This document shows positions 1 through 64,000 of a stretch of DNA of 64,000 nt, piece by piece (the stretch's first letter is position 1; each line of letters opens with the position of its first letter). The stretch spans positions 1,053-65,052 of the forward strand of contig JBMNNW010000012.1 in NCBI GenBank assembly GCA_050942735.1, read 5' to 3'. The position numbers and the translations under genes were made by a program. The stretch comes from Armatimonadota bacterium. GTDB taxonomy: Bacteria; Armatimonadota; Zipacnadia; Zipacnadales; UBA5352. Below the pieces are notes generated by a model. It had not been told where the DNA came from. It made no database searches and saw nothing but the letters and a program-made list of their open reading frames with translations.

Positions 1-2
1 CG

Positions 3-137
3 GCGGAGATCTCGCTGCCGCAGGTCTTCCGCGGTGAGATCATCGAGGTGCTGCAGCTTCCGCATGTTCCCGCGGAACTGCTCAGGTTCGAGTGCTCGTG
101 CGGCCCGCTGTGGGTGGCGATCGCGCAGTCGGGCTGA
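3..137 (+). CDS. 3' end of a probable CheX/CheC-like phosphatase (5' part outside the window)
   Basis: Manual translation AEISLPQVFRGEIIEVLQLPHVPAELLRFECSCGPLWVAIAQSG* resembles the CheX C-terminus (ISxPxVxxG...F...G); it lies directly upstream of cheA. Confidence 0.5.
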   Translation, partial: AEISLPQVFRGEIIEVLQLPHVPAELLRFECSCGPLWVAIAQSG

Positions 138-150
138 GTCCGCTGATGCG

Positions 151-166
151 TGGCACGGGAGTTGCC
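151..166 (+). promoter_or_regulatory. sigma54 (-24/-12) promoter of cheA operon
   Basis: TGGCACGGGAGTTGCC: GG-N10-GC with TGGCACG and TTGC consensus cores, 45 nt before the cheA ATG. Confidence 0.8.
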
Positions 167-210
167 GCAGTGGCGGCCGAGCCCGAAGAAAGGGGAACTG
201 ACACGCCATC

Positions 211-2595
211 ATGCCTGAGACCGGTCGTGAGATCGTCCGACTGCTTCACGCCGCGATCGATGCTCTCAGCACGTCGCAGGCCACCGATCGGAACGCCCTC
301 TCCACCGCGGGAGCGGCCCTCGAGGAGGCCGTGGAGGCGCTGCCGCACGGCGTGCCCGGCGTCGGCACGGTGCTGAGCCTCGCGCTTGAGGCGCTGGAGG
401 GCGCATACACGGGCGCGCTTGATCGCGCGAACGCCATCTCCGCCGTGGGGGATACGCTGAGGGCCGCACTGCGGGGCCTCGACGCACCCGCCGACGCCTC
501 GCCGACCGAGGCAGCCGACGGGATCGGCCAGGCCGGACGTGCGCTCTGGGCACTGCTCGCACGCGATCCGGGGCTGTCGCCCTTCGCCGAGCCCCGTCCG
601 AGCGCATCCACCGGGAGAGCGTCCATCACCGAGCGTCTCGCGACGCTGATCAGCCTCGACCCGGAGGACACGCCCGAGCTGGCGAACCTCGCCGCGTGGC
701 TGGTCGAGCGCGCCGAGGACGCGTCTCTCGACGACGCGGCGCGGGAGGCCGCCGATCGCGCGCGCGAGCTGGTCTGCCGGGTGCTCGACGGCTCGGCCGA
801 CGACCCCGCGCAGGCACTCGACGAGGCCGCGGAGGCGCTCAGCGAGGCGGCAGAGCCGCCACCGGCCTCGCCGCCGGCCGAAGAGGCCGATGAGCCCGCC
901 TGCCTGCAGTTCGCGGGCGACGCGGCGCTGCTGGCGGAGTTCATCGCGGAGGCGCTCGATCACCTGCGCAATGCCGAAGCCGGAATGCTGGCGCTTGAGA
1001 TCGAGCCGGGCGACGGTGAGGCGGTCAACGCCGTCTTCCGAGCGTTTCACACGATCAAGGGGGCCGCCGGCTTCCTCGGCCTGGCCACCGTCCAGGAGCT
1101 TGCGCACAGGGCTGAGAACCTGCTCGTGCGGGTGCGCGAGGGAGAACTCCGTCTCACCGAGGGCCACGCGGACCTCGCGCTCGAGTCCGCCGACGCGCTC
1201 AGGCAGATGCTTGAGGACCTCGCCGGCTGGCAGGACGGTCCGCTGCCGGAGCCCCCGCGCGAGTACGATGAACTGCTCGGAAGGCTGAGCGCCCGCGGAG
1301 TCGGCTGCGCCGGTGCACCCGTCCGACCGTCGGTGGAGGCCGGTGCGTCAGCGGCGACGGCGGTCGCGCAGGCCCCGCGCAGGCGGCGGAACACCGCTCA
1401 GAACGTCGCCGAGGGCACCGTGCGCGTCGGCACCGGCCGGCTGGACTCGCTGATCAACATGGTCGGTGAGCTTGTGATCGCCAACGCGATGCTGGCTCAG
1501 GACGAGGAGCTACGCGAGCGGTCCGGGCAGGAGGTCGTGCGCAAGATCGATCAGATCTCCAAGATCACCCGCGAGCTTCAAGATGTGACCATGTCGCTGC
1601 GGATGGTGCCACTCTCGGCGACCTTCCAGCGGATGGCGCGGCTCGTGCGCGACCTCTCTCGCAAGTCGGGCAAGCAGGTGGAGCTTCTGACCGAGGGTGA
1701 GGACACGGAGATCGATCGCAACATGGTCGAGGCCATCTCCGATCCGCTGCTGCACATGGTGCGCAATGCCGTCGATCACGGCATCGAGTCGCCTCAGGAG
1801 CGGCGCGAGGCCGGCAAGCCGCCGACCGGCACCGTCGTCCTTCGCGCCTACCACGCAGCCGGCAGCGTGGCGATCGAGCTTGAGGATGACGGCAGGGGGC
1901 TGGACCGCAAGCGCATCCGCGCGAAGGCGGTGCGCGACGGGGTGATCGCCGAGGACGCTCAACTCTCCGACGAGGAGATCTTCCGGCTGATCTTCGCCGC
2001 GGGCCTTTCCACCGCCGAGCAGGTCACCGACGTCTCCGGCCGCGGGGTCGGGATGGACGTTGTGAGGCGCAACATCGAGGCCCTGCGCGGCCGCATCGAG
2101 ATCGCCTCGACGCCCGGCGAGGGCACGGTCTTCACCGCCCGCGTCCCGCTGACCCTCGCGATCATCGACGGGATGCTCCTGCGCGTGGGCGCAGAGAGGT
2201 ACATCCTGCCGACGATCAGCATCCTGCGCGCGGTCCGGCCGGAGCCGGGCAGCGTGAGCAGTGTCAGCGGGCGCGGGGAGATGATCGACCTGCAGGGCGA
2301 GCTTCTGCCGGTGCTGCGCCTCCACGACCTGCTGGGCATCGACGGCGCGCCTCGGAGCGTCTGCGACGGGCTCGTGGTGGTGACGGAGAGCGGTGGTGCG
2401 GCGGCCGCGCTGCTGGTGGATGAGTTGCTCGGCCAGCAGCAGATCGTCATCAAGTCGCTGGGCGACGGGCTGGGTAACGTGCCGGGCGTCTCCGGAGCGG
2501 CGATCCTCGGCGACGGCAGCGTCGGGCTGATCCTCGACGTGGACGGACTGCTCAGGATCGCCCACTCGTATGAGGGGGCGTACACGGCGGCGTAG
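211..2595 (+). CDS. cheA: Chemotaxis histidine kinase CheA with extra N-terminal helical region
   Basis: Hpt motif FRAFHTIKGAAGFLG, dimerisation LDSLINMVGELVI, HATPase HMVRNAVDHGIE, DDGRGLD and SGRGVGMDVV, C-terminal CheW-like domain. Confidence 0.97.
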   Translation: MPETGREIVRLLHAAIDALSTSQATDRNALSTAGAALEEAVEALPHGVPGVGTVLSLALEALEGAYTGALDRANAISAVGDTLRAALRGLDAPADASPTEAADGIGQAGRALWALLARDPGLSPFAEPRPSASTGRASITERLATLISLDPEDTPELANLAAWLVERAEDASLDDAAREAADRARELVCRVLDGSADDPAQALDEAAEALSEAAEPPPASPPAEEADEPACLQFAGDAALLAEFIAEALDHLRNAEAGMLALEIEPGDGEAVNAVFRAFHTIKGAAGFLGLATVQELAHRAENLLVRVREGELRLTEGHADLALESADALRQMLEDLAGWQDGPLPEPPREYDELLGRLSARGVGCAGAPVRPSVEAGASAATAVAQAPRRRRNTAQNVAEGTVRVGTGRLDSLINMVGELVIANAMLAQDEELRERSGQEVVRKIDQISKITRELQDVTMSLRMVPLSATFQRMARLVRDLSRKSGKQVELLTEGEDTEIDRNMVEAISDPLLHMVRNAVDHGIESPQERREAGKPPTGTVVLRAYHAAGSVAIELEDDGRGLDRKRIRAKAVRDGVIAEDAQLSDEEIFRLIFAAGLSTAEQVTDVSGRGVGMDVVRRNIEALRGRIEIASTPGEGTVFTARVPLTLAIIDGMLLRVGAERYILPTISILRAVRPEPGSVSSVSGRGEMIDLQGELLPVLRLHDLLGIDGAPRSVCDGLVVVTESGGAAAALLVDELLGQQQIVIKSLGDGLGNVPGVSGAAILGDGSVGLILDVDGLLRIAHSYEGAYTAA

Positions 2596-2694
2596 CGCCG
2601 CGGGGAGGCAAGTGACGGCAGAGGTACCTTCAGCGAGATGACCGAAGACGTGCGCGGGGCCCGGATGGGCCGTGCGGAAAGAGGTGACGAGACG

Positions 2695-3249
2695 ATGGCT
2701 CAGGCCGACGTGCTGACCGACGCCGAGGCCGCGGAAGCGGGCCCCGGCGGGAAGTACCTGACTTTCGGGCTGGGGGGTGAGGAGTACGGGCTGGAGATCC
2801 TGAAGGTGCGCGAGATCATCGGCGCGATGGACATAACATCGGTTCCGCGCACCCCGGACTTCGTGATGGGCGTGATCAACCTTCGGGGCAACGTGATCCC
2901 GGTGATTGACCTGCGCCTGAAGTTCGGGATGGCCCACGCCGATCAGACGGACGAGACGTGCATCATCGTCGTGGACGTGCTGGGGATGGAGATGGGGATC
3001 CTGGTGGACCGCGTCTCCGAGGTGCTGGACATCGCCGAGGGTGAGATTCAGCCCGCGCCAAGCTTCGGGGTGGCGGTGGACACGGACTTCATCCTCGGCA
3101 TCGGCAAGGCAGCGGACAAGGTGACGATCCTGCTCAACATCAGTGAGGTGCTGTCGTCGGTCGAGGTCGGCGAGATTAGCCGGCTGGCAGACTGCACACT
3201 CCCCGAAGATGTCGGGGAGGAGACGGAAGAGGTGGAGGATCAACCGTGA
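2695..3249 (+). CDS. cheW: Chemotaxis coupling protein CheW
   Basis: YLTFGLGGEEYGLEILKVREII, VPRTPDFVMGVINLRGNVIPVIDLR; ORF track starts at 2638, ATG 2695 preferred. Confidence 0.95.
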   Translation: MAQADVLTDAEAAEAGPGGKYLTFGLGGEEYGLEILKVREIIGAMDITSVPRTPDFVMGVINLRGNVIPVIDLRLKFGMAHADQTDETCIIVVDVLGMEMGILVDRVSEVLDIAEGEIQPAPSFGVAVDTDFILGIGKAADKVTILLNISEVLSSVEVGEISRLADCTLPEDVGEETEEVEDQP

Positions 3250-3899
3250 TGCGCACACAGAGGAGCGCACTCGCATGTGTTGTGACGATGATCGCGGTGA
3301 GCGGGATGGCTGTCGATGCGTGTCCCACGGGCCTCAATGTCGTGCCCACGGCGGACGTCCAGCCCGAGGGCCGCCTCAGCATTCAGCTGGAGGTGGCGCG
3401 GGATGCAACAGCACACGATGACGACCCGAGGTGGTCGCTCCTGGCCCAGATCGGGCTGCCCCACCGGACGGAGCTCGGCGTGGATCTCGCGGACCTGCAG
3501 AGTGACGCCCTATGGCTCCTCGACGCCAAGTGGCAGGTGGTGGAGGAGTCCGATGACCACCCCGCTGTGGCCCTCGGGCTCCTGGACATCAACCGCGGCC
3601 CCGAGCGTGGTTACTACCTGGCCGGAGCGAGGCACATCGGTTCCGGCGCGTTGCGGGCCCACGCAGGTGTGCTGCGCGTCAATGATACGACAGCCGGGAT
3701 GTTCGGCGCCGAGGTCGAGGTCGCGCCCCGCACCGTGATGATGATCGACCTGATCACAGGAGCCGACGGTCGGAGTGGGCTGGGCGTCGAACACGCGCTC
3801 GGCGCAGGCTACGGGGTATACGTGTTCCACATCGCCGGCAACACCGACGACGGTGCGCATCCGTCGGGCCTGAACCTCTCCTGGGAGGGGCGGTGGTGA
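3246..3899 (+). CDS. Hypothetical exported protein, probable small outer-membrane beta-barrel
   Basis: Signal-peptide-like N-terminus, alternating amphipathic strands, C-terminal aromatic residue (LSWEGRW); start overlaps the cheW stop. Confidence 0.55.
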   Translation: MMRTQRSALACVVTMIAVSGMAVDACPTGLNVVPTADVQPEGRLSIQLEVARDATAHDDDPRWSLLAQIGLPHRTELGVDLADLQSDALWLLDAKWQVVEESDDHPAVALGLLDINRGPERGYYLAGARHIGSGALRAHAGVLRVNDTTAGMFGAEVEVAPRTVMMIDLITGADGRSGLGVEHALGAGYGVYVFHIAGNTDDGAHPSGLNLSWEGRW

Positions 3900-4017
3900 T
3901 GCGGCTGAGGATGCCCTGCGGCAGCGATGAAACGTGCCGGCGACCTACCAGCATTGACCCGGGCGGCGCGGAGCACCCGACCGCCCCAACACTGACGCGA
4001 CAGGGAGCATCGAGATC

Positions 4018-6168
4018 ATGTTGCAGAAGCTGAACAGCATCAAGCTCGGACCGAAGCTGATCGGCGCATTCGTGTCCGTGGCGCTGATCGCCCTGGTGAT
4101 CGGCCTGGTCGGCTACGCGGGCATCAATGCGGTCGACCATCAGGCCGACCAGCTGGGTGAAGTGCGCTTGCCATCGGTGGACTACCTGTGGGAGATAGAT
4201 GCGTGCATGCAGGCGATCTGGGTGGGCGAGCGGGGGCTCACGCACCCCCGCATGATGGACCCGGAGCTTCGGCAGGAGCAGTACGACTGGATTGACGAAC
4301 ACCGCACCAAGGCGGAGGCCGCGTATGAGGCGTTCATTCCGCTTGAACACTCAGAGCAAGATGCAAAGCTGTGGGGTGAGTTCGAGCCGCTCTGGGCGGG
4401 CTGGATAGAGAAGCATGAAGTGGTCTACCACCTGAGCGGCGAGAAGGACCGGCTCATTGCATCGGGCGTCCCTCCCACCGATCCTCGCGTCGTCTCACTC
4501 GACGACCAGGCCTTCGCTGCGTCTCTCGAAGCCCAGGCGGCAGCAATCGAGGCGTCAGATGCGCTTGATGGTCTCCTCGAGCTGCAGCGGGAGGAGGGGA
4601 CCGCGGCAGTCGCGACGTCGGTGGCGGTCACCGCGCAACGCCAGCTCATCATGCTCGTGGCGAGCGGCATTGGCCTGGTGCTGGCGGTTCTGCTCGGCGT
4701 GGCGATTTCGCGCAACATCAGCGACCCGATGCGCCGGACGGTGCGGATGATCGACGAGATGGGCAGAGGGCACCTGAATGAGCGACTTGACCTCAAGCGC
4801 GGCGATGAGATCGGCGAACTCGCGGGCACGATGGACCGGTTCGCCGAGGACCTCCAGCAGCAGGTGATCGGGTCGATGCAGCGCATTGCGGAGGGGGACG
4901 CGAACTTCGAGGTCCCCGTCAAGGACGGGGCCGACGAGATCGGTCCGGCACTGAATGAGACCGCAGGCGCGATCCAGGCCCTCGTCAGTGACGCCAACAT
5001 GCTCAGCGAAGCCGCGGTCGCGGGAAAGCTCGACGTTCGCGCTGACGCCGAGCGCCACCAGGGGGACTTCCGCCGCATCATCGAGGGCGTCAACGACACG
5101 CTTGACGCGGTCGTCGAGCCGCTGCAGGAGGCCAACGAGATCCTTGAGGGCGCAGCGAATCGCGACCTGACCTCGCGCATGAAGGGCGACTACCGCGGAG
5201 AGCTGGCCGAGCTGAAGAACTACGTCAACCGCGCGCTCAACGCCATGGACGAGTCGCTCGGGCAGGTCGCCGGCGCCGTCGTGCAGGTCGCGGAGGCCTC
5301 CGGGCAGATCAGCTCGGGCAGCCAGCAACTGGCCGAGGGCGCGGCCGAGCAGGCAAGCTCGCTGGAGGAGGTGTCCTCGAGCCTCGAAGAACTCGGCGCG
5401 ATGACCCGGCAGAACGCGGGCAACGCCGGAGAGGCCCGCAATCTCTCCGACGAGGCCGCCGAGGGCGCGAAGAAGGGCAATGAAGCGATGACGCGGATGT
5501 CGGACGCGATGGACCAGATTCAGGCGTCATCGGAGGAGACCGCGAAGATCGTCAAGACGATCGACGAGATCGCGTTTCAGACGAATCTGCTGGCGCTCAA
5601 CGCCGCGGTGGAGGCCGCGCGGGCGGGCGATGCGGGGAAGGGATTCGCGGTGGTCGCCGAGGAGGTCCGCAACCTCGCGCAGCGCTCGGCGGAGGCCGCG
5701 AAGGACACCGCGGACATGATCGAGGAGGCGGTCAAGAACGCCGAGGGCGGCGTGACCATCAGCCACGAGGTGGCAGAGGCCCTCACCGAGATCGGGAGGG
5801 GTGCGACGAGCGTCAATGAGTTGGTCGCGGAGATCGCGGCTGCCTCCGACGAGCAGGCGCAGGGGCTGGAGCAGATCAACACGGCCATCGGGGAGATGGA
5901 CTCGGTCACGCAGAACAATGCCGCCAACTCCGAGGAATCGGCCTCGGCGGCCGAGGAACTCTCCGCACAGGCCCAGGAGCTGCGCGGGATGGTCGAGACC
6001 TTCCGCCTGACCGTCGCGCAGAGCGCATCGGGCGGGACCTCACTGACCCTCGTAGGCAGGGACCCGGGTGAGGAGGCGAGGCGTCCGACGCCCGCGCCCA
6101 AGGAGCCGCCCTCACGGGCGATCCCGCTCGATGACGATGACGACATGGAGGCGCTGAGCAGCTTCTGA
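4018..6168 (+). CDS. Methyl-accepting chemotaxis protein (2 TM, periplasmic helical sensor, HAMP domains)
   Basis: TM1 near N-terminus, TM2 at about residue 210, signalling hairpin [40 protein letters not shown]. Confidence 0.96.
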
Positions 6169-6241
6169 TCCGCCGCCTCCGGGGCACGGGGCCGCTCACC
6201 TCATCAGGGCGGCCCCCGCCCCTCCTTTCTCGCCGAGAGGC

Positions 6242-6269
6242 TCAAGTGCCTCGGGTCACGCGCCGATAG
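6242..6269 (+). promoter_or_regulatory. Putative sigma28 (FliA) promoter
   Basis: TCAA-N16-GCCGATAG, close to consensus TAAA-N15-GCCGATAA; upstream of the small ORF-cheR-cheD-cheY-cheX-cheB block. Confidence 0.55.
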
Positions 6270-6461
6270 ACTCCACGACGCGAAGGCGCTCCGCGCACAA
6301 ATCCGCGAGCGCCCGCGCAGGGGAAGGAGGATTCCGCGGGAGGTCGGGGAACAATCAACCGTCGGGGCATCGTCACAGAATATGTGGCGTCCGGATGGGC
6401 GCCGCGACGGTCGTCGCGCCGATCGAAGCCCCACCTGCCGCGGACCTGTGGAGGACACAGC

Positions 6462-6815
6462 ATGCTTCGAGACATTCCACACTGCAAGAGCATCCTGACA
6501 CTCGGCGTTGCGGGGATGATCGTGGGCGTGGTGATGCTCACGTGGATCTACCCCGCATTCTGCTCGAAGGTGTCACAGGTCAAGGAAACCAAGGTCCGCG
6601 AGCTGATGCACGATCGCTACGGCATCCCGAGCCGCTCGGGGTCACTCGTCGGGACGGGATCAGGCGCCGAGCAGGAGCTGTCGAAGGTCCTGCATTCAGA
6701 CGCCGCGCCCGCCCATCGCGAAAGCGACGACGACGCCGTGGAGGGCGACGCGCCTTCGGCGGCCGTCGAGAGCGTCATCCCCGAGCAGGCCTCCGCGAGC
6801 GCCGGGAGTCGCTGA
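6462..6815 (+). CDS. Small single-pass membrane protein of unknown function
   Basis: GGAGG RBS before ATG 6462; hydrophobic segment ILTLGVAGMIVGVVMLTWIYP followed by a polar/acidic tail. Confidence 0.55.
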   Translation: MLRDIPHCKSILTLGVAGMIVGVVMLTWIYPAFCSKVSQVKETKVRELMHDRYGIPSRSGSLVGTGSGAEQELSKVLHSDAAPAHRESDDDAVEGDAPSAAVESVIPEQASASAGSR

Positions 6816-6876
6816 CGCGCCTTCGCGCGATTCCCACGGTCGCCGAGACAACGCGGACCGGAACCCGGAGCGTGGC

Positions 6877-7731
6877 ATGATCGCTCAACTTCCGGTCGAT
6901 GAGTTGACTGATGCTCAGTTCGATGAGATCAGCCGGCTCGTGAAGCACCTCTGCGGTATCAATCTCCACTCAGGCAAGCGCGAGCTTGTTCGCGCGCGTC
7001 TTACCCGACGCCTGCGCGACCTCGGCCTCCCCAGCTTCGAACTCTACCTCGAGCGCCTGCGCTCAGATGACGGTGAGGAGATCGTTGGGCTGCTTGACGC
7101 CCTCTCCACGAATCTCACCCGCTTCTTCCGCGAGCCGGTGCACTTCGAAATTCTCGCAGCTCGCGTCAAAGACCGGGCCGAACACTCACCTGATGCACCG
7201 CTTCGGCTCTGGAGCGCGGGTTGCTCGTCGGGTGAGGAGCCCTACTCGCTCGCCATCAGCCTGCTTGAGGCCCTCGGTGAGCGCGCCTCCGGCCAGGCCC
7301 GGATACTCGCCACCGACATCTCCACGCGCGTGCTCGCGACCGCACGGGAGGGCGTCTACCCGTCGTCGCGTGTTGAGGAGCTCGACCGAGCGCTTGTCGC
7401 CCGCCACTTCAGCAGGACGCAGATCGGCGGCGAGCGTCATTTCCGCGTGAGTGAGCCTGTTCGTCACCTCGTCCGTTTCGCGCGCCTGAACCTGATGGAC
7501 CCGTGGCCGATGAGCGGGCCATTCTCGGCGATCTTCTGCCGGAACGTGATGATATACTTCGACAAGGCCACCCAGCAGGAACTTATCAGACGCTTCTGGG
7601 AGATCCTCCAGCCCGGCGGCGTACTCTTCATCGGACACTCAGAGAGCCTCACCGGTGTGACCCACCGCTTCAGATACCTCCAGCCCACCGTGTACGAGAA
7701 GCCGCTGAGCGAGAGCGGGCGGGTCCAGTGA
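6877..7731 (+). CDS. cheR: Chemotaxis methyltransferase CheR
   Basis: STNLTRFFRE, LRLWSAGCSSGEEPYSLA, ILATDIS, IFCRNVMIYFD. Confidence 0.97.
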   Translation: MIAQLPVDELTDAQFDEISRLVKHLCGINLHSGKRELVRARLTRRLRDLGLPSFELYLERLRSDDGEEIVGLLDALSTNLTRFFREPVHFEILAARVKDRAEHSPDAPLRLWSAGCSSGEEPYSLAISLLEALGERASGQARILATDISTRVLATAREGVYPSSRVEELDRALVARHFSRTQIGGERHFRVSEPVRHLVRFARLNLMDPWPMSGPFSAIFCRNVMIYFDKATQQELIRRFWEILQPGGVLFIGHSESLTGVTHRFRYLQPTVYEKPLSESGRVQ

Positions 7732-8255
7732 AGCGCGTGGTCGGCGTGGCGGAGATGGCGGTCTCATCCGATCCCGCGGATGTGCTGATCACGCACGCGC
7801 TGGGGAGCTGTCTTGGGATCGCCGCACACGATTCCGAGGCCTCCGTCGGCGGTCTGCTCCACGTGATGATGCCGTTGTCGCAGATCAACCGCGAGAAGGC
7901 GAGTGCGAACCCCTTCGTCTTCGTGGACACCGGCGTGCCGCGCTTCCTCGATGAACTCTTCAGCGCCGGGGCGGTGAAGCGGCGGCTGACGATCGCCGTC
8001 GCCGGTGGAGCAAGCACCAGCGCCAGTGAGTCCGACCGCTTCGCCATCGGCAGGCGCAACCTCGTTGTCTTCAGGAAGCTCATGTGGAAGAACGGGCTGC
8101 TCATCGGCGCGGAGGACGTCGGAGGGAGCCACGCGCGGACGATGCGCCTGGAGATCGCCTCGGGGCGCGTCGTGCTCTCAACCGGCTCAACCCACCGGGA
8201 GCTGCAACCCGCACGGCAGCATCAGCAGAGAGGAGGGGCGCGCAATGTCGCTTGA
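7728..8255 (+). CDS. cheD: Chemoreceptor glutamine deamidase CheD
   Basis: THALGSCLGIA, GGLLHVMMP, AGGA, IGRRN, EDVGGSHART; GTG start overlaps the cheR stop. Confidence 0.92.
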   Translation: MKRVVGVAEMAVSSDPADVLITHALGSCLGIAAHDSEASVGGLLHVMMPLSQINREKASANPFVFVDTGVPRFLDELFSAGAVKRRLTIAVAGGASTSASESDRFAIGRRNLVVFRKLMWKNGLLIGAEDVGGSHARTMRLEIASGRVVLSTGSTHRELQPARQHQQRGGARNVA

Positions 8256-8625
8256 TCTGCTCATCGTGGACGACAGCGCCGTCATGCGCGCGATGGTGCT
8301 CAGGACACTGCAGATGGCCGAGGTGTCGCTCGGCGAGATCCACCAGGCCGGCGACGGCCGCGAGGGCCTCGCTCTGCTGGGCGAGCACAGCATCGACCTC
8401 GCCATCGTGGACATCAACATGCCGGTGATGGACGGCGAGGAGATGATCCGCCGGGCGCGGGAGAATCCGGCCACCGCGCACATCCCGATCATGGTTATCT
8501 CCACCGAGGGCAGTCAGACGCGTATCAGCCGGCTCGTCCAGCGCGGTGTGCGGTTCGTGCACAAGCCATTCACCCCCGAGATCATCTGCGACGTGATCGC
8601 CGAACTGGCAGGTGAGGCGGCGTGA
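8245..8625 (+). CDS. cheY: CheY-like single-domain response regulator
   Basis: LLIVDDS, DLAIVDINMPVMDG, ISTE, HKPF; ATG 8245 after AGGAGG. Confidence 0.88.
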   Translation: MSLDLLIVDDSAVMRAMVLRTLQMAEVSLGEIHQAGDGREGLALLGEHSIDLAIVDINMPVMDGEEMIRRARENPATAHIPIMVISTEGSQTRISRLVQRGVRFVHKPFTPEIICDVIAELAGEAA

Positions 8626-9155
8626 CCCGACCGACCGAGCAGCTTGAACGCACCCTGCTTGAGATCACCGAGGCGACCTGTGAGACACTCGCGTTCATGT
8701 TCCCGACGCCACCGATCGAGGACGAGAGCAACGCGCGAGGCGACTACCAGGGCGAGTTGACGCACGTCCGCGTGTACTTCGCGGGTCCATTCGCGGGCTC
8801 GCTCGCGCTTTCCATGCCGCGCTCGATGCTGCCCGCGCTTGCGGCGAACATGCTCGGGCTCGATGAGCAGAGCACAACCAGCGAGCAGCGCATCGATGCG
8901 GCGCGCGAGTTGTGCAACGTTGTCTGCGGCAACCTCCTGCCGGCCGTCGCCGGGCGCGAGCCGGTCTTCAGCGTCAGCCCGCCGGAGCTTTGCGACGATC
9001 CGGGAGCGCCGGACTCGGCCGCCTGCGTGAGGAGCCGCGCGTGGCTCGACGAGGGCTGGGTCGAGGCCCGCTTCACGGTGGATGGCGGCCTCGACCGACT
9101 CCCGCACCGCCGTCGCGACGAGCCGGGAGCCGATGGACTGAGGTCGATCGCATGA
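8622..9155 (+). CDS. cheX: CheX/CheC-family chemotaxis phosphatase
   Basis: FAGPFAGSLAL and DAARELCNVVCGN (ExxN motif); operon context. Confidence 0.75.
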   Translation: MTRPTEQLERTLLEITEATCETLAFMFPTPPIEDESNARGDYQGELTHVRVYFAGPFAGSLALSMPRSMLPALAANMLGLDEQSTTSEQRIDAARELCNVVCGNLLPAVAGREPVFSVSPPELCDDPGAPDSAACVRSRAWLDEGWVEARFTVDGGLDRLPHRRRDEPGADGLRSIA

Positions 9156-10219
9156 TCCGCGTTCTCGTCGTGGACGACTCGGCGGTGGTGCGGAAGGTGC
9201 TCGCGGAGGAGCTTTCGAGAGCGCCGGACATCGAGGTCGTCGCGACCGCCACCGACCCCTACGTGGCGCGCGACAGGATCCTCGCGCTGCAGCCGGACGT
9301 GCTGACGCTCGACATCGAGATGCCGCGGATGGACGGGCTGACGTTCCTCGGCAGGTTGATGCATCATCGGCCGATGCCCGTGGTCGTGGTCAGCTCGGTC
9401 AGCCCGGAGGGCAGCGAGGCGGCGGTGCGAGCGCTGGAACTCGGCGCGGTGGACGTGGTCTCCAAGCCAGGATCGGCGTTCACCGTCGGGGACATCTCCG
9501 AGCGGCTGATCGGCGCGATTCGCACCGCGGCCGGTGCGAGGGTCGGCCGCCACGAGCGCCCCGAAGGCCGCGAGCCCGATCGCTGCGCCTCGATCCCGCG
9601 CGTTGTGCGCACCACGCACAGAGTCATCGCCATCGGCGCGTCCACCGGCGGCACCACCGCGATCCGGGAGGTGCTCACGCAACTGCCCCGGACGACGCCC
9701 GGCACCGTCATCGTCCTGCATATGCCCGAGCACTTCACCGCCGCGTTCGCGAGGCGGCTCGACGAGCAGTGCGTGATGGAGGTGCGCGAGGCGCGTGACG
9801 GCGACCCCATCGTCCCGGGCGTGGCGCTCATCGCTCCGGGCAATCGGCACATGGTGGTCCGGCGCAGCGGCGCCCGCTACATGGTCGGGCTCAGGGACGC
9901 TCCGCCCGTGCATTACCAGCGCCCGAGCGTTGATGTGCTCTTCCACTCCGCGGCCCGACAGTGCGGGCACAACTGCCTCGCGGTGATCCTCACCGGGATG
10001 GGCGCCGACGGCGCGGCCGGGATGCTCGCCATGCGCCGGGCCGGGGCGCAGACGCTCGCGCAGGATGAGCGGAGCTGCGTCGTCTACGGCATGCCGCGAG
10101 CCGCGGTGGAGATGGAGGCGGTCGATCAGATCGTTCCGCTGCACGAGATCCCCCGGCAGATCATCAGTGCGCTGGCCCGCTCCGCCCGCTCCGCCCGCTC
10201 CGCCCGCTCGCGCGGGTAG
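9152..10219 (+). CDS. cheB: Chemotaxis response regulator methylesterase CheB
   Basis: Receiver VLVVDDS and DVLTLDIEMPRMDG; esterase IGASTGG, HMP, ILTGMGADG. Confidence 0.97.
   Translation: MIRVLVVDDSAVVRKVLAEELSRAPDIEVVATATDPYVARDRILALQPDVLTLDIEMPRMDGLTFLGRLMHHRPMPVVVVSSVSPEGSEAAVRALELGAVDVVSKPGSAFTVGDISERLIGAIRTAAGARVGRHERPEGREPDRCASIPRVVRTTHRVIAIGASTGGTTAIREVLTQLPRTTPGTVIVLHMPEHFTAAFARRLDEQCVMEVREARDGDPIVPGVALIAPGNRHMVVRRSGARYMVGLRDAPPVHYQRPSVDVLFHSAARQCGHNCLAVILTGMGADGAAGMLAMRRAGAQTLAQDERSCVVYGMPRAAVEMEAVDQIVPLHEIPRQIISALARSARSARSARSRG
10175..10210 (+). repeat. 9-bp tandem repeat (GCCCGCTCC)x4 at the 3' end of cheB
   Basis: Copies at 10175, 10184, 10193 and 10202 (last ends in G); encodes ARS x4. 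Confidence 0.9.
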
Positions 10220-10250
10220 CGCTCCGCGCGGAGATCTCCCCGAACGCGGC

Positions 10251-10277
10251 TAAAGCCCGTGTGTAAACGCCCGATAT
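10251..10277 (+). promoter_or_regulatory. sigma28 promoter of flagellin
   Basis: TAAA-N15-CCCGATAT, near-perfect sigma28/SigD consensus. Confidence 0.85.
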
Positions 10278-10497
10278 ACACTTCGGTGCAGGTTCTGTTG
10301 CGCGCCCGCGGCGGTCAGCGCCACGGCCCGAACGAGCCTGCCGAAGTGTCGATCCGGCTCCCCCGTCGCCGGGGCGTCCAGATCGTCGCCGCATCACACA
10401 GGGCTCAGCGGGTGAACCGTCCGGACTTCGCGACGCGAGCCGCATGCCATCCGCCCCGAGCCGCCAGACCCCAACCGGGGAACGAGGAGGACTTCGC

Positions 10498-12015
10498 ATG
10501 TCGCTCACTCGCATCAACCAGAACATCAGCTCCATCAACGCGCAGCGGAACCTCGACAACAACTCCGCCCGCATCGGCCGCTCGATCGAGCGCCTCGCCA
10601 GCGGTCTTCGGATCAACCGCGGCGCGGACGATCCGGCCGGTCTCGTGATCTCCGAGCTGCTCCGCGCGCAGGTCTCGGGGCTCGACGTGGCCGAGCAGAA
10701 CGCGTCGCAGGGGGTGAACCTGATCAAGACCGCCGAAGGGGCGCTCAACGAGGTCTCAGGCCTCCTGCGGCAGATGCGCGACCTCGCGGTGGACGCCTCG
10801 TCGGACTCGAACAAGAACGCCGACGCCCGCGCCGCATTGCAGTCACAGGTGGAGTCGGCGCTCAACACCATCGATGAGATCGCGGTCAACACCAAGTACG
10901 CGGGCCGCTCGCTGCTGGACGGCTCCGCGGGCGCCTCCCGTACGATCCTCGACCCCACGGCCGTCGCCGGGCAGAACCTGACCTCCGTTGAGGGCAACGG
11001 CAACATCTCCGTGAGCGTCAGCACCGCCGCGGAGAAGGCCATCTCCGAGTCGGCCACCAGCGGCGCGGTCGTCGCAGGCAGCGCCGTGGACGGCACCGGC
11101 TCAATCGACCTCGACGGCGGCGAGCTGAAGCTCACCATCAACGGCAAGGCCGTCAAAGCCACCGACGCGATGGGCGGCGGCGACCTGGTCATCGACGGCA
11201 CCACCACCTGGCAGCAGCTCGTGGACAGCATCAACCAGACCGCGTCGCTGCAGGGCGAGGTCACCGCCGAGATCACCGCCGACGGCGAGCTGGCGATCAT
11301 GTCCGCGGAGTTCGGCTCCGACCAGCACGTCTCGGTGCAGTACACCTGGGACAGCGCGGGCAGCGGCTCGGAGGACCTGACGGGGCTGCTGGACGCGTCC
11401 GGCTCGACCTTCGAGGCCGACGCGGGCGTGGACGCGGTGGCCGACGTGGTCTTCGGCGGCGAGGCGCTCGGCGGCGGCAGTGACGTGACCTTCGGCGGCG
11501 GCTCGGGCCTGACGATCAGCCACGCGACCTACGGCTCGATCACCCTCACCGAGGCCGCGGGCACCACGACGGGCGACTACGTGGACGTGATCTCCGCGCA
11601 GGACGGCCAGCTCTCCTTCCAGGTCGGCAGTGAGGCCGGCCAGCAGGCGACCACGACCATCAGCTCGATGAACACCGCCCGCCTCGGCACGACGAGCGCG
11701 CTGGCGGACATCGACATCTCCACGGTGGCCGGGGCGGAGACGGCCCTGACGGTGATCGACGAGGCGATCAACCAGGTCTCCGCGGTGCGCGGCGACCTCG
11801 GCGCATTCCAGGTGAACGAGTTGGAGGCGGAGGCCCGCTCGCTGGCGGTCGCGCGAGAGAACCTCTCCGCCTCGGAGAGTCAGATCCGCGACACGGACTT
11901 CGGGCGCGAGATGGCGGAGTTCACCACCAGCCAGGTGCTGGTGCAGTCGGCGACGGCCTTCCTCTCACAGGCCAACGCGCTGCCGCAGAACGTGCTGCAG
12001 CTCATCCGCGCGTAG
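10498..12015 (+). CDS. fliC: Flagellin
   Basis: N-terminal RINQNISSINAQRNL...LASGLRINRGADDPAGL, C-terminal RGDLGAFQ...SQIRDTDFGREMAEFT...AN..PQNVLQL; GAGGAGG RBS. Confidence 0.97.
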   Translation: MSLTRINQNISSINAQRNLDNNSARIGRSIERLASGLRINRGADDPAGLVISELLRAQVSGLDVAEQNASQGVNLIKTAEGALNEVSGLLRQMRDLAVDASSDSNKNADARAALQSQVESALNTIDEIAVNTKYAGRSLLDGSAGASRTILDPTAVAGQNLTSVEGNGNISVSVSTAAEKAISESATSGAVVAGSAVDGTGSIDLDGGELKLTINGKAVKATDAMGGGDLVIDGTTTWQQLVDSINQTASLQGEVTAEITADGELAIMSAEFGSDQHVSVQYTWDSAGSGSEDLTGLLDASGSTFEADAGVDAVADVVFGGEALGGGSDVTFGGGSGLTISHATYGSITLTEAAGTTTGDYVDVISAQDGQLSFQVGSEAGQQATTTISSMNTARLGTTSALADIDISTVAGAETALTVIDEAINQVSAVRGDLGAFQVNELEAEARSLAVARENLSASESQIRDTDFGREMAEFTTSQVLVQSATAFLSQANALPQNVLQLIRA

Positions 12016-12023
12016 ACGCAACC

Positions 12024-12085
12024 CGCCGGCTGACAGGGAGGGGGGCGCCCCGGCGGGCCCCCCTCACCCCGCCTGTCAGACGGCG
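12024..12085 (+). terminator. Long GC-rich hairpin after fliC (no U-tract; terminator or mRNA-stability element)
   Basis: CGCCGGCTGACAGG/CCTGTCAGACGGCG (1 mismatch) enclosing GAGGGGGG/CCCCCCTC. Confidence 0.55.
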
Positions 12086-12155
12086 TTCGCAGGCCGAGAC
12101 CGCAGCGCACCTGCGTTGACACGATCCGGGCAACCGGCGCACAGGAGGCGTCGCG

Positions 12156-14399
12156 ATGAACATCGGAAGCATGGCGATCAGCGGACTTGTCGCCCGCGAC
12201 ATCGACATCAGCGGAGTCATCACGCAGCTCGCGCAGATCAAGCGTAGGCCCGTGGAGCTGCTCGAGCAGAAGCAGTCGACGCACAGCAGGCGCCTGACGG
12301 CCTTCCAGCAGCTCACCGCGCGATGCCTGGCGCTGGGGACCGCGACCGCCGGGCTGACCGACGGGACGGCCTTCGAGCAGGTGACGGCGCGCAGCGGGGA
12401 CCCGGGGACGATCGCGGTCAGCGCCTCGGCGGGCGCGCCGGTCGGCTCGTACCGGCTGGAGGTCGCGCGGCTTGCACAGAGTCAGAAGGTCTCATCGGGA
12501 GCGGTGGCGAGCACGACGGAGGCGCTGGGCCACTCGGGGGAGTTTCTGCTCAACGGCAGGGTCGTCGCGGTGGAGGCGGGCTTCACGCTCCGCGACATCC
12601 GCGACGCGATCAACGCCGCGGGCGCGGGCGTCAGCGCCTCGATCCTCACCGGCTCGGAGACGGAGCACTACCTGCGGCTGACCAGTCTCAGCTCCGGTCT
12701 GCAGGGCGCGATGCAGATGGTGGATGTCTCAGGCGTGCTCGAAGCGCTGGGCGTGCAGGACGGAGCCGTGAGCACGAAGCACGCGCTCGCGGACGGGATG
12801 GCCTCGGACGCTCTGGCGGAGAGGTTCACGCCGGTGGGCGAGGCGCTGGGGCTCGGGGCCGCGCCGGCGGGCGTCATCAGCGTCAACGGCGTGCACGTCT
12901 CCATCGACCTCTCCGCCGACAGCCTCGAGGAGATTGCCGCGTCGATCGGCGCGGTGGAGGGCGTCGGCGCGACGGTGGAGGAAGTTGAGGCGGGCGGGGT
13001 GACGCGCTATCAGCTTCGGATCACCGGCGAGAGCGGAGCGCCCGCGCTCGTTGACGATGGGAACGTGCTGCTCGCGCTGGGCGTGCTCGAGCGCGGGCTC
13101 GCGCATGAGGTGGACGCCGCGCAGGATGCGCTCTTCACGATCGACGGCGTAGCGATGAGCCGTCCGACGAACGCGGTTGACGACGCGATCGACAACGTCC
13201 AACTGCAGCTTCTGCGGGAGACCGATGGCGCGCCGGTGACAGTGAGCATCGCCGCGGACACGGCGGCGACGGTGGAGGCGGTGCAGAGGTTCGTGGACGC
13301 GTACAACGCAGTCATCCGGTTCATCAGCGAGCATCAGAGCTTCGACACGGACGCGGGCACGGGCGGGTTGTTCCTCGGCTCACCGGCGGTCCTGCAGCTT
13401 GAGACGCAGTTGCGCGAGCAGATCAGCAGGCTGGTGAACACGCTCGGCGGCGAACTGACGCTGGGGTCGCAGGCGGGGCTTCGCTTCAACACCGGCGACG
13501 AGATCGTCTTCGACAGCCTCGCGCTGCTCGACAGACTGCAGAGCGATCCGGAGGGCCTCAGGCGCCTCTTCGGCACCCGCACCGCGACGTCGGGCGAGGT
13601 CGAGGTATTCGACTACTCCTCCGCGACCGCGGACTCGGGGCCGGGCGGCTGGGCGGTGGAGATCACCCAGGCGGCCACGCGGCCGACCGCCATCGGCGCG
13701 ACGCTCGCGGCAGGAATCGCGATGGATGAGACGCTGACGGTCAACGGTGTCTCGGTCTCACTGACTGCGGGCATGAGCGCCGAGGAGGCGGCCGACGCGC
13801 TCAACGCGGCCCTCATCGGCGAGCGGATGGAGATCACCGCGGCCGTGGAGGGCGACCGGCTGGTGCTGCGGCACGAACTGTGGGGGAGCCGGCATTCGAT
13901 CGCGATCAGCTCATCGCTCGACGAGGGCTCGGGCGGCACCGACCTCGGCGGCTCGGTCGCGGGCGAGGCACGGGTATATGAGGGGCAGGACGTGGTGGGG
14001 ACGATCCGCGGCGAGGCGGCCACCGGGACCGGGCGGCTGCTCACCGGCGGGCGAGGTACCCCCGCCGAGGGGCTGCGGCTGGTCATCGCGGCGACTGAGG
14101 CGGGGCCGGTCGGGGAGGTGCGTGTCAGCCGGGGGATCGCGGCGCGGATGAGCGCGCTGATCGAGCGAGCCACCGACAGCCGGACGGGCGCGCTGACACG
14201 AGCGGCGGAGGGGCAGTCCGGCGAGATCGCCGCGATCGACGAGCAGATCGCGGCGGTGGAGGCCGACGTGGACCGCTACATCGAGCGGCTCCAGGTTGAC
14301 TTCGCGCTGATGGAGAGCAAGATGTCGCGTTCGCTGGCGCTGCTCGACTGGATGGAGAATCAGATCGAGTACCTTCCCGGCGCTCAGCGCAGGAGATAG
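12156..14399 (+). CDS. fliD: Flagellar filament cap protein FliD
   Basis: N-terminal SGLVARDIDISGVITQL, AQDALFTIDGV..RPTNAVDDAI, FVDAYNAV, C-terminal coiled coil. Confidence 0.92.
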   Translation: MNIGSMAISGLVARDIDISGVITQLAQIKRRPVELLEQKQSTHSRRLTAFQQLTARCLALGTATAGLTDGTAFEQVTARSGDPGTIAVSASAGAPVGSYRLEVARLAQSQKVSSGAVASTTEALGHSGEFLLNGRVVAVEAGFTLRDIRDAINAAGAGVSASILTGSETEHYLRLTSLSSGLQGAMQMVDVSGVLEALGVQDGAVSTKHALADGMASDALAERFTPVGEALGLGAAPAGVISVNGVHVSIDLSADSLEEIAASIGAVEGVGATVEEVEAGGVTRYQLRITGESGAPALVDDGNVLLALGVLERGLAHEVDAAQDALFTIDGVAMSRPTNAVDDAIDNVQLQLLRETDGAPVTVSIAADTAATVEAVQRFVDAYNAVIRFISEHQSFDTDAGTGGLFLGSPAVLQLETQLREQISRLVNTLGGELTLGSQAGLRFNTGDEIVFDSLALLDRLQSDPEGLRRLFGTRTATSGEVEVFDYSSATADSGPGGWAVEITQAATRPTAIGATLAAGIAMDETLTVNGVSVSLTAGMSAEEAADALNAALIGERMEITAAVEGDRLVLRHELWGSRHSIAISSSLDEGSGGTDLGGSVAGEARVYEGQDVVGTIRGEAATGTGRLLTGGRGTPAEGLRLVIAATEAGPVGEVRVSRGIAARMSALIERATDSRTGALTRAAEGQSGEIAAIDEQIAAVEADVDRYIERLQVDFALMESKMSRSLALLDWMENQIEYLPGAQRRR

Positions 14400-14404
14400 C
14401 CCGG

Positions 14405-14420
14405 TGGCACGTGACTTGCA
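14405..14420 (+). promoter_or_regulatory. sigma54 promoter of fliS
   Basis: TGGCACGTGACTTGCA, perfect GG-N10-GC, starting 6 nt after the fliD stop. Confidence 0.85.
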
Positions 14421-14452
14421 TCATGACATACCGAGGGACAGGAGGGTCGCGG

Positions 14453-14857
14453 ATGGCCTCAAAGTATGCCCCTGAGGCGTACCAGGAGATGCAGGTGCTT
14501 GGGTCGGACCCCCGGCAGCTCGTGGTGCTGCTGTGCCAGGCGCTTGTGCGCTATCTGATGCGCGCGGATGATGCGATCAGGCGGCGCGACTGGGAGACGA
14601 AGTCGGCGGCGCTCTGCCGGGCTCAGCAGATCTTCTCCGAGCTGATCTGCTCGCTCGACGAAGAGATCGGTGGGGAGCTGGCCGAGCAACTGCGGGCGCT
14701 CTACGTGCACCTGCAGCGGCAGCTCGTCGATGTTGACCTGCAGGATGACCTCGACAGACTCGCGTACGTCAGTGAGATGGCCGCGAGGCTCGTCAATGCC
14801 TGGGAGGAGGCTCTTGAACGATGCCGGGAGCAGGAGCTGGGAAGCAGGGCGGCGTAG
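14453..14857 (+). CDS. fliS: Flagellin chaperone FliS
   Basis: AYQEMQVLGSDPRQLVVLL, AQQIFSELICSLDEEIGGELAEQLRALY, LVNAWEE. Confidence 0.9.
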   Translation: MASKYAPEAYQEMQVLGSDPRQLVVLLCQALVRYLMRADDAIRRRDWETKSAALCRAQQIFSELICSLDEEIGGELAEQLRALYVHLQRQLVDVDLQDDLDRLAYVSEMAARLVNAWEEALERCREQELGSRAA

Positions 14858-14865
14858 CCGACGCG

Positions 14866-15186
14866 ATGACGCCTGCGGAGGCGGTCAGGGAGCTCGGCCG
14901 CGTGGAGCGGGAGGCGATCGCCGCGGGGGACTGGGATGCGCTGGATGGGATCCTCGAGCGTCAGAAGGCGATGTGGCGGGAGCTGGTCGAGAGCGCGGAG
15001 CCTGACCGCATCTCCGGGACCGCGGATGCGGCCGGAGAGGCGCTCATGGCGCTCTACGAGGTGCGTCGGCGCAATCACGCGCTGATCGAGCAGAGCTTGC
15101 GGGAGATGCGCCGCAGGCTCACCGTCGCGCACGCGGGCTCCGGGGCGCGCAGCGCCTACCAGCTCACCTCCGGGCGGGCGGCGTAG
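14866..15186 (+). CDS. FlgN/FliT-like flagellar export chaperone
   Basis: Short all-helical protein (EREAIAAGDWDALDGILERQ) after fliS, ending GSGARSAY. Confidence 0.55.
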   Translation: MTPAEAVRELGRVEREAIAAGDWDALDGILERQKAMWRELVESAEPDRISGTADAAGEALMALYEVRRRNHALIEQSLREMRRRLTVAHAGSGARSAYQLTSGRAA

Positions 15187-15211
15187 GCGGAGAGCAGGCG
15201 CCCGGCCTCGG

Positions 15212-16402
15212 CTACGCTTCGAGCATCAGGTCGCCGGGGCGGAGAGTGTTGCCGTGGGCCATCAGCAGGCCGCGCTGGATGGCGTTGTCGAGCTGGCGGA
15301 GGTTGCCCGGCCAGCTCTGCCGCCGCAGCAGCTCCACCGCCTCCGGGGAGATCGCATCGGGACCGCGCGCGTGGCGGCGGAGGTGCTTGCGCAGGAAGAA
15401 GCGCGCGAACGGCTCGATGTCCTCCGGGCGCTCGCGCAACGGCGGGAGGCTCAGCGGCATGACCGCCAGCCGGTAGTAAAGGTCCTCCCGGAAGCGCCCC
15501 TCCTCCACCGCGCGACGAAGGTCCTGGTTGGTCGCGCAGATCAGCCGCACGTCCACCTCGATCGGCTTCGTCCCACCCAGTCGCGTGAATGTCAGGTCCT
15601 GGGCGAACCGCAGCAGCTTCACCTGATTGTCCATGCTCATCTCGCCGATCTCATCAAGGAAGATCGTCCCCCCGTCGGCGACCTCGCAGAGCCCCTTCTT
15701 CGCCTGCGTGGCCGAGGTGAACGCGCCCTTCTCGTGACCGAAGAGCTCGCTCGTGAGGAGTTGCTCGGGCAGGGAGCCGCAGTTGATCGGGACGAACGTC
15801 CTCTCCGCCCGATCGCCCATGAGATGGATTGCGCGGGCGAGGAAGTCCTTGCCGGTGCCGGTCTCTCCCTCGATGAGCACCGGGGTGGGTGTGCCGGCCA
15901 CGCGCGCGGCGGCGGCGTAAGCCCGTCTCACCCGTGAGCTTCGACTCATCACGTGCTCGAAGCCGTGGCGCTCGCGAAGAACCTGCCAGAGGTACCCCGC
16001 CTCATCGCCCGGCGCGGTGTCTCCGCCGGTGCCCAGCACCTCTGAGGCACGGGACAGCAGCTCCTCGCGGGCGAAGGGCTTCTGAAGGTAGTGCGCTGCG
16101 CGCAGCCCGAGCGCCTCGACGGCCGTCTCGAAGCTCGGGTGCGCGGTGATGATGATCGCGGGCGCGTTGACGCCCTTCGCCCGGAGGTGGCCGAGCAGTT
16201 CGACGCCGTCGGCGTCCGGGAGCATGCGATCGAGGATCAGCAGATCGGGCGGGCGGTCTCCGATGGCCTCCGCCAGCGCTGAGGCGCCATCCGCAGCGGT
16301 GCGCAGCTCGCAGTCAAGTTCGCCGAGGGTTCGGCCGACGGTCGCGAGCATCTCCGGGTCGTCGTCAACGATGAGCACGGTGGGCCTGTCGGCCTCTGAC
16401 AC
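15212..16402 (-). CDS. sigma54-dependent response regulator (receiver + AAA+), lacking the C-terminal HTH
   Basis: Receiver LIVDDD, DRMLP, KPF; Walker A GETGTGK; GAFTSA loop; Walker B IFLDEI; REDLYYRL; WPGNLRQL; the protein ends shortly after sensor II. Confidence 0.93.
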   Translation of the reverse strand: MSEADRPTVLIVDDDPEMLATVGRTLGELDCELRTAADGASALAEAIGDRPPDLLILDRMLPDADGVELLGHLRAKGVNAPAIIITAHPSFETAVEALGLRAAHYLQKPFAREELLSRASEVLGTGGDTAPGDEAGYLWQVLRERHGFEHVMSRSSRVRRAYAAAARVAGTPTPVLIEGETGTGKDFLARAIHLMGDRAERTFVPINCGSLPEQLLTSELFGHEKGAFTSATQAKKGLCEVADGGTIFLDEIGEMSMDNQVKLLRFAQDLTFTRLGGTKPIEVDVRLICATNQDLRRAVEEGRFREDLYYRLAVMPLSLPPLRERPEDIEPFARFFLRKHLRRHARGPDAISPEAVELLRRQSWPGNLRQLDNAIQRGLLMAHGNTLRPGDLMLEA

Positions 16403-16436
16403 GATGATGGCGTCCCTTCGGTGCGGCGGGGTGAGT

Positions 16437-17216
16437 TCAGGAGTTCAGACGCGTGTTGAGCGCGGCGCGCAGCCGCGCGATCGCCTGGGTGTGAATCTGA
16501 CAGATGCGCGATTCGGTCACGTCGAGCACCAGGCCGATCTCACGCATCGTCAACTCCTCGTGGTAGTAAAGGCTGATGACCATCCGCTCGCGCTCTGACA
16601 GTTCGCCGATGCACTCGACGAGGAGGCGGCGCATCTCGGCGCGGTCGGCGACCGCGTGCGGGAGCCACTCGGGGCGTTCGGCGTCAATGCTCGCGTTGGT
16701 GGGGGCATGCGCATCGCCCGAGGACTCCGAGAGGCTCTCGAGAGAGACAAGCGCGGCCGTGGAGGCGTCGCGCAGCAGCTTGCGGTACTCGGCGGCCGTG
16801 AGGCCCAGCCGCTCGATGATCTCCGCCTCATCGGGCTGGCGGCCAAGCTGCTGACGTAGTTCGGCGACGGCCGCCTCAAGCTCGCGGTAGCGCCCGCGCA
16901 GGCCGCGCGGCGCCGGGTCCATCCTGCGCAACTCATCGAGGATCGCCCCGCGCATGAGCGTACATGCGTAGGTGCGGAAGCTCGCGCCGCGCCCCGGATC
17001 GTAGCGATCGACGGCCCTGATCAGCCCGATCATGCCCGCGCTGACAAGATCCTCGCGGTCAACCTGCGCGGGCAGACCTGAGGCGACGCGGTCCACCTCG
17101 TAACGCACGAGGTCAACGTTCTCGGTGATCAGGTGCTCGCGTTCAACCGGCGACAATCCGGCGCTCTCAGCGGTCTGAAACACGGGTGAACCCCCTGATC
17201 GGGTGATGCGACTCAT
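16437..17216 (-). CDS. fliA: RNA polymerase sigma28 factor FliA/WhiG
   Basis: DLVSAGMIGLIRAVDRYD, FRTYA, RGAILDELR, region 4 LSERERMVISLYYHEELTMREIGLVLDVTESRICQIH. Confidence 0.93.
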   Translation of the reverse strand: MSRITRSGGSPVFQTAESAGLSPVEREHLITENVDLVRYEVDRVASGLPAQVDREDLVSAGMIGLIRAVDRYDPGRGASFRTYACTLMRGAILDELRRMDPAPRGLRGRYRELEAAVAELRQQLGRQPDEAEIIERLGLTAAEYRKLLRDASTAALVSLESLSESSGDAHAPTNASIDAERPEWLPHAVADRAEMRRLLVECIGELSERERMVISLYYHEELTMREIGLVLDVTESRICQIHTQAIARLRAALNTRLNS

Positions 17217-17394
17217 GATCGACGAGGTGGATGCAGATGGGCCTGCCTCGCGCCGGCGACGAGGACCTCGTTGAGGGCATCTTGAGTGAAATGTCACGAG
17301 AACTCCGCAAGTTCATTCCTCGTAAGATGATCCCGCACCTCCAACTCGTGCCGGTTCTTCGTGAGATAAATGCGTGCGCCGGGGCGTCTTCGCA

Positions 17395-18480
17395 TCAGAT
17401 CCCCCCGGATGCTCGCGCTCGCTCGCGGCGGCTTCGGCGTCGCCGGTAGACGGCGGCGAAGATCTCAGCCACCACGGCGTAGAGCTTCTCCGGCACCGCA
17501 CCGCCGAGTTCGCAGGAGCGGAAGAGGCTGCGCGCGACCGGCGGGTTCTCGATGACCTCGATGCCGTGCATGCGGCCGAGGCGGATGATCTCCCGCGCGA
17601 CGGCACGCTGTCCCTTCGCGACGACCTTCGGCGCGGTCATGCTCACCGGATCGTATCTCAGCGCGACGGCGAAGTGCGTCGGGTTGGTCACGACCACGTC
17701 GGCCCGCGCCATCTCCGGGGAGATGCCCTGGGCCTGCATCGAGCGGCGAAGCTCTCTGCGCTTTGCGCGGATCTGCGGGTCGCCGTCGCTCTCCCTGAGG
17801 TCGCGTTTGAGTTCATGGCGGGTCATGCGAAGCTGCTTCTCATGGTCGTACCACTCGAAGGCGTAGTCGGCCGCGCCGATCACCAGCAGCAGCCCCATCG
17901 ACTTGACGAGCATCTCCGCGGCGATCGCGCCCATCGCCGCCATCATCGGCCGAAGCTGCATGTCGGCCATCAGCAGTATCTGCTCGGTGTGAGCGCGCAA
18001 CACGAGCGCGGCGACCAGCCCGACCGCGCAGACCTTCAGGATGCTCTTGAGCGTCGCGACGGCCCCCCGTGCGCTGAAGAGGCGCTTGAAGCCGTTGACC
18101 GGATTGAGCCGCGACCAGTCGGGCTTGATCGCCGAGGGGGCGATGAGGCCGCCGGTCTGCGCGGAGGCGGCGACGACCGTCCCGACGATCACGGCGAGCA
18201 TGATCGGCCCGAGCAGCATCGCCATCATCGGCAGCAGACTCGCCCACGCGGCCATCACACCGTCCGCGTCGATCTCACGCGTCCCCGCGATCCGCAGCCA
18301 GTGCTCGGTGAGGTCCTGCAGACGCCGCAGCATCCCCGTGCCTCCGAAGCGCCACGCGAGGTAGATCGCGAGCAACCCGAAGGCGCGGGTCAGGTCAACG
18401 CTGGTCGCGACCCGGCCCTTCTCCCGCGCCTGACGGCGCTTGCGCGGCGTTGGTTGCTCCGTGCGTTCCTCGGTCGCCAT
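17395..18480 (-). CDS. flhB: Flagellar export protein FlhB
   Basis: ERTEQPTPRKRRQAREKG, LNPVNGFKRLFS, autocleavage NPTH. Confidence 0.97.
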   Translation of the reverse strand: MATEERTEQPTPRKRRQAREKGRVATSVDLTRAFGLLAIYLAWRFGGTGMLRRLQDLTEHWLRIAGTREIDADGVMAAWASLLPMMAMLLGPIMLAVIVGTVVAASAQTGGLIAPSAIKPDWSRLNPVNGFKRLFSARGAVATLKSILKVCAVGLVAALVLRAHTEQILLMADMQLRPMMAAMGAIAAEMLVKSMGLLLVIGAADYAFEWYDHEKQLRMTRHELKRDLRESDGDPQIRAKRRELRRSMQAQGISPEMARADVVVTNPTHFAVALRYDPVSMTAPKVVAKGQRAVAREIIRLGRMHGIEVIENPPVARSLFRSCELGGAVPEKLYAVVAEIFAAVYRRRRSRRERARASGGI

Positions 18481-18502
18481 CGGCAGCCTCTCTCTCCGGC
18501 AC

Positions 18503-19285
18503 TCACCCTGCGAAGGCCCGCAGCACCGCGTCCATGTACGTCGCCATCACCCGCGTGATCTGCCCGATGTTGTGCAGCAACATCGGCATGCCCACCGCCG
18601 CGATCGCGAAGGCGAGTGCGATCTTCGCCGGGATGCCGACAAGGAAGACGTTGATCTGCGGCACCGCCCGCGCGACCAGCCCCAGCGCGAGGTCCGCCAG
18701 CAAGAGCGCGACCATCACCGGGCCGGCGACCCTCAGCCCGAGCACGAGCAGACTCGTGCCGAGGTTCGAGACCAGCGCCGCGAGGTCGGCGCCGAGCGTG
18801 ATGCCGCCGACGGGCACGATCGCGAAGCTGTCCGCCACGCCGCGCAGAAGCCAGTGGTGGCCGTCGAGCGTGACGAAGAAGATCAGCGCGAGCATGTAGT
18901 ACCCGGTGCTGAGGATCCCCGAGTGCGCGCCGCTGACCGGGTCGAAGAGCTGCCCCGCGCGCAGGCCGATCTGCAGATCGAGCATCTCGCCGCCGAAGCG
19001 CAGTGCCTCCAGCACCGCCGAGACCACGAAGCCCAGCGCGATCCCGAACCCCAGCTCCGCCGCGCACACGGCGACGTACACGATCGGCTGATCGGTCTGA
19101 GGGGCCGAGCTAGTCGCCACCGGCGCGATCACCACCGCGAGCGCGAGCGCGAGGGCGACGCGCACCGGGACCGGGGCCTGCTGGTAGCTCAGTCCGGGCG
19201 CGACCGCCGCCAGCCCCACGACTCGGAGTCCGGCCGGCAGAAGGTCCGCCGCCTGCTCGATCAGCAGCACGAACACTTCGATCAT
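18503..19285 (-). CDS. fliR: Flagellar export protein FliR
   Basis: Multi-TM protein; LDGHHWLL, VARAVPQINVFLVGIPAK. Confidence 0.93.
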   Translation of the reverse strand: MIEVFVLLIEQAADLLPAGLRVVGLAAVAPGLSYQQAPVPVRVALALALAVVIAPVATSSAPQTDQPIVYVAVCAAELGFGIALGFVVSAVLEALRFGGEMLDLQIGLRAGQLFDPVSGAHSGILSTGYYMLALIFFVTLDGHHWLLRGVADSFAIVPVGGITLGADLAALVSNLGTSLLVLGLRVAGPVMVALLLADLALGLVARAVPQINVFLVGIPAKIALAFAIAAVGMPMLLHNIGQITRVMATYMDAVLRAFAG

Positions 19286-21344
19286 GCGGGCACCTCCACC
19301 GTCTCCGGCTCCAGCGCGATGGCCCCGCGCGCCCGCAAAGTCAACTCGGGCACGATCTCGGCGTGGGAGAGCACGGTCACGTCGGGGAAGCTGCGGCGGA
19401 CCAGTGCGCGCAGGTGCCGGCGGATCGGCGGCGAGGTAAGGATGACCGGGGCACTCCCCCGAGCCCCCAGCTCCTCCGCCGCCGACTGCACCGAGCGCAG
19501 CATGGCGTGGAGCGCCGCCGGGTCGAGCAGGCAGCTCTGCCCCTGAGGAGTCTCGACGATCGATTCTGCGACCAGCGCCTCAAGTTCGGGGTCGAGCACG
19601 TACGCGGCGAGCGTTTCTCCGTCGCGAAGCTGCTCACAGATAGTGCGGGCGAGGGCCGCGCGCACGTACTCCGCCGCCGCCATCAGATCGCCCGAGGCCC
19701 GCAGGCCGTCCGCGAGGGCCTCGACGATCGTGGACATATCCGCGATCGGCACGCCCTCATCCAGCAGCGCCTGCAGCACCTGATGGAGCTGGCCGACCGA
19801 CGCCATCTCCGGGATCAGCTCGTTGACCGCCGCCGGGTTTGTCTGCCGCAGCTCATCGAGCATCACCTGCACGTCCTGGCGGCTGACCAGCTCGGGTGCG
19901 TGCGCCTTTATCAGCTCGCTCAGGTGCGTCGCCAGCACGACCTCCGGCTCGACGACGGTGTATCCCCGCGCCTCCGCGAGCGTCCGCTGCTCGGCATCGA
20001 TCCACCACGCCGGCAGCCCGAATGCGGGCTCGATGATGCTGGTGCCCGGGAGTTCGTCGAGGCCCTCCCGGGTGGCGATCGCCATCATCCGCGACGGCTG
20101 CAGGCCACCCTCGGCGATGCGCGCTCCGCGCAGCCGCACCACGTAGGCGTTAGGGCGCAAAGTCATGTCGTCCTGGATGCGCACCGGCGGGACCAGCAAC
20201 CCCATCTCCGATGCGATCTGCGCGCGGATCGCCCCGATCCGCTGCAGCAGCGAGCCGCGGCGGCTTTCATCGACCAGCTCGATCAACCCGAATCCGATCT
20301 GCACCGCGAGTCTGTCCGGCGCCGAGACGGCGGCCGTCCGATCATCCGGCGGTGTGTCCTCGGCGGCCTCCCTCGCGGCCTCATCCTCGTGACCACCGGC
20401 CCGGCGGACGAGCCACGCGAGGACTCCCGCGGTGGTGCCGACCGCGAGGAAGCTCAGCGTGGGCAGGCCCGGCACCATCGCGAAGACCACCAGCATGATC
20501 CCGACGATTCCGACTGCCCGCGGCTGGGCGAGCACCTGCGTGATCACGTCGGTGCCGAGGTCGTGCTCGGAGGCCGAACGCGTGACGGCGAGGCCGGTCG
20601 CGGTGGAGATCAGCAGCGCCGGGATCTGACTGACGAGGCCATCGCCGACCGTGAGCAGCGCGTAACGCTGGAGCGCCTCTCTCGGCTCAAGCGACAGCCG
20701 CGTCATGCCGATGATGAGGCCGGCGATGATGTTGATGACAACGATGATGATCGCGGCGATGGCGTCGCCGCGCACGAACTTGGTGGCGCCGTCCATCGCG
20801 CCGAAGAAGTCTGCCTCGCGTTCGATGGTGCGGCGGCGCTCGCGGGCCTCGTCCTCGGTGACCAACCCCGCCGAGAGGTCCGCATCGATCGCCATCTGCT
20901 TGCCGGGCATCTCGTCGAGGGTGAAGCGCGCCGCCACCTCCGCCACGCGCTGCGAGCCGCTGGTGATGACCACGAACTGAATGATCACGAGGATGAGGAA
21001 GAGGATGAGCCCGACCACAGGTCGCCGCCGACGACGAAGTTGCCGAAGGCCTCGATGACCTTCCCGGCGTGGGCGTTGAGGAGGATCAGACGCGTCGAGG
21101 AGATATTCAGCGCGAGGCGGAAGAGCGTCGCCACCAGCAGCACCGACGGGAAGACCGCGAACTCCAGCGGCTCCCGCACGTACATCGCCACCAGCAGGAT
21201 GCACAATGCGACGCCGAAGTTGACCGTCAGCAGCAGGTCAAGCACCGCGTCGGGCAGCGGAATCAGCATCATCGCCACGAGGCCGATGATCCCGACCGCG
21301 ATCATCGCGTCGGTCTGCCGCAGCGCACGCCCGAGGATCGACAC
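19282..21344 (-). pseudogene. flhA: FlhA with a single-base frameshift near 21018-21019
   Basis: N-terminal frame reads ...VIEAFGNFVVGGDL then continues out of frame; conserved VVGLILFLILVIIQFVVIT...RFTLDEMPGKQM is in the next frame; adding one G (CTG GTG) restores FlhA. Confidence 0.88.
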
Positions 21345-21346
21345 GA

Positions 21347-22054
21347 TCAGCCACCCGCCCCCGCGCGTAGTCTCCCCGCGATCCGCGCCCGGATGCTCGC
21401 GGCCGCACGACCGTAGAACTCCTGCGCTCGCCCGGGCGTGATCTGCAGCAGTGCGGCGATCTCCGGGAAGCTCAGCCCGTCCTCGAAGTACAGCGTCAGG
21501 AGCCGCCGCTGATCCTCCGGCAGCGCCGAGACGGCCCCCACCAGCGCGCCGCCGCCTCCCTCGTGCGGCCGACCGGGCAGCAGCAACTCGGGACTGACGC
21601 CGAAGACCAGCCCGGCCTCGGCGAAGCGCTCGGCAAGCCGCCCCTCGTCGAGGCCGAGGGCGCGCGCGACCTCGCGATCCTCGCTCACGTCCGGGCAGCA
21701 TTCCGACAGCGCCGAGCACAGCGGCGCGATGCGGCACGGCCACGCCGCCTCGAACCACGAGCTTGACAGCGCCCACGCGCGCATGCCGCCAACCACCCGG
21801 CCCATCACATCGCTCTCAGGCGTCAGCTCTCCGGTGCGGCCGTCAGCAAGCTCCAGCACGGTCACGAGGCCCTGGCTCATCAGCAGACCCTCGTCGAGCC
21901 ACGGTGAGATGCGCGCGCCCAGCCGCCCCATCGCAACCCGCACAAGCGCCGTCAGCGGGCGGAGGGCCTCGCAGTCACGGGTGACGATGAGCGGCTCTCC
22001 GCCACCCTCGCCGGAACTTCGCTCGCCTCGCCTCTGAGTTGTGCCTCGTGCCAT
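21347..22054 (-). CDS. Degenerate FliA-like sigma factor paralog
   Basis: Region-4 HTH LPEDQRRLLTLYFEDGLSFPEIAALLQIT; N-terminal part collinear with FliA region 2 but missing its conserved motifs. Confidence 0.65.
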   Translation of the reverse strand: MARGTTQRRGERSSGEGGGEPLIVTRDCEALRPLTALVRVAMGRLGARISPWLDEGLLMSQGLVTVLELADGRTGELTPESDVMGRVVGGMRAWALSSSWFEAAWPCRIAPLCSALSECCPDVSEDREVARALGLDEGRLAERFAEAGLVFGVSPELLLPGRPHEGGGGALVGAVSALPEDQRRLLTLYFEDGLSFPEIAALLQITPGRAQEFYGRAAASIRARIAGRLRAGAGG

Positions 22055-22092
22055 CTCGACTCTCCCACCCGGTCCGCTCAGATGCCCGCCCG

Positions 22093-22362
22093 TCATTGCA
22101 CGTAGCGCGGGATGTTCGTCAGAAGCTCGGTCGTGAACCCGGCCAGCGAGCGAAGCATCCACGAACCGCAGGCCAGCACCGTCAGGCCGATCGCCACGAT
22201 CTTCGGGACGAATGTGAGCGTCATCTCCTGCACCTGCGTCACCGCCTGCACAATCCCCACCAACACGCCGATCAGCAGGGCAACGCCCAGCACCGGCCCG
22301 CCGAGCTTGAGCGTCGCGATGAACATGTCCCGCGCGAGGTTCACGTAGATGTCCGTCGGCAC
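22093..22362 (-). CDS. fliQ: Flagellar export protein FliQ
   Basis: GILVGIVQAVTQVQEMTLTFVPK-type motif (GVLVGIVQAVTQVQEMTLTFVPK). Confidence 0.95.
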   Translation of the reverse strand: MPTDIYVNLARDMFIATLKLGGPVLGVALLIGVLVGIVQAVTQVQEMTLTFVPKIVAIGLTVLACGSWMLRSLAGFTTELLTNIPRYVQ

Positions 22363-22384
22363 GATCGCATCGCCTCCTCCGCGC

Positions 22385-23143
22385 TCAGCCGAAGCTGAGC
22401 ACCACCGACTGCGTGAGCAGATACCACCCGTCCACCATCACGAAGAGCAGGATCTTGACCGGCAGTGAGATCATCACCGGTGGGACCATCAGCATCCCCA
22501 TCGACATCAGCGCGCTCGCCACCACCAGGTCGATCACGAGGAAGGGCACGAAGAGCACGAAGCCGATCTGAAAGGCGGACTTGAGTTCACTTATGACGAA
22601 GCCGGGCATCAGGATGTGAAAGGGAACATCCTCGGGCCTCGCCGGACGCGCATGGTCGGAGATCTCGTAGAACAACGCGAGGTCCTTCTCCCGCGTCTGC
22701 GCGAGCATGAAGCTCCGCAGCGGAAGCGCCGCGCGATCGAGCGCACTCTCGTAGCCGATCTCCCCCTCCAGATAGGGGCGGACACCCTCCTCGTTGATCG
22801 CATCGAAGACCGGATGCATGACGAAGAGTGTCAGGAAGAGCGCGAGGCCGACCAGCACGGTGTTCGGCGGCGTCTGCTGCGTCCCCAGCGCCGTGCGCAG
22901 GAAGCTCAGCACGATCACGATCCGCGTGAACGACGTCAGCGTCATCAGCAGCGCCGGTGCCAGCGACAGGACTGTGAGGCCAAGCAGGATCCGCAGCGTC
23001 AGGACGATCTGCTCGGGCTGGTCGCTCGTCCACGCCTCCGGCAGCGCGGGCATCGCCGGCCCCTGCGCCGACGCCTCTCCGGCGAGCAGCAGCGTCACCG
23101 CCACCGCGCCCGCGACGGGCCAGCGACGTGCCCTCTCGCGCAT
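22385..23143 (-). CDS. fliP: Flagellar export protein FliP
   Basis: MTLTSFTRIVIVLSFLRTALGTQQTPPN, PGFVISELKSAFQIG. Confidence 0.97.
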   Translation of the reverse strand: MRERARRWPVAGAVAVTLLLAGEASAQGPAMPALPEAWTSDQPEQIVLTLRILLGLTVLSLAPALLMTLTSFTRIVIVLSFLRTALGTQQTPPNTVLVGLALFLTLFVMHPVFDAINEEGVRPYLEGEIGYESALDRAALPLRSFMLAQTREKDLALFYEISDHARPARPEDVPFHILMPGFVISELKSAFQIGFVLFVPFLVIDLVVASALMSMGMLMVPPVMISLPVKILLFVMVDGWYLLTQSVVLSFG

Positions 23144-23146
23144 CGT

Positions 23147-23749
23147 CTATCCCTGCTCCTGCAGCTCGCGCAGCAGGCGTCCGCGCCGTCGCTCCCAGCT
23201 CTCATCGCCGCCCTCGACCACGTCCGGGCGGACCGAGCGCGTCGAGATGCCCGCGCGCGCGACGTTCAGCTCGTCGGTCGAGCCATCCGCGCGTCTGCGC
23301 ACCGCGTGGTAGGCCGAGGGCCCCGTCGGCTCCCCGGTGACGTCCGCGATCTCGACGACGCTCCCGTCGCGGGCGGCCAGCAGGATCCGCCTTCCCTCGA
23401 CCTCGACGAGGTAGAGCCGCCCGTCCGCGCCCAGCGAAAGTGTCTCCTCCAGCCACATCCTGCGGCCGCCACGACCGCCCTCGCCGAGCGAGTTCAGGCG
23501 GCTGTGCTGCCACCAGCGGATCCCGCGGATCACGCCCCACGCGACCACCAGCGCCAGCATCAGCTTGCCCACCACGTCCACCACCGACAGCGACGCGGAC
23601 TGCGTCGCGGGATCGGCAAGGTACCCGCCCTCGTCAGACGGCGGGCCCGGTCGCTCAACGGAGCCCTCCTGTGCCGGCGCCGGGCCCACCGCAAGCGCCA
23701 CCGCCAGCACCAGTGTCAGCGCGAGTGTGCATGTTCTCACAACATTCAC
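23147..23749 (-). CDS. fliO: FliO-like protein
   Basis: Signal/TM segments then LEETLSLGADGRLYLVEVEGRRILL; located between fliN and fliP. Confidence 0.8.
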   Translation of the reverse strand: MNVVRTCTLALTLVLAVALAVGPAPAQEGSVERPGPPSDEGGYLADPATQSASLSVVDVVGKLMLALVVAWGVIRGIRWWQHSRLNSLGEGGRGGRRMWLEETLSLGADGRLYLVEVEGRRILLAARDGSVVEIADVTGEPTGPSAYHAVRRRADGSTDELNVARAGISTRSVRPDVVEGGDESWERRRGRLLRELQEQG

Positions 23750-24261
23750 CCTCCATCACGAGCGATCTCCAGCGTGCTCTCCGCGTCATCCACCAACTCG
23801 GTGATCCGGTAGCCGAACGTCTCGTTGATCACCACCACCTCGCCCCGGGCGAATACCCGTCCGTTGATCAGCAGGTCGATCGGCTCGCCGGGTATCCGGT
23901 CGATCGTGATGACCGAGCCGCCCTCGAGGCGCAGCACCTCCGCGAGCGGCATCTCAGTGCTGCCAAGCTCCACCGTCAGCGACAGCGGCACATCGAGCAT
24001 GCGGTGCAGATTCCGCCATCCTCCGGCGCCATCGTCGGCATCGGCCTGCCTCTCCGCCGGCTCCGGGCGGAGCTGGTGGACGAGGCCGTCCGTCGCCTCC
24101 GGGTGCGGCGTCCGGGGCTCCTCGCCCTGCGCTGAGGTCGTCGATTCACCATCCGGCTGCCGCGCCGGGGTGTCTTCGGGTCCGCCGGTCGTCTCAGGCA
24201 CCTGGATGTCCTCCTGTCTGCGACGCGATGGCGCGCGCCCACGCTGCTCCGGCGCGCTCAT
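23746..24261 (-). CDS. fliN: Flagellar motor switch protein FliN with long N-terminal extension
   Basis: SPOA domain MLDVPLSLTVELG...ARGEVVVINETFGYRITE. Confidence 0.92.
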   Translation of the reverse strand: MSAPEQRGRAPSRRRQEDIQVPETTGGPEDTPARQPDGESTTSAQGEEPRTPHPEATDGLVHQLRPEPAERQADADDGAGGWRNLHRMLDVPLSLTVELGSTEMPLAEVLRLEGGSVITIDRIPGEPIDLLINGRVFARGEVVVINETFGYRITELVDDAESTLEIARDGG

Positions 24262-24794
24262 TGCATCACGAAGGCGGTGAAGAGCACGTCATGCACGGTG
24301 TGCGTCTCAAGCGCGGCATCGAGCCTCTGCTGCAGCGTCGCCTTGAGCTTGCTGCGGTCCTCCTGGTCGCGCAGGCCCTCGAAGCTGTGGCTTGAGAGCA
24401 CCTCGATCGCAACGTCCCGCGCGTAGCGGTGGCTCGCGGGCGGCAGCTCGCGCGTCCCATCCGCTCGGTCTTCGGCATCTCCATGTCCGCCGCCGCCTCC
24501 TCCATCCCCGTGCTCGGCGACCACGACGATGCTGATCTCCGTCTGCAGGTACCGCAGCGTCCCGTCGGAGCTGCGCAGGTTCACGAGGAACTCCCCCAGC
24601 GACAGCGTCTCAGTGGCCGTGGCGGACGAACCCTCCTCGTTGCGTGAGGCCTCTGCCGACTTCGCCTCGCCGCCCGTGGCCGCCCGCAGCTTGCTCCACG
24701 CGAGGAAGCCTCCTCCGCCCAGCATCACTGCCGCCAGCATCAGCGCGATGAGCTTGAGCGCGCCAACTCCGGCTCGTGGACCGATCAGTCGCAT
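24258..24794 (-). CDS. fliL: Flagellar basal-body protein FliL
   Basis: N-terminal TM; LGEFLVNL..RYL; VLFTAFVMQ terminus. Confidence 0.88.
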   Translation of the reverse strand: MRLIGPRAGVGALKLIALMLAAVMLGGGGFLAWSKLRAATGGEAKSAEASRNEEGSSATATETLSLGEFLVNLRSSDGTLRYLQTEISIVVVAEHGDGGGGGGHGDAEDRADGTRELPPASHRYARDVAIEVLSSHSFEGLRDQEDRSKLKATLQQRLDAALETHTVHDVLFTAFVMQ

Positions 24795-25675
24795 CAGTGC
24801 ACTTCCCTTCGTGTGGTCGGGGCCGGCGCATCCACGCTCCGGCGTCCGGTGTGGTCGTAGTAACGCGCCCTCAGGTCGATCTCCGGCATGATGCGCACCG
24901 GCCGGAGGCGCAGGCTCCCGTCATCCTCGGAGGTTCCGGCGGGATCGAGAGGGCGCTGCGGCTCGTCGGCTCTGAGCACAACGATGTCAACGCGCCGGTT
25001 GCGCATCCGGCCCTCCTCTGAGTCGTTGGGCGCCACCGGCCTGGTGTCGGCGTATCCGACCGCCGAGATGTGATCGGGCTCGATGCCGCACGTGCGGATC
25101 AGGTGGACCATCACGCCGCTGGCGCGCGCCGCCGACAGCTCCCAGTTGGAGGGAAAGCGCGCGGTGTTGATGGGCAGGTCGCAGGTGTGCCCCTCGACCA
25201 GCACCGGCGCGTGTGACTCGCGCAGCGACGGGCCGAGCGCGTCGAGAATCTCCCGTGTCTCTTCGGTGAGGTCGGCCCGGCCCGCCGGGAAAGTCAGCGC
25301 GTCGGCCCTGAGGCTGACCGTGACCACGCCGTCCCTGTGCGTGATCGTGATACTCTCCCTCAGTTGATCGGACAGTCGCCCGTCGATCGCGCCCCTGATG
25401 TCGTTGATCAGTGCGGCGCGGTTGCCCCCGATGCCGCCGCCTCCCGCGAGAATGCCGTCGCTGCCGCCGAGCACACCGCCGCCCGCCGGGCCGTGAAAGA
25501 CGTCTCCGAGCGCCGACGCGACCGTCTCAAACTTCTTGAGGTCGAGCACTGAGAAGGAGTAGAGGACAATAAACACCGCCAGCAGCAGGGTGATCATATC
25601 CGCGTAGGTGATCAACCAGCGCTCGTCATGTCCGTGCTCCTCGTCATGCCGCGCGCGCCTGCTCAGCGTCACCAC
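24794..25675 (-). CDS. motB: Flagellar stator MotB
   Basis: RWLITYADMITLLLAVF, OmpA-like VEGHT, NWELSAARA, NRRVDI; start uncertain (GTG about 25675). Confidence 0.93.
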   Translation of the reverse strand: MVTLSRRARHDEEHGHDERWLITYADMITLLLAVFIVLYSFSVLDLKKFETVASALGDVFHGPAGGGVLGGSDGILAGGGGIGGNRAALINDIRGAIDGRLSDQLRESITITHRDGVVTVSLRADALTFPAGRADLTEETREILDALGPSLRESHAPVLVEGHTCDLPINTARFPSNWELSAARASGVMVHLIRTCGIEPDHISAVGYADTRPVAPNDSEEGRMRNRRVDIVVLRADEPQRPLDPAGTSEDDGSLRLRPVRIMPEIDLRARYYDHTGRRSVDAPAPTTRREVH

Positions 25676-26471
25676 CCCCGCTGATCCGTCCCGCGCCCTC
25701 GAGGTCGTCGCGATCGGCGGGCGGCAGGAACGACTTGAGCGTCTCCGCGACAAGGATCGGGTTGTCTCCGCGCTGGATGCTGCGGATGCCCTCGATCACG
25801 ATCTCGCGGCTGTGCTGCTCGACCTTGCTGATCGCCTTGAGCTTCCCGCCCAGCGGGATGAAGATGATGTTCGCGGAGGCCACGCCGTAAAGGCAGGCCA
25901 GGAACGCCGCGGCGATCGCCGGCCCGATCGAGCTTGGGTCGTCGAGCATCGCCATCACGTGGATAAGGTGCATGACGGTGCCGGTGACCCCCAGCGTCGG
26001 GGCCAGCGCGCCCATCGCCTCAAGCATCGTCACACCGGTGCGGTGGCGGTCGGCGAGCTGATCGACCTCGGTGTAAAGCACCTCCGTCACGGTCTCAGGG
26101 GCAGTGCCATCCGCGACCATCTGCAGGGCTCGGGCGAGGAAAGGATCGCTGTCCTCGAGCGCCGGAATCTCGCGCTCCAGGCCCAGGAACCCCTCGCGGC
26201 GCGCAAGCTGGGCCATCGCGACCATCGTCCGGCAGACACCCCGAGGGTCGGGCGGCTGCGCGAGGAACGCCCTGCTCACCGTCACCGGAAGGCGCTTGAT
26301 GTCCTCGAGGCGGAACATGATGGTCGCCGCGCCGAAGGTGCCGCCGAACACGATCATCGCCGCCGACAGATTCACCAGTGCGTCGAGGTGCCCGCCGTCG
26401 ATGACCGCCGAGCCCAGGATCATTCCGAATGCGACGATCAGTCCGATGATTGTCCCTGAGTTCACTGCCAC
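25644..26471 (-). CDS. motA: Flagellar stator MotA
   Basis: AAMIVFGGT, ARREGFLGLE, APTLGVTGTV, YGVASAN. Confidence 0.94.
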   Translation of the reverse strand: MAVNSGTIIGLIVAFGMILGSAVIDGGHLDALVNLSAAMIVFGGTFGAATIMFRLEDIKRLPVTVSRAFLAQPPDPRGVCRTMVAMAQLARREGFLGLEREIPALEDSDPFLARALQMVADGTAPETVTEVLYTEVDQLADRHRTGVTMLEAMGALAPTLGVTGTVMHLIHVMAMLDDPSSIGPAIAAAFLACLYGVASANIIFIPLGGKLKAISKVEQHSREIVIEGIRSIQRGDNPILVAETLKSFLPPADRDDLEGAGRISGGGDAEQARAA

Positions 26472-26514
26472 GCTGCTCCTTTGATGCCCGTCAGTGCGTC
26501 GCGGTCGTCAGGAT

Positions 26515-26748
26515 TCACTGCACCACTCGCCCCCACTGCGCGAGAGTGGCGGGCGTTCCGCCACCCTCATCACGCAGCGAGCGCAGGTACTCCACCGCCT
26601 CGGCAATCACGGTGTCCACATCCTCGCGCACCACGAAGGCGTTGCCGCTGGTGAGTGTGATGACGGTGTCGGGCACCGCTTCGATCCGCTCAACCAGCAG
26701 TGCGTTGATGACCAGTTCTCTGCCGTTCAGCGCCGTGAGGCGTATCAT
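26515..26748 (-). CDS. flbD: Flagellar protein FlbD
   Basis: MIRLTALNGRELVINALLVERIEAVPDTVITLTSG. Confidence 0.9.
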   Translation of the reverse strand: MIRLTALNGRELVINALLVERIEAVPDTVITLTSGNAFVVREDVDTVIAEAVEYLRSLRDEGGGTPATLAQWGRVVQ

Positions 26749-26762
26749 CGCGTCCTCCTCTC

Positions 26763-26778
26763 TGCAAGGCCCGTGCCG
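26763..26778 (-). promoter_or_regulatory. sigma54 promoter motif upstream of flbD-motAB
   Basis: CGGCACGGGCCTTGCA on the minus strand (GG-N10-GC), 8 nt after the flgE stop; predicted TSS falls only about 4 nt before the flbD ATG. Confidence 0.7.
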
Positions 26779-26785
26779 CCGGGCC

Positions 26786-28006
26786 CTACTGCATGAGCCG
26801 GACGACCTCGTCGAGCATCTGATTCGCGGTGGAGATCACCCGCGTTGAGGCCTGGAAGCCCCGCTGGGTCGTGATCATGTCCACAAACGCACGCGTCAGG
26901 TCCACGTTGGACATCTCGAGGTTGCGGGCTACCAAGCTCCCGCGCCCCCCGGTGTTCGAGGCCCCGACCGCCGCGGCGCCGGAGGCGGGTGCTTCGGTGA
27001 AGAGATTGCCGCCGATGCGCTGCAGGCCGCCGGGGTTGGCGAACGATGCCATCGCGATCTGCCCGAGCGCCCGCGTGCGGCCGTCGGAGTACTGTCCCTC
27101 AACCACGCCGCCGTCGCCGATCCCCACGCCTGTCAGAGACGAGGCGGGGCGCCCGTCCTGCGAATGCACCACCACCGAGTGCGCCTGCGCCAGCGCCGTG
27201 ACTGAGGCGAGGTCGAGGGTGACGCTCTGCGGTGAGGCCGCGCCGTTGGTCAGCGCGACGTCGAGGTTGAGCACTCCCCCGGCGCTGAGCCGCCCGGCGG
27301 TGTCGAACTGCAGGGTCCCGGTGGCGGTGCTGCCCTCGCAGAGGGCCTCGACCTGCCACTCGTTGACATTCGCGGTGTTGGTGAATGTGATCTCCACGGG
27401 GTGCATCTCTCCGAGCGAGTCGTAGATGGAGATGGTGCTGGCGACCGAGTCGCCGACGGCGGCGGTGGCGTCGAGGTTGCCCCTCAGCAGCGCGCCGCCG
27501 GTGGCCTCAGGTGGCGCGAGTTCGCCGATGTTGAAGCTCAGCGCTGAGATCGGCCCGGTCGCGTTCACCCCGCCGCTTGCGTCGGCCATCCAGCCCATCA
27601 CTTTCATCCCGCTGGCCGCGGCCACCAGGGTGTTGGTGTCATCGAGTGAGAATGAGCCGTCGCGGGAGTAGTACTGTCCCTGCCCGTCGCCGAGCACGAA
27701 CATGCCCTGTCCCTCGATCGCGCAGTCAAGCGGCTGACCGGTCGGCTCCAGCGACCCCTGCGTGTGCTGGACGGTGACCGACCCGAGTGAGACGCCCGAC
27801 CCGACCTGCATCGGATTCGCGCCGCCGATCCCGACGTCACTGCCCGATCGCCCGCCCTGCAGCGTCGCGTAGAGCGCGTCCTGGAAGGTCGTCCGGCCCT
27901 CCTTGTATGCCACCGTGTTGGCGTTGGCGATGTTGTTGCCGACGACGTCAAGTCGGCTCTGAAACGCCACGGTCCCCGACAGTCCTGAGAACAAAGCCCG
28001 GTTCAT
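26786..28006 (-). CDS. flgE: Flagellar hook protein FlgE
   Basis: MNRALFSGLSG, VVGNNIANANTVAYK, LEMSNVDLTRAFVDMITTQRGFQA. Confidence 0.95.
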   Translation of the reverse strand: MNRALFSGLSGTVAFQSRLDVVGNNIANANTVAYKEGRTTFQDALYATLQGGRSGSDVGIGGANPMQVGSGVSLGSVTVQHTQGSLEPTGQPLDCAIEGQGMFVLGDGQGQYYSRDGSFSLDDTNTLVAAASGMKVMGWMADASGGVNATGPISALSFNIGELAPPEATGGALLRGNLDATAAVGDSVASTISIYDSLGEMHPVEITFTNTANVNEWQVEALCEGSTATGTLQFDTAGRLSAGGVLNLDVALTNGAASPQSVTLDLASVTALAQAHSVVVHSQDGRPASSLTGVGIGDGGVVEGQYSDGRTRALGQIAMASFANPGGLQRIGGNLFTEAPASGAAAVGASNTGGRGSLVARNLEMSNVDLTRAFVDMITTQRGFQASTRVISTANQMLDEVVRLMQ

Positions 28007-29277
28007 CGATGGTGCTCCTTTCGCTGTGTCACGGTCGCCACGTCTCGGGCGAATCGCGCGGTGGGTCGCGGTGGATCGTGGGGCAGGCGAAGCGCAACTT
28101 CGGTGCCGCGCGGGCACGCGTGATGGAGCGTCAGCGTGCCGCGATGGGCCACCGCGATCCCCCGCGCGACCGTCAGCCCCAGCCCCTGGTGGAGCGCAGG
28201 GTGAGTGGTGAAGAAGGGCTCGGTGGCCCGTCTCCGCACCTCTGCGGTCATGCCCGGCCCGTCATCGATCACGCGGATCTCGCTTCGACGCCCATCGCCG
28301 GCGGTGCGCAGCAGCACGCGTCCCTCAGGCCCCATCACCTGCAGCGCGTTGAAGACGAGGTTCACGACGCACTCACCGAGCTGACCCGCGTCGCCCCAGG
28401 CCGGGGCGATGGCGGCGAGATCCGTCTCGACGCGCACCTCGCGAAGCCCCGGCCAGTGTCCGCATACTCGTCTGACCAGCCCCGCGACCTCGTCGGCAAT
28501 TCTGCTGAGGTCGAGCGCGCGCATCTCCGCGGCCACCGGACCAGCGGTGAACGCCTGCATCGAGCGCATCAACTCCGCCCCTTCGGCGGTGGAGCGCTCG
28601 ATCCGTCCGAGCAACTCCACGATGTCATCCGATGACGCCCTCTCCCTGAGCAACTGCGCGTTGCCGAGGATCGCGGCGAAGACGTTGCCCAGCGCGTGTG
28701 AGACGCCGAACGCCAGGTTGCCGACCGTCCGGAGATGCTCGGGCGCCCCATCCGCGCCGTCCTCGGGCGCGACGGCCAGCGTCGCCGCCGCCGAGAGCGC
28801 AAGGTCGGGCAGCAGATGCATCCGACCGCAGGGGCGCCCCTCGCCCCGTGCGCCGATTGCCAGCAGCCCGAGCGGGCCCGTCCGCCTCTCGCTGTGCAGC
28901 GGCACGGCGGCCCACGAGCGCACCTCGAGATCGCGCAACCTCAGCCGCAGAGCCGACCACGGCTCGCGCCAGCCGTCCGAGCTCTGACAGGCGCGCTCGA
29001 ACACGCGCGCGGCCTGCGGGCCCAGGTCCCAGCGCGCGTGCGCGGTGCCCGCTCCATCGCGCACGGCCAACGTCGCGCTGAGCGCCTGCGGGTACTCCGT
29101 CGGTCTGAGCATCACCGCGGCGTCGCAGCAGAGCAGCTCGATGGCGCTCTCGACCACCGACTCCGTCGCCCTCGTGCGTCCCGTGAGCGCGGCCCGCGTG
29201 AGACACTCGAGCGCGCGCGCGCGAATCCCGGGCTCGTCTGTCACTGCAGTTCGTCCGACGAGTGTGTCGATCGCCAC
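28003..29277 (-). CDS. Soluble sensor histidine kinase with atypical H-box, GAF-like N-terminus
   Basis: HisKA VSHALGNVFAAILGNAQLL; N-box NLVFNA; DDGPGM; EPFFTT; GLGL; no TM segment seen; GGAGG RBS plus GTG at 29277. Confidence 0.85.
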   Translation of the reverse strand: MAIDTLVGRTAVTDEPGIRARALECLTRAALTGRTRATESVVESAIELLCCDAAVMLRPTEYPQALSATLAVRDGAGTAHARWDLGPQAARVFERACQSSDGWREPWSALRLRLRDLEVRSWAAVPLHSERRTGPLGLLAIGARGEGRPCGRMHLLPDLALSAAATLAVAPEDGADGAPEHLRTVGNLAFGVSHALGNVFAAILGNAQLLRERASSDDIVELLGRIERSTAEGAELMRSMQAFTAGPVAAEMRALDLSRIADEVAGLVRRVCGHWPGLREVRVETDLAAIAPAWGDAGQLGECVVNLVFNALQVMGPEGRVLLRTAGDGRRSEIRVIDDGPGMTAEVRRRATEPFFTTHPALHQGLGLTVARGIAVAHRGTLTLHHACPRGTEVALRLPHDPPRPTARFARDVATVTQRKEHHR

Positions 29278-29290
29278 GATCCCGACCTCC

Positions 29291-29677
29291 TCAGTTGCCG
29301 ACCGCGAGTACATCTCCGGGAGACAGCCGGGTCTCCCCAACGACGAGGCGGCATGCTCCGCCCGACAGCTCCACGCCCTCGACCGGGCCGGCTACGATCT
29401 CTCCCGTCGCCGGGTCTGTCCACCGGACGGTGCGCCCGATCAGATCGACCGCGTCGCCGATCGATGCGTTGGCGAGCAAAGCGCCGATCTTCTGCAACTC
29501 GGCGACGGACTGCAGTTGCGCGAGCTGGCTCATGAACTCCGAGGGATCCATCGGACTCAGCGGATCCTGAGCCTTGAGTTGCGCGACCAGCAGCGTCATG
29601 AAATCATCCACGCCCCCCAGCGACTGCGCGCCTGCGGCGGCGCTGGAGCCCGACGTCGTCGCGGCTACCCGCATCAT
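29291..29677 (-). CDS. flgD: Hook capping protein FlgD (short form)
   Basis: DDFMTLLVAQLKAQDPLSPMDPSEFMSQLAQ. Confidence 0.93.
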   Translation of the reverse strand: MMRVAATTSGSSAAAGAQSLGGVDDFMTLLVAQLKAQDPLSPMDPSEFMSQLAQLQSVAELQKIGALLANASIGDAVDLIGRTVRWTDPATGEIVAGPVEGVELSGGACRLVVGETRLSPGDVLAVGN

Positions 29678-29692
29678 CTGCGTCTCCTCCTG

Positions 29693-31474
29693 TCACGCCA
29701 TCACGTCGATCGTGCTGCTGCCGGGCTCCGAGCGCGGCGCGCGGGAGTGATCGTCGGATGGCCGCATCCGAGCGGGCGTCCGAGACGGACTGCGCCCGGT
29801 GTCACCTCGGTGTGCTCCGTGATCGGCTCCGCCGCGCGCCGTGAAGCGCACATCGAACTCCGCGACCTGCAGATTCTGCCCGGCGAGTTGCTCGCGAACC
29901 TGGCTCTCCACCGCGCGCAGTGTCATCGCCGTCTCCGGCCGCTCCGCGATCAGCGTCGCCCGCACCTGCCCCTCGCGCAGTGAAAGCTGCAGTTCGCAGC
30001 GTCCAAGCTCCGGTGGATCGACCTCCACCACCAGCCGCTGAGTCCGACCTGCCGCCAGCTCCACCGGTGAGATGCGGGCGGGCTCGCGGATCGTGAACAC
30101 CGCCGCTGCCGGCTCACTCGCCGGCGGAACTCGGAGACCGGCGCTCTCCGGCACGCCGAACTCACCGGCGACCAGTGACGGACGGTGAATCTCCGCTCCG
30201 GGCGCACGGGCCGGGACGTGACCGCTCGATGAGCGAGCGTCGCCCGCAGGCCCCTCGCGCAGCATCGCCCGCCGCGGTGGTTCGATCGGCTCCCCGCGGT
30301 CCGGAAGCGGCGCGGGACGCGGCTCCTGCACGGCGGCCCCGAACCTCGGCGCACCCGTCTCCGCGGGAGCGCGCCCGTCCTTGAGACCCTCCGCCCGCCG
30401 TGGGTACGCCACGTCTTCGTCCGACGTCTGACCGGGCGTGGGAGCCTCGAAGGGATGCGGTGGCGGCGAGGAACTCGGCCTGCCGCGTTCGGCTGCCGGA
30501 GCGGTCGGCACCTCGCGGACGGCCGCCTGCTCCGACGCCGGGAGATGACCCGCGCCGGCCGCCCGATGCTCAGGGCCGTCGGCGGCGAGGATCCGCAGAG
30601 GCGCCGATATCGGCGGCTGCGTTGACCGATCCGGGGGGCGGATGTCCGCCCGAACTCCGGACGGATCGCGCGTCGGCTCCTCCGGCGCTCGCTGCCTGGC
30701 GTCGGGTATCACCGTGGTCGAGCCGACGGCGTGGCCGCGTTCCTGAGCAGGCGGCGGGACGCGAGGCGAAGCGACAGGCCTGATCTCCGCCTCCGGCCTG
30801 CCGCCATCCCGCGCCGGTGGGGAGGCCACGGCCTCCCGAGCCGGCAGGCGGGGGACGGTCTCCTCCGCGTGAGGCGGATCGTCCGGCACGGCGATCGGGC
30901 GCGGCATCGGCATCTGCCGGGATTGTTCGCCGCCGATCGGCGCGGTCCGCGGTCCGATCAGGTCGGTGAGGCCCTCGGGATCGAGCGTCAGTTCGAGCGT
31001 CTGGCGCGACCGGACGGCCCCGCTGCTCACTGTCGGGGGCCGCTCAGGTGGCCCCGGCCTCCCCCCTGCGCCGGGGTCAGTGTCCTCAGTCAACTGAAAG
31101 ACGGGATCATCGGCGCTGGCCCGCCCCCCGGCGTCCGGCGACGCCGTCCGTGGGGCGCTCGCGAGCGTCGTCGCTGCCTCAGGCATGCGCCCGGCCGGGC
31201 GGACCTCGGAAGCCTGCGGCGAATCCTCCACCTCGGCGATCGCGGGCCGCGGTGGAGCCTCGTGCCGCGCTGAGGGCATCGCCTGGCGCTCGCGGGCATG
31301 CGCCCCGCCGTGTTCGGCCACCACCGGCACCGGCTCGATCACCGGCGGCGTGCTCCACGCGGCGATCAGCGCAAGAAAGTCCACCGGCTCGTGTGTCGCC
31401 CGGGCGCGGTCGGTCGCCGGTCGGATCACCGTCGTCCCGCCGTCGCCTTCGAGGTGCGGTGGGTGGTGCATCAT
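29693..31474 (-). CDS. fliK: Hook-length control protein FliK
   Basis: Long Pro/Ala-rich region then C-terminal VEVDPPELGRCELQL...LREQLAGQNL domain; upstream of flgD. Confidence 0.82.
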   Translation of the reverse strand: MMHHPPHLEGDGGTTVIRPATDRARATHEPVDFLALIAAWSTPPVIEPVPVVAEHGGAHARERQAMPSARHEAPPRPAIAEVEDSPQASEVRPAGRMPEAATTLASAPRTASPDAGGRASADDPVFQLTEDTDPGAGGRPGPPERPPTVSSGAVRSRQTLELTLDPEGLTDLIGPRTAPIGGEQSRQMPMPRPIAVPDDPPHAEETVPRLPAREAVASPPARDGGRPEAEIRPVASPRVPPPAQERGHAVGSTTVIPDARQRAPEEPTRDPSGVRADIRPPDRSTQPPISAPLRILAADGPEHRAAGAGHLPASEQAAVREVPTAPAAERGRPSSSPPPHPFEAPTPGQTSDEDVAYPRRAEGLKDGRAPAETGAPRFGAAVQEPRPAPLPDRGEPIEPPRRAMLREGPAGDARSSSGHVPARAPGAEIHRPSLVAGEFGVPESAGLRVPPASEPAAAVFTIREPARISPVELAAGRTQRLVVEVDPPELGRCELQLSLREGQVRATLIAERPETAMTLRAVESQVREQLAGQNLQVAEFDVRFTARGGADHGAHRGDTGRSPSRTPARMRPSDDHSRAPRSEPGSSTIDVMA

Positions 31475-32019
31475 CGCGCGGCCGTCCTTTCCTGCAGGTA
31501 GCGCTCCACCCGGCGGACGTAGGCTTGCGTCTCAGCGTAAGGCGGCACCCCGTCGTAACGTCTGACGGCTCCCGGCCCGGCGTTGTATGCAGCGAGCGCC
31601 AGGGTCCGATCACCGAAGCGCTCAAGCTGCGCGCGGAGATAGCGCGCACCGCCGTGCACGTTCTGCGCCGGATCCCAGGGGTCCGTCACTCCAAGAGCGC
31701 GCGCGGTGCCGGGCATCAGTTGCATCAGCCCCATCGCACCCGCCGAGGACCGGCAGCGGGGATCGTAGCCCGACTCCGCGCGGACGACCGCGTGGATCAG
31801 GTCCTCGCTCAGGTCATTCACCCGAGCCGCCTCCTCGATGATCGCGTCGAAGCCCGCCCCGTCATCTGTCCTGATCCCCGTGGCCTGACCGGCCACCGCG
31901 CGGTTGAGCGCGGTGGCGAACTCCACCGGTCGCGCGGTGCCCGTCCCCGCGGTGAGGCCTCCGAGGCGGGCCTCGATCGTTGAGATCCGCTGCATGATCG
32001 TCGGCAGTCTGCTCAGCAC
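31471..32019 (-). CDS. Soluble lytic transglycosylase (SLT family)
   Basis: AVVRAESGY, SAGAMGLMQLMP, ALAAYNAG, PPYAETQAYV; GGAGG RBS plus GTG at 32019. Confidence 0.92.
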   Translation of the reverse strand: MLSRLPTIMQRISTIEARLGGLTAGTGTARPVEFATALNRAVAGQATGIRTDDGAGFDAIIEEAARVNDLSEDLIHAVVRAESGYDPRCRSSAGAMGLMQLMPGTARALGVTDPWDPAQNVHGGARYLRAQLERFGDRTLALAAYNAGPGAVRRYDGVPPYAETQAYVRRVERYLQERTAAR

Positions 32020-32041
32020 TGATGTCCTCCGCGGCTTCTCA

Positions 32042-32539
32042 TCAGACGCTGTCAGGGTCGGCGGCCGGTGAGCCGACGAGCGCCGCGTGACGGTCGGCGC
32101 GGTGTCGGCTGATGGCGGCCTCGTTGAGGTCGCGTTGCTCGCGGAGCATCTCCTCGCGTGCGTGCTCGGCCTCGCGTCGCTCTGAGAGTCGCTCCAGTGT
32201 CCGGCGTGCCCGCGATGCCTCCACCAGCTCAGTCCGCCGGGTCTCGGCCTGGCGCTCGGCCTCGTCGAGGCGCTGCTGCTGATTCGTGAGCCTGCGGCGG
32301 AGGTCGGCGAGCACGCACGCGGTGTGCTCGACCTCACCCAGCGCCACGCTCGCGCCGCCTCCAGTGCCCGGGCCCCGAAGACCCGCGATGATCGCGTCAT
32401 GCCGCAGGCGCATCTGCTCGAGGTCGGCGCGTCGGCCGCGAACAACGCTCTGCGCGGTCGCGAGTCGGCGCCGGGCCTGCTCCTCCTCGCGGCATCGCAG
32501 CTCAAGGGCTGTCTGCAGTGGGAAGTGATACTTGCGCAC
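32042..32539 (-). CDS. fliJ: Flagellar export chaperone FliJ
   Basis: MRKYHFPLQTALELR start, coiled coil; directly after fliI. Confidence 0.85.
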   Translation of the reverse strand: MRKYHFPLQTALELRCREEEQARRRLATAQSVVRGRRADLEQMRLRHDAIIAGLRGPGTGGGASVALGEVEHTACVLADLRRRLTNQQQRLDEAERQAETRRTELVEASRARRTLERLSERREAEHAREEMLREQRDLNEAAISRHRADRHAALVGSPAADPDSV

Positions 32540-32610
32540 GCGGCCTCACCGTGCTCTGCGGCGTCATTGCTGCTCGGGTCGCTTAACCTTCGCCGCAAGC
32601 GCTCGTTTCT

Positions 32611-34074
32611 TTAGCCGTGCGTGAGGTTCTTGTCAGAGGAAGTTACCTTCTCGCGCTCTCCACCGACGCTGGCCGCCGCTTCGAAGCTCGCGAGGGCATG
32701 GGGGATGTTCGGGCGTCGATGCGCCGGCTCGGCCTGAAGCTCAGCAGGCGTGGGTGTTCGTTGCGGCGGGGGCTGCAGCGCCTCGGCGAGCCCGCTGCGC
32801 GTGTCTTCGAAGCTCTCGCAGTCGCCGGCATCCTGCCGGAGAAACTGCAGGATCTGCGGCCGCAGTGCGATGGCTCGATCGACCTGCGGGTTGCTGCCCT
32901 GCTCGTACGCTCCAAGGTTAATCAGGTCCTCGTGCTCCTGCCAGGTCGCGAGCGCCTCCTGCATCTTCCGCGCGTTGCGCAGGTGCTGCTCGCCCGCGAG
33001 CCCGTCCATCAGTCGGCTGACGCTCTCGAGGACGTCGATCGCGGGGTAGTGCCCCTGGTGCGCGAGACTCCGGGAGAGGACGATGTGCCCATCGAGAATG
33101 CTGCGCGCGGCGTCGGCGACCGGCTCGGTCATGTCATCCCCGTCCACCAGCACCGTGTAGAGCGCCGTGATGCTCCCGCGCGCCCCCATCCCCGAGCGCT
33201 CCAGCAGCCTCGGCAGCTCGGCGAAGACCGAGGGCGTGTACCCGTTGCGCGTCGGCGGCTCGCCCACGGCCAGCCCGACCTCGCGCTGCGCCCACGCAAC
33301 CCGCGTGATCGAGTCCATCATCAGCAGCACGTCGAGGCCCCGGTCGCGGAAGAACTCCGCGATCGTCGTCGCCACCTGTGCGCCTCTCATTCTCACAAGC
33401 GGCGGCTGATCGCTGGTCGCCGCCACCACCACCGAGCGGGCAAGGCCCTCCTCACCGAGCGTCTCCTCGACGAACTCACGCACCTCCCGCCCGCGCTCGC
33501 CGACCAGCCCGATCACGTTCACGTCGGCCGCGGCGTTGCGCGCGATCATCCCCAGCAGCGTGCTCTTGCCCACGCCCGAGCCGGCGAAGATCCCGATCCT
33601 CTGCCCCCGACCGCAGGTCAGGAGGCCGTCGATCGCCCGCACCCCCAGCGGCAGCGGCTCAATGATGCGCATCCGCTCCATCGCCGGCGGCGGGGGCGCC
33701 TCCGCGGGCAGGAACGCGTCGGGCGGCGGTGCGGGACGGCCGTCGAGCGGCTCGCACAGTCCGCCGAAGACGCGCCCGAGCATCGCCTCCCCGACCGGGA
33801 CCATCATCGGGCGTCCGCACCCGACCACCGGACTGCCCGCCGAGATCCGCCGGGTATCACCCAGCGGCATCATCAGAAGACGCTCATCGCGGAATCCAAC
33901 CACCTCCGCGCGGATCGCCCCGGCGCCGGTCGCGATCTCACACAGGTCGCCGATCCGCGCGGGCGGGCCATCGGACTCAATGATTATGCCCACCGACCTC
34001 GTGACCCGACCGGAGCGTCGCACCGTGTCAACCTCGCCGATCCGCGCGGCCAGTGCCCGCAGGCGCTCGGTCAT
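32611..34074 (-). CDS. fliI: Flagellar export ATPase FliI
   Basis: GIFAGSGVGKSTLL, GERGREVREF, DSITR, SILDGHIVL; C-terminal extension. Confidence 0.97.
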   Translation of the reverse strand: MTERLRALAARIGEVDTVRRSGRVTRSVGIIIESDGPPARIGDLCEIATGAGAIRAEVVGFRDERLLMMPLGDTRRISAGSPVVGCGRPMMVPVGEAMLGRVFGGLCEPLDGRPAPPPDAFLPAEAPPPPAMERMRIIEPLPLGVRAIDGLLTCGRGQRIGIFAGSGVGKSTLLGMIARNAAADVNVIGLVGERGREVREFVEETLGEEGLARSVVVAATSDQPPLVRMRGAQVATTIAEFFRDRGLDVLLMMDSITRVAWAQREVGLAVGEPPTRNGYTPSVFAELPRLLERSGMGARGSITALYTVLVDGDDMTEPVADAARSILDGHIVLSRSLAHQGHYPAIDVLESVSRLMDGLAGEQHLRNARKMQEALATWQEHEDLINLGAYEQGSNPQVDRAIALRPQILQFLRQDAGDCESFEDTRSGLAEALQPPPQRTPTPAELQAEPAHRRPNIPHALASFEAAASVGGEREKVTSSDKNLTHG

Positions 34075-34781
34075 CCGCCTTCACCCTCGCCCAGCGCCGC
34101 GCTGATCTCATCGCCGAGCAGTTCAACCTGCGTTTCAATCCGCGCGTCGAAGCGGCCGCGCTCCGTCTCGACGATGCACCCGCCCGGTCCGATCGCTTCG
34201 TCGGCCACGATCTCAAGCTGCTCGGCACCATCGGTGGCCGCCAGCAACTCCGCCGTCGCGGCGCGCACCAGCGGCTCATCGGGGGCCGGCACGCGCACCG
34301 TCAGGCGCTTCGCCCCGGCCGTCTGCTCGATCGTCGAGCGAACCACGTCGAGCACCACGCCGTCCTCGGCTTCCACCTTCCGGCGGATGACATTCCCCGC
34401 CATCGTGGCGACCAGCCGGAGGAGTTCGCGCTCGCTCTCCTCGAAGCGAGCCTCGGCGGCGGCGCTGATCTGCTGCAGCAGCGAGGCCCGCGCGCTCTCG
34501 AAGGCTGCCGCCTGCTCCGCCACGCACTCGCGCAACGCCGCGTCGAGCTGGCCGCGCGCCTCGCTCAGCGCCTTCGCCCACGCCTCCTCGCGAGTGTTCT
34601 CCCGGATACGCTCGGCGTCCTCACGCGCCTGCGCGACGAGCCGCTCCGACTCCCGCCTGCCCTCGCGCAGCACTCGTTGCGCGCGCTCGGAAGCCTGCGC
34701 GTTGCCACGACCGCACCGGGTCGCGGGCTCATCCCCGTCGAAGCTCGGCCAGCGCCAGGGTCGCGGATCCGCGTGTGCCAT
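34071..34781 (-). CDS. fliH: Flagellar assembly protein FliH
   Basis: Helical AxxxA repeats, C-terminal IGPGGCIVETERGRFDARIETQ. Confidence 0.9.
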   Translation of the reverse strand: MAHADPRPWRWPSFDGDEPATRCGRGNAQASERAQRVLREGRRESERLVAQAREDAERIRENTREEAWAKALSEARGQLDAALRECVAEQAAAFESARASLLQQISAAAEARFEESERELLRLVATMAGNVIRRKVEAEDGVVLDVVRSTIEQTAGAKRLTVRVPAPDEPLVRAATAELLAATDGAEQLEIVADEAIGPGGCIVETERGRFDARIETQVELLGDEISAALGEGEGG

Positions 34782-36436
34782 CAGCCCTGCTCATCTCCCG
34801 CGTCCCCGTCCCCCTCGGCCATCTGATGCAGCCATCCGCTCAGGTGCCGGGCGAAGTCCTCCGGCGAGCGGTTGCCCAGCTCGGAGAGCCGCTCGGCCGG
34901 CCCTGCCTGCGGCTCCGGCGCCTGCGGTTGGCCCGCCGCGTACGACGGCTCGTCGCCTTCGGTGCTCGCCTCCAGCTCTGCGAAGCTCACCGGCCCGAAC
35001 TCCACGCTCTCCTCGTCATCGGACGCGTCGGCGTCGGAGACTGTCTCCCCCGACGGCTCCTCGCGTCTCCCATCCCCGGTGTCCGGCTCCTCCTGCGGTC
35101 CGAGCCTGCGCGACACCATCAGCATCGCTCCCGCGATCATCGCCAGCATCACAATCACGCTGGCGTAACGCAACGCGCGGCTCATCGACTGCGCGCGGGC
35201 CCGCTCCGCCGCCGCCGACTCCGCCAGCTCAGCCTCCTTCTGAGCGATCTTCACCGCCTCGATCGCCATCGTCTCGACGGTCACCACGTCCCCGCGCTCG
35301 GGCTCTATCCCCGCGGCCGCCTCCACGAGCTGCCGCACCTGCCTTCCGGTCCCCGCTCCGAGGCTCTCATCCACCACCACCGCCACCGCCAGCCGCTGCA
35401 GCGCGCCCGGCGGGCTGGAGACCTGCTCCTGCAGCCGCGCGTAGTCGTACTCGCGGCTCTCATGACGGTGCTGGTAGCTCCCCCCGCCGCCCCGACCCGC
35501 CTCCGGCCTGCCGTCGAGCCCCGCCGGGCCGCCCACTTCGCGGCCGGCGTCCCCCTCATACTGCTCCTCGGTCAACTCCTCCCGGCGCACCACCCCGAGA
35601 CCCTCAGGAGGATCGAAGCTCTCACGCGTGATCTGCTGGCTCTGAAAGTCCAGCGTGGCCTGCACGCGCACCACCGAGCGGTTCGCCCCCAGCACCGAGT
35701 CGAGCATCGTCTGCAGGTGCCCGCGCACGCGCTCCTCCCACGCCCTCGTCGCCTCAAGCTGCGCCATCGTCTGCATCCCGCCGCCCCCGTCGATCCCACC
35801 GGTCAGCACCCGGCCGACCGTGTCCACCACCGTCACCGCGTCCGCCTCCAGCCCCGGCACCGCGCTTGAGACAAGCTGCGTGATTGCCGCCACCTGGCCC
35901 GCCCCAAGCTTCGCTCCCGCCAGGCCCACCACCACCGACGCGCTGGGAGGCTCCTGCTGCTCGCGGAACAAACGCTCTTCCGGAAGCGCGACATGCACCC
36001 GCGCGGACTTGATCTCCTCCAGCGTGCAGATGCTCCGCTCCAGCTCGCCCTGCAGCGCGCGCTGGAGGTTCACGTTGTTCTGCAGGTCGCTCGTGGAGAA
36101 ACTGCTGCGGTCGAAGAGCTCGAAGCCAACGTTCGACCCGCCCGGAAGACCCTCCCCCGCAAGCTCGATTCGCAGTTCGTAGAGTCGCTCGCGAGGAACC
36201 TGCACTGTCGTGCCTCTGTCCGCGAGCTGATGGCGAACGCCCGCTTCGCGCAGCCGCTCCACCACCGTCTGCGCGTCCTGCGGCGACAGCTCGGAGTAAA
36301 GCACCGCCCACGACGGCTGCGCCGCCCACACGCCGACGGCGACCAGCCCGCCAAGCAGTAGCGCCGCCAGCGCGATCAGTGAGATCTGCTGCCGTCGTTC
36401 AAGTGCCTCCCACGTCTCCCTCAGTTGCTCGAGCAT
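34781..36436 (-). CDS. fliF: MS-ring protein FliF
   Basis: VLYSELSPQDA, GFELFD, RALQGELERSI, ARVHVALP, two TM segments. Confidence 0.96.
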   Translation of the reverse strand: MLEQLRETWEALERRQQISLIALAALLLGGLVAVGVWAAQPSWAVLYSELSPQDAQTVVERLREAGVRHQLADRGTTVQVPRERLYELRIELAGEGLPGGSNVGFELFDRSSFSTSDLQNNVNLQRALQGELERSICTLEEIKSARVHVALPEERLFREQQEPPSASVVVGLAGAKLGAGQVAAITQLVSSAVPGLEADAVTVVDTVGRVLTGGIDGGGGMQTMAQLEATRAWEERVRGHLQTMLDSVLGANRSVVRVQATLDFQSQQITRESFDPPEGLGVVRREELTEEQYEGDAGREVGGPAGLDGRPEAGRGGGGSYQHRHESREYDYARLQEQVSSPPGALQRLAVAVVVDESLGAGTGRQVRQLVEAAAGIEPERGDVVTVETMAIEAVKIAQKEAELAESAAAERARAQSMSRALRYASVIVMLAMIAGAMLMVSRRLGPQEEPDTGDGRREEPSGETVSDADASDDEESVEFGPVSFAELEASTEGDEPSYAAGQPQAPEPQAGPAERLSELGNRSPEDFARHLSGWLHQMAEGDGDAGDEQG

Positions 36437-36499
36437 GACCCTCTGCCCCGGCTCCCTGCCGTCCGATGGTCCTCAGATAACCCACCTGTGCGCCGCGCC

Positions 36500-36808
36500 T
36501 CAGAGCTGCATCCGCGAGATCTCTTTGTACGCCTCCACCGCGCGCTGGGTCATCTGCGCGGTCAGGCGCAGCGTCAGATCGGCCTTCTCAAGCGCGATGA
36601 TCGCGGTGTGCAGGTCATCGGCGTCACCGGTCGCGACCCGCCGGACCGCCGAGTCCGCCGCCTGCTGCGTCTCGTTCACCCGGGCGAGCGCCTCCCGCAA
36701 CACCTCCGCGAAGCCGCCCCCGCCGCCGCCGACTCTCACACCATCCGCCGCCGGCGCCGTCTCCGGCCGCTGGACCGGAAGCGGGATGAAGCTGCTGTCA
36801 ACTCGCAT
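36500..36808 (-). CDS. fliE: Hook-basal body protein FliE
   Basis: DLHTAIIALEKADLTL...VEAYKEISRMQL. Confidence 0.93.
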   Translation of the reverse strand: MRVDSSFIPLPVQRPETAPAADGVRVGGGGGGFAEVLREALARVNETQQAADSAVRRVATGDADDLHTAIIALEKADLTLRLTAQMTQRAVEAYKEISRMQL

Positions 36809-36824
36809 CGAGTAACGACCTCCC

Positions 36825-37241
36825 TTACGCCAGGATGCTCAGCGCCGTCTGCATCATCTCCCGGCCGGAGCGCAGCGCCGCCGCGTTGGCCTCGTACGCT
36901 CTCGCCGCCAGCACCATGTCCGCCATCTCCGTCGGCAGGTCAACGTTGGGCATCTCCACGTAGCCCTCCACATTCGCATCGGGGTGCGCCGGGTTGTGTA
37001 TCCGCCGCAGCGGTGCGTCATCCGGCCGCACCTCCGCGACGCGCACGCCGCTGCACCGCACACCTCCCGGCCCCGAGCCGACCTGCTCGGCCCGCAGCAC
37101 CACTTGCCGTCGACGCCATGGGCCGCCCTCGACCGTGCGCGTGGTCTCCACGTTCGCGATGTTCTCGGCGATCACGTCCATCCGCGTCCGGCCCGCGCTC
37201 AGCGCCGAGCCACTGACCCGCAGCGCGTCAAACACTCCCAT
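36825..37241 (-). CDS. flgC: Basal-body rod protein FlgC
   Basis: MDVIAENIANVETT, HPDANVEGYVEMPNVD, RAYEAN. Confidence 0.96.
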   Translation of the reverse strand: MGVFDALRVSGSALSAGRTRMDVIAENIANVETTRTVEGGPWRRRQVVLRAEQVGSGPGGVRCSGVRVAEVRPDDAPLRRIHNPAHPDANVEGYVEMPNVDLPTEMADMVLAARAYEANAAALRSGREMMQTALSILA

Positions 37242-37244
37242 CGC

Positions 37245-37628
37245 CTACCCGCTCCTCCCGTCGCCGATCACCGTGCCGATCATCTGCAGCCTGCGATCGA
37301 TCAACCGCGTCAGTGCCTGGTAGCGCACCGATGCCTCGCCCAGCGCGAGCATCTCCTCCTCGATACTCACGTTGTTGCCGTCAGGCCCCGCCGGGGCGGC
37401 GGTCGGCGTCAGCGACGGCCTCACGCGACTGATCGCCCCAGTCTCCCGGCCGCTCTGCTCCGCCCTGACCGCCGCCCGCAGCGCGCCCTCAAAGCTCACC
37501 CGCCGCGCGGTGTAGCCGGGCGTCTCGATGTTCGCGAGGTTGTTCGCCGCTACCCGGTGTCCTGCGGCGGCGCCGTCCAGCGCCTTCTCCAGCGCCCGCG
37601 TCGTCAGGTCCGCCACGCCGTCGGTCAC
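37245..37628 (-). CDS. flgB: Basal-body rod protein FlgB
   Basis: VAANNLANIETPGY, DGNNVSIEEEM; GTG 37628 after GGAGG preferred (ATG 37643 is the alternative). Confidence 0.94.
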   Translation of the reverse strand: MTDGVADLTTRALEKALDGAAAGHRVAANNLANIETPGYTARRVSFEGALRAAVRAEQSGRETGAISRVRPSLTPTAAPAGPDGNNVSIEEEMLALGEASVRYQALTRLIDRRLQMIGTVIGDGRSG

Positions 37629-37652
37629 GAGCCTCGCCTCCATCGCTCTCGT

Positions 37653-37668
37653 GGCAATGTCCGTGCCG
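37653..37668 (-). promoter_or_regulatory. sigma54 promoter of the flgB operon
   Basis: CGGCACGGACATTGCC on the minus strand (GG-N10-GC), 7 nt after the rpoN stop. Confidence 0.8.
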
Positions 37669-37674
37669 ATCCGC

Positions 37675-39021
37675 CTACGCCGCCCGGTAGATCCGCCGCC
37701 GCTCCGTCGAAGACGGGATCCCCAGCGCACGGCGGTACTTGTTCACCGTCCGCCGCGCCAGCGCGAACCCCCGCGCGTCCATCTCCGACTGCAGCTCCTC
37801 ATCGGTCAGCGGTGCGCTCGCCGGCTCACCCGCGAGAACCTCCCGCAGCACGGTCTTCGCCGGGAGTGCGTCATCGAAGAACACGCCGAAAGGCACGCTT
37901 TCGCCCGAGGGCATCTGCACCAGCTTGCCCATCGTCGCCCGCGACACCGTCGACTCGTGCAGCCCCGTCAGCTCGGAGATGCGCTTGTGCGTCAGCGGCC
38001 GGTGCGCAAGCGGCCCGTCGAGGATGTACCCGCGCTGCTGGCCGGCGATCGCGCGGCTGATGCGGTAGAGACTCCGCTCGCGCTGCTGCAGCGACCAGAT
38101 GAGCTGCCGCGCCGAGCGCACCTGCGCGCGAGCCCGCGTCGTCGCCTCATCCTCCGCGCGGCTCTGCCTGCGGCGCATCCGCTCATCCAGCCGCCGGTAC
38201 GCCTCCGCAACGCGCACCGTCAGCGCCCGCGAGGTCAGCAGCGCCACCTCGATCTCATCACCGTGCGCGCTGAGGATCACGTCCGGGCGCCTCGCCTCCG
38301 CGTTGCCGGGCAGCAGATGCTGCCACCTCACCCGGAACTGCTCTCCGGGGTAGGGCGTAAGCCGCGAGCGGATCGCCCGTAGCGCCTCCCGCGACTGCTC
38401 CCGCGTTAGACCCAGCGCCGAGCACAGCGCCGGCCAGCCTCCCCGCTCAAGCGCCCGATCACATTGCTCCACCACACGTCGCACGTACTCCGGCACGTCC
38501 GGCAGTTCGTCGAGCTGCAGCAGCAGGCACTCGCGCAGATTCCGCGCGCCCACCCCCGGTGGCGCCACCGCCTGCACTGATCGCAGGGCCGCCTCGACCT
38601 CAGGCAGATCAGCCTCAAGCTCCAGCGCCGCCTCCAGCGTGGAGATCGTGAGATAGCCGCGTTCGTCGATGCACTCGATCAACCACGCCGCGATCTCACG
38701 CATCCGCCCCGCCGTCGTGGGCCCGACGCGCCGGTGCAGCTCATCACGCAGGTTGTGCCGCGATGGCGCACGCGTGGTCGAGTCGCCGGACACCTCGCTC
38801 CACCCGCGCCGCGCCTGCTGCTCCGGCGCGACCGTCGGGATCTCCTCGCAGTCGAACTCGCACTCGACCTCCAGCGCGGGATTCTCCGCGGCCTCCTCGC
38901 GCATCCGCGCCATCAGCGCCAGGCACGGCAGCTCGAGCAGTTCGCTTCGCACGATGAGTTGGAAGTTCACGACGGGGACCTGCTGCGCGCCCACGATCAG
39001 ATCATTGCGTAGCTCCAACAC
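37675..39021 (-). CDS. rpoN: RNA polymerase sigma54 factor
   Basis: Region I (QQ...LELP.LAL...EEAAENPALE), GVGARNLRECLLLQL, HTH LHESTVSRA, RpoN box ARRTVNKYR; start estimated at GTG 39021. Confidence 0.93.
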   Translation of the reverse strand: MLELRNDLIVGAQQVPVVNFQLIVRSELLELPCLALMARMREEAAENPALEVECEFDCEEIPTVAPEQQARRGWSEVSGDSTTRAPSRHNLRDELHRRVGPTTAGRMREIAAWLIECIDERGYLTISTLEAALELEADLPEVEAALRSVQAVAPPGVGARNLRECLLLQLDELPDVPEYVRRVVEQCDRALERGGWPALCSALGLTREQSREALRAIRSRLTPYPGEQFRVRWQHLLPGNAEARRPDVILSAHGDEIEVALLTSRALTVRVAEAYRRLDERMRRRQSRAEDEATTRARAQVRSARQLIWSLQQRERSLYRISRAIAGQQRGYILDGPLAHRPLTHKRISELTGLHESTVSRATMGKLVQMPSGESVPFGVFFDDALPAKTVLREVLAGEPASAPLTDEELQSEMDARGFALARRTVNKYRRALGIPSSTERRRIYRAA

Positions 39022-39068
39022 CTCGGGGGACTTCCTTTCGCGCCGCCTCGAATCTCTTCGTCGGAGGT

Positions 39069-39095
39069 ACTTCGGCGCCGCAGGCGGCAACTTGA
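39069..39095 (-). promoter_or_regulatory. Putative sigma28-type promoter upstream of rpoN
   Basis: Minus strand TCAA-N15-GCCGAAGT; exact sigma28 spacing. Confidence 0.45.
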
Positions 39096-39225
39096 GTCCT
39101 CAACGTGATGGCGCTGACATCACCCCCGCCGACAGAACCGGCCGGCGATGCGCCCTCGGAGGTGGATCGGAAGCGGTGCGCGAAGGGGAGTTGCGCTCGT
39201 TCACAGCAGCCCGCGGAGGCATCTC

Positions 39226-41211
39226 ATGTCAAGACTGGTGGTCGTCATGTGCGGTGTGTTCTGTGTCGCGATCCCGACGGTCTGCCCGGCGCAGGTACCC
39301 GTCGTGCAGGACGGAGAGCCCGCTGCGGTGGTGGTCACCGCCGACAACCCGACCCCCGTCGCGCAGTATGCCGCCGGGGAGTTGATCGAGCACGTCCGCG
39401 AGGCCACCGGCGCGGCGCTGCCGATGGCGGTGGAGTCCGCGATCCCCGACGGCTACGCGGGCAGGATCTTCGTCGGAGCGACCGACGCGGCCCGCGCGCA
39501 GGGCATCGACCCCGCTGAACTCGCGCTCGAGGAGACCGTGCTGCGCGTGGTCGGCGGCGACCTCTTCATCGTCGGCAGTGAGGACGATGAGGCCGACCCG
39601 CTCAGTCAGAGCAACGAGCACAGCGGCACGCTCTTCGGCGTCTATGAGATACTCCAGCGCTATCTCGGTGTGGTCTGGGCGTGGCCCGGGGAGTTGGGCC
39701 GCTTCGTCCCGCGCACCGACACCGTCGTCATCGCCGACGAACTCGACGAGACCATCGCGCCCGCACTCGCCTTCCGCGGCATCCGATGGGGGTACACCAG
39801 CCGGATCGTCGTCCACGGCGAGGACTACGACCCCAACCATGAGCGCATCGCCTTCTCCCGGGAGGGCATCGAGCGCTACGGCCGCGACCTGCAGGCGTAC
39901 CTGCGCCGCCACCGCATGGGCCGCTCACAGGCAAAGCCGCCGGTCGGGCATTACTTCAGCGGCTGGTGGGAGACGCTCGGCGAGGAGCACCCGCACTGGT
40001 TCATGCTCAACGAGCAGGGCGAACGCGGGCCGCTCCCCGGCGAGGGCACCAGGCACGTGGCAATGTGCGTCTCCGAGCCCGAACTGCACCGGCACATCAT
40101 CGACCAGTGGGACGGCCGGTCCCCGATCCGACTCGGGGAGGTGGACGCGCGGGACCGATGCCGCTGTGAACGGTGCCGCAGTTGGGACGCTCCCCAGCCC
40201 GAGGTCATCCCGCCCGTGCTCGCCCATGACGAGCGGTCGTTCTACCACCCCATCTGGGTGAGTGACCGCTATGCCCGCTTCTGGAAGACCATCCATGAGA
40301 TGGCCGTCGAGCGCAACCCCGACGCGCAGGTGACGACGTTCCTTTATCAGAACTACTTCCCGGCGCCCGCCGAGGTCACCGATCTGGGCCCGAACATCTA
40401 CGGGGAGTTCGTGCCCTGGGGCGATGATCAGGTGGACTTCTTCCCGATGACCGAGGGTGCGCTGGAGTGGCTCAAAGAGCAGTGGATCGGCTGGTCGGAG
40501 ACCGGCATCACCATGTCGTACCGCCCCAACTACATGCATGACGGCTACACCATGCCACATCTCGACACACGGCAGGCCGCCGAGTTCTTCAAGTTCGCCT
40601 TCGAGCACGGCATGATCGGCACCGACTTCGACAGCCTCACCGGCCAGTGGGCGACGCAGGGACCCAAGCTCTACGTGCACATGCGACTGAACGCCGACCC
40701 CCGCCTCGAACTCGACCGGATACTCGATGAATACTACTCCGTCTTCGGCCCGGCGGCTGAGCATGTGCGGGATTACTTCGGCTACTGGGAGGACTACGCG
40801 GTCGAGCATCACCAGCATATCATCGATCTCTTCCGCGAGGTGGGCAACCGCTGGCAGCGCTTCCCTCTCAAGGCGCATGAGGCCTACCCGCCCGAGTGCT
40901 TCCCGCCCGCAGAGGCGTTGCTTGAGGCCGCGCACCAGGCCGCCGCGGATGCAGACCCCGAGTACCTCGCGCGGGTGGAGTTCCTTCAGGCCGGGCTGGA
41001 GCACGCGAAGCTCTGCGGCCAACTGGCCGCGCTCTTCGACGGCTCGTACAACATCCCTCGCGACAGCGAGCGCTTCGGCCAGGCGCGGGAACTCCTGCGC
41101 GAACTGGTGAGCTTCCGCAGGGCGCATGAGCACATGTACATCTCCGATTACGCATACGGCGCGGCGTGGCGCGAGGTGCGCCGGTGGAACATCAACTCGC
41201 TCTTCGACTGA
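39226..41211 (+). CDS. Secreted DUF4838-like (glycoside-hydrolase-like) protein
   Basis: Signal peptide; N-terminal AAGEL..HV...TG and GTLFGVYEILQRYLGVVWAWPG; HPHWFML, CVSEP, CRCERC, SDRY motifs. Confidence 0.65.
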   Translation: MSRLVVVMCGVFCVAIPTVCPAQVPVVQDGEPAAVVVTADNPTPVAQYAAGELIEHVREATGAALPMAVESAIPDGYAGRIFVGATDAARAQGIDPAELALEETVLRVVGGDLFIVGSEDDEADPLSQSNEHSGTLFGVYEILQRYLGVVWAWPGELGRFVPRTDTVVIADELDETIAPALAFRGIRWGYTSRIVVHGEDYDPNHERIAFSREGIERYGRDLQAYLRRHRMGRSQAKPPVGHYFSGWWETLGEEHPHWFMLNEQGERGPLPGEGTRHVAMCVSEPELHRHIIDQWDGRSPIRLGEVDARDRCRCERCRSWDAPQPEVIPPVLAHDERSFYHPIWVSDRYARFWKTIHEMAVERNPDAQVTTFLYQNYFPAPAEVTDLGPNIYGEFVPWGDDQVDFFPMTEGALEWLKEQWIGWSETGITMSYRPNYMHDGYTMPHLDTRQAAEFFKFAFEHGMIGTDFDSLTGQWATQGPKLYVHMRLNADPRLELDRILDEYYSVFGPAAEHVRDYFGYWEDYAVEHHQHIIDLFREVGNRWQRFPLKAHEAYPPECFPPAEALLEAAHQAAADADPEYLARVEFLQAGLEHAKLCGQLAALFDGSYNIPRDSERFGQARELLRELVSFRRAHEHMYISDYAYGAAWREVRRWNINSLFD

Positions 41212-41253
41212 TTTGCCGGCGACCAGGCCGCGCCTCGTCGGGCAGCGGCGCTC

Positions 41254-42207
41254 TCAAGGGCGTGGCGGTGCCGCCTGCGTCACGCCCTCCCTGCACGGGC
41301 CGATCAGCTTCGCCGCCAGCCGGCCGTCGGCCGTCCCGGTCTCGGCGAGGAACTTCGGCCGGCCTCGGACGCACACGATCATCGGGTCGCTCACCGGCTT
41401 GCCCAGCGGAATCACGTCACCCGTCTGCAGCTTCGTCGCGTCACTGAGCCTGATCTGCGTCCTGTGCAGGATCACCGACACCGGCACCACGATCCGCTCG
41501 CCGCTCTGCCGCAGACGCTGCGGATCCACCTCCCGCCGCTCCTCCACTGCCCCCTGGTCACCGAGAAGCCGCTGCGCCGTTGCCACCGGCAGCGCCACGC
41601 GCATCTGTCCTCCCACCCCCGCGATCTCCGCCGACATCTCGACCGTCACCATCTCCCCCTCGCGAACCTTCCCGCGAAGTTGCACCGCTTCCGTCAGCAC
41701 CTCCGCCACCGACGGCTCGCGCCGCCCCAGCCGCTCCCACGAGGTCGCCCAGATCTCAACCATCTCCCCGATGAAGCGCCGCAGCAGCGCCGCCTCCAGC
41801 AGCGTCGCGGGCCGATCCAGCGCCTCCGCAGGCCCGCCGAGCATCCGCCCGACCACCGGCCCGAGCAGCTCCGGATCAAGCTGCCACAGGATCGGCGGCA
41901 GCCCTCCCGACAGCTCGACCATCCCCATCGCGCAGTGGCGCGGCACCTCGCTGAGGAACTGCTCGAGGCCCTGCCCCTCGACCGAGACCACCTCGAATCG
42001 AATCGGACTGTCGAGGTAGGCGTTGATGATCCGCCCGAGCGCCGTCGCCAGCCGCTCGGAGTACATCCGCAACTGCGACAGCGCCTCCCGCGACAGCTCG
42101 CTGCCGGTGCGGAAATCATACGCGCGGGTCGCGCCAACGCCCCGGACCCGGCCGCCCGATCCGGCGGGCCTGCCCGGCTCGAGGTCACGTGCCGACTGTG
42201 CCATCAC
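41254..42207 (-). CDS. fliM: Flagellar motor switch protein FliM
   Basis: RAYDFRT..ELSREALSQL, CheC-like middle domain, C-terminal SPOA (LQTGDVIPL). Confidence 0.88.
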   Translation of the reverse strand: MMAQSARDLEPGRPAGSGGRVRGVGATRAYDFRTGSELSREALSQLRMYSERLATALGRIINAYLDSPIRFEVVSVEGQGLEQFLSEVPRHCAMGMVELSGGLPPILWQLDPELLGPVVGRMLGGPAEALDRPATLLEAALLRRFIGEMVEIWATSWERLGRREPSVAEVLTEAVQLRGKVREGEMVTVEMSAEIAGVGGQMRVALPVATAQRLLGDQGAVEERREVDPQRLRQSGERIVVPVSVILHRTQIRLSDATKLQTGDVIPLGKPVSDPMIVCVRGRPKFLAETGTADGRLAAKLIGPCREGVTQAAPPRP

Positions 42208-42221
42208 TCACCTGCCCGATC

Positions 42222-43202
42222 TCACTCGATATACTGCGCCTCTTCGGTCGTCAGCGTGATCTCACCGGCCTGCTCGAGGTCAAGCGCAAGGTTCACGAAC
42301 TCCTTCTGCGCGTTCTCCACGTCCCGCACCAGCATCGGCCCGAGGAACTCGATCTCCTGCTCGAGGATCTCCCGCGCCCGCTCCGAGACGTTCGCGAAGA
42401 TGCGCTCCTTGATCGCCTCATCCACGCCCTTGAGCGCCTGTGCGATAGTTGCGTGCTCCAGGCCCCTCAGCAGCGTCTGCAGATCGTGATCGCTCAACTG
42501 CACCACGTTCTCGAACGTGAACAGGCGGTCCTCGACGCGGTCGGCCAGCTCGGCGTCGCGCTCCCGCAGCTCGCACAGCAGCCGCTTGCTCGAGCCGCGG
42601 TCCATGTCCTCGAGCAGATGCACCACGAACTGCAGCCCCCGGTCGGCCCGGCCCTCATCGTCAACGCGGAATGTCTGCCGCCCCAGCACCTCCGCGATCG
42701 CCTCGACCGCGCCCGGCGCCAGCCGCTCCATCTTCGCAACCCGCAGCGCAAGGTCAGAGCGCGCCTCCGGCGGCCACTCCTTGAGAACCTGCGCGGCCTT
42801 CTCCGGCGCCAACTGGCTCAGCACCACCGCCACCATCTGCGGCGTCTCCTCCCCGAGCATCCGCCGGATGCTGCCCGCCTCCGCGTTGTTGAGGCTGCGC
42901 AGCCGCTGCAGCGCCGTCCTCCGCCGCTCGTCCTCGACGGTGAGCGACTGCCGGCCGAGCACCTCTGCCATCAGGCGCTCGGCATGGGCGGACGCCTGCA
43001 GGCCGTCAGGGCGCGCGATCGCCTCTTCAAACTGCCGCAGCGCCGCCTCCTGCTCGGCACGATCGATGCGCCCAAGCTCCGACATCGCCGAGATGAGCTG
43101 CTCCGCGTCCATCTCCGGCATGTGGCGGCAGACGCTCGCCGCCGCGTCCACGTCGAGACTTGCGAGAACGATCGCTGCTTTGCGGATCTCCGGAGCGTCC
43201 AT
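42222..43202 (-). CDS. fliG: Flagellar motor switch protein FliG
   Basis: RKAAIVLASL, ETPQMVAVVL, LFTFENVV, IFANVSERAREILEQEIEFLGP. Confidence 0.95.
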   Translation of the reverse strand: MDAPEIRKAAIVLASLDVDAAASVCRHMPEMDAEQLISAMSELGRIDRAEQEAALRQFEEAIARPDGLQASAHAERLMAEVLGRQSLTVEDERRRTALQRLRSLNNAEAGSIRRMLGEETPQMVAVVLSQLAPEKAAQVLKEWPPEARSDLALRVAKMERLAPGAVEAIAEVLGRQTFRVDDEGRADRGLQFVVHLLEDMDRGSSKRLLCELRERDAELADRVEDRLFTFENVVQLSDHDLQTLLRGLEHATIAQALKGVDEAIKERIFANVSERAREILEQEIEFLGPMLVRDVENAQKEFVNLALDLEQAGEITLTTEEAQYIE

Positions 43203-43259
43203 CACCAGGCACCGATCCCCCGGCGGGCAGAGATTGTCGTCACCGTCCGTGCAGAGCAC

Positions 43260-43275
43260 TGCAATCGGCGTACCA
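43260..43275 (-). promoter_or_regulatory. sigma54 promoter of fliG-fliM
   Basis: TGGTACGCCGATTGCA on the minus strand (GG-N10-GC). Confidence 0.8.
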
Positions 43276-43303
43276 GTTCCGGCCGCCTCCACCCGGCGTA
43301 CAT

Positions 43304-43334
43304 ACAAAGGAGCCCCCGGCGTGCGGGGGCTCCT
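43304..43334 (-). terminator. Intrinsic terminator after the SLH-porin gene
   Basis: AGGAGCCCCCG/CGGGGGCTCCT stem followed by TTTGT on the minus strand. Confidence 0.7.
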
Positions 43335-43358
43335 GAGGGATCGTCGTGGGAACGTGCG

Positions 43359-45236
43359 TCAGAACGCGAGCGTCGTGCGGAACTGCAGCAGACTGCTCGA
43401 CTGGTCGGTCGAGGAGTCGCGCGGCTGCTGGTGAGCCCACGTCAGCGAGGTCTCCAGACCGTCCGCGATCTCATGCCGCACGCGGGCGCCGTAGAGCTTG
43501 TCGTAGAACAACCCGTCCACCGGCGAGGCATGCCACCAGTCGCTGTTCTTCGACACGCTGTAGTAGAACACGTCCAGCGGCCACTTGCCGTCCCCGGCGT
43601 ACCACGTGCCCTGCCCTCCGACGACCTGGAGGTTCGGCATCGTGAGCGGGCGGCGCAGCCAGCGCTCGTAGGGGAACACGCGCTTGTTCACCGGATCGCA
43701 CAGCAACTCGTAGTAGGGATGAAGTGACGAGTAGACGATGTCATACTCGGCGTCAACGTCCGTGAGTACCGCGCTCAGGTCGATATCCGGCGAGTCAAGC
43801 AGCTCCACGATCGCGATGAACGCCTCAGGGTTGTTGGTCGGACCGTAGAGCGCACGGTTGCCGTGCGCCTCAAGGCGCCCGTATTCGACCCACATGTTCA
43901 GGTTCTTATAGTAATTCCACCAGCCGTCCACGCCCCACGCCCGCTCGGCGAATGACCGCCCATCCGGCCGTGTGACGCCGTATCCGCGGATCAACCACGG
44001 CGCGCCGATCGACCAGCGCGGCCGCTTGTACTGCAGATACATCGACTCGTAGTGGTTGGCGTCGTAGGTGTATTCGGCCTCGGAGTGCTGGTAGTTCGCC
44101 CCGCCCACGAACGCCTGCAGGCTCAGACCGTCGGCGACGAACGGATCGATCAGCGCGTGAACGCCCTGCTGCGACAGCCGCTCATTGTTTACGACAAGGC
44201 CCAGGCCGTACGCCTGAAACTGCCGGCCCAGCGTCCACGTGACGTCGGTGGGCCAACTGGCGTCGAATCGTACCCACGCCTCATCGAGGTAGATGTTGTT
44301 GCCGAGGTAGCCAAGCTCCGGATGCGGGTTGCCGCCGGTGAATGGAAGCGGCGTATGCACCTCGAGCAGCTCGCTCGTCAGCGCGGCCAGCGGGTGTCGC
44401 CCGTCGGCGAGCTTCAGAGCTATCCGCCCGAAGGTGTCGTCGCCGCCGATGTACCCCTCGAGTCCGACGCGGATCGTCAGCGCATCAAACTCGTTGTCGA
44501 GATTGATGTCGCCGCAGACCGTCCCCAGGCGGTAGTCAACGAAGCCGAAGGGCACGGGGAAGCGCCGGCGCTGCTCGATGTCCCGCAGGCGATTGTCGAG
44601 GTCACCGACCTGCTCGGCCAGGTCGCCGACCTGGTCGCGAATCGCCTCCAGTTCATCGGCGAACTCCCGCGTGAGGCCATCCACGACCTCGCGGATCTGA
44701 TCGTCGCTCACACCGGGGCCCTGCGGCCCCTGCGGGCCGGCGGGGCCGGGCTCACCCTGCGGACCAGCCGGGCCCTGTGGGCCGGTCGCGCCCGCCGGTC
44801 CCACCGGACCGGCATCCCCGGCCGGACCGATCTGGCCCTCGGTGTCCAGTGCGTCGAGAAGCCGCGACAACGCCATCGCGAACTCGTAGCGTGTGAGAGG
44901 TCGATCGCCATGGAAGCCGGATCTGGGGTAGCCGATCATGATGCCCTGGTCCAGCAACATCTGGACCGCATCGTAGGCCCAGTGGTCGAACGGAACGAGC
45001 CCGAGGGTCTCCTCGACATCCTCCGGCTCGGGGGCAGTCGCCACGAGGGTCGGACCTGGTGGCACGTACTGCTTGCCACTGGCGATCATCATCGGTCGAG
45101 CATCATCAAGTCCTTGTACCATCCGGGACTGGGAGTCCCCGAAGTCAGAGTACGCGTCAACTCCCTGACCCCAGACTGACCCCGCCGTCAGCCCCATGAG
45201 TACGATTACTGCTGCAATGCAGGCTGCTTTCCGCAC
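43359..45236 (-). CDS. SLH domain + collagen-like repeat + coiled coil + probable beta-barrel (OmpM-like outer-membrane tether)
   Basis: Signal peptide; [11 protein letters not shown]...[21 protein letters not shown]; (GXY)14; heptads; aromatic-rich strands; C-terminal Phe. Confidence 0.82.
44712..44837 (-). repeat. Collagen-like (Gly-X-Y)14 coding repeat
   Basis: [42 protein letters not shown]. Confidence 0.92.
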
Positions 45237-45283
45237 CTCATAACACCCCTTCTCGCTCCAGATAAGGGGACCAATTCAGCATG

Positions 45284-45312
45284 ATGGTATAGTGATACCG
45301 GGTAAAAGTCAA
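45284..45312 (-). promoter_or_regulatory. sigma70-type promoter of the SLH-porin gene
   Basis: TTGACT-N17-TACCAT on the minus strand in an AT-rich gap. Confidence 0.65.
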
Positions 45313-45453
45313 CACGAATGCCCAATGATTCTCTCATTCTGCACCTTAACGATCTTCATCGCACCCCGCCTGAGCACCCTCTTCACCGGGGAAGGAACCT
45401 TCCCATCCGCCGCCGAAATGCACACCTCGATACGACCGAGAAGGAGGGTCTCC

Positions 45454-46446
45454 ATGAAGCTGCAACAGATCGGCACATCAGACATCCACGCCACCCCGAT
45501 CATCTTCGGCGCATGGGCTATCGGAGGGTGGCTCTGGGGCGGAACCGACGACGAGATCGCCATCGAGGGCATCCACGCCGGCCTCGACGCGGGTATCAAC
45601 GCCATCGACACCGCCCCCGTCTACGGCTTCGGCCACTCCGAGAGCGTCGTCGGCCAGGCCATCGCCGGGCGGCGCGATGACGTCTACATCCTCACCAAAT
45701 GCGGCCTCCGCTGGGACATTGAGACCGAGCGGCATCACTTCGATACCGAGGACGCCGAGGGCAACCCCGTCAGCATCTACCGCAACCTCAAGCGCGACAG
45801 CATCCTCTACGAGTGCGAGCAGTCACTTGAACGCCTCGGCATCGACCACATAGACCTGCTCCAGTGCCACTGGCCCGACGAGACCACGCCCATCAGAGAG
45901 ACGATGGGCGCGCTGACCGAGCTGCTCGATCAGAAGATGATCCGCGCCATCGGTGTCAGCAACTTCACGCCCGAGATGATCGAAGAGTGCCTGCAGTACG
46001 GCCCGGTGCACTGCTCGCAGCCGAAGTTCAGCCTGCTCACGCGGGAGAACTACGACGGTGTCATCGCGTGGTGCCACGAACACGACATCGCCAGCATCGT
46101 CTACAGCCCCCTCGAGCAGGGGATGCTCACCGGCAAAGTCACTCTCGACCGCCGGTTCGGCGAGGGCGACCAGCGCCACGACCGCCCCTGGTTCACCGAG
46201 GAGAACATCCGGCGCGTAAACGAGATCATCGACGAGGTAATGCGCCCGATCGCGGCGGCGCACGAGGCCACGGTCGCTCAGATCACGCTGGCATGGACGA
46301 TCGCCGCTGAGGGCATCACCTGCGCGCTCGCGGGCTCGCGCAGCGCCGGTCAGGCCTCCGAGAACGCGGGGGCGATGTACATGGAACTCAGCGACGAGGA
46401 GTTCTCGGCGATCAGGGACGCCTTCTGGGCGATCGAGGGGCCTTAA
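45454..46446 (+). CDS. Aldo/keto reductase
   Basis: DTAPVYGFGHSE, SLERLGIDHIDL, IGVSNF, QPKFSLL. Confidence 0.93.
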   Translation: MKLQQIGTSDIHATPIIFGAWAIGGWLWGGTDDEIAIEGIHAGLDAGINAIDTAPVYGFGHSESVVGQAIAGRRDDVYILTKCGLRWDIETERHHFDTEDAEGNPVSIYRNLKRDSILYECEQSLERLGIDHIDLLQCHWPDETTPIRETMGALTELLDQKMIRAIGVSNFTPEMIEECLQYGPVHCSQPKFSLLTRENYDGVIAWCHEHDIASIVYSPLEQGMLTGKVTLDRRFGEGDQRHDRPWFTEENIRRVNEIIDEVMRPIAAAHEATVAQITLAWTIAAEGITCALAGSRSAGQASENAGAMYMELSDEEFSAIRDAFWAIEGP

Positions 46447-46555
46447 TCGGGGCCGCGTCCAGGCGCGCCGGCAGCCTCAGCCGCCCGCCGCGGAGCCCCG
46501 AAGAGGCCGGGCGCAGCCGCCGCCGGCGATTCGACAATCCGCGCCGCATTCGGCC

Positions 46556-46584
46556 TTGCCCTGTGTCCGGCGATATGCTACAAT
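46556..46584 (+). promoter_or_regulatory. sigma70 promoter of the tRNA cluster
   Basis: TTGCCC-N17-TACAAT with extended -10 TGn. Confidence 0.7.
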
Positions 46585-46602
46585 ACGTATCCGACTTGGC
46601 GC

Positions 46603-46696
46603 GGAGAGGTGGCCGAGCGGCTGAAGGCAGTCGCCTGCTAAGCGATTAAGGGGGTATAAGCCTCCTTCGAGGGTTCGAATCCCTCCCTCTCCGCCA
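46603..46696 (+). tRNA. tRNA-Ser(GCT)
   Basis: GGAGAGG/CCTCTCC acceptor, anticodon loop CTGCTAA, long variable arm, GTTCGAATC, encoded CCA. Confidence 0.95.
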
Positions 46697-46809
46697 GACG
46701 GTGGCAGCCGGGGCGACGGCGGCCATGAAGACAACGACATGCGGCCGAGCGTCGCGGTACCGCCGTCCGGGTCGCCGCCGCTTTGCTGTCGCTCTCTTTG
46801 ACGCCTTAT

Positions 46810-46885
46810 GCGCCCGTAGCTCAGTGGATAGAGCACTGGCCTCCGGAGCCAGGGGTCTCGCGTTCAAATCGCGACGGGCGTACCA
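46810..46885 (+). tRNA. tRNA-Arg(CCG)
   Basis: GCGCCCG/CGGGCGT acceptor, CTGGC-CTCCGGA-GCCAG, CCA. Confidence 0.95.
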
Positions 46886-46969
46886 TATGTAGTCACGCAC
46901 CGCCGACGTGCCGGCGGGTTGATATTCCGCGCGGGTTGCGCCGACAGGCGTGGCCATGCAGCGAAACGT

Positions 46970-47045
46970 GCGCCGGTAGCTCAGTGGATAGAGCGCCGCC
47001 CTGCGGAGGCGGAGGTCCCGCGTTCAAATCGCGGCCGGCGTACCA
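46970..47045 (+). tRNA. tRNA-Arg(GCG)
   Basis: GCGCCGG/CCGGCGT acceptor, CCGCC-CTGCGGA-GGCGG, CCA. Confidence 0.93.
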
Positions 47046-47243
47046 CCTTTTCTTCGACGGCTCCGCGTGGATGGCGGAGCCGTTGTGCCGAAGGACAACG
47101 GGTCGGGTCTCTCAGTCTCGTGCACCGCGGCGGCTGCACCCGGAGCGGGTGCGCCCGAAGCGGGGAGATGAACTGCCGGCTGTCCCGCCGCAGCGGCGGG
47201 ACCCCGGCGTCATCCACCGCACGGGATCCGCCTGATCCCCTGC

Positions 47244-47320
47244 GCCCCCGTAGCTCAGGTGGATAGAGCAGCAACCTCCTAAGTTGAAGGTCGCCCGTTC
47301 GACTCGGGCCGGGGGCGCCA
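47244..47320 (+). tRNA. tRNA-Arg(CCT)
   Basis: GCCCCCG/CGGGGGC acceptor, anticodon loop CTCCTAA, GTTCGACTC, CCA. Confidence 0.93.
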
Positions 47321-47459
47321 TCCAGAAAACACGGGCAGCGGCACAGTCGTCCATAAGACGACCGCGTGGCCGGGCACTTTCGGCCCTTCAATGGGCCGCC
47401 GACGTTGCAGGGCGGGGACCTGCGCCCCGCGGACCCGGACACGTCTTACAGCATGCGGC

Positions 47460-47551
47460 GGTGAGGTGGCAGAGTCCGGTCGATCGCGCTCGCCTCGAAA
47501 GCGAGTAGGCCCGCAAAGGTCTCGTGGGTTCGAATCCCACCCTCACCGCCA
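47460..47551 (+). tRNA. tRNA-Ser(CGA)
   Basis: GGTGAGG/CCTCACC acceptor, CTCGC-CTCGAAA-GCGAG, long variable arm, CCA. Confidence 0.94.
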
Positions 47552-47861
47552 TACACAAGCAGCGACTGCGAAGGCCGACGGCAGCGCGACGAACGACAGC
47601 GACCGGACGATAGCGACCACAACAGGTCCACCGGCGGAACGTAGAGCATCGAACCGTATATCGCACTCCTCTACAGCAGCCCTTCGAGACGAGTTCTGTC
47701 CGTCGCTCTGCCAGATGAGAACCTTGACAGCTTGAGCCGATGAATCACATCTCGTTTGCGCAGGGCGGAGGGCCCGAGTTCTCCGAGTTTCGCCCCGCCC
47801 TGCCGCACGTCGCGGGTGTCGAGCCTGCATGAACTTTGCCGCGCCTGCCACAGCTTTGGGC

Positions 47862-47953
<92 letters not shown>

Positions 47954-48108
47954 CGGCAGCAACGCCGGCGACGGCAGCAGCAGGGATCACAACCCGCGGG
48001 ATGGCGCAGCAGTACACCGGCACGCTCGGGGGATCACAGTGCCCGACGGCCGTTGCCATCACTGTCGTTGCCGTTGGCGCCGTTGTCGCTTTCTTTGCTG
48101 CCCTGATT

Positions 48109-48380
48109 CGGTTGCGCTAAGCGGGGGACTGGCGGTACCCTGAACCCACAATCCGCCATAGTGGGGCCTAATTCCCGCCCGAGGATTCGTTGCTTGGCGT
48201 CTGACCCTCGTAAGTGGTGATGAAGGTTGGGTCCCGCGCAAGGAGACGGCTGCTGAACCCCGTCAGGCCCGGAAGGGAGCAGCGGTAGGCAGCAGGTCTC
48301 TTGTGCCGCGGATCACCTGACCGGAGCCGGCTGCGAGGGTAACGGTTGGGCGGCGTCTTCGACGACCGGGTGCGCAACCG
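48109..48380 (+). ncRNA. ffs: Large (Alu-domain, Bacillus-type) signal recognition particle RNA
   Basis: Helix-8 motif TCAGGCCCGGAAGGGAGCAGC; 5' Alu-like GCTAAGCGGGGGACTGGCGGTACCCTG...AATCCGC; terminal helix CGGTTGCGC/GCGCAACCG; upstream of dnaX. Confidence 0.9.
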
Positions 48381-48492
48381 ACTCAGGGCAGCAACTGAAG
48401 CGACGAACACGACGGCACAGGCATCTCGCAGCGGCGTTCCCGGCTCAAGCTGGCTTCACGAATTCGTGGCAGCCCGGACTGAAGGGGCATCC

Positions 48493-50172
48493 ATGGCGTA
48501 CCAGACCTTCGCCCTCAAATACAGGCCGCAGACTTTCGACGAGATCGTCGGCCAGGACCATGTGTCCACCACCCTCAAGAACGCGGTCTCCGAGGGGCGA
48601 GTGGCGCATGGATACCTGTTCGCAGGACCGCGCGGCACCGGCAAGACCTCCACCGCCCGCGTACTCGCCAAGGCCATGAGTTGCCTCAACGGCCCCACGC
48701 CCGCGCCCTGTTGCGAATGCACCATGTGCCGGGCGATCGCCTCCGGCAATGCCATGGACCTCATCGAGATCGACGCCGCCTCCAATCGCGGCATCGACGA
48801 CATCCGCGAACTGCGCGAACGCGTCGGCTACGCCCCCACGCAGGCCCGCGTGAAGTTCTACATCCTCGACGAGGCGCACATGCTCACACCCGCGGCCGCC
48901 AACGCCCTCCTCAAGACCCTCGAGGAGCCGCCCAACTTCGTCCACTTCGTTCTCGCCACCACCGAACTGCACAACATCCTGCCCACCATCCGGTCGCGCT
49001 GCCAGACCTTTGAATTCCGCCCGATCCCGCAGATCGAGATCGTCAAAGCCCTCCAGCACATCGCGCAGAGCGAGGGCGTGAACGCCGAGGAGGCCGCGCT
49101 CGGTGCCATCGCCCGCGCCGCCGGCGGGGCCATGCGCGACGCCGAATCCATCTTCGACCAGGTCATCGCCTACGGGCGAGGCGACGTTACCCTCGCCGTC
49201 GTCAACTCGATACTCGGCGTCACCGACGCCGAACTGCTCAGCTCCGTCGCCGACGCCGTCGCCGGTGGTAGAATCGAGGACGTCTTCCGACTCGTCGATG
49301 AGATCGTCACCTCCGGCAAGGACATCGGCCAGCTCCTTGAGGACCTGAGCCTCTACTACCGGGACCTGCTGCGGCTGTCGCTGGGCGCCCTGCCACCCGC
49401 GTGGATGCGCGCATCCACCGATGGCGAGGAGCGTATGCAGGCACAGGCGGCCGCGATGGGCCCCAGGCGCATCGGCGAGGTGATCGAAGAACTTGGCGAG
49501 GCCTCCGCGCGGATCCGCGACACCGCGCAGAAGCCGCTGCTGCTGGAGATCACGCTCGCTCACATGGCGTCGATCCCCGCGGAAGGGGCGATCGCGCCGC
49601 CGCCGGTGCAGCCGGCCGAGCCCGCCGCCGAGGAGACGCCGAAGGCGGGGGAGAGTGCGGCGGACGCCGAGGCGGGGCAGAGCTCAGAGAGCAGCGCATC
49701 GCCGGCCGATGACGCGACCGTGGAGAGCCCGGCGGGCGCGGACGAGGCGGATACCGACACCGACGAGGCTGCCGACGGACCGCTGAGCCTCGACGATCTG
49801 CGTGAGCGGTGGCCACGGGTGATCGAGGCGCTCAGCGAGGCGGGCCACCCGGCGATCGCCGCCATCATCAGCGAGACGGTGCCCAGCGCGGCGGACGGCG
49901 AGACCGTCACTGTCGCCTTCGCGCGCGAGTTCGAACTCTCGCGAGCGCGGGATGGCTACGCGCGCGAGATCGCCGAGGCCGTCGGGCGGGTGTTCGGCCG
50001 GACGCTTGAGGTCGCGTGCTCACTGCAGGAGCCGAGCGCCCCGACGGGGAATGATGAAAAGGAGCCGCCCGGCCCCACGGAGGGCGGCGCGGAGATGAGC
50101 GCATCGCAGCAGCAGGAGACAGTCCTGCGGCTGCTTGACGAGTTCGACGGCACCGAGCACACGCCGGGGTAG
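48493..50172 (+). CDS. dnaX: DNA polymerase III subunit gamma/tau
   Basis: LKYRPQTFDEIVGQ, GPRGTGKT, zinc Cys cluster, EIDAASNRGIDDIR, LDEAHML. Confidence 0.97.
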   Translation: MAYQTFALKYRPQTFDEIVGQDHVSTTLKNAVSEGRVAHGYLFAGPRGTGKTSTARVLAKAMSCLNGPTPAPCCECTMCRAIASGNAMDLIEIDAASNRGIDDIRELRERVGYAPTQARVKFYILDEAHMLTPAAANALLKTLEEPPNFVHFVLATTELHNILPTIRSRCQTFEFRPIPQIEIVKALQHIAQSEGVNAEEAALGAIARAAGGAMRDAESIFDQVIAYGRGDVTLAVVNSILGVTDAELLSSVADAVAGGRIEDVFRLVDEIVTSGKDIGQLLEDLSLYYRDLLRLSLGALPPAWMRASTDGEERMQAQAAAMGPRRIGEVIEELGEASARIRDTAQKPLLLEITLAHMASIPAEGAIAPPPVQPAEPAAEETPKAGESAADAEAGQSSESSASPADDATVESPAGADEADTDTDEAADGPLSLDDLRERWPRVIEALSEAGHPAIAAIISETVPSAADGETVTVAFAREFELSRARDGYAREIAEAVGRVFGRTLEVACSLQEPSAPTGNDEKEPPGPTEGGAEMSASQQQETVLRLLDEFDGTEHTPG

Positions 50173-50260
50173 GAGTTTCGCCTCCGGCAAGGTGCCGACC
50201 TGACTGATGCGGAATATGCACCACCGGGACGATCCGGTGATGAGGAGCCCATGATCTGCC

Positions 50261-50590
50261 ATGTTGAACCCGTTCCAGAAACTGATCGAGAGCCAGCTTG
50301 AGGGCATGCAGCAGCAGATGACCGATGCCGCCGAGGAACTCCGCGTGACGGAGATCATCGGCAGCGCGGGCGGCGGCGCGGTGAAGGTGACCGTGACCGG
50401 TCTCGGCGAGATCGTGGAGGTGGCGATCGACCCGCAGGTCGTCTCCGAGGGCGATTGCGACCTTATCCAGGACCTCGTCTGCGCGGGGGTCAGGGAGGCG
50501 ATGCGCAAGGCCTCCGACCTCAAGCGGGCGAAGCTGTCCGACGCACTGCCGCTCGCGGGCATGGGCATGGAGTTGCCCGAGATCCTCTGA
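50261..50590 (+). CDS. ybaB: YbaB/EbfC nucleoid-associated protein
   Basis: GSAGGGAVKVTVTG, IDPQV, DLIQDLV; dnaX-ybaB-recR synteny. Confidence 0.9.
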   Translation: MLNPFQKLIESQLEGMQQQMTDAAEELRVTEIIGSAGGGAVKVTVTGLGEIVEVAIDPQVVSEGDCDLIQDLVCAGVREAMRKASDLKRAKLSDALPLAGMGMELPEIL

Positions 50591-50593
50591 GAA

Positions 50594-50652
50594 CACGCCA
50601 CCCCGCGGCGATCTGAGAGAGACGCCGTCACGGTGAGCGTGGCCCTTTTTTT
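50594..50652 (+). terminator. Hairpin plus T7 tract between ybaB and recR
   Basis: CACGC-CACC/GGTG-A-GCGTG and CGGCG/CGCCG stems followed by TTTTTTT. Confidence 0.5.
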
Positions 50653-50674
50653 GTGACGAGGCGGACGATTCCGC

Positions 50675-51283
50675 ATGCTCAACTACGCCGAGCCCATCCG
50701 GGACCTGATCGAGCAACTCGAGAGGCTCCCGGGCATCGGCCCGAAAAGCGCCCAGCGACTCGCATTTCATATCCTGTCCTCGGGCCCGGAGCGCGCGCAC
50801 GCGCTCGCGGACGCGGTGGATGCGGTGCACAGCCGCATCCGGCGCTGCGAGCGGTGCGGCAACTGGTCGGTACACCCGCTTTGCCCGGTCTGCATCGACC
50901 CGGAACGCGACACCAGCGTGATCTGCGTGGTCGCCGACGCCAAGGACCTCATGGCCCTGGAGCGCGCGGGCGAGTTCAGCGGGCTCTACCACGTGCTCGA
51001 CGGGGTGCTCTCGCCGGTGGAGGGCGTCGGCCCCGGTGAGTTGCGCGTCAACGAGCTGCTCGAGCGGGTCGATGAGTTGGGCGTGAGCGAGGTGGTGCTC
51101 GCAACGCCGCCCACAGTTGAGGGTGACGCAACGGCTGAATTCCTGCGTGGGGTGCTGCTCGAGATGGGCGGCATCCGCGTGACTCGCCTGGCGCTGGGAC
51201 TGCCGGTCGGTGCCGACCTTGACTACGCCGACCAGGTGACCGTCGCGCGCGCGATGCGAGGCCGCACCGAGATGTTGGACTGA
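50675..51283 (+). CDS. recR: Recombination mediator RecR
   Basis: LPGIGPKSAQRLA, C4 zinc finger, YHVLDGVLSP, TOPRIM, GADLDYAD. Confidence 0.97.
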   Translation: MLNYAEPIRDLIEQLERLPGIGPKSAQRLAFHILSSGPERAHALADAVDAVHSRIRRCERCGNWSVHPLCPVCIDPERDTSVICVVADAKDLMALERAGEFSGLYHVLDGVLSPVEGVGPGELRVNELLERVDELGVSEVVLATPPTVEGDATAEFLRGVLLEMGGIRVTRLALGLPVGADLDYADQVTVARAMRGRTEMLD

Positions 51284-51387
51284 TCGGCCCCGGCGGATGC
51301 GCGCCAGTGCGCCCGCCGGTTGTTGCGTGTCACGAAGCATCCAGTTCACCGGCACAATCGCCGGTTCATGACTGAGGAGGTTAGTCC

Positions 51388-51957
51388 ATGGCACAACTGA
51401 CCGAGATCCGCTTCCACGGACGAGGTGGGCAGGGCGCTAAGACCGCCGGCTACATCCTCGCTGTGGCCGCCGCGGAGGAGGGCTGGAACATCAACGCCTT
51501 CCCCGAGTATGGCGCCGAGCGCCGCGGCGCGCCCATGAAGTCCTACGTTCGCATCAGTGACGAGCCGCTGCGCCTGCGGTCGGGCGTTCGCAGCCCCGAC
51601 ATCGTCGCCGTCCTCGACGACACGCTGCTGGCGACGCAGAACGTCACCGAGGGGATGGAGGACTCCGACATCCTGATCGTCAACACCGACCAGACCCCCG
51701 ACGAGATTCGCAAGCAGCTCAAGAACCCCAACGTGCAGGTCTACGTGGTGAACGCCACGCAGGTCGCGATGGACACGATCGGCCGCCCGATCCCCAACAC
51801 GCCGATGCTCGGCGCGATGGTGAAGGCCGCCGACCTGGTTGCGCTCGATTCGCTGAAGGCCGCCGTTGACGTGCGCCTCGGCGGGAAGCTCTCGCAGGCC
51901 GCCATCGAGTCCAACTACGCGGCCCTCGACCGGGCGTACGAGGAGGTACATTCATGA
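51388..51957 (+). CDS. porC: Pyruvate/2-oxoacid:ferredoxin oxidoreductase gamma subunit
   Basis: EIRFHGRGGQGAKTA, FPEYGAERRGAP. Confidence 0.92.
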   Translation: MAQLTEIRFHGRGGQGAKTAGYILAVAAAEEGWNINAFPEYGAERRGAPMKSYVRISDEPLRLRSGVRSPDIVAVLDDTLLATQNVTEGMEDSDILIVNTDQTPDEIRKQLKNPNVQVYVVNATQVAMDTIGRPIPNTPMLGAMVKAADLVALDSLKAAVDVRLGGKLSQAAIESNYAALDRAYEEVHS

Positions 51958-52292
51958 AGAAAGTCTATGCCCCTGACGCGAAGTGGCATGAGATGGAGCG
52001 GGGTGGGATCATCCCACAGGCCGGCAACGCCGAGGAGTACAGCGTCGGCGGCTGGCGCAACGAGCACCCCGTCCGCGATGACGAATGCTGCATCGACTGC
52101 CTGTTCTGCTGGATCTACTGCCCCGACAACGCCGTGCCGGTCAAGGACGAGTCCGTGAAGGGCCTCGGCTTCAATGCCGACCACTGCAAGGGCTGCGCTA
52201 TCTGCGCGGAGGTCTGCCCCAAGGACTGCATCACCATGGTCCCCGGCGGCGAGTTCGAGTCGGATGAGTCCGGGCAGTCGGAGGAGGAGTGA
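51954..52292 (+). CDS. porD: POR delta subunit (2[4Fe-4S] ferredoxin-like)
   Basis: CIDCLFCWIYCP and CKGCAICAEVCP. Confidence 0.92.
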   Translation: MKKVYAPDAKWHEMERGGIIPQAGNAEEYSVGGWRNEHPVRDDECCIDCLFCWIYCPDNAVPVKDESVKGLGFNADHCKGCAICAEVCPKDCITMVPGGEFESDESGQSEEE

Positions 52293-52294
52293 CA

Positions 52295-53476
52295 ATGGGT
52301 GAGCGAGTCGCCCTTGAAGGCAATGAGGCCGTGGCGGAAGCCATGCGCCAGATCAACCCCGACGTGGTGGCGGCCTACCCGATCACCCCGTCCACCGAGA
52401 TCGTGCAGACCTTCGCCCAGTTCGTCTCCGACGGCAAGGTTGACACGAACTTCGTTGCGGTCGAGTCCGAGCACTCAGCAATGAGCGCCTGCCTCGCCGC
52501 CGCGACCGCCGGCGGCCGCGTGATGAACGCGACCTCCGCGAACGGCCTTGCGCTGATGTGGGAGATCCTCTACGTGGTCTCCTCGATGCGCCAGCCCGTG
52601 ATCCTGACGGTCGTCAACCGCGCGCTGTCGGGCAACATCAACATCCACTGCGACCACTCCGACACGATGGGCGCGCGTGACTGCGGCTGGGTGCAGATCT
52701 ACGCCGAGGACGTTCAGGAGGCCTACGATAACCTCATCCAGGCCGTCTGCATCGGCGAGAACATGGACGTTCGCCTGCCCGTGATGAGCTGTCTCGACGG
52801 CTTCCTGCTCTCACACTCCTACGAGCTGCTCGAGGTCGAGGACGACGCCGCGGTGCAGGAGTTCGTCGGACCCTACAAGCCCGACAACCCGATGCTCGAC
52901 ATCGAGAACCCGATGACCTTCGGGCCGCTCGACCTCTACGACTACTACTTCGAGCACAAGCGCTCGCAGTTGGACGCGTACGCGCCCGCAAAGCAGGCCA
53001 TCATCGACGAGGGCAAGCGCTTCGGCGAGACCTTCGGCCGCGAGTACGGCCTGATCGAGGAGTTCATGACCGACGACGCGGACTTCATCGTCGTCGCCAT
53101 CGGCTCCACCTGCGGCGCGCTGCGTGATATCGTGCAGCAGCAGCGGGACGCCGGTGTGAAGGCCGGGATGCTCAAGATCCGCGCCTTCCGCCCCTTCCCC
53201 GCCGCGGAGATCGCGAGCGCCCTCTCGGGCGCCTCGGCAGTAGCCGTGCTCGACCGCGCCGCGTCATACGGCGCGAGCGCCGGGCCGCTGTATCACGAGA
53301 TCACCTCGGCGATGCTCACGCACGGCACCGTACTTCCCACCAACAACTACATCTACGGTCTGGGCGGCCGCGAGATCCTGCCCGAGGACCTCAGCAGCGT
53401 CTACGATGACCTGCAGAAGGTCGCCGAATCCGGGCAGCCCGCGGAGCCTGTCAGCTTCCTGGGCCTGAGGGAGTAG
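52295..53476 (+). CDS. porA: POR alpha subunit
   Basis: GNEAVA, AYPITP, VESEHSAM, RAFRPFP. Confidence 0.93.
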   Translation: MGERVALEGNEAVAEAMRQINPDVVAAYPITPSTEIVQTFAQFVSDGKVDTNFVAVESEHSAMSACLAAATAGGRVMNATSANGLALMWEILYVVSSMRQPVILTVVNRALSGNINIHCDHSDTMGARDCGWVQIYAEDVQEAYDNLIQAVCIGENMDVRLPVMSCLDGFLLSHSYELLEVEDDAAVQEFVGPYKPDNPMLDIENPMTFGPLDLYDYYFEHKRSQLDAYAPAKQAIIDEGKRFGETFGREYGLIEEFMTDDADFIVVAIGSTCGALRDIVQQQRDAGVKAGMLKIRAFRPFPAAEIASALSGASAVAVLDRAASYGASAGPLYHEITSAMLTHGTVLPTNNYIYGLGGREILPEDLSSVYDDLQKVAESGQPAEPVSFLGLRE

Positions 53477-53487
53477 GAGGAGAGCCA

Positions 53488-54417
53488 ATGCCTAACCTCA
53501 AGCAACTGTCCCATCGCGAGGTACGCCTCACGGGTGGCCACCGCCTCTGCCCGGGGTGCGGCGAGCCGATCGCCGTCCGGCAGATCCTGATGTCCACGGA
53601 GAACCCGGTGCTGGCCGCGAACGCGACCGGCTGTCTCGAGGTCTCGACCACGATCTTCCCCTACAGCGCGTGGAATATCCCGTGGATACACATCGCCTTC
53701 GAGAACGCCGGGGCCGCAATCTCCGGCGTGGAGGCCATGTACCAGTCGCTGAAGAAGCAGGGCAAGATCGACCCGGACGCCGACTACAAGTTCGTCGCCT
53801 TCGGCGGCGACGGTGGCACCTACGACATCGGCCTGCAGGCGCTTTCGGGCGCCGCGGAGCGCGGACATGACTTCCTGTATGTCTGCCTTAACAACGAGGC
53901 CTACATGAACACCGGCGTGCAGCGCTCGTCCGCGACGCTCATGGGCACGCACACCACCACCAGCCCGGCCGGCTCGGTGATCCCCGGCAAGCAGCAGAAC
54001 CGCAAGGATCTCACCGAGATCATGGTCGCGCACGACATCCCGTACGTCGCGCAGACCATCCCCGGTCGCTGGAATGACATCACCCGCAAGGCCGAGAAGG
54101 CCTTCGAGATCGAGGGGCCGAAGTTCATGAACGTCCTCACCCCCTGCCCGCTTGGCTGGGGCCATGAGGGCGGCCTGACCCCGGAGATCTCCCAGCTCGC
54201 CGCCGACACCTGCCTCTGGCCGCTCTATGAGGTCGAGTACGGCGAGTACAAGGTCAACTACAAGCCGAGGGACAAGAAGCCCATCGAGGCATTCCTCGAG
54301 CCCCAGGCCCGCTTCCGCCATCTCTTCCGTTCCGATGAGGGCGAAGCGATGCGCAAGGCGGTCCAGGAGTGGGTTGACTGGAAGTGGAACCAGCTTCTGA
54401 AGAAGGCCGGCGAGTAA
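53488..54417 (+). CDS. porB: POR beta subunit (TPP-binding)
   Basis: LCPGCG, TGCLEV, GGDGGTYDIG...NNEAYMNTG, PCP. Confidence 0.93.
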   Translation: MPNLKQLSHREVRLTGGHRLCPGCGEPIAVRQILMSTENPVLAANATGCLEVSTTIFPYSAWNIPWIHIAFENAGAAISGVEAMYQSLKKQGKIDPDADYKFVAFGGDGGTYDIGLQALSGAAERGHDFLYVCLNNEAYMNTGVQRSSATLMGTHTTTSPAGSVIPGKQQNRKDLTEIMVAHDIPYVAQTIPGRWNDITRKAEKAFEIEGPKFMNVLTPCPLGWGHEGGLTPEISQLAADTCLWPLYEVEYGEYKVNYKPRDKKPIEAFLEPQARFRHLFRSDEGEAMRKAVQEWVDWKWNQLLKKAGE

Positions 54418-54707
54418 CGGGCCTTTGGGGCGGGGTCTTCATCCCGCCGGGAACGCGAACGACCGCGGGGCGCCCATCCGGGCGCCCCGTCTCATTGGTG
54501 TGTCGCAGCCTGCGTCTCAGCGACGCACGCACACAGGTGTGGGCGCCCACGCCACGACAACGGGCTGCCTGGTGAGGGTGTCGGGCCGCCCTATCGACTA
54601 CGACTGACAGCGGCAACGACCACGCCGCCCCCGCGGATACGCTGCCGCCGGGGCTGCGTCTGAACCGGCTGCGTCCGGGAACCGAGGCGACGAGGTCGGC
54701 TCAGCTT

Positions 54708-55256
54708 TCAGCGCTGCACGGGGCGGCAGAGGATCTCGTGCACCTTGAACTCGCCCAGCTTCATCGTCGGGGCGGCGGTCGCGACGATCGCCGTATCCGC
54801 GCCCCGGCCCGTCCCGGCGACGAGCATGCACTCCTCCGCCTGCGTGACATGGCCCGCGTCGGCCGCCATCAGCCCGATCTCCACGCAGACCTTCGTCCCC
54901 TGCCCGAACGTGCGCAGGATGTTCGCCATCGCCCGCCCGGCCTCGGTGCCGTAGAAGTCGCCCGTGTGGAAAAGCATCGTCGCCGGGTGGAACCTGTGCC
55001 CCTTCTCCTCCAGCTCGGGCACCAGGTCGAGGTCGAACTCCGGCTCATCTCGCCAGCCAAACTGATGTGGCACGATGACCAGCGTGATCTCCGTGCCTTC
55101 GACCAGCTCCGCGGCCCGCCGCGCGGTACTTCCGGTGGTCGAGGCCACCACGATCGTGGACAGGTCCCTGGCCTGCGCGACGTCGATGGCCAGGCGCAGC
55201 GTCTCGTCGGTGTTGCCCTTTCCGGGCTGCTCGAAGTACGTCGTCTCTGTGCGCAT
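54708..55256 (-). CDS. Stand-alone pyruvate-kinase C-terminal-like domain protein (uncharacterised, archaeal-type family)
   Basis: YFEQPGKGNTDETL, VVASTTG, FGQGTKVCVEI..MAADAG, GTGRGADTA. Confidence 0.7.
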   Translation of the reverse strand: MRTETTYFEQPGKGNTDETLRLAIDVAQARDLSTIVVASTTGSTARRAAELVEGTEITLVIVPHQFGWRDEPEFDLDLVPELEEKGHRFHPATMLFHTGDFYGTEAGRAMANILRTFGQGTKVCVEIGLMAADAGHVTQAEECMLVAGTGRGADTAIVATAAPTMKLGEFKVHEILCRPVQR

Positions 55257-55403
55257 GATCGCCTCACCTCGGGTCAATACTTGCCCGTGCTCCGGGTGGG
55301 TTCCTGCCCGCGCTCGTTGAGGGATGATCGTCATCCGGCGGGAGCGCGAAGGCGCGTAGCGCCCGCGCCGGTGGGGGAGGCTGTCCACGGCCGAGGGCGC
55401 GGG

Positions 55404-56084
55404 CTACTGGTAGTAGCGGTGGAAGGCGCGGTGGACCACGGAGTCCTTCGGGAGGACGTCGTTGACGATCACGCCACCGAGCCGCGCGTGACGGTCCTCG
55501 AGGTCGTCGAGGCAGCGGCGCACGGCCATCGCGTCGCTTCTCGCCACGCTCACGAAGAAGACCAGATCGACGATGGGCGCGAGGGAGGTCGCGGTGCCGA
55601 ATCCGGTCATCGGCGTGCAGTCGATGAAGACGTAGTCCGCCTGCCCGGCCAGCAGGCCGAGCGTCTCACGCATCGTGGCGGCCGAGGCCAGCTCCGGCCC
55701 CACCTCCGGCTCCGTGCCGACCGACAGGACCGAAAGCGCCTCGACCTCCGTCGGCAGCAGAGCCTCGTCGAGGCTGACCCTGCCGAGGCAAACGTCGGTG
55801 AGTCCGGGGGTATCGTCGGGGAGACCGAGGCCTCGGGTCATGCCCGCGCCGTAGAAATCAGCGTCCACGAGTATCGTGCGCTTGCCGACCAGGCTGATGA
55901 CGGTCGCGAGGTTGACCGCGATGGTCGTCTTCCCCTCGCGATCACGGGCGCTGGTTATCAGCGCGGTCCTGAACGGCTCCCGCTCATTGAGCGCCATCAC
56001 GGACGACCTGAGGACCCGATAGCTCTCGAGGTAGGCTGATGCCGGAGGCTGTGGTCCAAGGATTGTCTCGGTTGGTGTCAGCAC
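55404..56084 (-). CDS. CpsD/CapB-type BY-kinase (cytoplasmic subunit)
   Basis: ESYRVLRS, Walker A TSARDREGKT, ILVDAD, FIDCTP, C-terminal YY; GGAGG plus GTG at 56084. Confidence 0.85.
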   Translation of the reverse strand: MLTPTETILGPQPPASAYLESYRVLRSSVMALNEREPFRTALITSARDREGKTTIAVNLATVISLVGKRTILVDADFYGAGMTRGLGLPDDTPGLTDVCLGRVSLDEALLPTEVEALSVLSVGTEPEVGPELASAATMRETLGLLAGQADYVFIDCTPMTGFGTATSLAPIVDLVFFVSVARSDAMAVRRCLDDLEDRHARLGGVIVNDVLPKDSVVHRAFHRYYQ

Positions 56085-56100
56085 CGTATATGCCTCCGTG

Positions 56101-57594
56101 TCAGAATATGCCTTCGTCGGAACCAGACCCGGTCGCCGGTGTCTCCTCGGACGCGGCGGAACGGCCGGTCGGCGGGATGTCGCTGCGCGGGATACCGGCC
56201 AGCACGGGGACGCCGAGCATCCGCTCGGCCTCCTGCTCATCCTGGAAGCTGAAGTCCACGTAGTGGAGCACGAAGATCAGGAGGACGCCGAGGGCGAGGC
56301 CGCCGGCCGCCGCGGCGACGAGCCTGACGAGGAACGCTCCCAGCCCCCGCGCCACATGTCGCGGCTCGGCCTCGGAGAGCACCTCAAACAATGGCGTCTG
56401 CTCCAGCAGGTCCTCCTCGGCCTCGATGCGGTCGAGGCTATCGAGCAGCGTGTTGTAACTGGCCTGCGCGGATGTCAGCCGCGCCGCGACATCCTCGAAG
56501 ACTCGGGCGTCGGCCCGGACATCAGGCAGCCGGCCGCGGATCTCCCCGGCTCTGCTCTGCAGCAGCTCAAGCTGTCGGCTCACCGCGGCTGCCTCGACAT
56601 TCGCGTTGATCGTGGTCTGAAGCAGAATCGTCGATGCCTGAGGGCTGATCTCCCTGGAGGCAGTGCTGGCCTCGAGTTCGCGGAGTCTCTCTTTGAGGCG
56701 CTCGATGGTAGCCTCAAGGGCCTTGACTTCCTCGTGCTCGGCGGTGCGCCTGGTGAGTTGCTCATCGAGTTCGATCTGTCTCTCGAGGATCGTCTGCCGT
56801 AGTGACTGCACCCTCGGGTCAACCGCGGCGACCTCCATCGGAGCGGCCTCCGGAAGTCGTCCGGCCTGCCCCGCGAGCGCCTCGGAACGCGCCTCTGCAG
56901 TCCCCCGGGCCATCTCGGTGTTCACGATCTGCTGCTCCACCAGCGCCAGTTCGGAGGTCAGTCGGTCCAGCACGCCGGTGGGTGTGACGCCGCCGTACTC
57001 CCGGGCGAGTTCATCGGTGCGACGCTGTATCTGTGCGATCTCGCTCTGGAGGATGGGCTCGCGCTGGTTGAGGGTGAAGCGGACGCGCTCAAGATCGGCG
57101 GCTCGCCGCTGACGCCAGACGTCGGCCAGCGTGGCCATCACCGCGTCACAGTAGCGCAAGGCGACGTCCCTGGCGTTGCTCACGTTCGGGTCGAATGTCT
57201 GAGCGGGGACGCCCGTTGCGGCGACGTAGATCAACGCGGCGCTGCTCCCCTGGATACGTTCTGCCCGAGGTGGCTGCAACTGACCGAGGGCCTCGCCGAG
57301 AGGGATGCCCATCTCTCGGGCCGCCGCCTCCATGACGAACCGACTCCCGAGGAACTGATTGAGGTCCTGCCAGAATCGCTGGTCATCCTCAGCTGATCCG
57401 ATGATGACCTCGTTCCCGCGCAGACGCGTCTGCCGCTGGGCGGTCTCGTGAACGAGCACTCTGCCGGTCGCCGGGTAGACCACTTCCTCCGGCAGCAGCC
57501 TCGCCACAACGACGACCGCGCTGGTCAGCGCCGCGATCACGATGGCGATCCAGATCCGCCTGCGGATGATCCGATAGTACTCGATGAACTCCAT
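56101..57594 (-). CDS. Polysaccharide co-polymerase (Wzz/Wzc membrane subunit)
   Basis: MEFIEYYRIIRRRIW, two TM segments flanking a long coiled coil, EAERMLGVPVLAGIP. Confidence 0.85.
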   Translation of the reverse strand: MEFIEYYRIIRRRIWIAIVIAALTSAVVVVARLLPEEVVYPATGRVLVHETAQRQTRLRGNEVIIGSAEDDQRFWQDLNQFLGSRFVMEAAAREMGIPLGEALGQLQPPRAERIQGSSAALIYVAATGVPAQTFDPNVSNARDVALRYCDAVMATLADVWRQRRAADLERVRFTLNQREPILQSEIAQIQRRTDELAREYGGVTPTGVLDRLTSELALVEQQIVNTEMARGTAEARSEALAGQAGRLPEAAPMEVAAVDPRVQSLRQTILERQIELDEQLTRRTAEHEEVKALEATIERLKERLRELEASTASREISPQASTILLQTTINANVEAAAVSRQLELLQSRAGEIRGRLPDVRADARVFEDVAARLTSAQASYNTLLDSLDRIEAEEDLLEQTPLFEVLSEAEPRHVARGLGAFLVRLVAAAAGGLALGVLLIFVLHYVDFSFQDEQEAERMLGVPVLAGIPRSDIPPTGRSAASEETPATGSGSDEGIF

Positions 57595-57600
57595 CCCGAG

Positions 57601-57622
57601 GCCCCTGACTGCTTAGAATATC
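57601..57622. repeat. Direct repeat copy 1 flanking the ankyrin gene
   Basis: GCCCCTG-ACTGC-TTAGAATATC; matches 58329-58350 at 17 of 22 positions. Confidence 0.6.
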
Positions 57623-57694
57623 TGTGCGTGAAGCTCCGTTATGCGCGGCGGCATTCGATGCCCGGTATTGCCCCCAACGTGTCCGGCGTTAATG

Positions 57695-58321
57695 TCACTG
57701 CACCGCCCCGTGCTGAACCATGACGCGGCCGACCTGCGCCTTCTCCCATCTGACGGCGAGCCCCAGCGGTGTCATCCCATTGTCGTCTCGGAGGTTCGGC
57801 TCAGCTCCGTACGTGAGCGCCACTCTCGCCGCGTCGGCGCTGTTGTTCATGGCCGCCATGTGCAGCGGCGTTCTGCCGCGGCTGTCGCGCGCGTTCGGGT
57901 CGGCGCCCGCCTCGAGCAGGACGGCGGCGACCTCGGCGCTGTTGTCGCGCGCGGCGAGGTGCAGCGCAGTGTAGTTGCTGATGGTTCGCTCCGGGTCTCG
58001 CACGTCCGGCTCCAGCCCCTTTGAGAGCAGGAATGCCGCTATCTCGGCCTGCCCGCTTACCGCGGCGGTGTGCAGGCCTGTGTATCCTCCCTCGTCGAGG
58101 TCCCGCAGATCCGCGCCCTGCTCGAGGTGGTACCGGACGTCGTCGAGATCGCCGGCGCGAATCGCCTCGTGCAGTGTGAGGTAGCGCGGTCTCTCGACCG
58201 TCGTAACCACACCCCAGAGCCCGGCGACGATGACCAGGCCAAGAAGCGGCCACAGCCACCGGCGCGGCCTTCCTGCTGTCTGTGTTGCACCGGGCGGCGC
58301 GGCCCTCTCGATACGGTTCAC
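57695..58321 (-). CDS. Membrane-anchored ankyrin-repeat protein
   Basis: TM WLWPLLGLVIVAGLWGVV; repeats GYTGLHTAA, YTALHLAA, GRTPLHMAA, GMTPLGLA. Confidence 0.9.
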   Translation of the reverse strand: MNRIERAAPPGATQTAGRPRRWLWPLLGLVIVAGLWGVVTTVERPRYLTLHEAIRAGDLDDVRYHLEQGADLRDLDEGGYTGLHTAAVSGQAEIAAFLLSKGLEPDVRDPERTISNYTALHLAARDNSAEVAAVLLEAGADPNARDSRGRTPLHMAAMNNSADAARVALTYGAEPNLRDDNGMTPLGLAVRWEKAQVGRVMVQHGAVQ

Positions 58322-58328
58322 GGAGCAC

Positions 58329-58350
58329 GCCCCTGTGCAGTTAGAATATC
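58329..58350. repeat. Direct repeat copy 2 (overlaps the stop of the export gene)
   Basis: GCCCCTG-TGCAG-TTAGAATATC. Confidence 0.6.
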
Positions 58351-60485
58351 GCGTACAATGGCGCGTTGATCAGCACACTTCTGAGCACTTCCTGCAGCAG
58401 CGAGTGCCGTATGCTCCTCGGCGGAATCCAGAGGACGTCGCCGGGACGCGCGAGATACGCGGGATCGCCATCGCGCACCTCCGCGAGATCGAACAGATGG
58501 ATCTGGCGGTCGCCCGCCTGGATCTTCTCCGCCACCGCCTGCTCGCGCTGCCGCTCACGGGTCGTGGGCATCTGGCGGGAGGTCGGGCGCGCGCCGTAGT
58601 GGCGCTCACGCCAGTCGCGCCAGCCACGCGAGGGAGCGGCCCTTTGCGGCTCCTCCACCGGCTGCCGGGCGATCCGCTCGGAACGCACCGGCTCCTCGGG
58701 GCCGACCCGGCGGATGAGCGCTATCTGGCCGATCTTCGCCGCGGACGTCGGGCCGCCGGCGTAGGCCAGCACGTCGATGACCGTGTCTCCCTCGTGGATC
58801 GGGTGCGTCCCCGGGGAGCCAACTTCGCCGAAGATGTAGACCTCCTCGCGGATGCGCGGGATCAGCAGCGTGTCGCCGGGCTTGAGCGCCCGATTGTGCT
58901 CGACTGCGCCGTCCTCCACGAGCGCCTGCACATCAACGATCAGCGGCTCAGAGTCTCGCAGGAGCACCGCGGCCTTCATGTTTGCCGAGGGCAGGGCGCC
59001 GCCGGTCAGCGCCCACAGGTCGGCGACGGTCGGCGCGTCGGTGATCGGGTAAGGTCCGGGACGCTCCACCTGGCCGACGAGATGCACCACCTGAGGCGTG
59101 CTCGGGACGATGAGCGCGTCCTCGGGTTGCAGCGCGATGTCGGCGGAGGGATTGCCCTCCTCAAGGAGCGTCTTGAGTTCGACGCGTATCTGCTCGCCCG
59201 CGCGGATGATGTAGGCGGCGGAGCTGTCCGCGTCGGCGGTGATCCCGCCCGCTCCGAAGAGCGCCTGGGTGACGGTGTGCGCCTCGTCGGGCGGAAGGGA
59301 GCCGGGCTGATGGACCGCGCCGAGGACGAAGACGGGCCTCGCCTGCGGCACGACGACGACGTCACCGGGCTCGAGCGGGGCATCGGCGCCGACCTCGTCG
59401 GAACGCGCGCTCGCGGGTCTGAGGAGCGTGCGCAGGTCCAGTTCGATCCGTGCGCCCTCTCGGAGGATGTACGCGCGGGCCAGATCGCCGTCCACGGTTG
59501 GGCCTCCGGCGAGCGCGACGGCCTTGGAGGCGCGGTCTGCGTCGGCGGTTGAGTGCGGACCGGGCGCCTGAACCGAGCCGATCACGTGGACGGCGTGAAG
59601 TTGTGCCTGGGGGACGACGATGATGTCGTCAAGCTGAACCTGCGTGTCCTGCACGACCCCCTCCGCGACCGGTCCCTCGGGGCGGACGATCGAGCGGAGG
59701 TCGAGGCTGATGCGCTCGGTGCCGCGGAGCAACTGCACGGAGCGAAGGTCCGCGCCCTGCACCGGGCCACCGGCGGCGAGGACCGCGCGCGAGGCGGTCA
59801 TGCCCTCCTGAAGCGGCACGATCCCCGGGTTGCCGACGGCGCCGACGACGCGGAGCGAGCGCTGGACAAGCGACGGGATGAAGACCGTATCCCCGGGAAG
59901 CAGCATGACGTCATGCGGCATGGCTCGCGCGGCGCCTGCCGCATCGACCGCGGCAACCAGCGTGGGCTGATCGCCGCGGATAAGCACGACCCGCTCGAGA
60001 TCTGCCTCGGGCGTGGGGCCGCCGGCGGCGGCGAGCATCGAGAGCAGCCGCGGGTGCAGGCGGAGGTCGTAGCTTCCGGGGCCGCGCACCGCGCCGAGAA
60101 TCGAGGCGGTGCGGCTGACGCTGCCGATCTGGATCACGGTCACTCTGGGGTTGATGACGAAGCGCGCGAGTCGCGCGGTGATGTCTTCGGTGATCTCGGC
60201 GATGGTGCGGCCGCCGGCCTGGATGGGGCCGATCATCGGAAGCTCGATGGTACCCTCAGGCTGGATGAAGTAGTTTCCGCCAAGCTGAGGCTCGTTGGTG
60301 ACCTGGACGGACAGTACATCTCCAGGCTGCAGTGGCATCCGGCGGAGCTGTGGGGGCACCTGCTGCGCGGCAGGCTCGGTAACGGCGTCCGCATCGGCCG
60401 CAGGCACGTCGGCGGCAACAGGGGAGATCCCCCCTGTGATGACGGAGAGCGCAATGATCGCGAGGCATACCTGCCGTACCGGCAT
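58341..60485 (-). CDS. Polysaccharide export protein (Wza/OPX-like) with multiple SLBB repeats
   Basis: Signal peptide; LQPGDVLSVQV, GTIELPMIGPIQAGG; repeated V.V.G.V..PG SLBB units. Confidence 0.88.
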   Translation of the reverse strand: MPVRQVCLAIIALSVITGGISPVAADVPAADADAVTEPAAQQVPPQLRRMPLQPGDVLSVQVTNEPQLGGNYFIQPEGTIELPMIGPIQAGGRTIAEITEDITARLARFVINPRVTVIQIGSVSRTASILGAVRGPGSYDLRLHPRLLSMLAAAGGPTPEADLERVVLIRGDQPTLVAAVDAAGAARAMPHDVMLLPGDTVFIPSLVQRSLRVVGAVGNPGIVPLQEGMTASRAVLAAGGPVQGADLRSVQLLRGTERISLDLRSIVRPEGPVAEGVVQDTQVQLDDIIVVPQAQLHAVHVIGSVQAPGPHSTADADRASKAVALAGGPTVDGDLARAYILREGARIELDLRTLLRPASARSDEVGADAPLEPGDVVVVPQARPVFVLGAVHQPGSLPPDEAHTVTQALFGAGGITADADSSAAYIIRAGEQIRVELKTLLEEGNPSADIALQPEDALIVPSTPQVVHLVGQVERPGPYPITDAPTVADLWALTGGALPSANMKAAVLLRDSEPLIVDVQALVEDGAVEHNRALKPGDTLLIPRIREEVYIFGEVGSPGTHPIHEGDTVIDVLAYAGGPTSAAKIGQIALIRRVGPEEPVRSERIARQPVEEPQRAAPSRGWRDWRERHYGARPTSRQMPTTRERQREQAVAEKIQAGDRQIHLFDLAEVRDGDPAYLARPGDVLWIPPRSIRHSLLQEVLRSVLINAPLYAIF

Positions 60486-60552
60486 TGTGCCCCACCTCCT
60501 GGTGCGATACCCGGCGTGCTGCGGTGGCGTGGCGCAATTGTCACCGCCGACT

Positions 60553-61194
60553 TCACTGATGTTCCGCGGCGGTCGCAACCTCAATTCGCGTCAACGTATT
60601 GTGTTTTTCGACCCGACGTTTGAGACGAAGTATATTCATTGATTGTCCCCGCGTCAAGGGCGGCCCGAAACGCACCCCCGGAATCGCCACTCTCAGCGCT
60701 CCCAATGCGAACGAATCAGCCGGCATGATCTCCGGCGGCCCCGGGTCGGGCGGTGCCGGCTGGTCCTCCACGAACATCAGGAGCGTGAGGCCCAGCAGGA
60801 TGTACGCGCCCGTCAGAAGCAGCAGCCATGCCGCCCGCAGGCGAGCCTCCCGGGCGCGGCGGAGCCTGACGCGAGGCAGCACATCCGCTTGGTTCGAGGT
60901 TCGTCGAAGATCTTCCTCCAGGCGCCCGACTGTTATTACGACGATCATCAGCCCAACGAGGACCGTCGCGATCGCCGAGAGGGCTATGATGATCTCGGAA
61001 AGGTCGATGTCGATCGTGAGCCAGCGGGGGCGGCGCGGGTCAAACACGCGCACGACGACCCCCGTCAGCGGCAACGCCGCGACCGCCAGCCACCTGAGAC
61101 GGCGCGCGTGCCGCCGGACGGAGGCGCGCAGGTGACGGGGTGGCCGCGTTCGGCCTGAATGATCGGTCCGCCGTGGGGGCCTCGCGAGTATCAT
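60553..61194 (-). CDS. Hypothetical membrane protein (2 TM); start uncertain
   Basis: Hydrophobic segments IIIALSAIATVLVGLMIVVITV and WLLLLTGAYILLGLTLLMFV. Confidence 0.45.
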   Translation of the reverse strand: MILARPPRRTDHSGRTRPPRHLRASVRRHARRLRWLAVAALPLTGVVVRVFDPRRPRWLTIDIDLSEIIIALSAIATVLVGLMIVVITVGRLEEDLRRTSNQADVLPRVRLRRAREARLRAAWLLLLTGAYILLGLTLLMFVEDQPAPPDPGPPEIMPADSFALGALRVAIPGVRFGPPLTRGQSMNILRLKRRVEKHNTLTRIEVATAAEHQ

Positions 61195-61349
61195 GGCCTC
61201 CCTCCGGTTGTCGGCCTGGCGGTCGGGTGCGTGATTCGGTCAGGCCCGGATGCCGCTGAGCGCAAGCAGATCGGGCCGCCGCGGGATTTCCCCGGTCGGC
61301 GGCCCGAGACGCATGCCCCCCTGTGGTGGCGGCGCGGAGTACCGGTCGA

Positions 61350-61976
61350 TCAGGCTTCAGTGGACGCCTCACCCGTCCGTCGCCGCCGAGAGGCCAGCGC
61401 GAGGGGGATCCCAAGCGCCAGCAGTACGGCGCTGACGGGTTCAGGTGTGTTGTTGATCCACTCGCTATCCTCGCCGAACTGCACATGGATAGCGGAGGGC
61501 AGGTGCGGTCGGAAATGATCATCCGTCAGCACCGGTCCACTGAAGGTCGTCCGAAACAGCCCGATGGTCTCGCCGGGGTAGACGGGGTTGTTCGAGTTGG
61601 GCCCGGGGGTTCGGGCAGGCCAGTAAACGGCGTTGCCGTGCTTCTCCGTTGACAGGACCTGCGCCTGGCCCCATACCACATCTCGAACCCATATACCCTT
61701 GACGGTGACCTCGGTGGGTGCCGCGGTCTCCCACGGCAACTCGGGGAGGTCGTAGAGAGCGAAGCCGGTCATGCGCTCGTTGCTCTCCCCGCTGTCGATC
61801 CCATTGTACCGTACTTCCCAGAAGTACGAGTACCACGGGACATCGTTCTCGTCCCATGTGACGTCGTAGGCTCCGCCGTGAGCGACCGTGGCCGTGAAGT
61901 GCGGAAACGCGTACGCGCTCGTCGCCCCCACCACCATGATCGCCACGAGGATTGGAGCCAGCGTTCTCAGTCTCAT
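61350..61976 (-). CDS. PEP-CTERM protein-sorting-domain protein
   Basis: Signal peptide; C-terminal TPEPVSAVLLALGIPLALASRRRR (PEP motif, TM, Arg cluster). Confidence 0.85.
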   Translation of the reverse strand: MRLRTLAPILVAIMVVGATSAYAFPHFTATVAHGGAYDVTWDENDVPWYSYFWEVRYNGIDSGESNERMTGFALYDLPELPWETAAPTEVTVKGIWVRDVVWGQAQVLSTEKHGNAVYWPARTPGPNSNNPVYPGETIGLFRTTFSGPVLTDDHFRPHLPSAIHVQFGEDSEWINNTPEPVSAVLLALGIPLALASRRRRTGEASTEA

Positions 61977-62245
61977 GTTGCGTCCCCTCCATCCTGCTCA
62001 GTCCGATGCGCCGCCGATCCGCGCGGGCGGCAGACGGTTGTACAGTGTCCGCCGAGCGCCGGGGTTTTGGCATGCATGGAACGGTACGCCACAAAAGGCC
62101 ACATCTGTCTCACAATCATCTCACAGAGCATTCTCATAAGCGCCACCGGCTCGGGCCGCCGATGCGTCGCCGCCGTGGCGAGGGTTGCAGAAGTACTATC
62201 GCGGCGTGTCGTGCCGCGAGAAGATCCGCGGTCCACCGACGGGCG

Positions 62246-64000
62246 CTATCCGCGCAGCCGGTCGCTCCAGCGCCACGTTGGGCGGCGAGCCGTGCCGAGC
62301 ACGAAGATGGCGTACCACAGATCGAGGGTGATCAGCATCATGATGAGCGTTCCATGATCGCGGTGCCCCTCAAGATGCTCCGCGAGCAGAGGGTTCACCC
62401 TCGCCTCGTCGAGCAGCGAGACGCCCCGTGTGAGCGCAGGAAGCAGCCGGGCTGCGTCGTGGCCGGCGATCCACTCGCGCAGCCACTCACCGATCGGCGC
62501 GCGGAAGCCCTGCTTGGGCCTGTCGAGCACCTCATCGGGCAGCACACCGCGGGCGGCCTCGTAGAGCAGGACCTTCCGGCGCAGGCGGCCGCGCAGCAGA
62601 TCGAGCACAGAGCCGGTGGCCTTGAGGCGGGGCGGGAGGGTCTCGACGAGATCGCGCACCCCGGCGTCGAGGTAGGGCTCGCGGACGATCAGGCCGTGGT
62701 AGCCCGCCATCTTCCCGACCTTCGCGAAGACGCCGCAGGAGCCGTCGATCGCGAGATCGAGTGCGGTGATCCGCTCGAACTCGCTGATCTGCGCCCCGTC
62801 GTGGTCGAGCAGCAGCGGGTCAATCCGACCGTTCCGCGCGGGCAGAGCCTCCGGGCGCAGCAGCAGAGATCGAGCGCTCTCGGGCAGAAGCTCGCGGCAG
62901 GCGATCTCACGGTAGATCGACAGGTAGGCCTGAACCGGGTCGCAGGCGACCGACTGGAGGGCCTTCCACGCCAGCCTCCCGCAGCCGGACCGGCGCAGCG
63001 AGCGCCAGAGGCCGCCGCGCGGGCAGCGGTACTCGGGGGGCAGCAGCGCGGCTGCAAGCGCAGGCATGCCGGGAACTCCGCCGAGGGTGCTGCGCATGAG
63101 CGCCACCGGGTAGTGCCGGCCGAAGAGGTGATCGGGGCCGTCGCCGGAGATCACCGCGGGGATCTGTGCGCGGGCGAAGCGGGCGAGGTTGAAGGTCGGG
63201 ATGAACGAGTAGTCCATAGCGGGCTCCTCGAGGGCCCAGACCATCTCGGGCAACTCGTCGAGGACGGCCGCGCTGGTGAGCGCGAGTTCGTGGTGCTCTG
63301 TGTCGAAGCGTTCGGCGACGAGGCGGGCATAGGCGGACTCGTCGATCTCCTCACCGGGGTATGTCACTGAGAACGTGTGGATCGGCTCGTCGCTCAGCTC
63401 GCGCATCGCCGCGACGTTGAGGCTCGAGTCGAGGCCGCCGCTGAGGAATGCGCCGATCTCGTCGGCCGACCGGATGCAGCGCGCGACCGCGTCGCGGTGG
63501 GCCTCGCGGAGCCGCCGGGCAGGGTCCCCGCCGGCTTCATCGGGCGCGAGCCGTAATCTGAAGCCCCGGCGCAGATCGACAGCCCCGTCGCGCAGGGTCA
63601 GCACGCAGCCGGCGGGGAGTCGCGAGACGCCGGCGAAGAGCGTGTCCGGCGGCAGACCGTGGCCGACGTCGAGGTAGCTGTCGAGCGCCGCGTCGTTGAC
63701 CACGCCGCTCCAGACCCCGCTGCCGACGACCGCGCGGGCATCGGTGCCGAAGACGAACGCGCCCTCCGCCTGTGCGTAGAAGAGTTGGTGGATGCCGCCG
63801 ATCCAGTCGGTCAGCAGGGTCAGGTAGCCTCTCTCGGGTTGCCAGATGGCGGCGGCGAAGAGGCCGGAGATCTCGGGCGTGCGATCGAGTCCCCCGTTGC
63901 GACTGAGGGTGAGCAGCCTCGCTGCGGCCTCCGCCCTGACGAGCACCTCGCCATCGATCCCCACGCTGCCGCTGACGATGGCGCAGGCGGCGGTATCGGC
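62246..64000 (-). CDS. Asparagine synthetase B-family amidotransferase (5' end outside the window)
   Basis: FLSGGLDSS, HTFSV, ISGDG.D.LFG, PYLD, RPKQGF. Confidence 0.88.
   Translation of the reverse strand, partial: ADTAACAIVSGSVGIDGEVLVRAEAAARLLTLSRNGGLDRTPEISGLFAAAIWQPERGYLTLLTDWIGGIHQLFYAQAEGAFVFGTDARAVVGSGVWSGVVNDAALDSYLDVGHGLPPDTLFAGVSRLPAGCVLTLRDGAVDLRRGFRLRLAPDEAGGDPARRLREAHRDAVARCIRSADEIGAFLSGGLDSSLNVAAMRELSDEPIHTFSVTYPGEEIDESAYARLVAERFDTEHHELALTSAAVLDELPEMVWALEEPAMDYSFIPTFNLARFARAQIPAVISGDGPDHLFGRHYPVALMRSTLGGVPGMPALAAALLPPEYRCPRGGLWRSLRRSGCGRLAWKALQSVACDPVQAYLSIYREIACRELLPESARSLLLRPEALPARNGRIDPLLLDHDGAQISEFERITALDLAIDGSCGVFAKVGKMAGYHGLIVREPYLDAGVRDLVETLPPRLKATGSVLDLLRGRLRRKVLLYEAARGVLPDEVLDRPKQGFRAPIGEWLREWIAGHDAARLLPALTRGVSLLDEARVNPLLAEHLEGHRDHGTLIMMLITLDLWYAIFVLGTARRPTWRWSDRLRG

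Follow-up and report, generated by a model that had tools for sequence, protein, structure and literature searches.

The five sigma-54 promoter motifs found among the flagellar and chemotaxis genes of an uncultured Armatimonadota-like bacterium, known from bioreactor metagenomes, are on balance best read as working promoters of a flagellar and chemotaxis regulon, driven without an enhancer by an FlgR-like activator that lacks a helix-turn-helix (HTH) domain, in a promoter layout that is probably ancestral to the clade. We hold this reading with moderate confidence. The genes form a 45-kb cluster within the window (the whole 64-kb stretch of DNA analysed), which includes rpoN, a cytoplasmic FlgS-like kinase and the activator; all gene names given in the first-pass annotation were confirmed by NCBIfam or Pfam. 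The rpoN product (37675-39090, minus strand) contains both core-binding and DNA-binding domains as well as the RpoN box RRTVNKYRRALGIP, and genes for both sigma-54 and an AAA+ activator are thus present, as sigma-54 promoters require. A FliA-like sigma factor with Sigma70 regions 2, 3 and 4 (16437-17297, minus strand) is encoded directly upstream of the activator gene, an arrangement shared with the related loci L039, L041, L042, L126 and L129. Flagellin would be transcribed from a sigma-28-type promoter, since a sigma-28-like sequence, TAAAG-N14-CCCGATAT (10251-10277, plus strand), lies upstream of its gene and is the single match to this pattern in the whole window. In the RNA-labelled run X3 (contigs), coverage was flat and low, and DNA-like in appearance.

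The coordinates and strands of the five motifs were all verified, and the exact GG-N10-GC spacing claimed for them holds: within the extended consensus TGGCACG-N4-TTGCW, exactly 10 nt separate the GG and GC doublets, and the five sites depart from this consensus by at most one mismatch. With one mismatch allowed, the a-priori consensus TGGCACG-N4-TTGC has five matches in the window against 1.43 expected, a number reached in none of 100 shuffles; the post-hoc pattern YGGYACG-N4-TTGC also has five, against 0.12 expected. All five matches are intergenic, and each points towards a flagellar or chemotaxis gene on its own strand. It is very unlikely that they arose by chance or from the base composition of GC-rich DNA and are not promoters. 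Such an origin would fit the absence of enrichment in the window for the bare GG-N10-GC pattern (1543 against 1498 expected) and for the consensus at two mismatches (20 against 28.7 expected), as well as two comparable TGGTACGCC strings, at 46871 and 47031, each of which was found to form the 3′ end of a tRNA-Arg gene. It is hard to reconcile with the enrichment and shared orientation of the five sites, or with motifs being retained at orthologous positions when GC content ranges over 49-70%. The GG, A5, T13 and GC do not vary in any of the 27 orthologous sites collected. The view that the five motifs behave as real sigma-54 promoters is supported by these comparisons: relatives retain three of the five at orthologous junctions.

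The first-pass annotation had described the motifs as squeezed behind stop codons or a terminator, at distances of 14, 6, 8, 7 and about 30 nt, which agree with the sequence. The best conserved is the flgB motif CGGCACGGACATTGCC (CGGCACGGACATTGC, 37668-37654; 37653-37668, minus strand), which starts 7 nt past the rpoN TAG (37677-37675) and whose TTGC is 25 nt from the flgB GTG at 37628, giving a predicted leader of ~14 nt. It recurs upstream of flgB in eight loci (L001-L008, 49-67% GC), in five of them 3-54 nt past the rpoN stop (L001, L002, L003, L005 and L007). The fliS motif TGGCACGTGACTTGCA (TGGCACGTGACTTGC, 14405-14419; 14405-14420, plus strand) starts 6 nt past the fliD TAG (14397-14399); its TTGC is 33 nt from the fliS ATG at 14453, with a predicted leader of ~22 nt that includes a GGAGG Shine-Dalgarno sequence, and the motif is conserved 0-13 nt past the fliD stop in five loci (L039, L041, L042, L043 and L129). 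The fliG motif TGGTACGCCGATTGCA (TGGTACGCCGATTGC, 43275-43261; 43260-43275, minus strand) starts 33 nt past the stem of a terminator-like hairpin (43334-43308, minus strand; 11 pairs, nine of them G-C, and a TTGTATGT tail) that follows an SLH/collagen-repeat gene. The TTGC is ~55 nt from the fliG start, near 43205, and L002 and L003 likewise have the motif between a hairpin and fliG.

The remaining two motifs are less well conserved. The cheA motif TGGCACGGGAGTTGCC (TGGCACGGGAGTTGC, 151-165; 151-166, plus strand) begins 14 nt past the last base of the TGA (135-137) of the upstream gene, identified as cheX through a second locus of the same organism (L127), and its TTGC is 45 nt from the cheA start codon, with a predicted leader of ~34 nt. 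No orthologous junction was found for it among the collected loci; of two distant cheA loci, L128 has no sigma-54 motif and L131 has a sigma-28 promoter. The flbD motif CGGCACGGGCCTTGCA (CGGCACGGGCCTTGC, 26778-26764; 26763-26778, minus strand) lies 8 nt past the flgE TAG (26788-26786), and only 15 nt separate its TTGC from the flbD ATG at 26748, so that the predicted leader is ~4 nt, the mRNA would be nearly leaderless, and the GAGGAGG Shine-Dalgarno sequence sits upstream of the predicted start site. Of four relatives, one keeps this motif (L124, 51 nt from the flbD ATG) and the other three lack it (L001, L002 and L126). These features, together with the ~1.4 one-mismatch matches expected by chance, could mean that the promoters are the flgB, fliS and fliG sites only, the cheA and flbD motifs being either matches without function or specific to the lineage. 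This seems improbable to us, since the cheA motif has no mismatch at all (chance expectation ~0.1 or less), occupies an intergenic gap and points at cheA, while the flbD motif recurs with normal spacing in L124. Nor is a short leader unusual in itself: in L001 and L002 only 19 nt separate the flgB promoter from the start codon, which puts short leaders even at the best-conserved site.

A sixth candidate, CGGCACCGAAGTTGCG (28093-28108, minus strand), is found within the 3′ end of the kinase gene, where it is read as the codons R-G-T-E-V-A, ~90 nt upstream of the flgE ATG; this ATG overlaps the kinase stop as ATGA. At the same position a perfect TGGCACGGA(A/G)GTTGC is present in four relatives (L001, L002, L124 and L126), and in all four the Val codon is GTT, which makes up 6.2% of Val codons in the window. 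In L005 and L007 an intergenic sigma-54 motif lies between flgD and flgE. The candidate is probably also a working sigma-54 promoter.

The activator (15212-16402, minus strand; 396 aa) had been called HTH-less in the first-pass annotation, and Pfam indeed gives only REC (PF00072), Sigma54_activat and AAA_lid_14. The AAA+ domain matches PF00158 at 2.3e-66 and contains the Walker A sequence GETGTGK and the loop GAFTSA, a variant common to the whole clade, HTH-bearing members included. The protein ends three residues past the lid domain. The end of a convergent gene lies 25 nt past the activator stop, near which tblastn detected no relic HTH. The 17 closest ortholog clusters (76-100% identity) have the same truncated form, with the C-terminus at or near the same point, and orthologs at 62-74% identity retain HTH_8. 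A neighbour-joining tree, which carries no support values, scatters the HTH-less proteins over at least four separate places among HTH-bearing ones; judged by this placement, the HTH was apparently lost four times or more. Such repeated loss suggests that the HTH is dispensable.

The squeezed layout itself is no sign that the HTH has been lost. In syntenic orthologous loci that retain HTH_8 (L039 and L043) the fliS promoter lies 2-3 nt past the fliD stop, and in the more distant HTH-bearing Armatimonadota L005 and L007 the flgB promoter lies 42-54 nt past the rpoN stop. Since the layout is also found in relatives with an HTH-bearing ortholog, it predates the loss of the HTH and is no indicator of it. 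The earlier inference of enhancer-independent activation is supported by the HTH-less activator and by the lack of a shared upstream motif; its view of the squeezed layout as a fit to the HTH-less state is not supported. If the layout is ancestral and the HTH repeatedly lost, the layout is compatible with enhancer-independence, being neither its consequence nor diagnostic of it.

NtrC-type activators carry a Fis-type HTH and bind dyad enhancers 80-150 bp upstream of the promoter, and enhancers may also reside in coding DNA. The present system resembles the NtrC type in its -24/-12 promoters and its AAA+ activator with REC input, but differs in that the activator has no DNA-binding domain and no shared dyad was found 80-150 bp upstream. 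The first-pass annotation had proposed a check for a common palindrome. In the 20-300 nt upstream of the six sites, no k-mer or dyad is shared above chance: exact 7-10-mers and dyads of 4-6 nt recur from one region to another no more than the null range allows, although degenerate enhancers would escape searches of this kind. The fliD 3′ end likewise contains no dyad specific to HTH-bearing loci. These results count against the proposal that the promoters are enhancer-dependent, with sites inside cheX, fliD, flgE and rpoN bound by an HTH-bearing activator that is encoded outside the window and acts either by itself or together with the HTH-less protein in a hetero-oligomer. The absence of a second activator from the flagellar cluster, within the 64-kb window, and the independent, repeated loss of the HTH argue in the same direction. 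The proposal draws on the orthologs at 62-74% identity that keep HTH_8 with the same layout, where any enhancer must lie in coding DNA, on the fact that just 64 kb of the genome is visible, and on the precedent of FleT in Rhodobacter sphaeroides. FleT is an HTH-less protein whose gene belongs to a flagellar cluster with a dedicated rpoN, and it forms a hetero-oligomer with the DNA-binding FleQ; the activator described here is similar in its lack of an HTH and its genomic setting, but has no second activator beside it in the window. We consider dependence on such enhancers unlikely.

In the enhancer-independent scheme favoured here, a closed complex of sigma-54 RNA polymerase would sit on the promoters, and the FlgS-like kinase would phosphorylate the REC domain of the FlgR-like activator, which would then remodel sigma-54 via its GAFTSA loop. 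Without an HTH, the activator most likely acts from solution, with no enhancer, as does FlgR of Helicobacter pylori. The kinase gene (28003-29277, minus strand, with a likely GTG start at 29277) lies between flgD and flgE; its product has a HATPase_c and a weak GAF domain, and no transmembrane segment (maximum 19-residue hydropathy 1.33). From their co-location only, we infer that kinase and activator are partners. Four of the five predicted promoters (cheX-cheA, fliD-fliS, flgE-flbD and rpoN-flgB) would be internal to same-strand gene arrays, with no terminator upstream, in spacers of 37-73 nt that leave room for a promoter and a short leader only. The squeezed layout would be ancestral to the clade.

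The mechanism is not new, and the system would be a further example of the enhancer-independent kind represented by FlgR, CtcC and Rrp2, for which HTH-less sigma-54 activators provide the precedent (PMC3372290). The closest parallel is H. pylori, whose FlgR activates without an enhancer (Brahmachary et al. 2004, as cited in PMC3372290 and PMC7064773). Like the present system, H. pylori has a REC and AAA+ activator lacking a DNA-binding domain and a cytoplasmic kinase as its partner; in both, genes of the hook and basal body such as flgB and flgE have sigma-54 promoters (predicted ones here), and flagellin has one of the sigma-28 type. It differs in that the system described here belongs to the phylum Armatimonadota, with rpoN, kinase and activator embedded in flagellar operons; predicted sigma-54 promoters also precede fliF, fliG, fliM, the export-apparatus genes, cheA and fliS, and the loop is GAFTSA rather than GAFTGA. 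In Campylobacter jejuni, activation by FlgSR is enhancer-independent even though the C-terminal domain of the activator is kept (Joslin and Hendrixson 2008, as cited in PMC3372290 and PMC7064773). On that account the C. jejuni activator resembles the HTH-bearing orthologs of this clade, which have the same promoter layout as the HTH-less ones. The MS-ring, C-ring and export genes of C. jejuni are transcribed independently of sigma-54 and sensed by FlgS, in contrast to their position downstream of predicted sigma-54 promoters here. The Chlamydia CtcC and Borrelia Rrp2 proteins also work without enhancer binding (PMC3372290), but have non-flagellar regulons and other input domains and contexts.

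Among the papers searched, none joins Armatimonadetes, flagellar and sigma-54, and the present analysis would extend FlgS/FlgR/sigma-54 flagellar control, and enhancer-independent activation with it, to an uncultured and little-studied phylum. Its main use is comparative. Syntenic orthologs with and without an HTH have identical squeezed promoters, so promoter crowding alone is no evidence for HTH-less activation, and the ortholog set is tractable material for testing any role of the HTH in flagellar activators. A bolder proposal, which we put forward tentatively, is that the activator of this clade is enhancer-independent with or without its HTH, that the HTH has been lost four or more times with no change in the layout, that selection on a rare codon keeps the flgE promoter within the coding sequence of the kinase, and that nearly the whole regulon, including kinase, activator and FliA, lies behind sigma-54 promoters. 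If this is true, the pairs of HTH-bearing and HTH-less orthologs, with 73% identity and the same synteny and promoters, are a natural experiment on how sigma-54 activators become enhancer-free, and the placing of kinase, activator and FliA behind sigma-54 promoters would make a positive feedback loop.

The five sigma-54 (-24/-12) motifs proposed in the first-pass annotation were found, on re-reading the sequence, exactly where it had placed them: upstream of cheA (151-165, plus strand, TGGCACGGGAGTTGC), fliS (14405-14419, plus, TGGCACGTGACTTGC), flbD (26778-26764, minus, CGGCACGGGCCTTGC), flgB (37668-37654, minus, CGGCACGGACATTGC) and fliG (43275-43261, minus, TGGTACGCCGATTGC). Its description of these motifs as squeezed directly behind stop codons or a terminator also holds, since they begin 14 nt past the TGA of cheX, 6 nt past the fliD TAG, 8 nt past the flgE TAG, 7 nt past the rpoN TAG and, for fliG, 33 nt past the stem of an 11-pair hairpin resembling a terminator. 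All five are intergenic and oriented toward the next gene on their own strand. When up to one mismatch is allowed, the a-priori consensus TGGCACG-N4-TTGC has 5 matches in the window against 1.43 expected, a count of 5 being reached in 0 of 100 shuffles; no enrichment was seen in the window for bare GG-N10-GC or for the same consensus at two mismatches. Weaker matches at 46871, 47031 and 62303, which have TGGTACGCC in common with the fliG site, were weighed as additional candidates; two of these were discarded, as they proved to be the 3' ends of tRNA-Arg genes (...GGCGTACCA), which yield the sigma-54-like TGGTACGCC on the minus strand. The tRNA cluster itself comprises six genes (three Ser, three Arg; 46603-47951) and is followed by a large-type SRP RNA (48112-48377) directly upstream of dnaX, ybaB and recR.

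The motifs lie in a single flagellar and chemotaxis supercluster, extending from position 1 to ~43.3 kb by NCBIfam and Pfam matches, in DNA of ~69% GC. The plus strand carries cheA, cheW, an MCP gene, cheR, a gene for a response-receiver (REC) domain protein, cheX and cheB, then fliC, fliD, fliS and a flgN/fliT-like gene. The minus strand, from high to low coordinates, carries fliG, fliM, rpoN, flgB, flgC, fliE, fliF, fliH, fliI, a transglycosylase gene, fliK, flgD, a histidine kinase gene, flgE, flbD, motA, motB, fliL, fliN, fliO, fliP, fliQ, flhA, flhB and, last, the genes for a FliA-like sigma factor and the sigma-54 activator. The nearest genomes are Armatimonadota metagenome bins (FliF identity 72%) and a ‘candidate division WS1’ bin (62%), and the window sequence was found in bioreactor and biogas metagenomes.

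Several features of the cluster deserve mention in their own right. A DUF4838 gene on the opposite strand between fliM and rpoN (39148-41211, plus) seems to have been inserted into the flagellar cluster, since in three relatives (L001-L003) fliM and rpoN are on the same strand and ~0.1-1 kb apart. The 625-aa protein encoded directly upstream of the fliG promoter (43359-45236, minus) is conserved as a neighbour in both L002 and L003, and its Pfam matches to an SLH domain and a collagen-like triple-helix repeat are weak and below threshold. The single 375-aa ORF at 31471-32598 (minus) has a lytic transglycosylase domain only at residues 250-347, and the equivalent position in the relative L126 is occupied by separate fliJ (165 aa) and SLT (188 aa) genes, so that the ORF may be a FliJ-SLT fusion or over-extended. 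Between fliQ and flhA, with fliR after flhA, is a gene for a conserved protein of ~230-260 aa (~21347-22162, minus) that matches sigma-70 region 4 only; with copies in relatives (L039 4586-5260, L041 4355-5065, L126 14516-15235), it may be a regulatory protein peculiar to flagellar clusters of this type. Contigs from the metagenome run X1 (99% of sampled words) have one extra base relative to the window at 31060, in fliK, and another at 39065, near the rpoN 5' end, which could reflect strain variation or indel errors in one of the assemblies.

Comparison with relatives argues strongly that three of the sites, those at flgB, fliS and fliG, would function as promoters. A motif matching 10-12 of the 12 consensus positions is found upstream of flgB in eight loci (L001-L008) from genomes of 49-67% GC; in those loci where rpoN is adjacent, the motif lies 3-54 nt past its stop. 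The fliS motif recurs 0-13 nt past the fliD stop in L039, L041, L042, L043 and L129, and in L002 and L003 the fliG motif again comes after a hairpin. The flbD motif is also present in L124, 51 nt from the ATG, and absent from L001, L002 and L126; a FliP-based scan of metagenomes yielded chiefly distant or short contigs, and the flgE-flbD junction of close relatives was not reached in any of them. In the window this motif is only 15 nt from the ATG, giving a predicted leader of ~4 nt, with the Shine-Dalgarno sequence falling upstream of the predicted start site. Very short leaders seem to be normal in the clade, since L001 and L002 have just 19 nt between the flgB promoter and the start codon. 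For cheA, no orthologous junction was found, the CheA N-terminal homologs being too distant. Of two distant cheA loci, L128 lacks a sigma-54 motif and L131 has a perfect, textbook sigma-28 promoter (~590-620, TAAA-N15-GCCGATAA). In the window's own organism, the cheY-cheX pair that lies upstream of the cheA sigma-54 site is itself preceded by a weaker sigma-28-like sequence (L127 1-60).

A sixth candidate lies upstream of flgE, inside the 3' end of the kinase gene, where L001, L002, L124 and L126 have a perfect TGGCACGGA(A/G)GTTGC encoding G-T-E-V-A. The window copy (28108-28093, minus, CGGCACCGAAGTTGCG) carries a synonymous G-to-C change at position 7. The -12 element relies on GTT, a codon that accounts for just 6.2% of the window's Val codons, yet is kept at this site in all five genomes; in the more distant L005 and L007, a sigma-54 motif is intergenic between flgD and flgE. 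The sixth site thus looks like a promoter maintained within coding sequence. The flgE start overlaps the kinase stop as ATGA (28003-28006, minus), so translational coupling of the two genes within the flgB...flgE array is likely.

Candidate regulators of these sites are encoded in the cluster. RpoN has its core-binding domain, DNA-binding domain and RpoN box, and the kinase encoded between flgD and flgE, like FlgS, has no transmembrane segment. The activator (15212-16402, minus) had been described as lacking a helix-turn-helix (HTH), and its 396 aa indeed comprise a REC domain, a sigma-54 interaction domain and an AAA lid, with no HTH_8, ending three residues past the lid. This absence is not an assembly artefact, since none of its 17 nearest protein clusters (385-410 aa, at 76-100% identity) has HTH_8 and all have the same or nearly the same C-terminus (...LMLE(A/G)), the convergent gene ends 25 nt past the activator stop, and tblastn found no relic HTH near or downstream of that stop codon. 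The sigma-54-contacting loop, of which GAFTGA is the near-invariant form, is GAFTSA (residues ~224-229) throughout the homologs P0001-P0064, with or without an HTH, and GAFTNA in the more distant relative L007.

The first-pass annotation took the lack of intergenic room as fitting enhancer-independent activation by an HTH-less activator. In the 20-300 nt upstream of the six sites, exact 7-10-mers and 4-6-nt dyads were shared no more than in random windows, in a coarse search that would miss degenerate sites. A GCGATC-N8-GATCGC dyad ~175 nt upstream of the fliS promoter was weighed as an enhancer but set aside: its sequence codes for the conserved peptide AIDEQIA, and HTH-less genomes have it in a stronger form than HTH-bearing ones. 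The fliD 3' end showed no dyad confined to HTH-bearing loci. The next tier of activator homologs (62-74% identity, 433-470 aa) does have HTH_8, and two of these, in L039 (P0018) and L043 (P0022), are true syntenic orthologs, with the order fliA, activator, convergent flgN, fliS, fliD and with fliS promoters 2 and 3 nt past the fliD stop. L005 and L007 likewise have HTH-bearing activators, and their flgB promoters are 42-54 nt behind rpoN. The squeezed layout is therefore ancestral and independent of HTH presence, so that, of the original interpretation, the HTH-less activator and the lack of a detectable enhancer stand, but crowding is not evidence for the HTH-less state. A neighbour-joining tree of the shared region puts HTH-less proteins at no fewer than four separate places among HTH-bearing ones (P0001-P0017, the main clade; P0025; P0028; P0038), and a further, more distant HTH-less group is also present. 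P0025 is a complete gene with the same synteny and a promoter abutting the fliD stop. Such repeated loss suggests that the HTH is dispensable.

In the mechanism we envisage, sigma-54 holoenzyme would form closed complexes at the five or six sites, the cytoplasmic kinase would phosphorylate the activator REC domain, and the AAA+ ring would touch sigma-54 from solution to open the promoters; flagellin would then be transcribed from 10251-10277, the only sigma-28-type site in the window. Read-through from upstream could also occur, since four of the promoters lie within runs of genes on one strand. Positive feedback would be likely, because the kinase gene belongs to the flgB operon and the flbD array ends with fliA and the activator gene. 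Contigs from run X3, labelled RNA-Seq (48% of sampled words), have a flat depth of ~3 over flagellar and non-flagellar genes alike and gave no start-site information.

The FlgSR/sigma-54 programme has been reviewed (PMC7064773). No paper linking Armatimonadetes, flagella and sigma-54 turned up in the literature searched, and the phylum goes unmentioned in a 2025 survey of sigma-54 regulons. HTH-less activators of this kind occur in many Epsilonproteobacteria, Chlamydiae and Bacteroidetes (PMC3372290). According to that paper, the HTH-less FlgR of H. pylori has been shown to activate without an enhancer, and C. jejuni FlgR and B. burgdorferi Rrp2 are reported to be enhancer-independent despite having a C-terminal domain; the dispensability of the HTH suggested here agrees with the latter two. 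Thus, the mechanism is already known from H. pylori, and the Armatimonadota case would be a new instance of it.

Follow-up and report, generated by a model that had tools for sequence, protein, structure and literature searches.

In an Armatimonadota MAG, rpoN, a cytoplasmic GAF kinase, fliA, an HTH-less REC-AAA+ activator and a degenerate FliA paralog are encoded together in one flagellar cluster. The flagellar and chemotaxis regulon, arranged in Firmicutes-like fla/che order, is probably transcribed mainly by sigma-54 and governed by a kinase-activator-FliA-rpoN circuit. Its sequence supports reading the cluster as a flagellar cascade of sigma54 and sigma28 that brings its own rpoN, a cytoplasmic kinase and an activator lacking an HTH. 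The window (the whole 64,000-nucleotide stretch of DNA that was analysed) holds the following features, with all named regulator genes on the minus strand.

151-166, plus strand: PcheA (TGGCACGGGAGTTGCC), upstream of the cheA operon
211-10219, plus strand: cheA-cheW-MCP-cheR-cheD-cheY-cheX-cheB, downstream of PcheA
10250-10278, plus strand: canonical sigma28 promoter of flagellin, CTAAAG-N-CCCGATAT
10499-12015, plus strand: flagellin, downstream of that promoter
14405-14420, plus strand: PfliS (TGGCACGTGACTTGCA), upstream of fliS and the flgN-like gene
14454-15186, plus strand: fliS and flgN-like gene, downstream of PfliS
15212-16402, minus strand: REC-AAA+ sigma54 activator without HTH, GAFTSA loop (396 aa)
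16437-17216, minus strand: fliA (sigma-28), above the TIGR02479 cut-off
17395-26748, minus strand: flbD-motA-motB-fliL-fliN-fliO-fliP-fliQ-sigX-flhA(frameshifted)-fliR-flhB (Pfam; flbD via relatives)
21347-22054, minus strand: sigX, degenerate FliA/WhiG-family paralog (235 aa)
26763-26778, minus strand: PflbD (CGGCACGGGCCTTGCA), in the flgE-flbD gap
26786-28006, minus strand: flgE, hook (Pfam; start read off the sequence)
28003-29277, minus strand: cytoplasmic GAF-HisKA-HATPase histidine kinase (424 aa)
28093-28108, minus strand: PflgE (CGGCACCGAAGTTGCG), within the 3' end of the kinase gene, about 87 nt ahead of the flgE ATG
29291-37628, minus strand: flgB-flgC-fliE-fliF-fliH-fliI-(fliJ)-SLT-fliK-flgD (Pfam)
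32042-32539, minus strand: fliJ, called from position and size in relatives
37628, minus strand: GTG start of flgB with GGAGG SD, read off the sequence
37653-37668, minus strand: PflgB (CGGCACGGACATTGCC), 7 nt past the rpoN stop
37675-39021, minus strand: rpoN (sigma-54), 448 aa, GTG start at 39021 (Pfam CBD and DBD)
39066-39096, minus strand: sigma28-type promoter of rpoN, CTCAAGTTG-N-GCCGAAGTAC, that is TCAA-N15-GCCGAAGT
41254-42207, minus strand: fliM (Pfam), paired with fliG behind PfliG
42222-43202, minus strand: fliG (Pfam), downstream of PfliG
43260-43275, minus strand: PfliG (TGGTACGCCGATTGCA), following a terminator hairpin
43308-43334: terminator hairpin preceding PfliG

The source organism is known as an uncultured MAG that turns up in bioreactor and biogas metagenomes; the sole RNA-labelled run containing it has low-depth, undirected contigs. 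Since flhA is frameshifted, the flagellar system may be inactive in this genome.

The sigma54-type motif GGYAC-N5-TTGC occurs six times in the window (0.70 expected; 0/100 shuffles reach 6) and its stringent form GGCAC-N5-TTGC five times (0.54 expected; 0/100 shuffles reach 5), an exact-core enrichment of about tenfold. With one or two mismatches allowed, no enrichment was found in the window, where high GC gives many loose GG-N10-GC matches; the bare GG-N10-GC pattern is uninformative because the DNA is 70% GC. All six GGYAC-N5-TTGC copies are co-oriented, 15-90 nt upstream of motility gene starts, and the genes behind them are flgB, flgE, flbD-motA, fliG, fliS and cheA. An earlier note had counted five GG-N10-GC motifs within 15212-39095; the enrichment is real, but just three strong copies lie there (26764, 28094 and 37654) and three outside (152, 14406 and 43261), so that its count was not reproduced. 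The same interval takes in the named regulators but leaves out fliG-fliM, fliS-flgN, flagellin and the che operon, which have identical promoter types.

Positional conservation was assessed in relatives with kinases 40-64% identical. PflgB was conserved in 6/6 lineages, an equivalent motif filling the rpoN-flgB gap in L001, L005, L009, L011 and L013; PfliS in 3/3 (kept in L006 and L007); PflgE in 3/4 (kept in L001 and L005, lost in L003); and PflbD in 2/4 (kept in L001, none seen in L003 or L005). The PfliG motif is full in three lineages overall; L009 and L011 have it at the corresponding position, and in L010 its first 7 bases match, where the slice read stops. Each of the three lineages that have PflgE spells it with GAA and GTT, codons that are rare (12% of Glu and 7.5% of Val, respectively), which argues that selection acts on the DNA motif itself. 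Coding constraint accounts for part of its conservation too, since the motif shares its bases with a conserved G-T-x-V peptide in the kinase. The predicted start of PflbD falls about 4 nt ahead of the flbD ATG, downstream of the flbD SD.

All five regulators named in the earlier note (rpoN, an HTH-less AAA+ activator, a TM-less kinase, fliA and a fliA-like paralog) were recovered with Pfam, NCBIfam and profile alignment at or near the places it gave. RpoN scored 122.5 bits for Sigma54_CBD and 109.7 bits for Sigma54_DBD and carries the RpoN box ARRTVNKYR, with AID slightly below cut-off (22.9; cut-off 23.8) and TIGR02395 at 263 bits (cut-off 277). Its ortholog clade is tight (52-100% identity; next matches fall to 41%). 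The rpoN start had been put at 39090, which is an upstream TTG; the start in relatives is the GTG matching 39021. A sigma28-like motif had also been proposed upstream of rpoN, and it is present (39095-39066, minus strand) and conserved in six lineages. The promoter forms an invariant island (GACTCAAGTT..GCCGAA.TA) across four lineages, and the distant loci L013 and L012 have canonical TAAA/TCAA-N15-GCCGATAG upstream of rpoN. TMAA-N15-SCCGAW has only two matches in the window, upstream of rpoN and of flagellin, and the rpoN promoter has the spacing of flagellin promoters in the same clade (in L007, CTCAAG-N-GCCGATAA); its -10 element (GCCGAAGT) deviates from GCCGATAA at the 3' end.

This rpoN could instead be the organism's only, general-purpose sigma-54, merely adjoining flgB, in which case sigma54 would have non-flagellar targets and other activators and the system would not be self-contained. 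HTH-less REC-AAA+ paralogs (~51% identity) in non-flagellar contexts (L008, taxon putative), some carrying an Armatimonadetes label (P0197), speak for such a role, but the rpoN-flgB adjacency and the sigma28 promoter are retained even where RpoN identity is only 35-40%, RpoN forms a tight clade of its own, and 21 kb of L008 contain no strong sigma54 motif; we consider a general-purpose RpoN a real contender, though a doubtful one.

The kinase comprises GAF, HisKA and HATPase_c domains (Pfam) and has no TM segment, because its highest 19-residue Kyte-Doolittle mean is only 1.33; the ORF claimed for it earlier began 21 codons too far upstream. Its gene lies between flgD and flgE, with an SD directly after the flgD stop and a stop overlapping the flgE ATG (ATGA); in several lineages its translation is coupled to that of both neighbours. 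H194, N310, the G1 box and the G2 box do not vary among 25 orthologs. The family is confined to this clade, and the kinase core is nearest to ZraS, which serves a sigma54 activator. The N-terminal domain was modelled as a GAF/PAS-like fold (pLDDT >90 for residues 18-170), and 14/25 orthologs match the GAF profile. GAF domains typically bind small ligands. On these grounds the kinase might read a metabolic or second-messenger signal, making the two-component system an environmental ON switch for motility and not a checkpoint, a reading also favoured by the MS-ring and export genes behind sigma54 promoters, which weaken checkpoint logic. It has a fair deal in its favour and still falls short of being probable: a gene fixed between flgD and flgE and coupled to both is an odd site for a general environmental sensor, and the known cytoplasmic flagellar kinases FlgS, FlrB and FleS respond to assembly, sensing the fT3SS, MS-ring or rotor (PMC7064773).

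The activator consists of REC, Sigma54_activat and AAA_lid_14 domains and ends 3 residues past the lid; no HTH_8 was found in it (Pfam), and 25 nt separate its gene from the convergent flgN-like gene. Orthologs with 62-74% identity and the same synteny retain HTH_8. The "DNA-binding-less" condition is, on sequence comparison, a recent derived state, and loss of the domain seems to have happened repeatedly. The activator's nearest matches are NtrC/AtoC and Aquifex NtrC1; FlrC and FleR score below the latter, and the NCBIfam FlgR model gave 268 bits (cut-off 750).

FliA scored 251.7 against TIGR02479 (cut-off 189.6), and its orthologs are 71-73% identical. In sigX, Pfam detects region 4 only, and profile-profile alignment with FliA covers the full length (96% probability, E 3.6e-9). 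The paralog is rare (just 13 representatives at E<=1e-30 among 1.84 billion) and missing from the L001 cluster. The PflgB unit encodes the rod, MS ring, export ATPase, hook-length protein, hook cap and kinase; the PflbD unit, flbD-motAB-fliLNOPQ-sigX-flhA-fliR-flhB(-fliA-activator), is the longest sigma54 unit, with fliA at its distal end and 34 nt between fliA and the activator gene. From PflbD to the activator, the sequence showed neither a sigma70-like promoter nor a terminator. The earlier proposal that kinase, activator and fliA lie downstream of sigma54 motifs holds in the operon sense only, and none has a motif directly upstream.

In the proposed circuit, the cytoplasmic GAF kinase would phosphorylate the REC-AAA+ activator, a pairing based on co-location. 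Lacking an HTH, the activator would contact the sigma54 holoenzyme from solution, like H. pylori FlgR, and open all six promoters. FliA would transcribe flagellin and rpoN; with kinase, activator and fliA in sigma54 units, the regulators would thus come from each other's promoters, and the four (rpoN, kinase, activator and fliA) would reinforce one another once basal transcription had started the circuit. As a best guess, and at the least certain step, the kinase input would be a cytoplasmic cue linked to basal-body or hook assembly (cf. FlgS, FlrB and FleS). Such a circuit might, as proposed earlier, act as a checkpoint and bistable motility switch. Campylobacter-type checkpoint logic is not directly transferable, because MS-ring and export-gate genes also lie behind sigma54 promoters.

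An unrecognised housekeeping promoter in the 178-nt flhB-fliA gap, serving fliA and with it the activator, would make the circuit linear, not closed: FliA on top would drive rpoN and flagellin, and the structural genes would follow, driven by sigma54 with the two-component system. The gap is roomy enough for a promoter in the window genome, L001 (111 nt) and L007 (195 nt), the sigma28 promoter of rpoN is conserved, and a further sigma28 promoter upstream of flgF-flgG in L013 means that sigma28 in this clade is not purely "late". We nevertheless judge a linear cascade unlikely, as the gap yielded no conserved motif and no sigma70-like site, in L006 it measures just 38 nt, which implies co-transcription of fliA with flhB, and placing flagellin and rpoN under one activator without further control would lose the usual assembly order. 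That the motifs are fortuitous, with a housekeeping sigma and sigma28 transcribing the cluster as in Firmicutes and rpoN, kinase and activator controlling something else, is very improbable: loose GG-N10-GC is common in high-GC DNA and the mismatched motif is not enriched, but the exact core is enriched about tenfold, six of six matches are correctly placed and oriented, their positions are conserved across lineages, and PflgE uses rare codons.

In Armatimonadota relatives, the rpoN-to-activator gene order and the promoter positions are co-conserved with the flagellar genes. The regulators show no specific relationship to FlgR, FlrC or FleR, which fits the independent assembly suggested earlier, on a Firmicutes-like gene order; judged by these comparisons, the sigma54/sigma28 system appears to have been put together separately from that of Campylobacter/Helicobacter. 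The Bacillus subtilis fla/che order (flgB-flgC-fliE-fliF...fliK-flgD-flgE-flbD...fliPQ...flhB/flhA) is the order found here, and its sigma28 gene (sigD) likewise lies in a very long operon, close to its 3' end; unlike the present cluster, that operon is under sigmaA and sigmaD and contains no gene for sigma54, a kinase or a bEBP. Chlamydia CtcB-CtcC-sigma54 also joins an NtrC-type activator without a DNA-binding domain to a soluble kinase; it is a non-flagellar system, cited in the earlier note and likened to the present one by description.

The label "undescribed system" goes too far, as rpoN inside flagellar loci (PMC7277832, PMC6637908) and a DBD-less FlgR (PMC3930126) are already known. 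Each component has a proteobacterial precedent, for example the rpoN2 of Rhodobacter and Xanthomonas flagellar loci and the DBD-less H. pylori FlgR; the unusual features are the putative link from sigma28 to rpoN and the feedback loop that it would create. Campylobacterota FlgS-FlgR similarly pairs a cytoplasmic histidine kinase with an NtrC-type regulator whose DBD is absent (H. pylori) or dispensable (the CTD of C. jejuni FlgR), with sigma54 promoters upstream of rod/hook genes and the major flagellin under sigma28 (PMC3930126, PMC7064773). Unlike in Campylobacterota, the proteins here are not orthologous to FlgS-FlgR, the kinase has a GAF sensor, every regulator including rpoN lies within one cluster, the MS-ring, export-gate, C-ring, stator and che genes stand behind sigma54 promoters as well, rpoN is under a sigma28 promoter, and neither flhF nor flhG lies within the cluster. 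Vibrio FlrA/FlrBC and Pseudomonas FleQ/FleSR also combine a cytoplasmic kinase (FlrB, FleS) with a sigma54 regulator (FlrC, FleR), and in these four-tier hierarchies the FlrC/FleR pairs control rod/hook genes and fliA is sigma54-dependent (PMC3930126, PMC7064773); unlike here, there is a separate master bEBP, the activators bear an HTH, the flagellar cluster does not include rpoN, and FlhF/FlhG co-occur. Xanthomonas fleQ-vemR-rpoN2 has a second rpoN co-transcribed with flagellar regulators and needed for flagellar genes (PMC6637908), but FleQ is a DNA-binding master regulator, VemR is a single-domain response regulator, and the hook genes have no kinase gene among them. Rhodobacter (Cereibacter) sphaeroides Fla1, of a different phylum and gene order, likewise has a dedicated rpoN copy (rpoN2) in its flagellar locus, with che genes and fliA of the locus sigma54-dependent and flagellin sigma28-dependent (PMC7277832); its activators, FleQ and FleT, do not form a two-component pair, and, unlike for the rpoN described here, no sigma28 promoter is reported for rpoN2 in PMC7277832.

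Genes in the 64-kb window (GC ~70%) were called from third-position GC together with Pfam/NCBIfam scans. All components that the earlier note had listed for a sigma54/sigma28 flagellar cascade (rpoN, an HTH-less AAA+ activator, a histidine kinase without transmembrane segments, fliA, and a FliA-like paralog, here called sigX) were present among the following motility genes:

211-10219, plus strand: chemotaxis operon, with cheA (211-2595) followed by cheW, MCP, cheR, cheD, cheY, cheX, and cheB (end at 10219)
10499-12015, plus strand: flagellin
12156-14399, plus strand: fliD
14454-14857, plus strand: fliS
14821-15186, plus strand: flgN-like gene
39021 down to 15212, minus strand: converging unit, running rpoN-flgB-flgC-fliE-fliF-fliH-fliI-(fliJ)-SLT lytic transglycosylase-fliK-flgD, then the histidine kinase, flgE, and flbD, then motA-motB-fliL-fliN-fliO-fliP-fliQ-sigX-flhA-fliR-flhB-fliA-activator
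41254-42207: fliM, beyond a plus-strand DUF4838 gene
42222-43202: fliG, with an SLH/collagen-repeat protein gene beyond it

The synteny check in relatives that the note had proposed was positive: five independent lineages keep the rpoN-to-activator order together with the converging flgN-fliS-fliD-flagellin genes. The closest named RpoN loci were from a Candidatus Zipacnadia metagenome-assembled genome (MAG), Armatimonadetes UBA5352, and a MAG labelled WS1. Directly upstream of rpoN, and on its strand, three relatives (L009, L010, and L011) carry SLH-fliG-fliM; the opposite-strand DUF4838 gene (39226-41211) between fliM and rpoN thus looks like an insertion into the window genome. UBA5352 has a DUF2238 gene at the same spot. 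Separation of fliG from fliF was seen in the window, in these three relatives, and in UBA5352, and the flhA-fliR-flhB order (17395-21345) is unusual.

Exact sigma54 cores were enriched in the window: GGCAC-N5-TTGC occurred 5 times (0.54 expected) and GGYAC-N5-TTGC 6 times (0.70 expected), each count being reached in 0/100 shuffles. Loose searches (TGGCAC-N5-TTGCW with 2 mismatches; GGCAC-N5-TTGC with 1 mismatch) gave no enrichment over shuffles; the exact core alone is informative, and loose patterns are not. All six sites are co-oriented with a motility gene and lie 15-90 nt upstream of it:

37668-37653, minus strand: PflgB, 7 nt after the rpoN stop
28108-28093, minus strand: PflgE, within the 3' end of the kinase gene
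26778-26763, minus strand: PflbD, in the flgE-flbD gap
43275-43260, minus strand: PfliG, preceded by a strong terminator hairpin
14405-14420, plus strand: PfliS, upstream of fliS
151-166, plus strand: PcheA, upstream of cheA

By core (TGGCAC-N5-TTGC), orientation, gene distance, and conservation, the six qualify as predicted sigma54 promoters. The motifs reported earlier for 15212-39095 thus held up as an enrichment, but only three of the six sites lie inside that interval. The further claim that the kinase, fliA, and the activator are each downstream of a sigma54 motif holds only in the operon sense: none stands directly upstream of any of them, nor was one found in the flhB-fliA gap of the window, UBA5352 (L001), or two further relatives (L006 and L007).

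The PflgB position was kept in 6/6 lineages, one of them with an RpoN just 40% identical, PfliS in 3/3, PflgE in 3/4, and PflbD in 2/4. PfliG had the full motif in three lineages; in L010, where the slice ended after the first 7 bases (TGGCACG), these occupied the same position. PflgE overlies the kinase peptide G-T-E-V-A, spelled GGC ACN GAA GTT GCN in the three motif-bearing lineages, whereas the lineage without it has G-T-A-V-T, written in common codons. In window genes, 12% of Glu codons are GAA and 7.5% of Val codons are GTT; their use here suggests that selection has acted on the DNA sequence and not on the protein alone. A predicted sigma54 promoter is in this case written into the kinase coding sequence, at the price of rare codons.

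Several smaller features accompany these sites. A CATGTAC/TATGTAC heptamer precedes the PfliG -24 element by 5-25 nt, just past the terminator hairpin, in four lineages (window, 43275-43300; L009, 3320-3340; L010, about 3040; L011, 3885-3905). A strong hairpin separates the rpoN stop from PflgB in L001 (1620-1665) and L009 (6840-6870); with just 7 nt at this point, the window is the likelier place for transcription to run on from rpoN into flgB. In the distant locus L013, a sigma54 motif (CGGCACACCAATTGCA, at 17236) follows flhB and precedes a gene for an 889-aa protein (no Pfam match), then cheW. One biogas run labelled RNA-Seq (X3) holds the organism, and its Logan contigs are low in depth, with undirected, even coverage.

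For sigma28, TMAA-N15-SCCGAW had two matches in the window, a canonical one before flagellin (10250) and one upstream of rpoN (39095-39066). The latter reads TCAA-N15-GCCGAAGT, with the right spacing, a GCCGA core, and a 3' half divergent from TAAA-N15-GCCGATAA. Its TCAA-N15-GCCGA spacing is that of the flagellin promoters of the clade (CTAAAG...CCCGATAT in the window; CTCAAG...GCCGATAA in L007), and the aligned sequences upstream of rpoN from four lineages share an invariant block, GACTCAAGTT-C---G-G--GCCGAA-TA, amid poorly conserved DNA. In two distant lineages (L012 and L013; RpoN 35-40% identical), where rpoN stands beside flgB or flgM, the upstream motif is canonical (TAAA/TCAA-N15-GCCGATAG). 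On this conservation, the sigma28-like motif that had been noted before rpoN is judged real and old.

If the promoter at 10250 is used, flagellin has a 5' untranslated region of ~215 nt (10279-10498). Neither fliW nor csrA was found in the window; in L013, fliW adjoins flgL. Another sigma28-like sequence, CTCAAG-N16-GCCGATGA, runs antisense in conserved flhA coding sequence (window, 20687-20715, plus strand; L001, 17815, minus strand; L007, 5748, minus strand) and was set aside as a promoter, being a likely by-product of the conserved coding sequence and protein.

Judged by its domains, RpoN is a sigma-54, but a divergent one. The core-binding (PF04963, 122.5 bits) and DNA-binding (PF04552, 109.7 bits) domains exceed their cut-offs, and the RpoN box reads ARRTVNKYR. 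Region I (PF00309) scored 22.9 against a cut-off of 23.8 and the equivalog model (TIGR02395) 263 against 277.35, both just under; a region I-like Leu-rich segment is visible, in divergent form. The fliA product passes TIGR02479 (FliA/WhiG; regions 2, 3, and 4) at 251.7 against 189.6. sigX (235 aa, 21347-22054, between fliQ and flhA) scored 28.9 with the same model, and Pfam detects only region 4, yet its profile-profile alignment with FliA spans the whole length (96% probability, E = 3.6e-9), and in the PDB it matches FliA and WhiG-type sigmas best; sigX is therefore taken as a degenerate FliA relative outside FliA/WhiG membership. Its family is very small, with 13 representatives at E<=1e-30 out of 1.84 billion in a single-sequence search, and has an invariant block, SSW...PCRIAPLC. 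sigX is absent from the UBA5352 cluster, one of the five synteny lineages.

The kinase (28003-29277, minus strand; GTG start at 29277; 424 aa) has an intact catalytic core and a conserved place inside the flagellar cluster. Its SD directly follows the flgD stop and its own stop overlaps the flgE ATG. No hydrophobic segment was found in the sequence, and the protein is predicted to be soluble. Among 25 orthologs, the phospho-accepting His and the N, G1, and G2 boxes were all kept, with domain matches to GAF in 14/25, HisKA in 10/25, and HATPase_c in 25/25. In the AlphaFold model (pLDDT 81), residues 18-170 form a confidently predicted GAF/PAS-like domain, with DHp and CA domains after it. The nearest solved core by sequence is that of ZraS, a kinase that partners a sigma54 activator. 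Full-length homologs came from Armatimonadota MAGs only, beyond which scores dropped sharply to core-only matches. We favour an assembly-linked cue as the input of the kinase, because of the analogy with FlgS, FlrB, and FleS (PMC7064773) and because its gene keeps its place between those of the hook cap and the hook; small-molecule input through the GAF domain is nearly as likely.

The activator (15212-16402, minus strand; 396 aa) consists of REC (85 bits), Sigma54_activat (223 bits), and an AAA lid, with Walker A GETGTGK. Its sigma54-contact loop is GAFTSA (versus GAFTGA), the same variant as in 109/120 relatives. HTH_8 (PF02954) was not detected; the protein stops 3 residues past the lid, and its gene ends 25 nt from the converging gene, so that there is no HTH and no room for one. 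The closest homologs (76-84% identity, 385-396 aa) are also without HTH_8, which is present in the next tier (62-74% identity, 452-470 aa). One HTH-bearing activator of that tier lies in identical synteny (L006), as does an HTH-less activator 71% identical to that of the window (L007). A rough neighbour-joining tree nested the HTH-less clade of the window inside HTH-bearing orthologs and placed more isolated HTH-less leaves elsewhere; the DNA-binding domain therefore seems to have been lost recently and more than once. The loss parallels Campylobacterota FlgR, which in Helicobacter pylori has no DNA-binding domain and in Campylobacter jejuni has a dispensable C-terminal domain (PMC3930126). 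HTH-bearing and HTH-less orthologs, in the same synteny and with the same promoters, offer a natural experiment on the need for enhancer binding. A further HTH-less REC-AAA+ paralog (51% identity, GAFTSA loop) occurs at L008 10001-11176 (GCA_936417095.1) in a nonflagellar context, beside PEPCK and a glycoside hydrolase; that 21-kb locus gave no strong sigma54 motif.

In the proposed circuit, the GAF kinase would phosphorylate the activator, which would engage the sigma54 holoenzyme from solution at all six promoters; FliA, a product of the distal part of the long unit that runs from flbD to the activator, would transcribe flagellin and rpoN, and the four regulators would reinforce one another. 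Three features suggest that the long unit is co-transcribed: the stretch from PflbD to the activator gave no promoter- or terminator-like site, fliA and the activator are 34 nt apart, and in L006 flhB and fliA are 38 nt apart. The flhB-fliA gap measures 178 nt in the window genome and leaves room for a housekeeping promoter, in which case the order would be a linear cascade; consensus scans for sigma70 promoters and terminators returned nothing inside the cluster but are of little value at 70% GC. With less than even confidence, we propose that a reciprocal loop is held in one cluster, with sigma28 driving rpoN, and sigma54 and an enhancer-independent activator driving the fliA/activator and kinase operons, as an all-or-none, self-sustaining motility module with sigX as a possible modulator or decoy. 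Such a loop would be ancient in the clade, because rpoN still has its predicted sigma28 promoter in lineages whose RpoN is only 35-40% identical.

A one-base deletion near 21010-21017 splits flhA (minus strand) by a frameshift. The site, not a homopolymer, reads ...GGC GGC GAC CTG/TGG TCG... (expected, CTG GTG GTC). Contigs of two other DNA runs, checked for a possible assembly error, carry the same sequence; FlhA is intact in all five relatives (670-702 aa), and the export gate may therefore be broken and the flagellum nonfunctional in the window population.

In its predicted working, the system resembles the Campylobacterota FlgSR-sigma54-FliA hierarchy. Rhodobacter sphaeroides Fla1 likewise has rpoN2 in the flagellar locus and sigma54-driven che genes (PMC7277832), and Xanthomonas a fleQ-vemR-rpoN2 operon (PMC6637908). 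By sequence, however, the activator falls outside the protein families of these three systems, as the kinase probably does. The activator scored 267.7 bits with the NCBIfam FlgR model (NF049963), short of its cut-off of 750 and below NtrC (344.6) and AtoC (337.8); in the PDB, Aquifex NtrC1 (284) exceeded FleQ (226), FlrC (218), and FleR (160); and the kinase family is clade restricted. The window system also differs in the GAF sensor of its kinase, in predicted sigma54 promoters that precede MS-ring, export, C-ring, stator, and che genes, and in having sigX and the predicted sigma28 promoter of rpoN. No flhF/flhG was found between the export genes and fliA or elsewhere in the cluster, in contrast to Proteobacteria, where flagellar two-component systems co-occur with FlhF/FlhG.

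The observation in the earlier note stands and is conserved in relatives, and its interpretation was largely right in outline, but "undescribed system" was an overstatement, given the existing two-component/sigma54/sigma28 flagellar hierarchies; the system is best filed as a variant among them. Its most novel and most testable feature is the sigma28-to-rpoN connection, which was not found in the literature searched and for which a few proteins and promoters, in vitro or in a heterologous host, would suffice as a test. To our knowledge, experiments on sigma54-controlled flagellar hierarchies come almost entirely from Proteobacteria and Campylobacterota. A full-text literature search returned no paper joining Armatimonadota, flagella, and sigma-54, and the paper describing Zipacnadia mentions flagellar motility merely in passing. 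The cluster is a well-supported comparative case from a barely studied phylum, a Firmicutes-type fla/che order under predicted sigma54 control with all regulators in the cluster.

Next to the cluster, the SLH and collagen-like repeat protein (625 aa, 43359-45236) is encoded immediately upstream of fliG in four lineages and has its own sigma70-like promoter (45312-45284) and terminator. Six tRNA genes (three Ser and three Arg) lie within 46603-48377, followed, just upstream of dnaX-ybaB-recR, by a large-type (Firmicutes-like) SRP RNA (48112-48377), which the dnaX ORF start as listed overlaps.

Follow-up and report, generated by a model that had tools for sequence, protein, structure and literature searches.

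A sigma-54 activator without a DNA-binding domain in the flagellar gene cluster of an Armatimonadota genus

Can a sigma-54 activator that has no HTH domain be a working regulator of a flagellar gene cluster, or does the absence of the domain reflect decay or faulty data? This question is raised by a gene in a 64,000-nucleotide stretch of DNA (the window; contig JBMNNW010000012.1 of assembly GCA_050942735.1) from an Armatimonadota bacterium. The source genome is a fragmented MAG of 5.1 Mb in 209 contigs, 92.8% complete. DNA of the window occurs in bioreactor and biogas fermenter metagenomes, and the named homologs of the activator come from Armatimonadota MAGs. An earlier note, made by reading the window's sequence, had described the gene product as a sigma-54 activator without a C-terminal HTH and had proposed that it is dedicated to flagella.

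The ORF (15212..16402, minus strand) has a GTG start and a stop codon at 15212..15214, and its translation yields a protein of 396 amino acids with the C-terminus RGLLMAHGNTLRPGDLMLEA; a cluster representative in the protein database (P0001) is 100% identical to it. The Pfam search identified a receiver (REC) domain (residues 9-118, 16049..16378, minus strand; PF00072 Response_reg, 4e-24, 85.3 bits), a sigma-54 interaction AAA+ domain (residues 152-317, 15452..15949, minus strand; PF00158 Sigma54_activat, 2e-66, 223.1 bits versus a cut-off of 20.2) and an AAA+ lid (residues 323-393, 15224..15436, minus strand; PF25601 AAA_lid_14, 7e-18). The protein ends three residues past the lid, and HTH_8 was not detected in it even at E<=1. 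Both the presence of Sigma54_activat and the absence of HTH_8, for which the note had proposed a Pfam check, are thus confirmed.

The description of the receiver and AAA+ domains as intact also proved correct, with all catalytic motifs in place. As read from the sequence, the receiver contains VDDD (12-15), LILD with D58, IIITAH (83-88) and LQKPF with K108, and therefore retains the acidic pair D13/D14, the phospho-acceptor D58, T86 and K108. The AAA+ motifs comprise Walker A (GETGTGKD, 179-186), Walker B (IFLDEIGE, 247-254), the arginine-finger region (FREDLYYRL, 304-312) and sensor II (WPGNLRQL, 364-371), together with an L1 loop, GAFTSA (residues 226-231, 15710..15727, minus strand), in which position 5 is Ser in place of Gly. 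The two domains are joined by a variable Gly/Pro/Asp-rich linker, GTGGDTAPGDEAG (15995..16033, minus strand), which is poorly conserved among orthologs. By its PF00158 domain and motifs, the protein is a sigma-54 activator. Because it has no HTH, it is not a classical NtrC-type regulator (REC, AAA+ and HTH_8), and it fits the class that Francke et al. (2011) call 'type Ic' (AAA+ present, DNA-binding domain absent). None of the curated NCBIfam cut-offs (NtrC, AtoC or similar) was reached, and the FlgR model NF049963 gave 267.7 bits versus a cut-off of 750, ranking below eleven other models, NtrC and AtoC among them.

Since the source is a fragmented MAG, the missing HTH might be an artefact of assembly or gene calling. 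Only 25 nt (15187..15211) separate the stop codon from a convergent flgN-like ORF (14821..15186, plus strand; weak FlgN match by Pfam), exactly as the note had stated. A DNA alignment of the 3' ends of 12 orthologs revealed that this spacer is the site where approximately 180 nt coding for the linker and HTH of sister genera are absent, in the form of a clean deletion at the gene end. The statement that no frameshifted HTH is present also held: a tblastn search with the HTH tails of eight orthologs detected no HTH remnant below E 0.05 in the activator locus or in the same-genus loci, and a six-frame search of the whole genome for HTH_8 yielded nothing above the cut-off and one sub-threshold match, on a different contig. 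The extra spacer of approximately 190 nt found in one genome (G004) bears no resemblance to an HTH.

Furthermore, the stop codon and the junction are found without indels in contigs from three other samples, namely X2 (spanning 14300-17400, with 1 substitution), X4 (15071-15299) and X5 (14936-15653), and therefore do not result from faulty assembly. Five further genomes of the genus and 16 further metagenomic proteins share this end point. With the convergent gene lying so close, an artefact appears extremely unlikely, and we take the truncation as genuine.

The note had proposed to check whether homologs in related taxa end at the same position. This is the case within the genus, where full-length orthologs in 6/6 genomes share the end point (DLMLE followed by A, G or R, or HLML), but not elsewhere in the family, where all 9 orthologs examined (from genera g2, g3, g4, g5, g7 and g8) continue with a linker and an HTH. 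In these HTH-bearing orthologs of sister genera, a variable linker is followed by a conserved HTH (LPDLxTVExEHIxRVW...VLGISPRTLxRRL), the two accounting together for approximately 60 amino acids. Four of the sister genera (g3, g4, g5 and g7) retain the arrangement in which the activator gene converges on flgN-like, fliS and fliD. Because the HTH is present in the orthologs of all the other genera examined in the family, its loss is derived.

The note had named a recent truncation, recognizable by an HTH in the orthologs of close relatives, as an observation that would speak against its reading. The orthologs of other genera do carry the domain, but the loss is genus-wide, old and under purifying selection. 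Pairwise dN/dS values among the HTH-less congeners are 0.15-0.24 at dS 0.6-1.4, no higher than those among HTH-bearing orthologs, indicating that the short form has long been kept by selection. On the evidence of these comparisons, the truncation is neither the ancestral state nor a recent accident. In the relatives that keep it, the HTH evolves with a dN/dS of 0.42 versus 0.28 for the core, that is, under relaxed but still purifying selection, and must therefore have some role there. The HTH-less form may thus be weaker than the HTH-bearing form.

A phylogenetic analysis placed the protein of the window in a clade of 17 metagenomic proteins (96% SH-aLRT), all of which lack the HTH; only four other fixed differences, at positions 205, 206, 210 and 391, distinguish this clade from its HTH-bearing sisters. 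The tree, which comprises 112 homologs, requires at least 13 changes of the HTH state; counting well-supported branches alone lowers this minimum to 8. Some of the losses at single tips could be gene-calling errors in metagenomes; the HTH-less clades with multiple members (17, 11, 7, 3 and 3 rows) are not. The same loss has therefore been repeated within the protein clade of the activator. Since only 3/127 proteins are HTH-less in a broad sample of representatives clustered at 50% identity, frequent loss of the HTH is a trait of this clade.

If the protein is a working activator, it must be asked what it serves. A six-frame PF00158 search of the genome gave a single real Sigma54_activat match, that of the activator gene (225.6 bits); the three other matches scored 27-33 bits, no more than generic AAA+ similarity would give. 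In most relatives within the order, too, the activator protein has a single match. Another activator, or an HTH protein encoded separately, may nevertheless lie on DNA missing from this 92.8%-complete MAG. The genome also contains a sole sigma-54 gene, rpoN (37675..39090, minus strand), with a divergent region I, and this gene stands at the head of the flagellar cluster.

The flagellar context was deduced from Pfam searches of approximately 40 neighbouring ORFs. The minus-strand cluster comprises rpoN, flgB, flgC, fliE, fliF, fliH, fliI, a lytic transglycosylase gene, fliK, a histidine kinase gene, flgE, flbD, motA, motB, fliL, fliN, fliO, fliP, fliQ, the gene for a small sigma70-region-4 protein, flhA, fliR, flhB, fliA and, last, the activator gene; fliG-fliM lie upstream of rpoN. 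The convergent side contains cheA, cheW, an MCP gene, cheR, cheX, cheB, the flagellin gene, fliD, fliS and the flgN-like gene. A second flagellar locus (flgG, flgA, flgI, flgK and flgL) is located on another contig (C103), where no -24/-12 site of >=13 bits was found.

The sigma-28 gene fliA (16437..17297, minus strand; Pfam Sigma70_r2/r3/r4) lies 34 nt upstream of the activator gene, and the two are probably co-transcribed. RNA-seq contigs identical to the window cover the activator gene and the fliA junction, which is bridged by a contig at 16332..16578, in an RNA run that is of low depth and may contain DNA. A simple scan of 14300..17600 for sigma-70 promoters and terminators found nothing. 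The histidine kinase gene just before flgE (28003..29340, minus strand) encodes a GAF-like N-terminus and HATPase_c, as identified by Pfam. It is syntenic in 8/8 contigs, its His is invariant, and the N, G1, F and G2 boxes are conserved. This protein is a candidate for the cognate, FlgS-like kinase of the activator.

One concern is the export gate gene flhA, which is broken in the source genome by a frameshift near 21015 that splits FHIPEP into two ORFs. The flagellar system of the source species may therefore be impaired or non-functional, and the activator might be an intact-looking protein without a working output, belonging to a decaying regulon that is heading for loss. The frameshift is seen in identical letters, with no indel, in X1, X2 and the slightly different strain X4, whereas flhA is one intact ORF in seven relatives. 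However, a frameshift in low-depth short-read contigs can be a systematic error, all other flagellar genes examined are intact, and RNA contigs match the locus. The dN/dS of the source-genome activator versus its congeners is 0.17-0.24, no higher than among the other congeners. In addition, the HTH loss is common to five congeners, and flhA is intact in the three of them that were examined. Because congeners with an intact flhA share the loss, the loss is older than the flhA lesion and unconnected with it, and its dating is unaffected. For these reasons, decay is an unlikely explanation of the truncated activator, which we continue to regard as probably functional.

To find the promoters that such an activator may serve, -24/-12 sites were searched using the pattern TGGCACG-N4-TTGCW. 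The raw number of matches in the window is not above chance, and the argument therefore rests on position and conservation. Sites lie immediately upstream of, and are co-oriented with, five operons. The one between fliD and fliS (TGGCACGTGACTTGCA, 14405..14420, plus strand) is a perfect match to the pattern and the best PWM match genome-wide, and it recurs with the same spacing in its own locus and in all 10 of the relatives' loci that have fliS there. The site between rpoN and flgB (CGGCACGGACATTGCC, 37653..37668, minus strand) is conserved in 6/7 contigs, the site before fliG-fliM (TGGTACGCCGATTGCA, 43260..43275, minus strand) in 5/5, and the site after flgE, located 8 nt before flbD-motA-motB-fliL-fliN (CGGCACGGGCCTTGCA, 26763..26778, minus strand), in 5/8. 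The fifth site, 45 nt before cheA (TGGCACGGGAGTTGCC, 151..166, plus strand), was identified by the pattern and the PWM in the source genome alone.

In the 5.1-Mb genome, five of the eight best PWM matches are on the flagellar contig, upstream of and co-oriented with operons, a ranking that is partly circular because the PWM was built from the family's sites with the source genome's own included. The best matches off this contig are mostly inside ORFs and were taken as chance. The genes beside them, inspected by eye, include those for a glucan phosphorylase, a CdaA-like protein, a glycosyltransferase and a sulfatase, and look unrelated to flagella. A weak, doubtful -24/-12-like site before flgE (28093..28108, minus strand) is perfect in two congeners, but it lies inside the coding end of the kinase gene, where it spells the conserved kinase peptide GTEVAL, and was not counted. 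The search found no -24/-12 site ahead of rpoN, the kinase gene, fliA, fliF and flhA, and the regions upstream of fliK and fliP yielded only sub-threshold matches with three mismatches, in one or two genomes. Before the flagellin gene, a putative sigma-28-type element, TAAA-N15-CCCGATAT (10251..10277, plus strand), was read from the sequence; flagellin would accordingly belong to a late tier downstream of fliA. With the sole activator and the sole rpoN of the genome residing in a flagellar cluster that has conserved -24/-12 promoters, the proposal of a dedicated flagellar activator is supported.

An activator without an HTH could still be brought to DNA indirectly by a partner, in a manner resembling FleT, which works with FleQ. 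The candidate would be the small sigma70-region-4 HTH protein encoded within the cluster between fliQ and flhA (21347..22162), and the selection acting on the HTH in HTH-bearing relatives suggests that DNA targeting has value. However, the region-4 protein is present equally in HTH-bearing and HTH-less relatives and is lost in one HTH-less genome. It is therefore not a compensating acquisition, and a role as compensation for the lost HTH was rejected. In addition, the genome has no second AAA+ activator for mixed rings, and only four fixed substitutions accompany the loss.

To look for enhancers, the 250 nt preceding 11 sigma-54 promoters of HTH-bearing relatives and 19 of HTH-less genomes were screened for dyads of 4- to 6-mers (spacer 0-14) and for plain 6- to 8-mers. 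The screen revealed no dyad shared among the promoters: those with half-sites of >=5 nt are common to at most 3/11 promoters of HTH-bearing relatives, a figure obtained with a crude method on small sets of mostly coding DNA, and an enhancer may still exist in these relatives. Taken together, these results make targeting through a partner quite improbable, and direct action of the truncated protein without an enhancer is preferred.

The loop that should contact sigma-54 deviates from GAFTGA, as the note had observed, with the key Thr retained: F3 and T4 are kept, and G5 is replaced by S. GAFTSA is found in 20/20 orthologs of the relatives' genomes, with or without the HTH, and in 113 of the best 120 database matches, a count from a search that favours sequences sharing words with the query. 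Because HTH-bearing orthologs share it, GAFTSA is not tied to the truncation and is a signature of the clade. In the broad sample, a link between loop position 5 and the loss of the HTH is not supported: 1/98 proteins with G and 2/29 with another residue are HTH-less, numbers too small for a conclusion. The literature that we searched contained no paper with the string 'GAFTSA' and none on flagella and sigma-54 in Armatimonadetes. We know of no experimental test of Ser at loop position 5.

The replacement of Gly by Ser might disable the loop, as in TyrR, HupR and NtrX, and leave the protein as an ATPase or a phosphate sink that has lost its contact with sigma-54. Changes in the motif can indeed abolish activity (PMC3162934). 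Nevertheless, the critical F and T are retained. Francke et al. list S at position 5 as 'putative functional', and D occurs there in the functional FlgR of Campylobacter and other epsilonproteobacteria, where FlgR is described as the only activator (PMC3162934); other natural loop variants in Clostridiales are considered functional as well (PMC6615313). Of 160 loops in an unbiased sample of 150 representatives, 119 carry G at position 5, 26 carry D, 10 S, 3 H and 2 N. Moreover, a disabled loop would leave rpoN and the conserved -24/-12 promoters without any activator. We therefore regard a lost contact as very unlikely and the GAFTSA loop as a putatively functional minority variant. On the side of the sigma factor, region I gave a Sigma54_AID match of 22.9 bits, short of the 23.8-bit cut-off; a conserved sequence, VNxQLIVRSELLELP, is common to the family.

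Several known systems resemble this one. The statement in the note that truncated activators of this kind act from solution agrees with the literature, including the HTH-less FlgR of Helicobacter pylori (PMC3930126) and the type Ic activators (PMC3162934). H. pylori FlgR consists of a receiver and a sigma-54 AAA+ domain without a DNA-binding domain, and its kinase FlgS is cytoplasmic (PMC3930126). No other sigma-54 activator is encoded in the H. pylori genome, and FlgR is devoted to flagella (PMC3930126; PMC3162934); a residue other than Gly occupies its loop position 5 (D in FlgR and S in the Armatimonadota activator; PMC3162934). In contrast, the Armatimonadota protein falls outside the FlgR family by the NCBIfam score given above and comes from a different phylum, the loss of its HTH can be dated inside a family in which the remaining genera retain the domain, and early genes (the fliG and flgB-fliF operons) as well as cheA are among those preceded by its -24/-12 sites. 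The resemblances to epsilonproteobacterial FlgR, namely a sole activator, a flagellar regulon and an absent or dispensable DNA-binding domain, are thus functional only.

Campylobacter jejuni likewise has FlgR as its one flagellar activator, and activation does not require the C-terminal domain of this protein (PMC3930126). C. jejuni FlgR resembles the HTH-bearing sister orthologs, in which the HTH is less constrained than the core, and differs from the HTH-less activator in keeping its C-terminal domain. The repeated losses suggest that the HTH is dispensable in the HTH-bearing Armatimonadota orthologs too. Two other type Ic proteins lack a DNA-binding domain (PMC3162934): Chlamydia CtcC, which consists of a receiver and AAA+ but is not flagellar, and Rhodobacter sphaeroides FleT, which, unlike the Armatimonadota protein, also lacks a receiver and works with a second activator, FleQ, of which the Armatimonadota genome has no counterpart. 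The closest solved structures are those of Aquifex aeolicus NtrC1 and NtrC4 (1NY5, 4L4U and 3DZD). The alignment with NtrC1 (1NY5, 2e-83) covers the full length of the receiver, AAA+ and lid; however, both native proteins have an HTH, bind enhancers and possess a GAFTGA loop, and in this alignment the receiver-AAA+ linker of NtrC1 reads as charged and rich in Lys, Glu and Arg, where the Armatimonadota activator has the variable Gly/Pro-rich stretch.

We thus consider it quite probable that the gene encodes a functional response regulator of the NtrC family, cut down to the receiver and AAA+ domains, that acts as the sole activator of the sole sigma-54 and is dedicated to flagella and chemotaxis, its HTH having been deleted in the ancestor of the genus. 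By analogy, the best-supported description would be that of a FlgR-like, enhancer-independent flagellar regulator that arose by convergence. In the proposed mechanism, for which phosphotransfer, ring assembly and enhancer independence are modelled on H. pylori FlgR (PMC3930126), D58 would be phosphorylated by the kinase encoded inside the cluster (28003..29340), and the phosphorylated receiver would permit or drive assembly of the AAA+ ring. Because it has no DNA-binding domain, the ring would meet closed complexes of the sigma-54 holoenzyme from solution, at the -24/-12 promoters of flgB, fliG, flbD-motA, fliS and cheA. The GAFTSA loop would then touch region I of sigma-54, and ATP hydrolysis would open the promoter. 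Finally, fliA, co-transcribed with the activator gene, would drive flagellin from its sigma-28 promoter.

A further idea, possible if somewhat unlikely, is that a circuit with one activator and only flagella to control makes the HTH expendable, and that Ser5 and the divergent region I are adapted to enhancer-independent engagement, convergent with the Asp of FlgR. If this is true, the expendable HTH would explain the at least 8 independent losses, and the HTH-bearing and HTH-less sister genera would form a natural series for gauging the contribution of the enhancer-binding domain.

Sigma-54 activators without an HTH are known from few lineages (Helicobacter FlgR, Chlamydia CtcC and Rhodobacter FleT), and the present case is an independent addition from an uncultured phylum that has received little study. 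On the tree, the loss maps to the base of a single genus, and the positional orthologs of the sister genera retain the domain. The resulting natural pairs with and without the HTH, matched except for four other fixed differences, are suited to asking what an enhancer-binding domain is worth to a cell with one activator and a handful of promoters, and the clade also supplies a natural GAFTSA variant of the loop that contacts sigma-54. For annotation, these results point to a compact flagellar hierarchy in Armatimonadota, in which sigma-54 and its activator would serve the basal body, motor, chaperone and chemotaxis operons and sigma-28, as the second tier, would serve flagellin.

The likely partner of the HTH-less activator is a histidine kinase whose N-terminal part is GAF-like and whose gene immediately precedes flgE (28003..29340, minus strand). 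Across the eight genomes compared, the His residue in the H-box of this kinase (SHxLGN) is invariant, and conservation extends to the N, G1, F, and G2 boxes. The coding end of the kinase gene contains, ahead of flgE, a sequence resembling a -24/-12 promoter (28093..28108, minus strand), and the corresponding sequences in two congeners are perfect. Because the sequence lies within a coding region, where it encodes GTEVAL, the resemblance may be a coincidence of the coding sequence, or the stretch may serve both purposes.

The sigma-54 encoded by rpoN (37675..39090, minus strand) is divergent in region I, the N-terminal 80 residues, and its match to Sigma54_AID is slightly below the Pfam cut-off. 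Throughout the bacterial family, the usual Gln/Leu-rich motif of region I is replaced by a conserved sequence, VNxQLIVRSELLELP. Only in this genome are fliM and rpoN separated by a DUF4838 gene, which has the opposite orientation (39148..41211, plus strand); in the relatives, fliM is directly followed by rpoN. A gene for an SLH-domain protein containing a collagen-like Gly-X-Y stretch (43359..45236, minus strand) is located directly upstream of the fliG promoter, and a sigma-28-type element (TAAA-N15-CCCGATAT; 10251..10277, plus strand) is present ~170 nt upstream of the flagellin ORF.

Between fliQ and flhA lies a gene whose product carries an HTH of the sigma-70 region 4 type (21347..22162, minus strand). 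This protein shows 40-57% identity to its counterparts and retains its position in relatives with and without the activator HTH alike; in G003, one of the HTH-less genomes, it has almost been lost. The adjacent flhA is broken by a frameshift at ~21015 (region 20985..21300) into two ORFs, which correspond to positions 2-91 and 91-655 of the FHIPEP profile. The frameshift region is identical, with no indel, in contigs from three samples, one of which represents a slightly different strain. FlhA is encoded by one intact ORF (684-745 aa) in seven relatives.

A second flagellar locus is present on another contig of the same genome (C103, about 10000..17400) and comprises flgG, flgA, a possible flgH, flgI, a flgJ-like gene, flgK, and flgL. 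No strong -24/-12 site was found at this locus. It includes L- and P-ring genes, which suggest that this bacterium has a diderm envelope.

Follow-up and report, generated by a model that had tools for sequence, protein, structure and literature searches.

The checkpoint formed by sigma-28, FlgM and the flagellar export gate is the best-studied assembly checkpoint in bacteria. Sigma-factor mimicry is textbook knowledge from one system so far, the general stress response of alphaproteobacteria, in which the sigma mimic PhyR acts as an anti-anti-sigma for NepR. SigO-RsoA (YvrI-YvrHa) of Bacillus subtilis is a two-subunit sigma, with region 2 provided by a small partner encoded by an adjacent gene. 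Canonical sigmas use an Asp and a Gly of region 2.2 on the beta' clamp helices, and mutant studies of sigma-70 indicate that this Asp is needed for core binding. The region 3.2 linker, or sigma finger, must thread through the polymerase. Canonical sigmas cover the path from sigma3 to sigma4 with about 30 residues (PMC12784957). In P. aeruginosa FliA, residues Y76, R80, D87 and R97 (regions 2.3/2.4 and 3.0) flip -11A and read GCCGATAA, while the -35 element is read by S224, Q228, R225 and H230 in region 4.2 of sigma-28 (PMC12784957). The compact state of sigma-28 with FlgM is incompatible with binding to polymerase and promoter; the DNA-reading surfaces are unavailable in this closed arrangement, and in P. 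aeruginosa the sigma3/sigma4 linker itself touches FlgM (PMC12784957). Salmonella sigma-28 is, according to Aldridge et al. 2006 (PMC1553213) as cited in PMC13344023, also a type III secretion chaperone of FlgM.

The gene studied here, named X, is located in a window of 64,000 nucleotides of an uncultured Armatimonadota bacterium, i.e. the whole stretch of DNA that was analysed. A first-pass annotation had described it as a second, degenerate FliA-like sigma gene of about 235 aa between fliQ and flhA. Its position and size are borne out by the reading frames of the locus:

22093..22362, minus strand: fliQ, the upstream neighbour in the same operon, with its stop at 22093 and a 38-nt gap to X
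22061..22066, minus strand: a good Shine-Dalgarno sequence, GGGAGA, read from the sequence, with the ATG of X 6 nt further on
21347..22054, minus strand: X (P0001), gene for a putative sigma-28-derived pseudo-sigma of 235 aa, from the ORF and its translation
19282..21344, minus strand: flhA, immediately downstream of X, with a probable GTG start at 21344
16437..17216, minus strand: fliA (canonical sigma-28, FliA1), the last of the gene string, after fliR and flhB, with a TIGR02479 score of 252 bits

The frame of X opens with the ATG at 22054 and closes with the TGA at 21349-21347; the aligned Met is the start used in all orthologues. The probable GTG of flhA is 2 nt past the stop of X. The flhA frame is broken near 21009-21023 in the Armatimonadota assembly and unbroken (685-701 aa) in eight relatives. 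For FliA1, public gene calls place the start 11 codons later, at 17183, giving 248 aa. Throughout one Armatimonadota family, all loci examined have the invariant order fliP-fliQ-X-flhA-fliR-flhB-fliA. The end of X touches or overlaps the beginning of flhA, a sign that translation of the two genes may be coupled. X is indeed an extra copy, but not simply a "second" one, as the genome contains two canonical FliA, X and a paralogue, X2.

X is paralogous to FliA, the sigma factor of flagellar genes, and has kept its three helical domains. The collinearity with FliA noted in the first-pass annotation was recovered by profile-profile alignment of the two families with hhalign (98.9% probability, E 1.3e-17, 205 columns). 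The X family profile also matched WhiG (6pfv) across residues 24-225 and, in two separate segments, FliA of P. aeruginosa, and BLASTP of X against FliA reproduced the N-terminal pairing weakly (E 0.02). In the AlphaFold (AF2) model (pLDDT 86, pTM 0.81), the sigma fold occupies the whole 235 aa, and the best matches of this model in a structural search (Foldseek) were sigma-28/FlgM and WhiG/RsiG. The region-4 helix-turn-helix (HTH) is as clear as had been claimed: Pfam Sigma70_r4_2 (E 6e-10) and Sigma70_r4 (E 1e-6) match aa 171-222, and across the family Sigma70_r4 is matched by 30/30 members and Sigma70_r4_2 by 29/30. An intact region 2, which had been named as the sign of an ordinary sigma-28, was found by HMM search in none of these 30 members; neither Sigma70_r2 (PF04542) nor Sigma70_r3 (PF04539) gave a match at E<=1, whereas FliA1 of the window is matched by r2, r3 and r4. 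Against TIGR02479 (FliA_WhiG), X scores 29.6 bits, below the cut-off of 189.6 and in region 4 only. No receiver or other sensor domain was seen with Pfam and NCBIfam, which show region 4 alone. X thus has the domain order and fold of FliA/WhiG (sigma-28, group 3 of the sigma-70 family; TIGR02479; 1rp3, 6pfv, 9wsf), and shares with FliA the flagellar gene context and a region 4 that Pfam can recognise. It differs from FliA/WhiG in that it fails the family HMM, has no Pfam r2 or r3, and has lost the promoter-reading residues and about 23 linker residues. In a phylogenetic tree, X and its sister subfamilies, X2, which stands alone, and X-like, which follows flhA directly, form one clade beside the FliAs, on a long separate branch. 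The stem of this clade (1.14 changes/site) falls outside the Armatimonadota FliA clade, a placement for which long-branch attraction is possible; an origin of X from within that FliA clade is neither supported nor contradicted by the tree.

The protein can be divided as follows:

21992..22054, minus strand: residues 1-21, N-terminal tail, variable in the alignment (pLDDT 46-67)
21701..21991, minus strand: residues 22-118, sigma2-like domain, from the alignments and the residue table
21581..21700, minus strand: residues 119-158, sigma3-like HTH, from the alignments, the AlphaFold model and hhalign
21557..21580, minus strand: residues 159-166, the 8-residue loop that makes up the entire connection between sigma3 and sigma4, from predicted secondary structure
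21350..21556, minus strand: residues 167-235, sigma4 (region 4.1/4.2 HTH), from Pfam r4_2 and r4 and the residue table

The sigma2-like domain carries the family motifs VRVAxGRLG, PWLDEGLLMGxGL and VVxxxRxWARASSWYxxAWPCRxAPLC, and residues 70-82 are a variable loop where FliA has RYDPxRGxxFxTYA. The sigma3-like HTH contains A.DLGL....L.ER..EAGLxFGVSPEL, which is better conserved than any other motif of the family. In sigma4, the signature Q211-x-x-Y-G-R-A-A replaces S-R-x-x-Q-x-H of FliA.

X was found in one Armatimonadota family, and X-like in two further families of the same order. Canonical FliA above the curated cut-off is present in 29/29 related genomes, in two copies in the X-bearing family. 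As had been stated, flgM is outside the window; the genome has two FlgM genes, for proteins of 100 and 97 aa, on other contigs. X is accessory, since canonical FliA and two FlgM are present wherever X is found. Neither copy number follows X: FlgM is present in two copies with or without it, and the X-bearing family has two FliA either way. One congener, G041, has no X; its fliQ and flhA are 16 bp apart and its flagellar genes are all intact. G041 is the genome in which absence of X was confirmed by synteny, and other absences in the phylum-wide search, in which 9 candidates per genome were scored, are lower bounds. X2 has a non-flagellar neighbourhood. Its conserved neighbours, encoding a BNR protein, an XRE-type HTH protein and a ferredoxin-like protein, were considered as a clue to a partner and were uninformative.

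In favour of a functionless, decaying fliA duplicate, X evolves about twice as fast as the neighbouring genes (identity to the window copy of 44-57% for X, 70-78% for FliA1 and 71-80% for FlhA) and is absent from one congener. However, dN/dS, the check that had been named for such decay, points to purifying selection, with values of 0.20 [0.11-0.36] and 0.34 [0.21-0.55] for the two closest pairs and below 1 in each of the three domains, the sigma2- and sigma3-like domains being as constrained as sigma4. These values were taken from the two closest pairs alone, as synonymous sites of distant pairs are saturated or GC3-limited (at a protein divergence of 45%, dS is 0.5-0.8), so that every gene gives an inflated omega of 0.5-0.9. 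Besides, the frame of X is intact in every locus examined. In all, 46 homologues at 43-63% identity were found. The alignment of about 50 orthologues has 51 positions conserved at >=90%, of which the window copy retains 50, and the family is old enough to have three subfamilies. Decay is thus hardly credible as an explanation for X.

What has been lost was quantified by comparing 94 FliA with 50 X sequences, with residue roles after PMC12784957. The claimed loss of the FxTYA...RGAILDELR motif is confirmed by this table, and the losses extend beyond region 2.3/2.4, which was all that had been proposed. The F of FxTYA (96% in FliA) is replaced by a position where the top residue in X reaches at most 18%, and the Y/F stacked against the flipped -11A (98% in FliA) by one where it reaches at most 26%. 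At the R80 position, R/K in 94% of FliA becomes Val in 92% of X. The D87 position (94% in FliA) is variable in X, and the R97 position (92%) is Ala/Ser. Except for the Val replacing R80, no residue exceeds 50% at the Y76, R80, D87 and R97 positions of X. In region 2.2, the Asp (97% in FliA) is Leu in 78% of X, and the second Gly (96%) is Thr/Ala. In region 4.2, S224, R225, Q228 and H230 are conserved at 82-98% in FliA and are variable in X, with Tyr at the H230 position; the near-universal Arg of the FliA recognition helix is only 42% conserved in X. Among orthologues, no part of X varies more than the -10 specificity loop, which is 27-45 residues long versus a fixed 39 in FliA. The median length of the sigma3/sigma4 span (E156..L178) is 21 residues in X and 19 in X2/X-like versus 44 in the 94 FliAs, and the 25-residue gap in the alignment of X with WhiG falls at this connector. 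In AF2 models, the connector is an 8-residue loop in X versus a disordered stretch of 19 residues in canonical FliA. As judged from these alignments and models, the region 3.2 sigma finger is absent from X. In exchange, X carries about 50 residues of its own that are strongly conserved.

X could still be a true alternative sigma that binds the core in an unusual manner and serves its own promoter class, for example one tier of flagellar genes. All three domains are represented, the homology to FliA extends from end to end, some of region 2.1/2.2 survives (LDExLL..G.GL), and the conserved Arg/Trp-rich helix R92-W94-R96-W100-W105-R108 could contact nucleic acid. The genome also contains several flagellar regulators already (sigma-54, an HTH-less activator and two FliAs). 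We consider this distinctly unlikely. The -10 pocket loop is the part that varies most in sequence and length, whereas a conserved promoter would constrain it; region 2.2 Asp is replaced by Leu; with a linker about 23 residues shorter, 8 residues of loop are left for a path of about 30 residues; and X is dispensable in a congener with all flagellar genes intact. The first-pass annotation had left the choice between a sigma mimic or decoy and a sigma with altered specificity. The former fits better and the latter less well, because orthologues differ most in the specificity loop, because X lacks the Asp of region 2.2, the linker of region 3.2 and the -35-reading residues, and because canonical FliA always coexists with X. 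Most likely X lacks initiation activity, and it probably governs flagellar assembly via a protein partner rather than by initiating transcription.

Region 4, the best-preserved sigma module, raises another possibility, namely that X is a sequence-specific, non-sigma DNA-binding protein that represses or activates flagellar promoters via the sigma4 HTH, with or without the sigma3-like HTH. In its recognition helix, Q211 and R216 are conserved at 100% and Y214 at 90%, and these residues, together with the conserved G215, are common to X, X2 and X-like. R216 presumably corresponds to the backbone-contacting Lys of sigma-70 and Q211 to a base-contacting position. Some members are also named "sigma factor-like helix-turn-helix DNA-binding protein" by NCBI. 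This possibility appears unlikely, as the FliA helix Arg is kept in only 42% of X, the -35-reading Ser and Gln are variable, and a plain HTH regulator would not need sigma2- and sigma3-like domains as constrained as sigma4. Moreover, closed sigma-28 hides its DNA-reading surfaces (PMC12784957), and a connector of 8 residues leaves little room to open.

The reading that we favour, to which we give close to an even chance, is that X is a non-initiating sigma-28 mimic that acts by protein-protein contact in the sigma-28/FlgM checkpoint. Belonging to the same operon, with its stop at the flhA start, X would be produced alongside the export-gate proteins. The short connector may hold it in a compact shape like that of FlgM-wrapped sigma-28, and compact X could then bind FlgM as a decoy. 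Alternatively, X may escort FlgM to FlhA as an export pilot, as Salmonella sigma-28 does. FlgM is the leading candidate partner, and this assignment is itself tentative, somewhat below an even chance. A FlgM sink expressed early would tend to release sigma-28 prematurely, and therefore the decoy version needs extra assumptions. In a more specific form of the pilot version, the two jobs of Salmonella sigma-28 would be split, FliA being in charge of transcription and X being a pilot dedicated to bringing FlgM to the export gate; X would then be transcription-dead, fixed in the FlgM-binding shape and co-translated with FlhA. Such a complete division of labour is conceivable, though rather unlikely. 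Some observations run against the mimic or its partner: X does not have the sigma3/sigma4 linker that contacts FlgM in P. aeruginosa, the presence of X gives no co-occurrence signal with FlgM, and the conserved Q211/Y214/R216 would equally suit DNA binding. The compactness of the AF2 model was also considered as proof that X is locked closed, and was rejected: a control model of canonical FliA (pTM 0.74, TM 0.70/0.76 to the FlgM-bound structure) is no less compact and has the same FlgM-bound structures as matches, and connector length is the sole difference between the two models in this comparison.

The location of X next to flhA could instead mean that it is an accessory of the export gate, bound to FlhB or to the cytoplasmic FlhA ring, that gates or orders substrates without FlgM. 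X or X-like always adjoins flhA, on either side, in three families and despite rearrangement of the surroundings, and the abutting or overlapping stop and start point in the same direction. Yet this adjacency may simply be a legacy of the common gene order flhA-(flhF-flhG)-fliA, X2 as a paralogue resides in a non-flagellar neighbourhood, and we know of no FlhA-binding protein with a sigma fold. A role of this kind seems quite improbable.

Compared with the described systems, the proposed mimic resembles PhyR in being a sigma-derived module without promoter and polymerase determinants. The PhyR module takes the place of the real sigma on the anti-sigma, and by analogy X might do the same on FlgM. 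PhyR derives from an ECF sigma (sigma2+sigma4) and is controlled by a fused receiver, whereas X goes back to a sigma-28 with three domains and has no sensor; its match to NF006623 is sub-threshold (13 bits). Like SigO-RsoA, X is a sigma-like protein with region 4 and an unrecognisable region 2. However, the remodelled sigma2-like domain is part of X itself, and X is flanked by fliQ and flhA in every locus, with no small sigma2-like ORF next to it. As for Salmonella, where sigma-28 escorts FlgM to the export apparatus, X could by analogy carry that half of the work, being encoded with the export gate; in Salmonella the chaperone and the working sigma are one protein, while X is a separate paralogue. 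In our literature search, no separate transcription-dead sigma-28 paralogue for FlgM export was found described, nor any sigma-28-like pseudo-sigma or account of flagellar regulation in Armatimonadota. If our favoured reading is true, X would be a second, independent case of sigma mimicry, at the sigma-28/FlgM/export-gate checkpoint; as a pilot, it would be the first sigma-fold export chaperone and the first sigma-28-derived mimicry after PhyR. Should FlgM or FlhA be the partner, X would offer a natural separation-of-function allele for dissecting the chaperone role of sigma-28. X also carries a warning for annotation, as proteins of this type are now called "RNA polymerase sigma factor" or "hypothetical protein".

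X, the FliA (sigma-28) paralogue encoded between fliQ and flhA, is a conserved and selected three-domain protein derived from sigma-28, and it is made together with the flagellar export gate. The string of flagellar genes to which it belongs is as follows.

Flagellar gene string of the window
minus strand: motA, motB, fliL, fliN and fliO, upstream of fliP
23143-22385, minus strand: fliP
22362-22093, minus strand: fliQ, precedes X
22054-21347, minus strand: X, 235 aa, between fliQ and flhA
19282-21344, minus strand: flhA, probable GTG start at 21344
minus strand: fliR and flhB, between flhA and fliA
17216/17183-16437, minus strand: fliA, after flhB
minus strand: sigma-54 activator, final gene named in the string, after fliA

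The coordinates and length of X in the first-pass annotation were exact. X begins with an ATG located 6 nt downstream of GGGAGA, the aligned Met being the start of every X orthologue, and its TGA stop lies 2 nt ahead of the probable flhA GTG. The order fliP-fliQ-X-flhA-fliR-flhB(-fliA) is retained at every locus examined, and the X stop abuts or overlaps the flhA start. The constant adjacency to flhA may reflect direct action of X on the export gate, or simply an inherited gene order. The export-gate order itself (window 17395-22362) is unusual compared with fliPQR-flhB-flhA, and neither flhF nor flhG was seen adjoining flhA. The flhA frame is broken in the assembly, with the N-terminus in ORF 21776-20985 and the remainder in ORF 21204-19282. 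The break site (window 21009-21023, minus strand; GAC CTG TGG TCG GGC) is not a homopolymer, and flhA is unbroken (685–701 aa) in 8/8 relatives examined; the break reflects an error of the assembly or else a lesion that arose very recently. Public gene calls place the start of the window fliA at 17183, a GTG, rather than at the ATG of the first-pass annotation (17216), shortening the gene by 11 codons (248 versus 259 aa).

Pfam recognizes only region 4 in X (Sigma70_r4_2, E 6e-10; Sigma70_r4, E 1e-6; aa 171–222), and the window FliA matches the r2, r3 and r4 models. With TIGR02479, the FliA/WhiG model (cut-off 189.6), X scores 29.6 bits versus 252 for FliA. All 30 aligned X-family members match r4_2, and with a threshold as lax as E<=1 neither Sigma70_r2 nor r3 is matched by any of them; the HMM check for an intact region 2 thus found none. 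Profile-profile comparison of the X-family and FliA alignments gave a probability of 98.9% (E 1.3e-17, 205 columns, X 26–231). As this match covers the N-terminal two thirds, X is homologous to FliA there too, despite the silence of Pfam. The X-family profile also matches Streptomyces WhiG across residues 24–225 and, in two separate segments, P. aeruginosa FliA. The same alignment was used for an AlphaFold model (pLDDT 86.3, pTM 0.81), which shows three domains made up entirely of helices; in the PDB it most closely resembles sigma-28/FlgM (9wsf, 1rp3, 1sc5) and WhiG/RsiG (6pfj, 6pfv). Given these profile and structure matches, the collinearity with FliA noticed earlier is correct. X is related to FliA/WhiG by descent and fold but lacks every sequence-defined feature of that family except region 4, and was therefore not filed as sigma-28.

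Residues of canonical FliAs and their counterparts in X (alignment of 50 X, 14 more distant relatives and 94 canonical FliAs; column roles and numbering from P. aeruginosa sigma-28 structures, PMC12784957)
F of FxTYA: 96% of 94 FliAs; in 50 X, no residue above 18%
Y76 (Tyr stacking on flipped -11A): Y/F 98%; in X, none above 26%
R80: R/K 94%; in X, Val 92%
D87: 94%; in X, variable
R97 (extended -10): 92%; in X, Ala/Ser
S224 and Q228 (-35 readers): 82% and 97%; in X, variable
R225: 98%; in X, 42%
H230: 91%; in X, Tyr 90%

The loss of region 2.3/2.4 described in the first-pass annotation is borne out by this comparison, and the losses extend beyond its list. The Asp of region 2.2 (97% in FliA), which we take from sigma-70 mutant work to be a core-binding residue, is Leu in 78% of X, and the second Gly of this region (96% in FliA) is Thr or Ala. 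From the end of the sigma3-like part to the LP motif of region 4.1, FliA has a median of 44 residues, X has 21 and the distant relatives have 19. Alignment to WhiG shows directly that the approximately 23 missing residues are those of the sigma finger, region 3.2. In P. aeruginosa sigma-28 this 3/4 linker, residues 146–173/176, threads into the active-site cleft (PMC12784957). Real sigmas form their -10 specificity pocket with a loop that in X varies more among orthologues, in both sequence and length, than any other part of the protein (27–45 residues versus a fixed 39 in FliA). Judged by aligned residues, X lacks the canonical FliA determinants for the beta' clamp helices, melting, -10/-35 reading and the finger, and we infer that it does not initiate transcription. 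An Arg/Trp-rich helix (R92, W100, R108) leaves the caveat that X may be a very unusual sigma. Q211, Y214 and R216, present family-wide on the recognition helix, would fit a DNA-binding regulator equally well.

A search of 5.8 billion proteins yielded 46 X homologues (43–63% identity, 196–265 aa), labelled 'RNA polymerase sigma factor', 'sigma factor-like helix-turn-helix DNA-binding protein' or 'hypothetical protein'; those named are all from Armatimonadota MAGs. The family has its own motifs: VRVAxGRLG, PWLDEGLLMGxGL, VVxxxRxWARASSWYxxAWPCRxAPLC, ERxxEAGLxFGVSPELxLP, LPxxQRxLLTLYFxDGLSFPEIAELL and QxxYGRAAxxIRA. Fifty-one columns are conserved at >=90% in 50 X sequences, and the window copy departs at one (R96L), as is typical for members. 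For the two closest informative pairs, dN/dS (Nei-Gojobori) is 0.20 [bootstrap 0.11–0.36] and 0.34 [0.21–0.55], with values <1 in each of the sigma2-like, sigma3-like and sigma4 parts. The same pairs give 0.05–0.15 for fliP, fliQ and fliR and 0.19–0.30 for fliN, fliO and fliL. Identity to the window copy is 44–57% for X versus 70–78% for FliA1, the canonical FliA of the window, X evolving about twice as fast. These substitution patterns indicate relaxed but clear constraint. A decaying duplicate, which the first-pass annotation had named as an outcome that would refute its reading, is rejected on the dN/dS values and the conserved columns.

The 8-residue connector of the model (159–166) would keep sigma4 close to sigma3, probably confining X to an arrangement like compact FlgM-wrapped sigma-28. 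FlgM is the protein known to recognise this shape, and chaperone-substrate complexes dock on FlhA. The compact arrangement precludes binding to polymerase and promoter (PMC12784957), and Salmonella sigma-28 has, according to Aldridge et al. 2006 as cited in PMC13344023, a second role as type III secretion chaperone for FlgM. On these grounds, the mechanism we prefer is sigma-28 mimicry, in which X would bind FlgM as a decoy or as an export pilot at FlhA. That X is non-initiating and acts by protein contact in the sigma-28/FlgM checkpoint has, in our view, slightly less than an even chance of being right; FlgM as the partner, suggested by analogy, is a more tentative proposal. The compact shape of the X model was rejected as evidence: a canonical FliA control (pLDDT 81.5, pTM 0.74; TM 0.70/0.76 to 9wsf) is equally compact, has the same closed matches, and differs only by a 19-residue disordered linker. 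In P. aeruginosa the linker adds contacts to FlgM (PMC12784957), and its absence from X counts against FlgM binding. At the FlgM-packing leucine positions of sigma4, three of four are still hydrophobic (L171, L188, L194) and the fourth is Arg in 52%; these residues are also part of the domain core. Overall, the observation made at first reading is confirmed and extended, and the mimic proposed there is the favoured hypothesis.

Sigma-factor mimicry is already known, and X would be a variant of it. In function the closest parallel is PhyR, which mimics a sigma factor of ECF descent and sequesters the anti-sigma NepR; X instead descends from three-domain sigma-28 and carries neither a receiver nor a sensor domain. 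In contrast to the split sigma SigO-RsoA, no gene for a partner supplying region 2 lies near X. Among the papers searched, none dealt with the X family or with flagellar regulation in Armatimonadota.

X is accessory. FliA scores above the curated cut-off in 29/29 related genomes tested, and the GTDB family of the window has two copies, one ending the X operon and the other elsewhere (in this genome G000:C201:22074-22748, L010; both about 252 bits on TIGR02479). Two FlgM genes are general in this family, one stand-alone with a strong score (here C18:6632-6793) and one weaker within flgI-flgJ-flgM-flgN-flgK (here C103:14461-14625), including in a congener without X. In that congener (G041; L038, C54 10256-12611) the fliQ-flhA gap is 16 bp and all other flagellar genes are intact. 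It retains both FliAs and both FlgMs and can serve as a naturally occurring knockout; X2, the stand-alone paralogue of X, was likewise not found there with the X profile.

Across 301 Armatimonadota genomes, strong X matches (>240 bits) occur only in the family of the window, in at least 8/11 genomes, the phylum-wide count being a lower bound with few candidates scored per genome. Of 1.84 billion cluster representatives, searched exhaustively, 15 matched at E<=1e-30. The family is confined to a single order within an uncultured lineage. Below X comes a second tier (88–137 bits, full length, Pfam region 4 only), with canonical FliAs ranking beneath. It has two parts, X2 and X-like, the latter being the gene that immediately follows flhA in two further families within the order (e.g. 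flhB-flhA-Xlike-flgF-flgG-flgA-flgH-flgI). X or X-like remains beside flhA across this rearrangement of export-gate genes. A maximum-likelihood tree unites X, X2 and X-like with SH-aLRT 99; a long stem leads to this clade, within which X and X2 are sisters (97) and X-like is basal. The Armatimonadota FliA1 and FliA2 form a clade apart (97). Given the single clade and the short linker common to all three subfamilies, the remodelling happened once, and its product later diversified. X2 also occurs in the genome of the window, in non-flagellar surroundings (G000:C116:34052-34651; L029 5933-6697 +; 254 aa, 105 bits on the X profile, Pfam region 4 only). Its neighbourhood, kept in a congener, encodes a BNR-repeat protein, a Cu-amine-oxidase-N1-domain protein, an XRE-type HTH protein (85% identity across the two genomes) and a ferredoxin-like protein whose N-terminus resembles a signal anchor.
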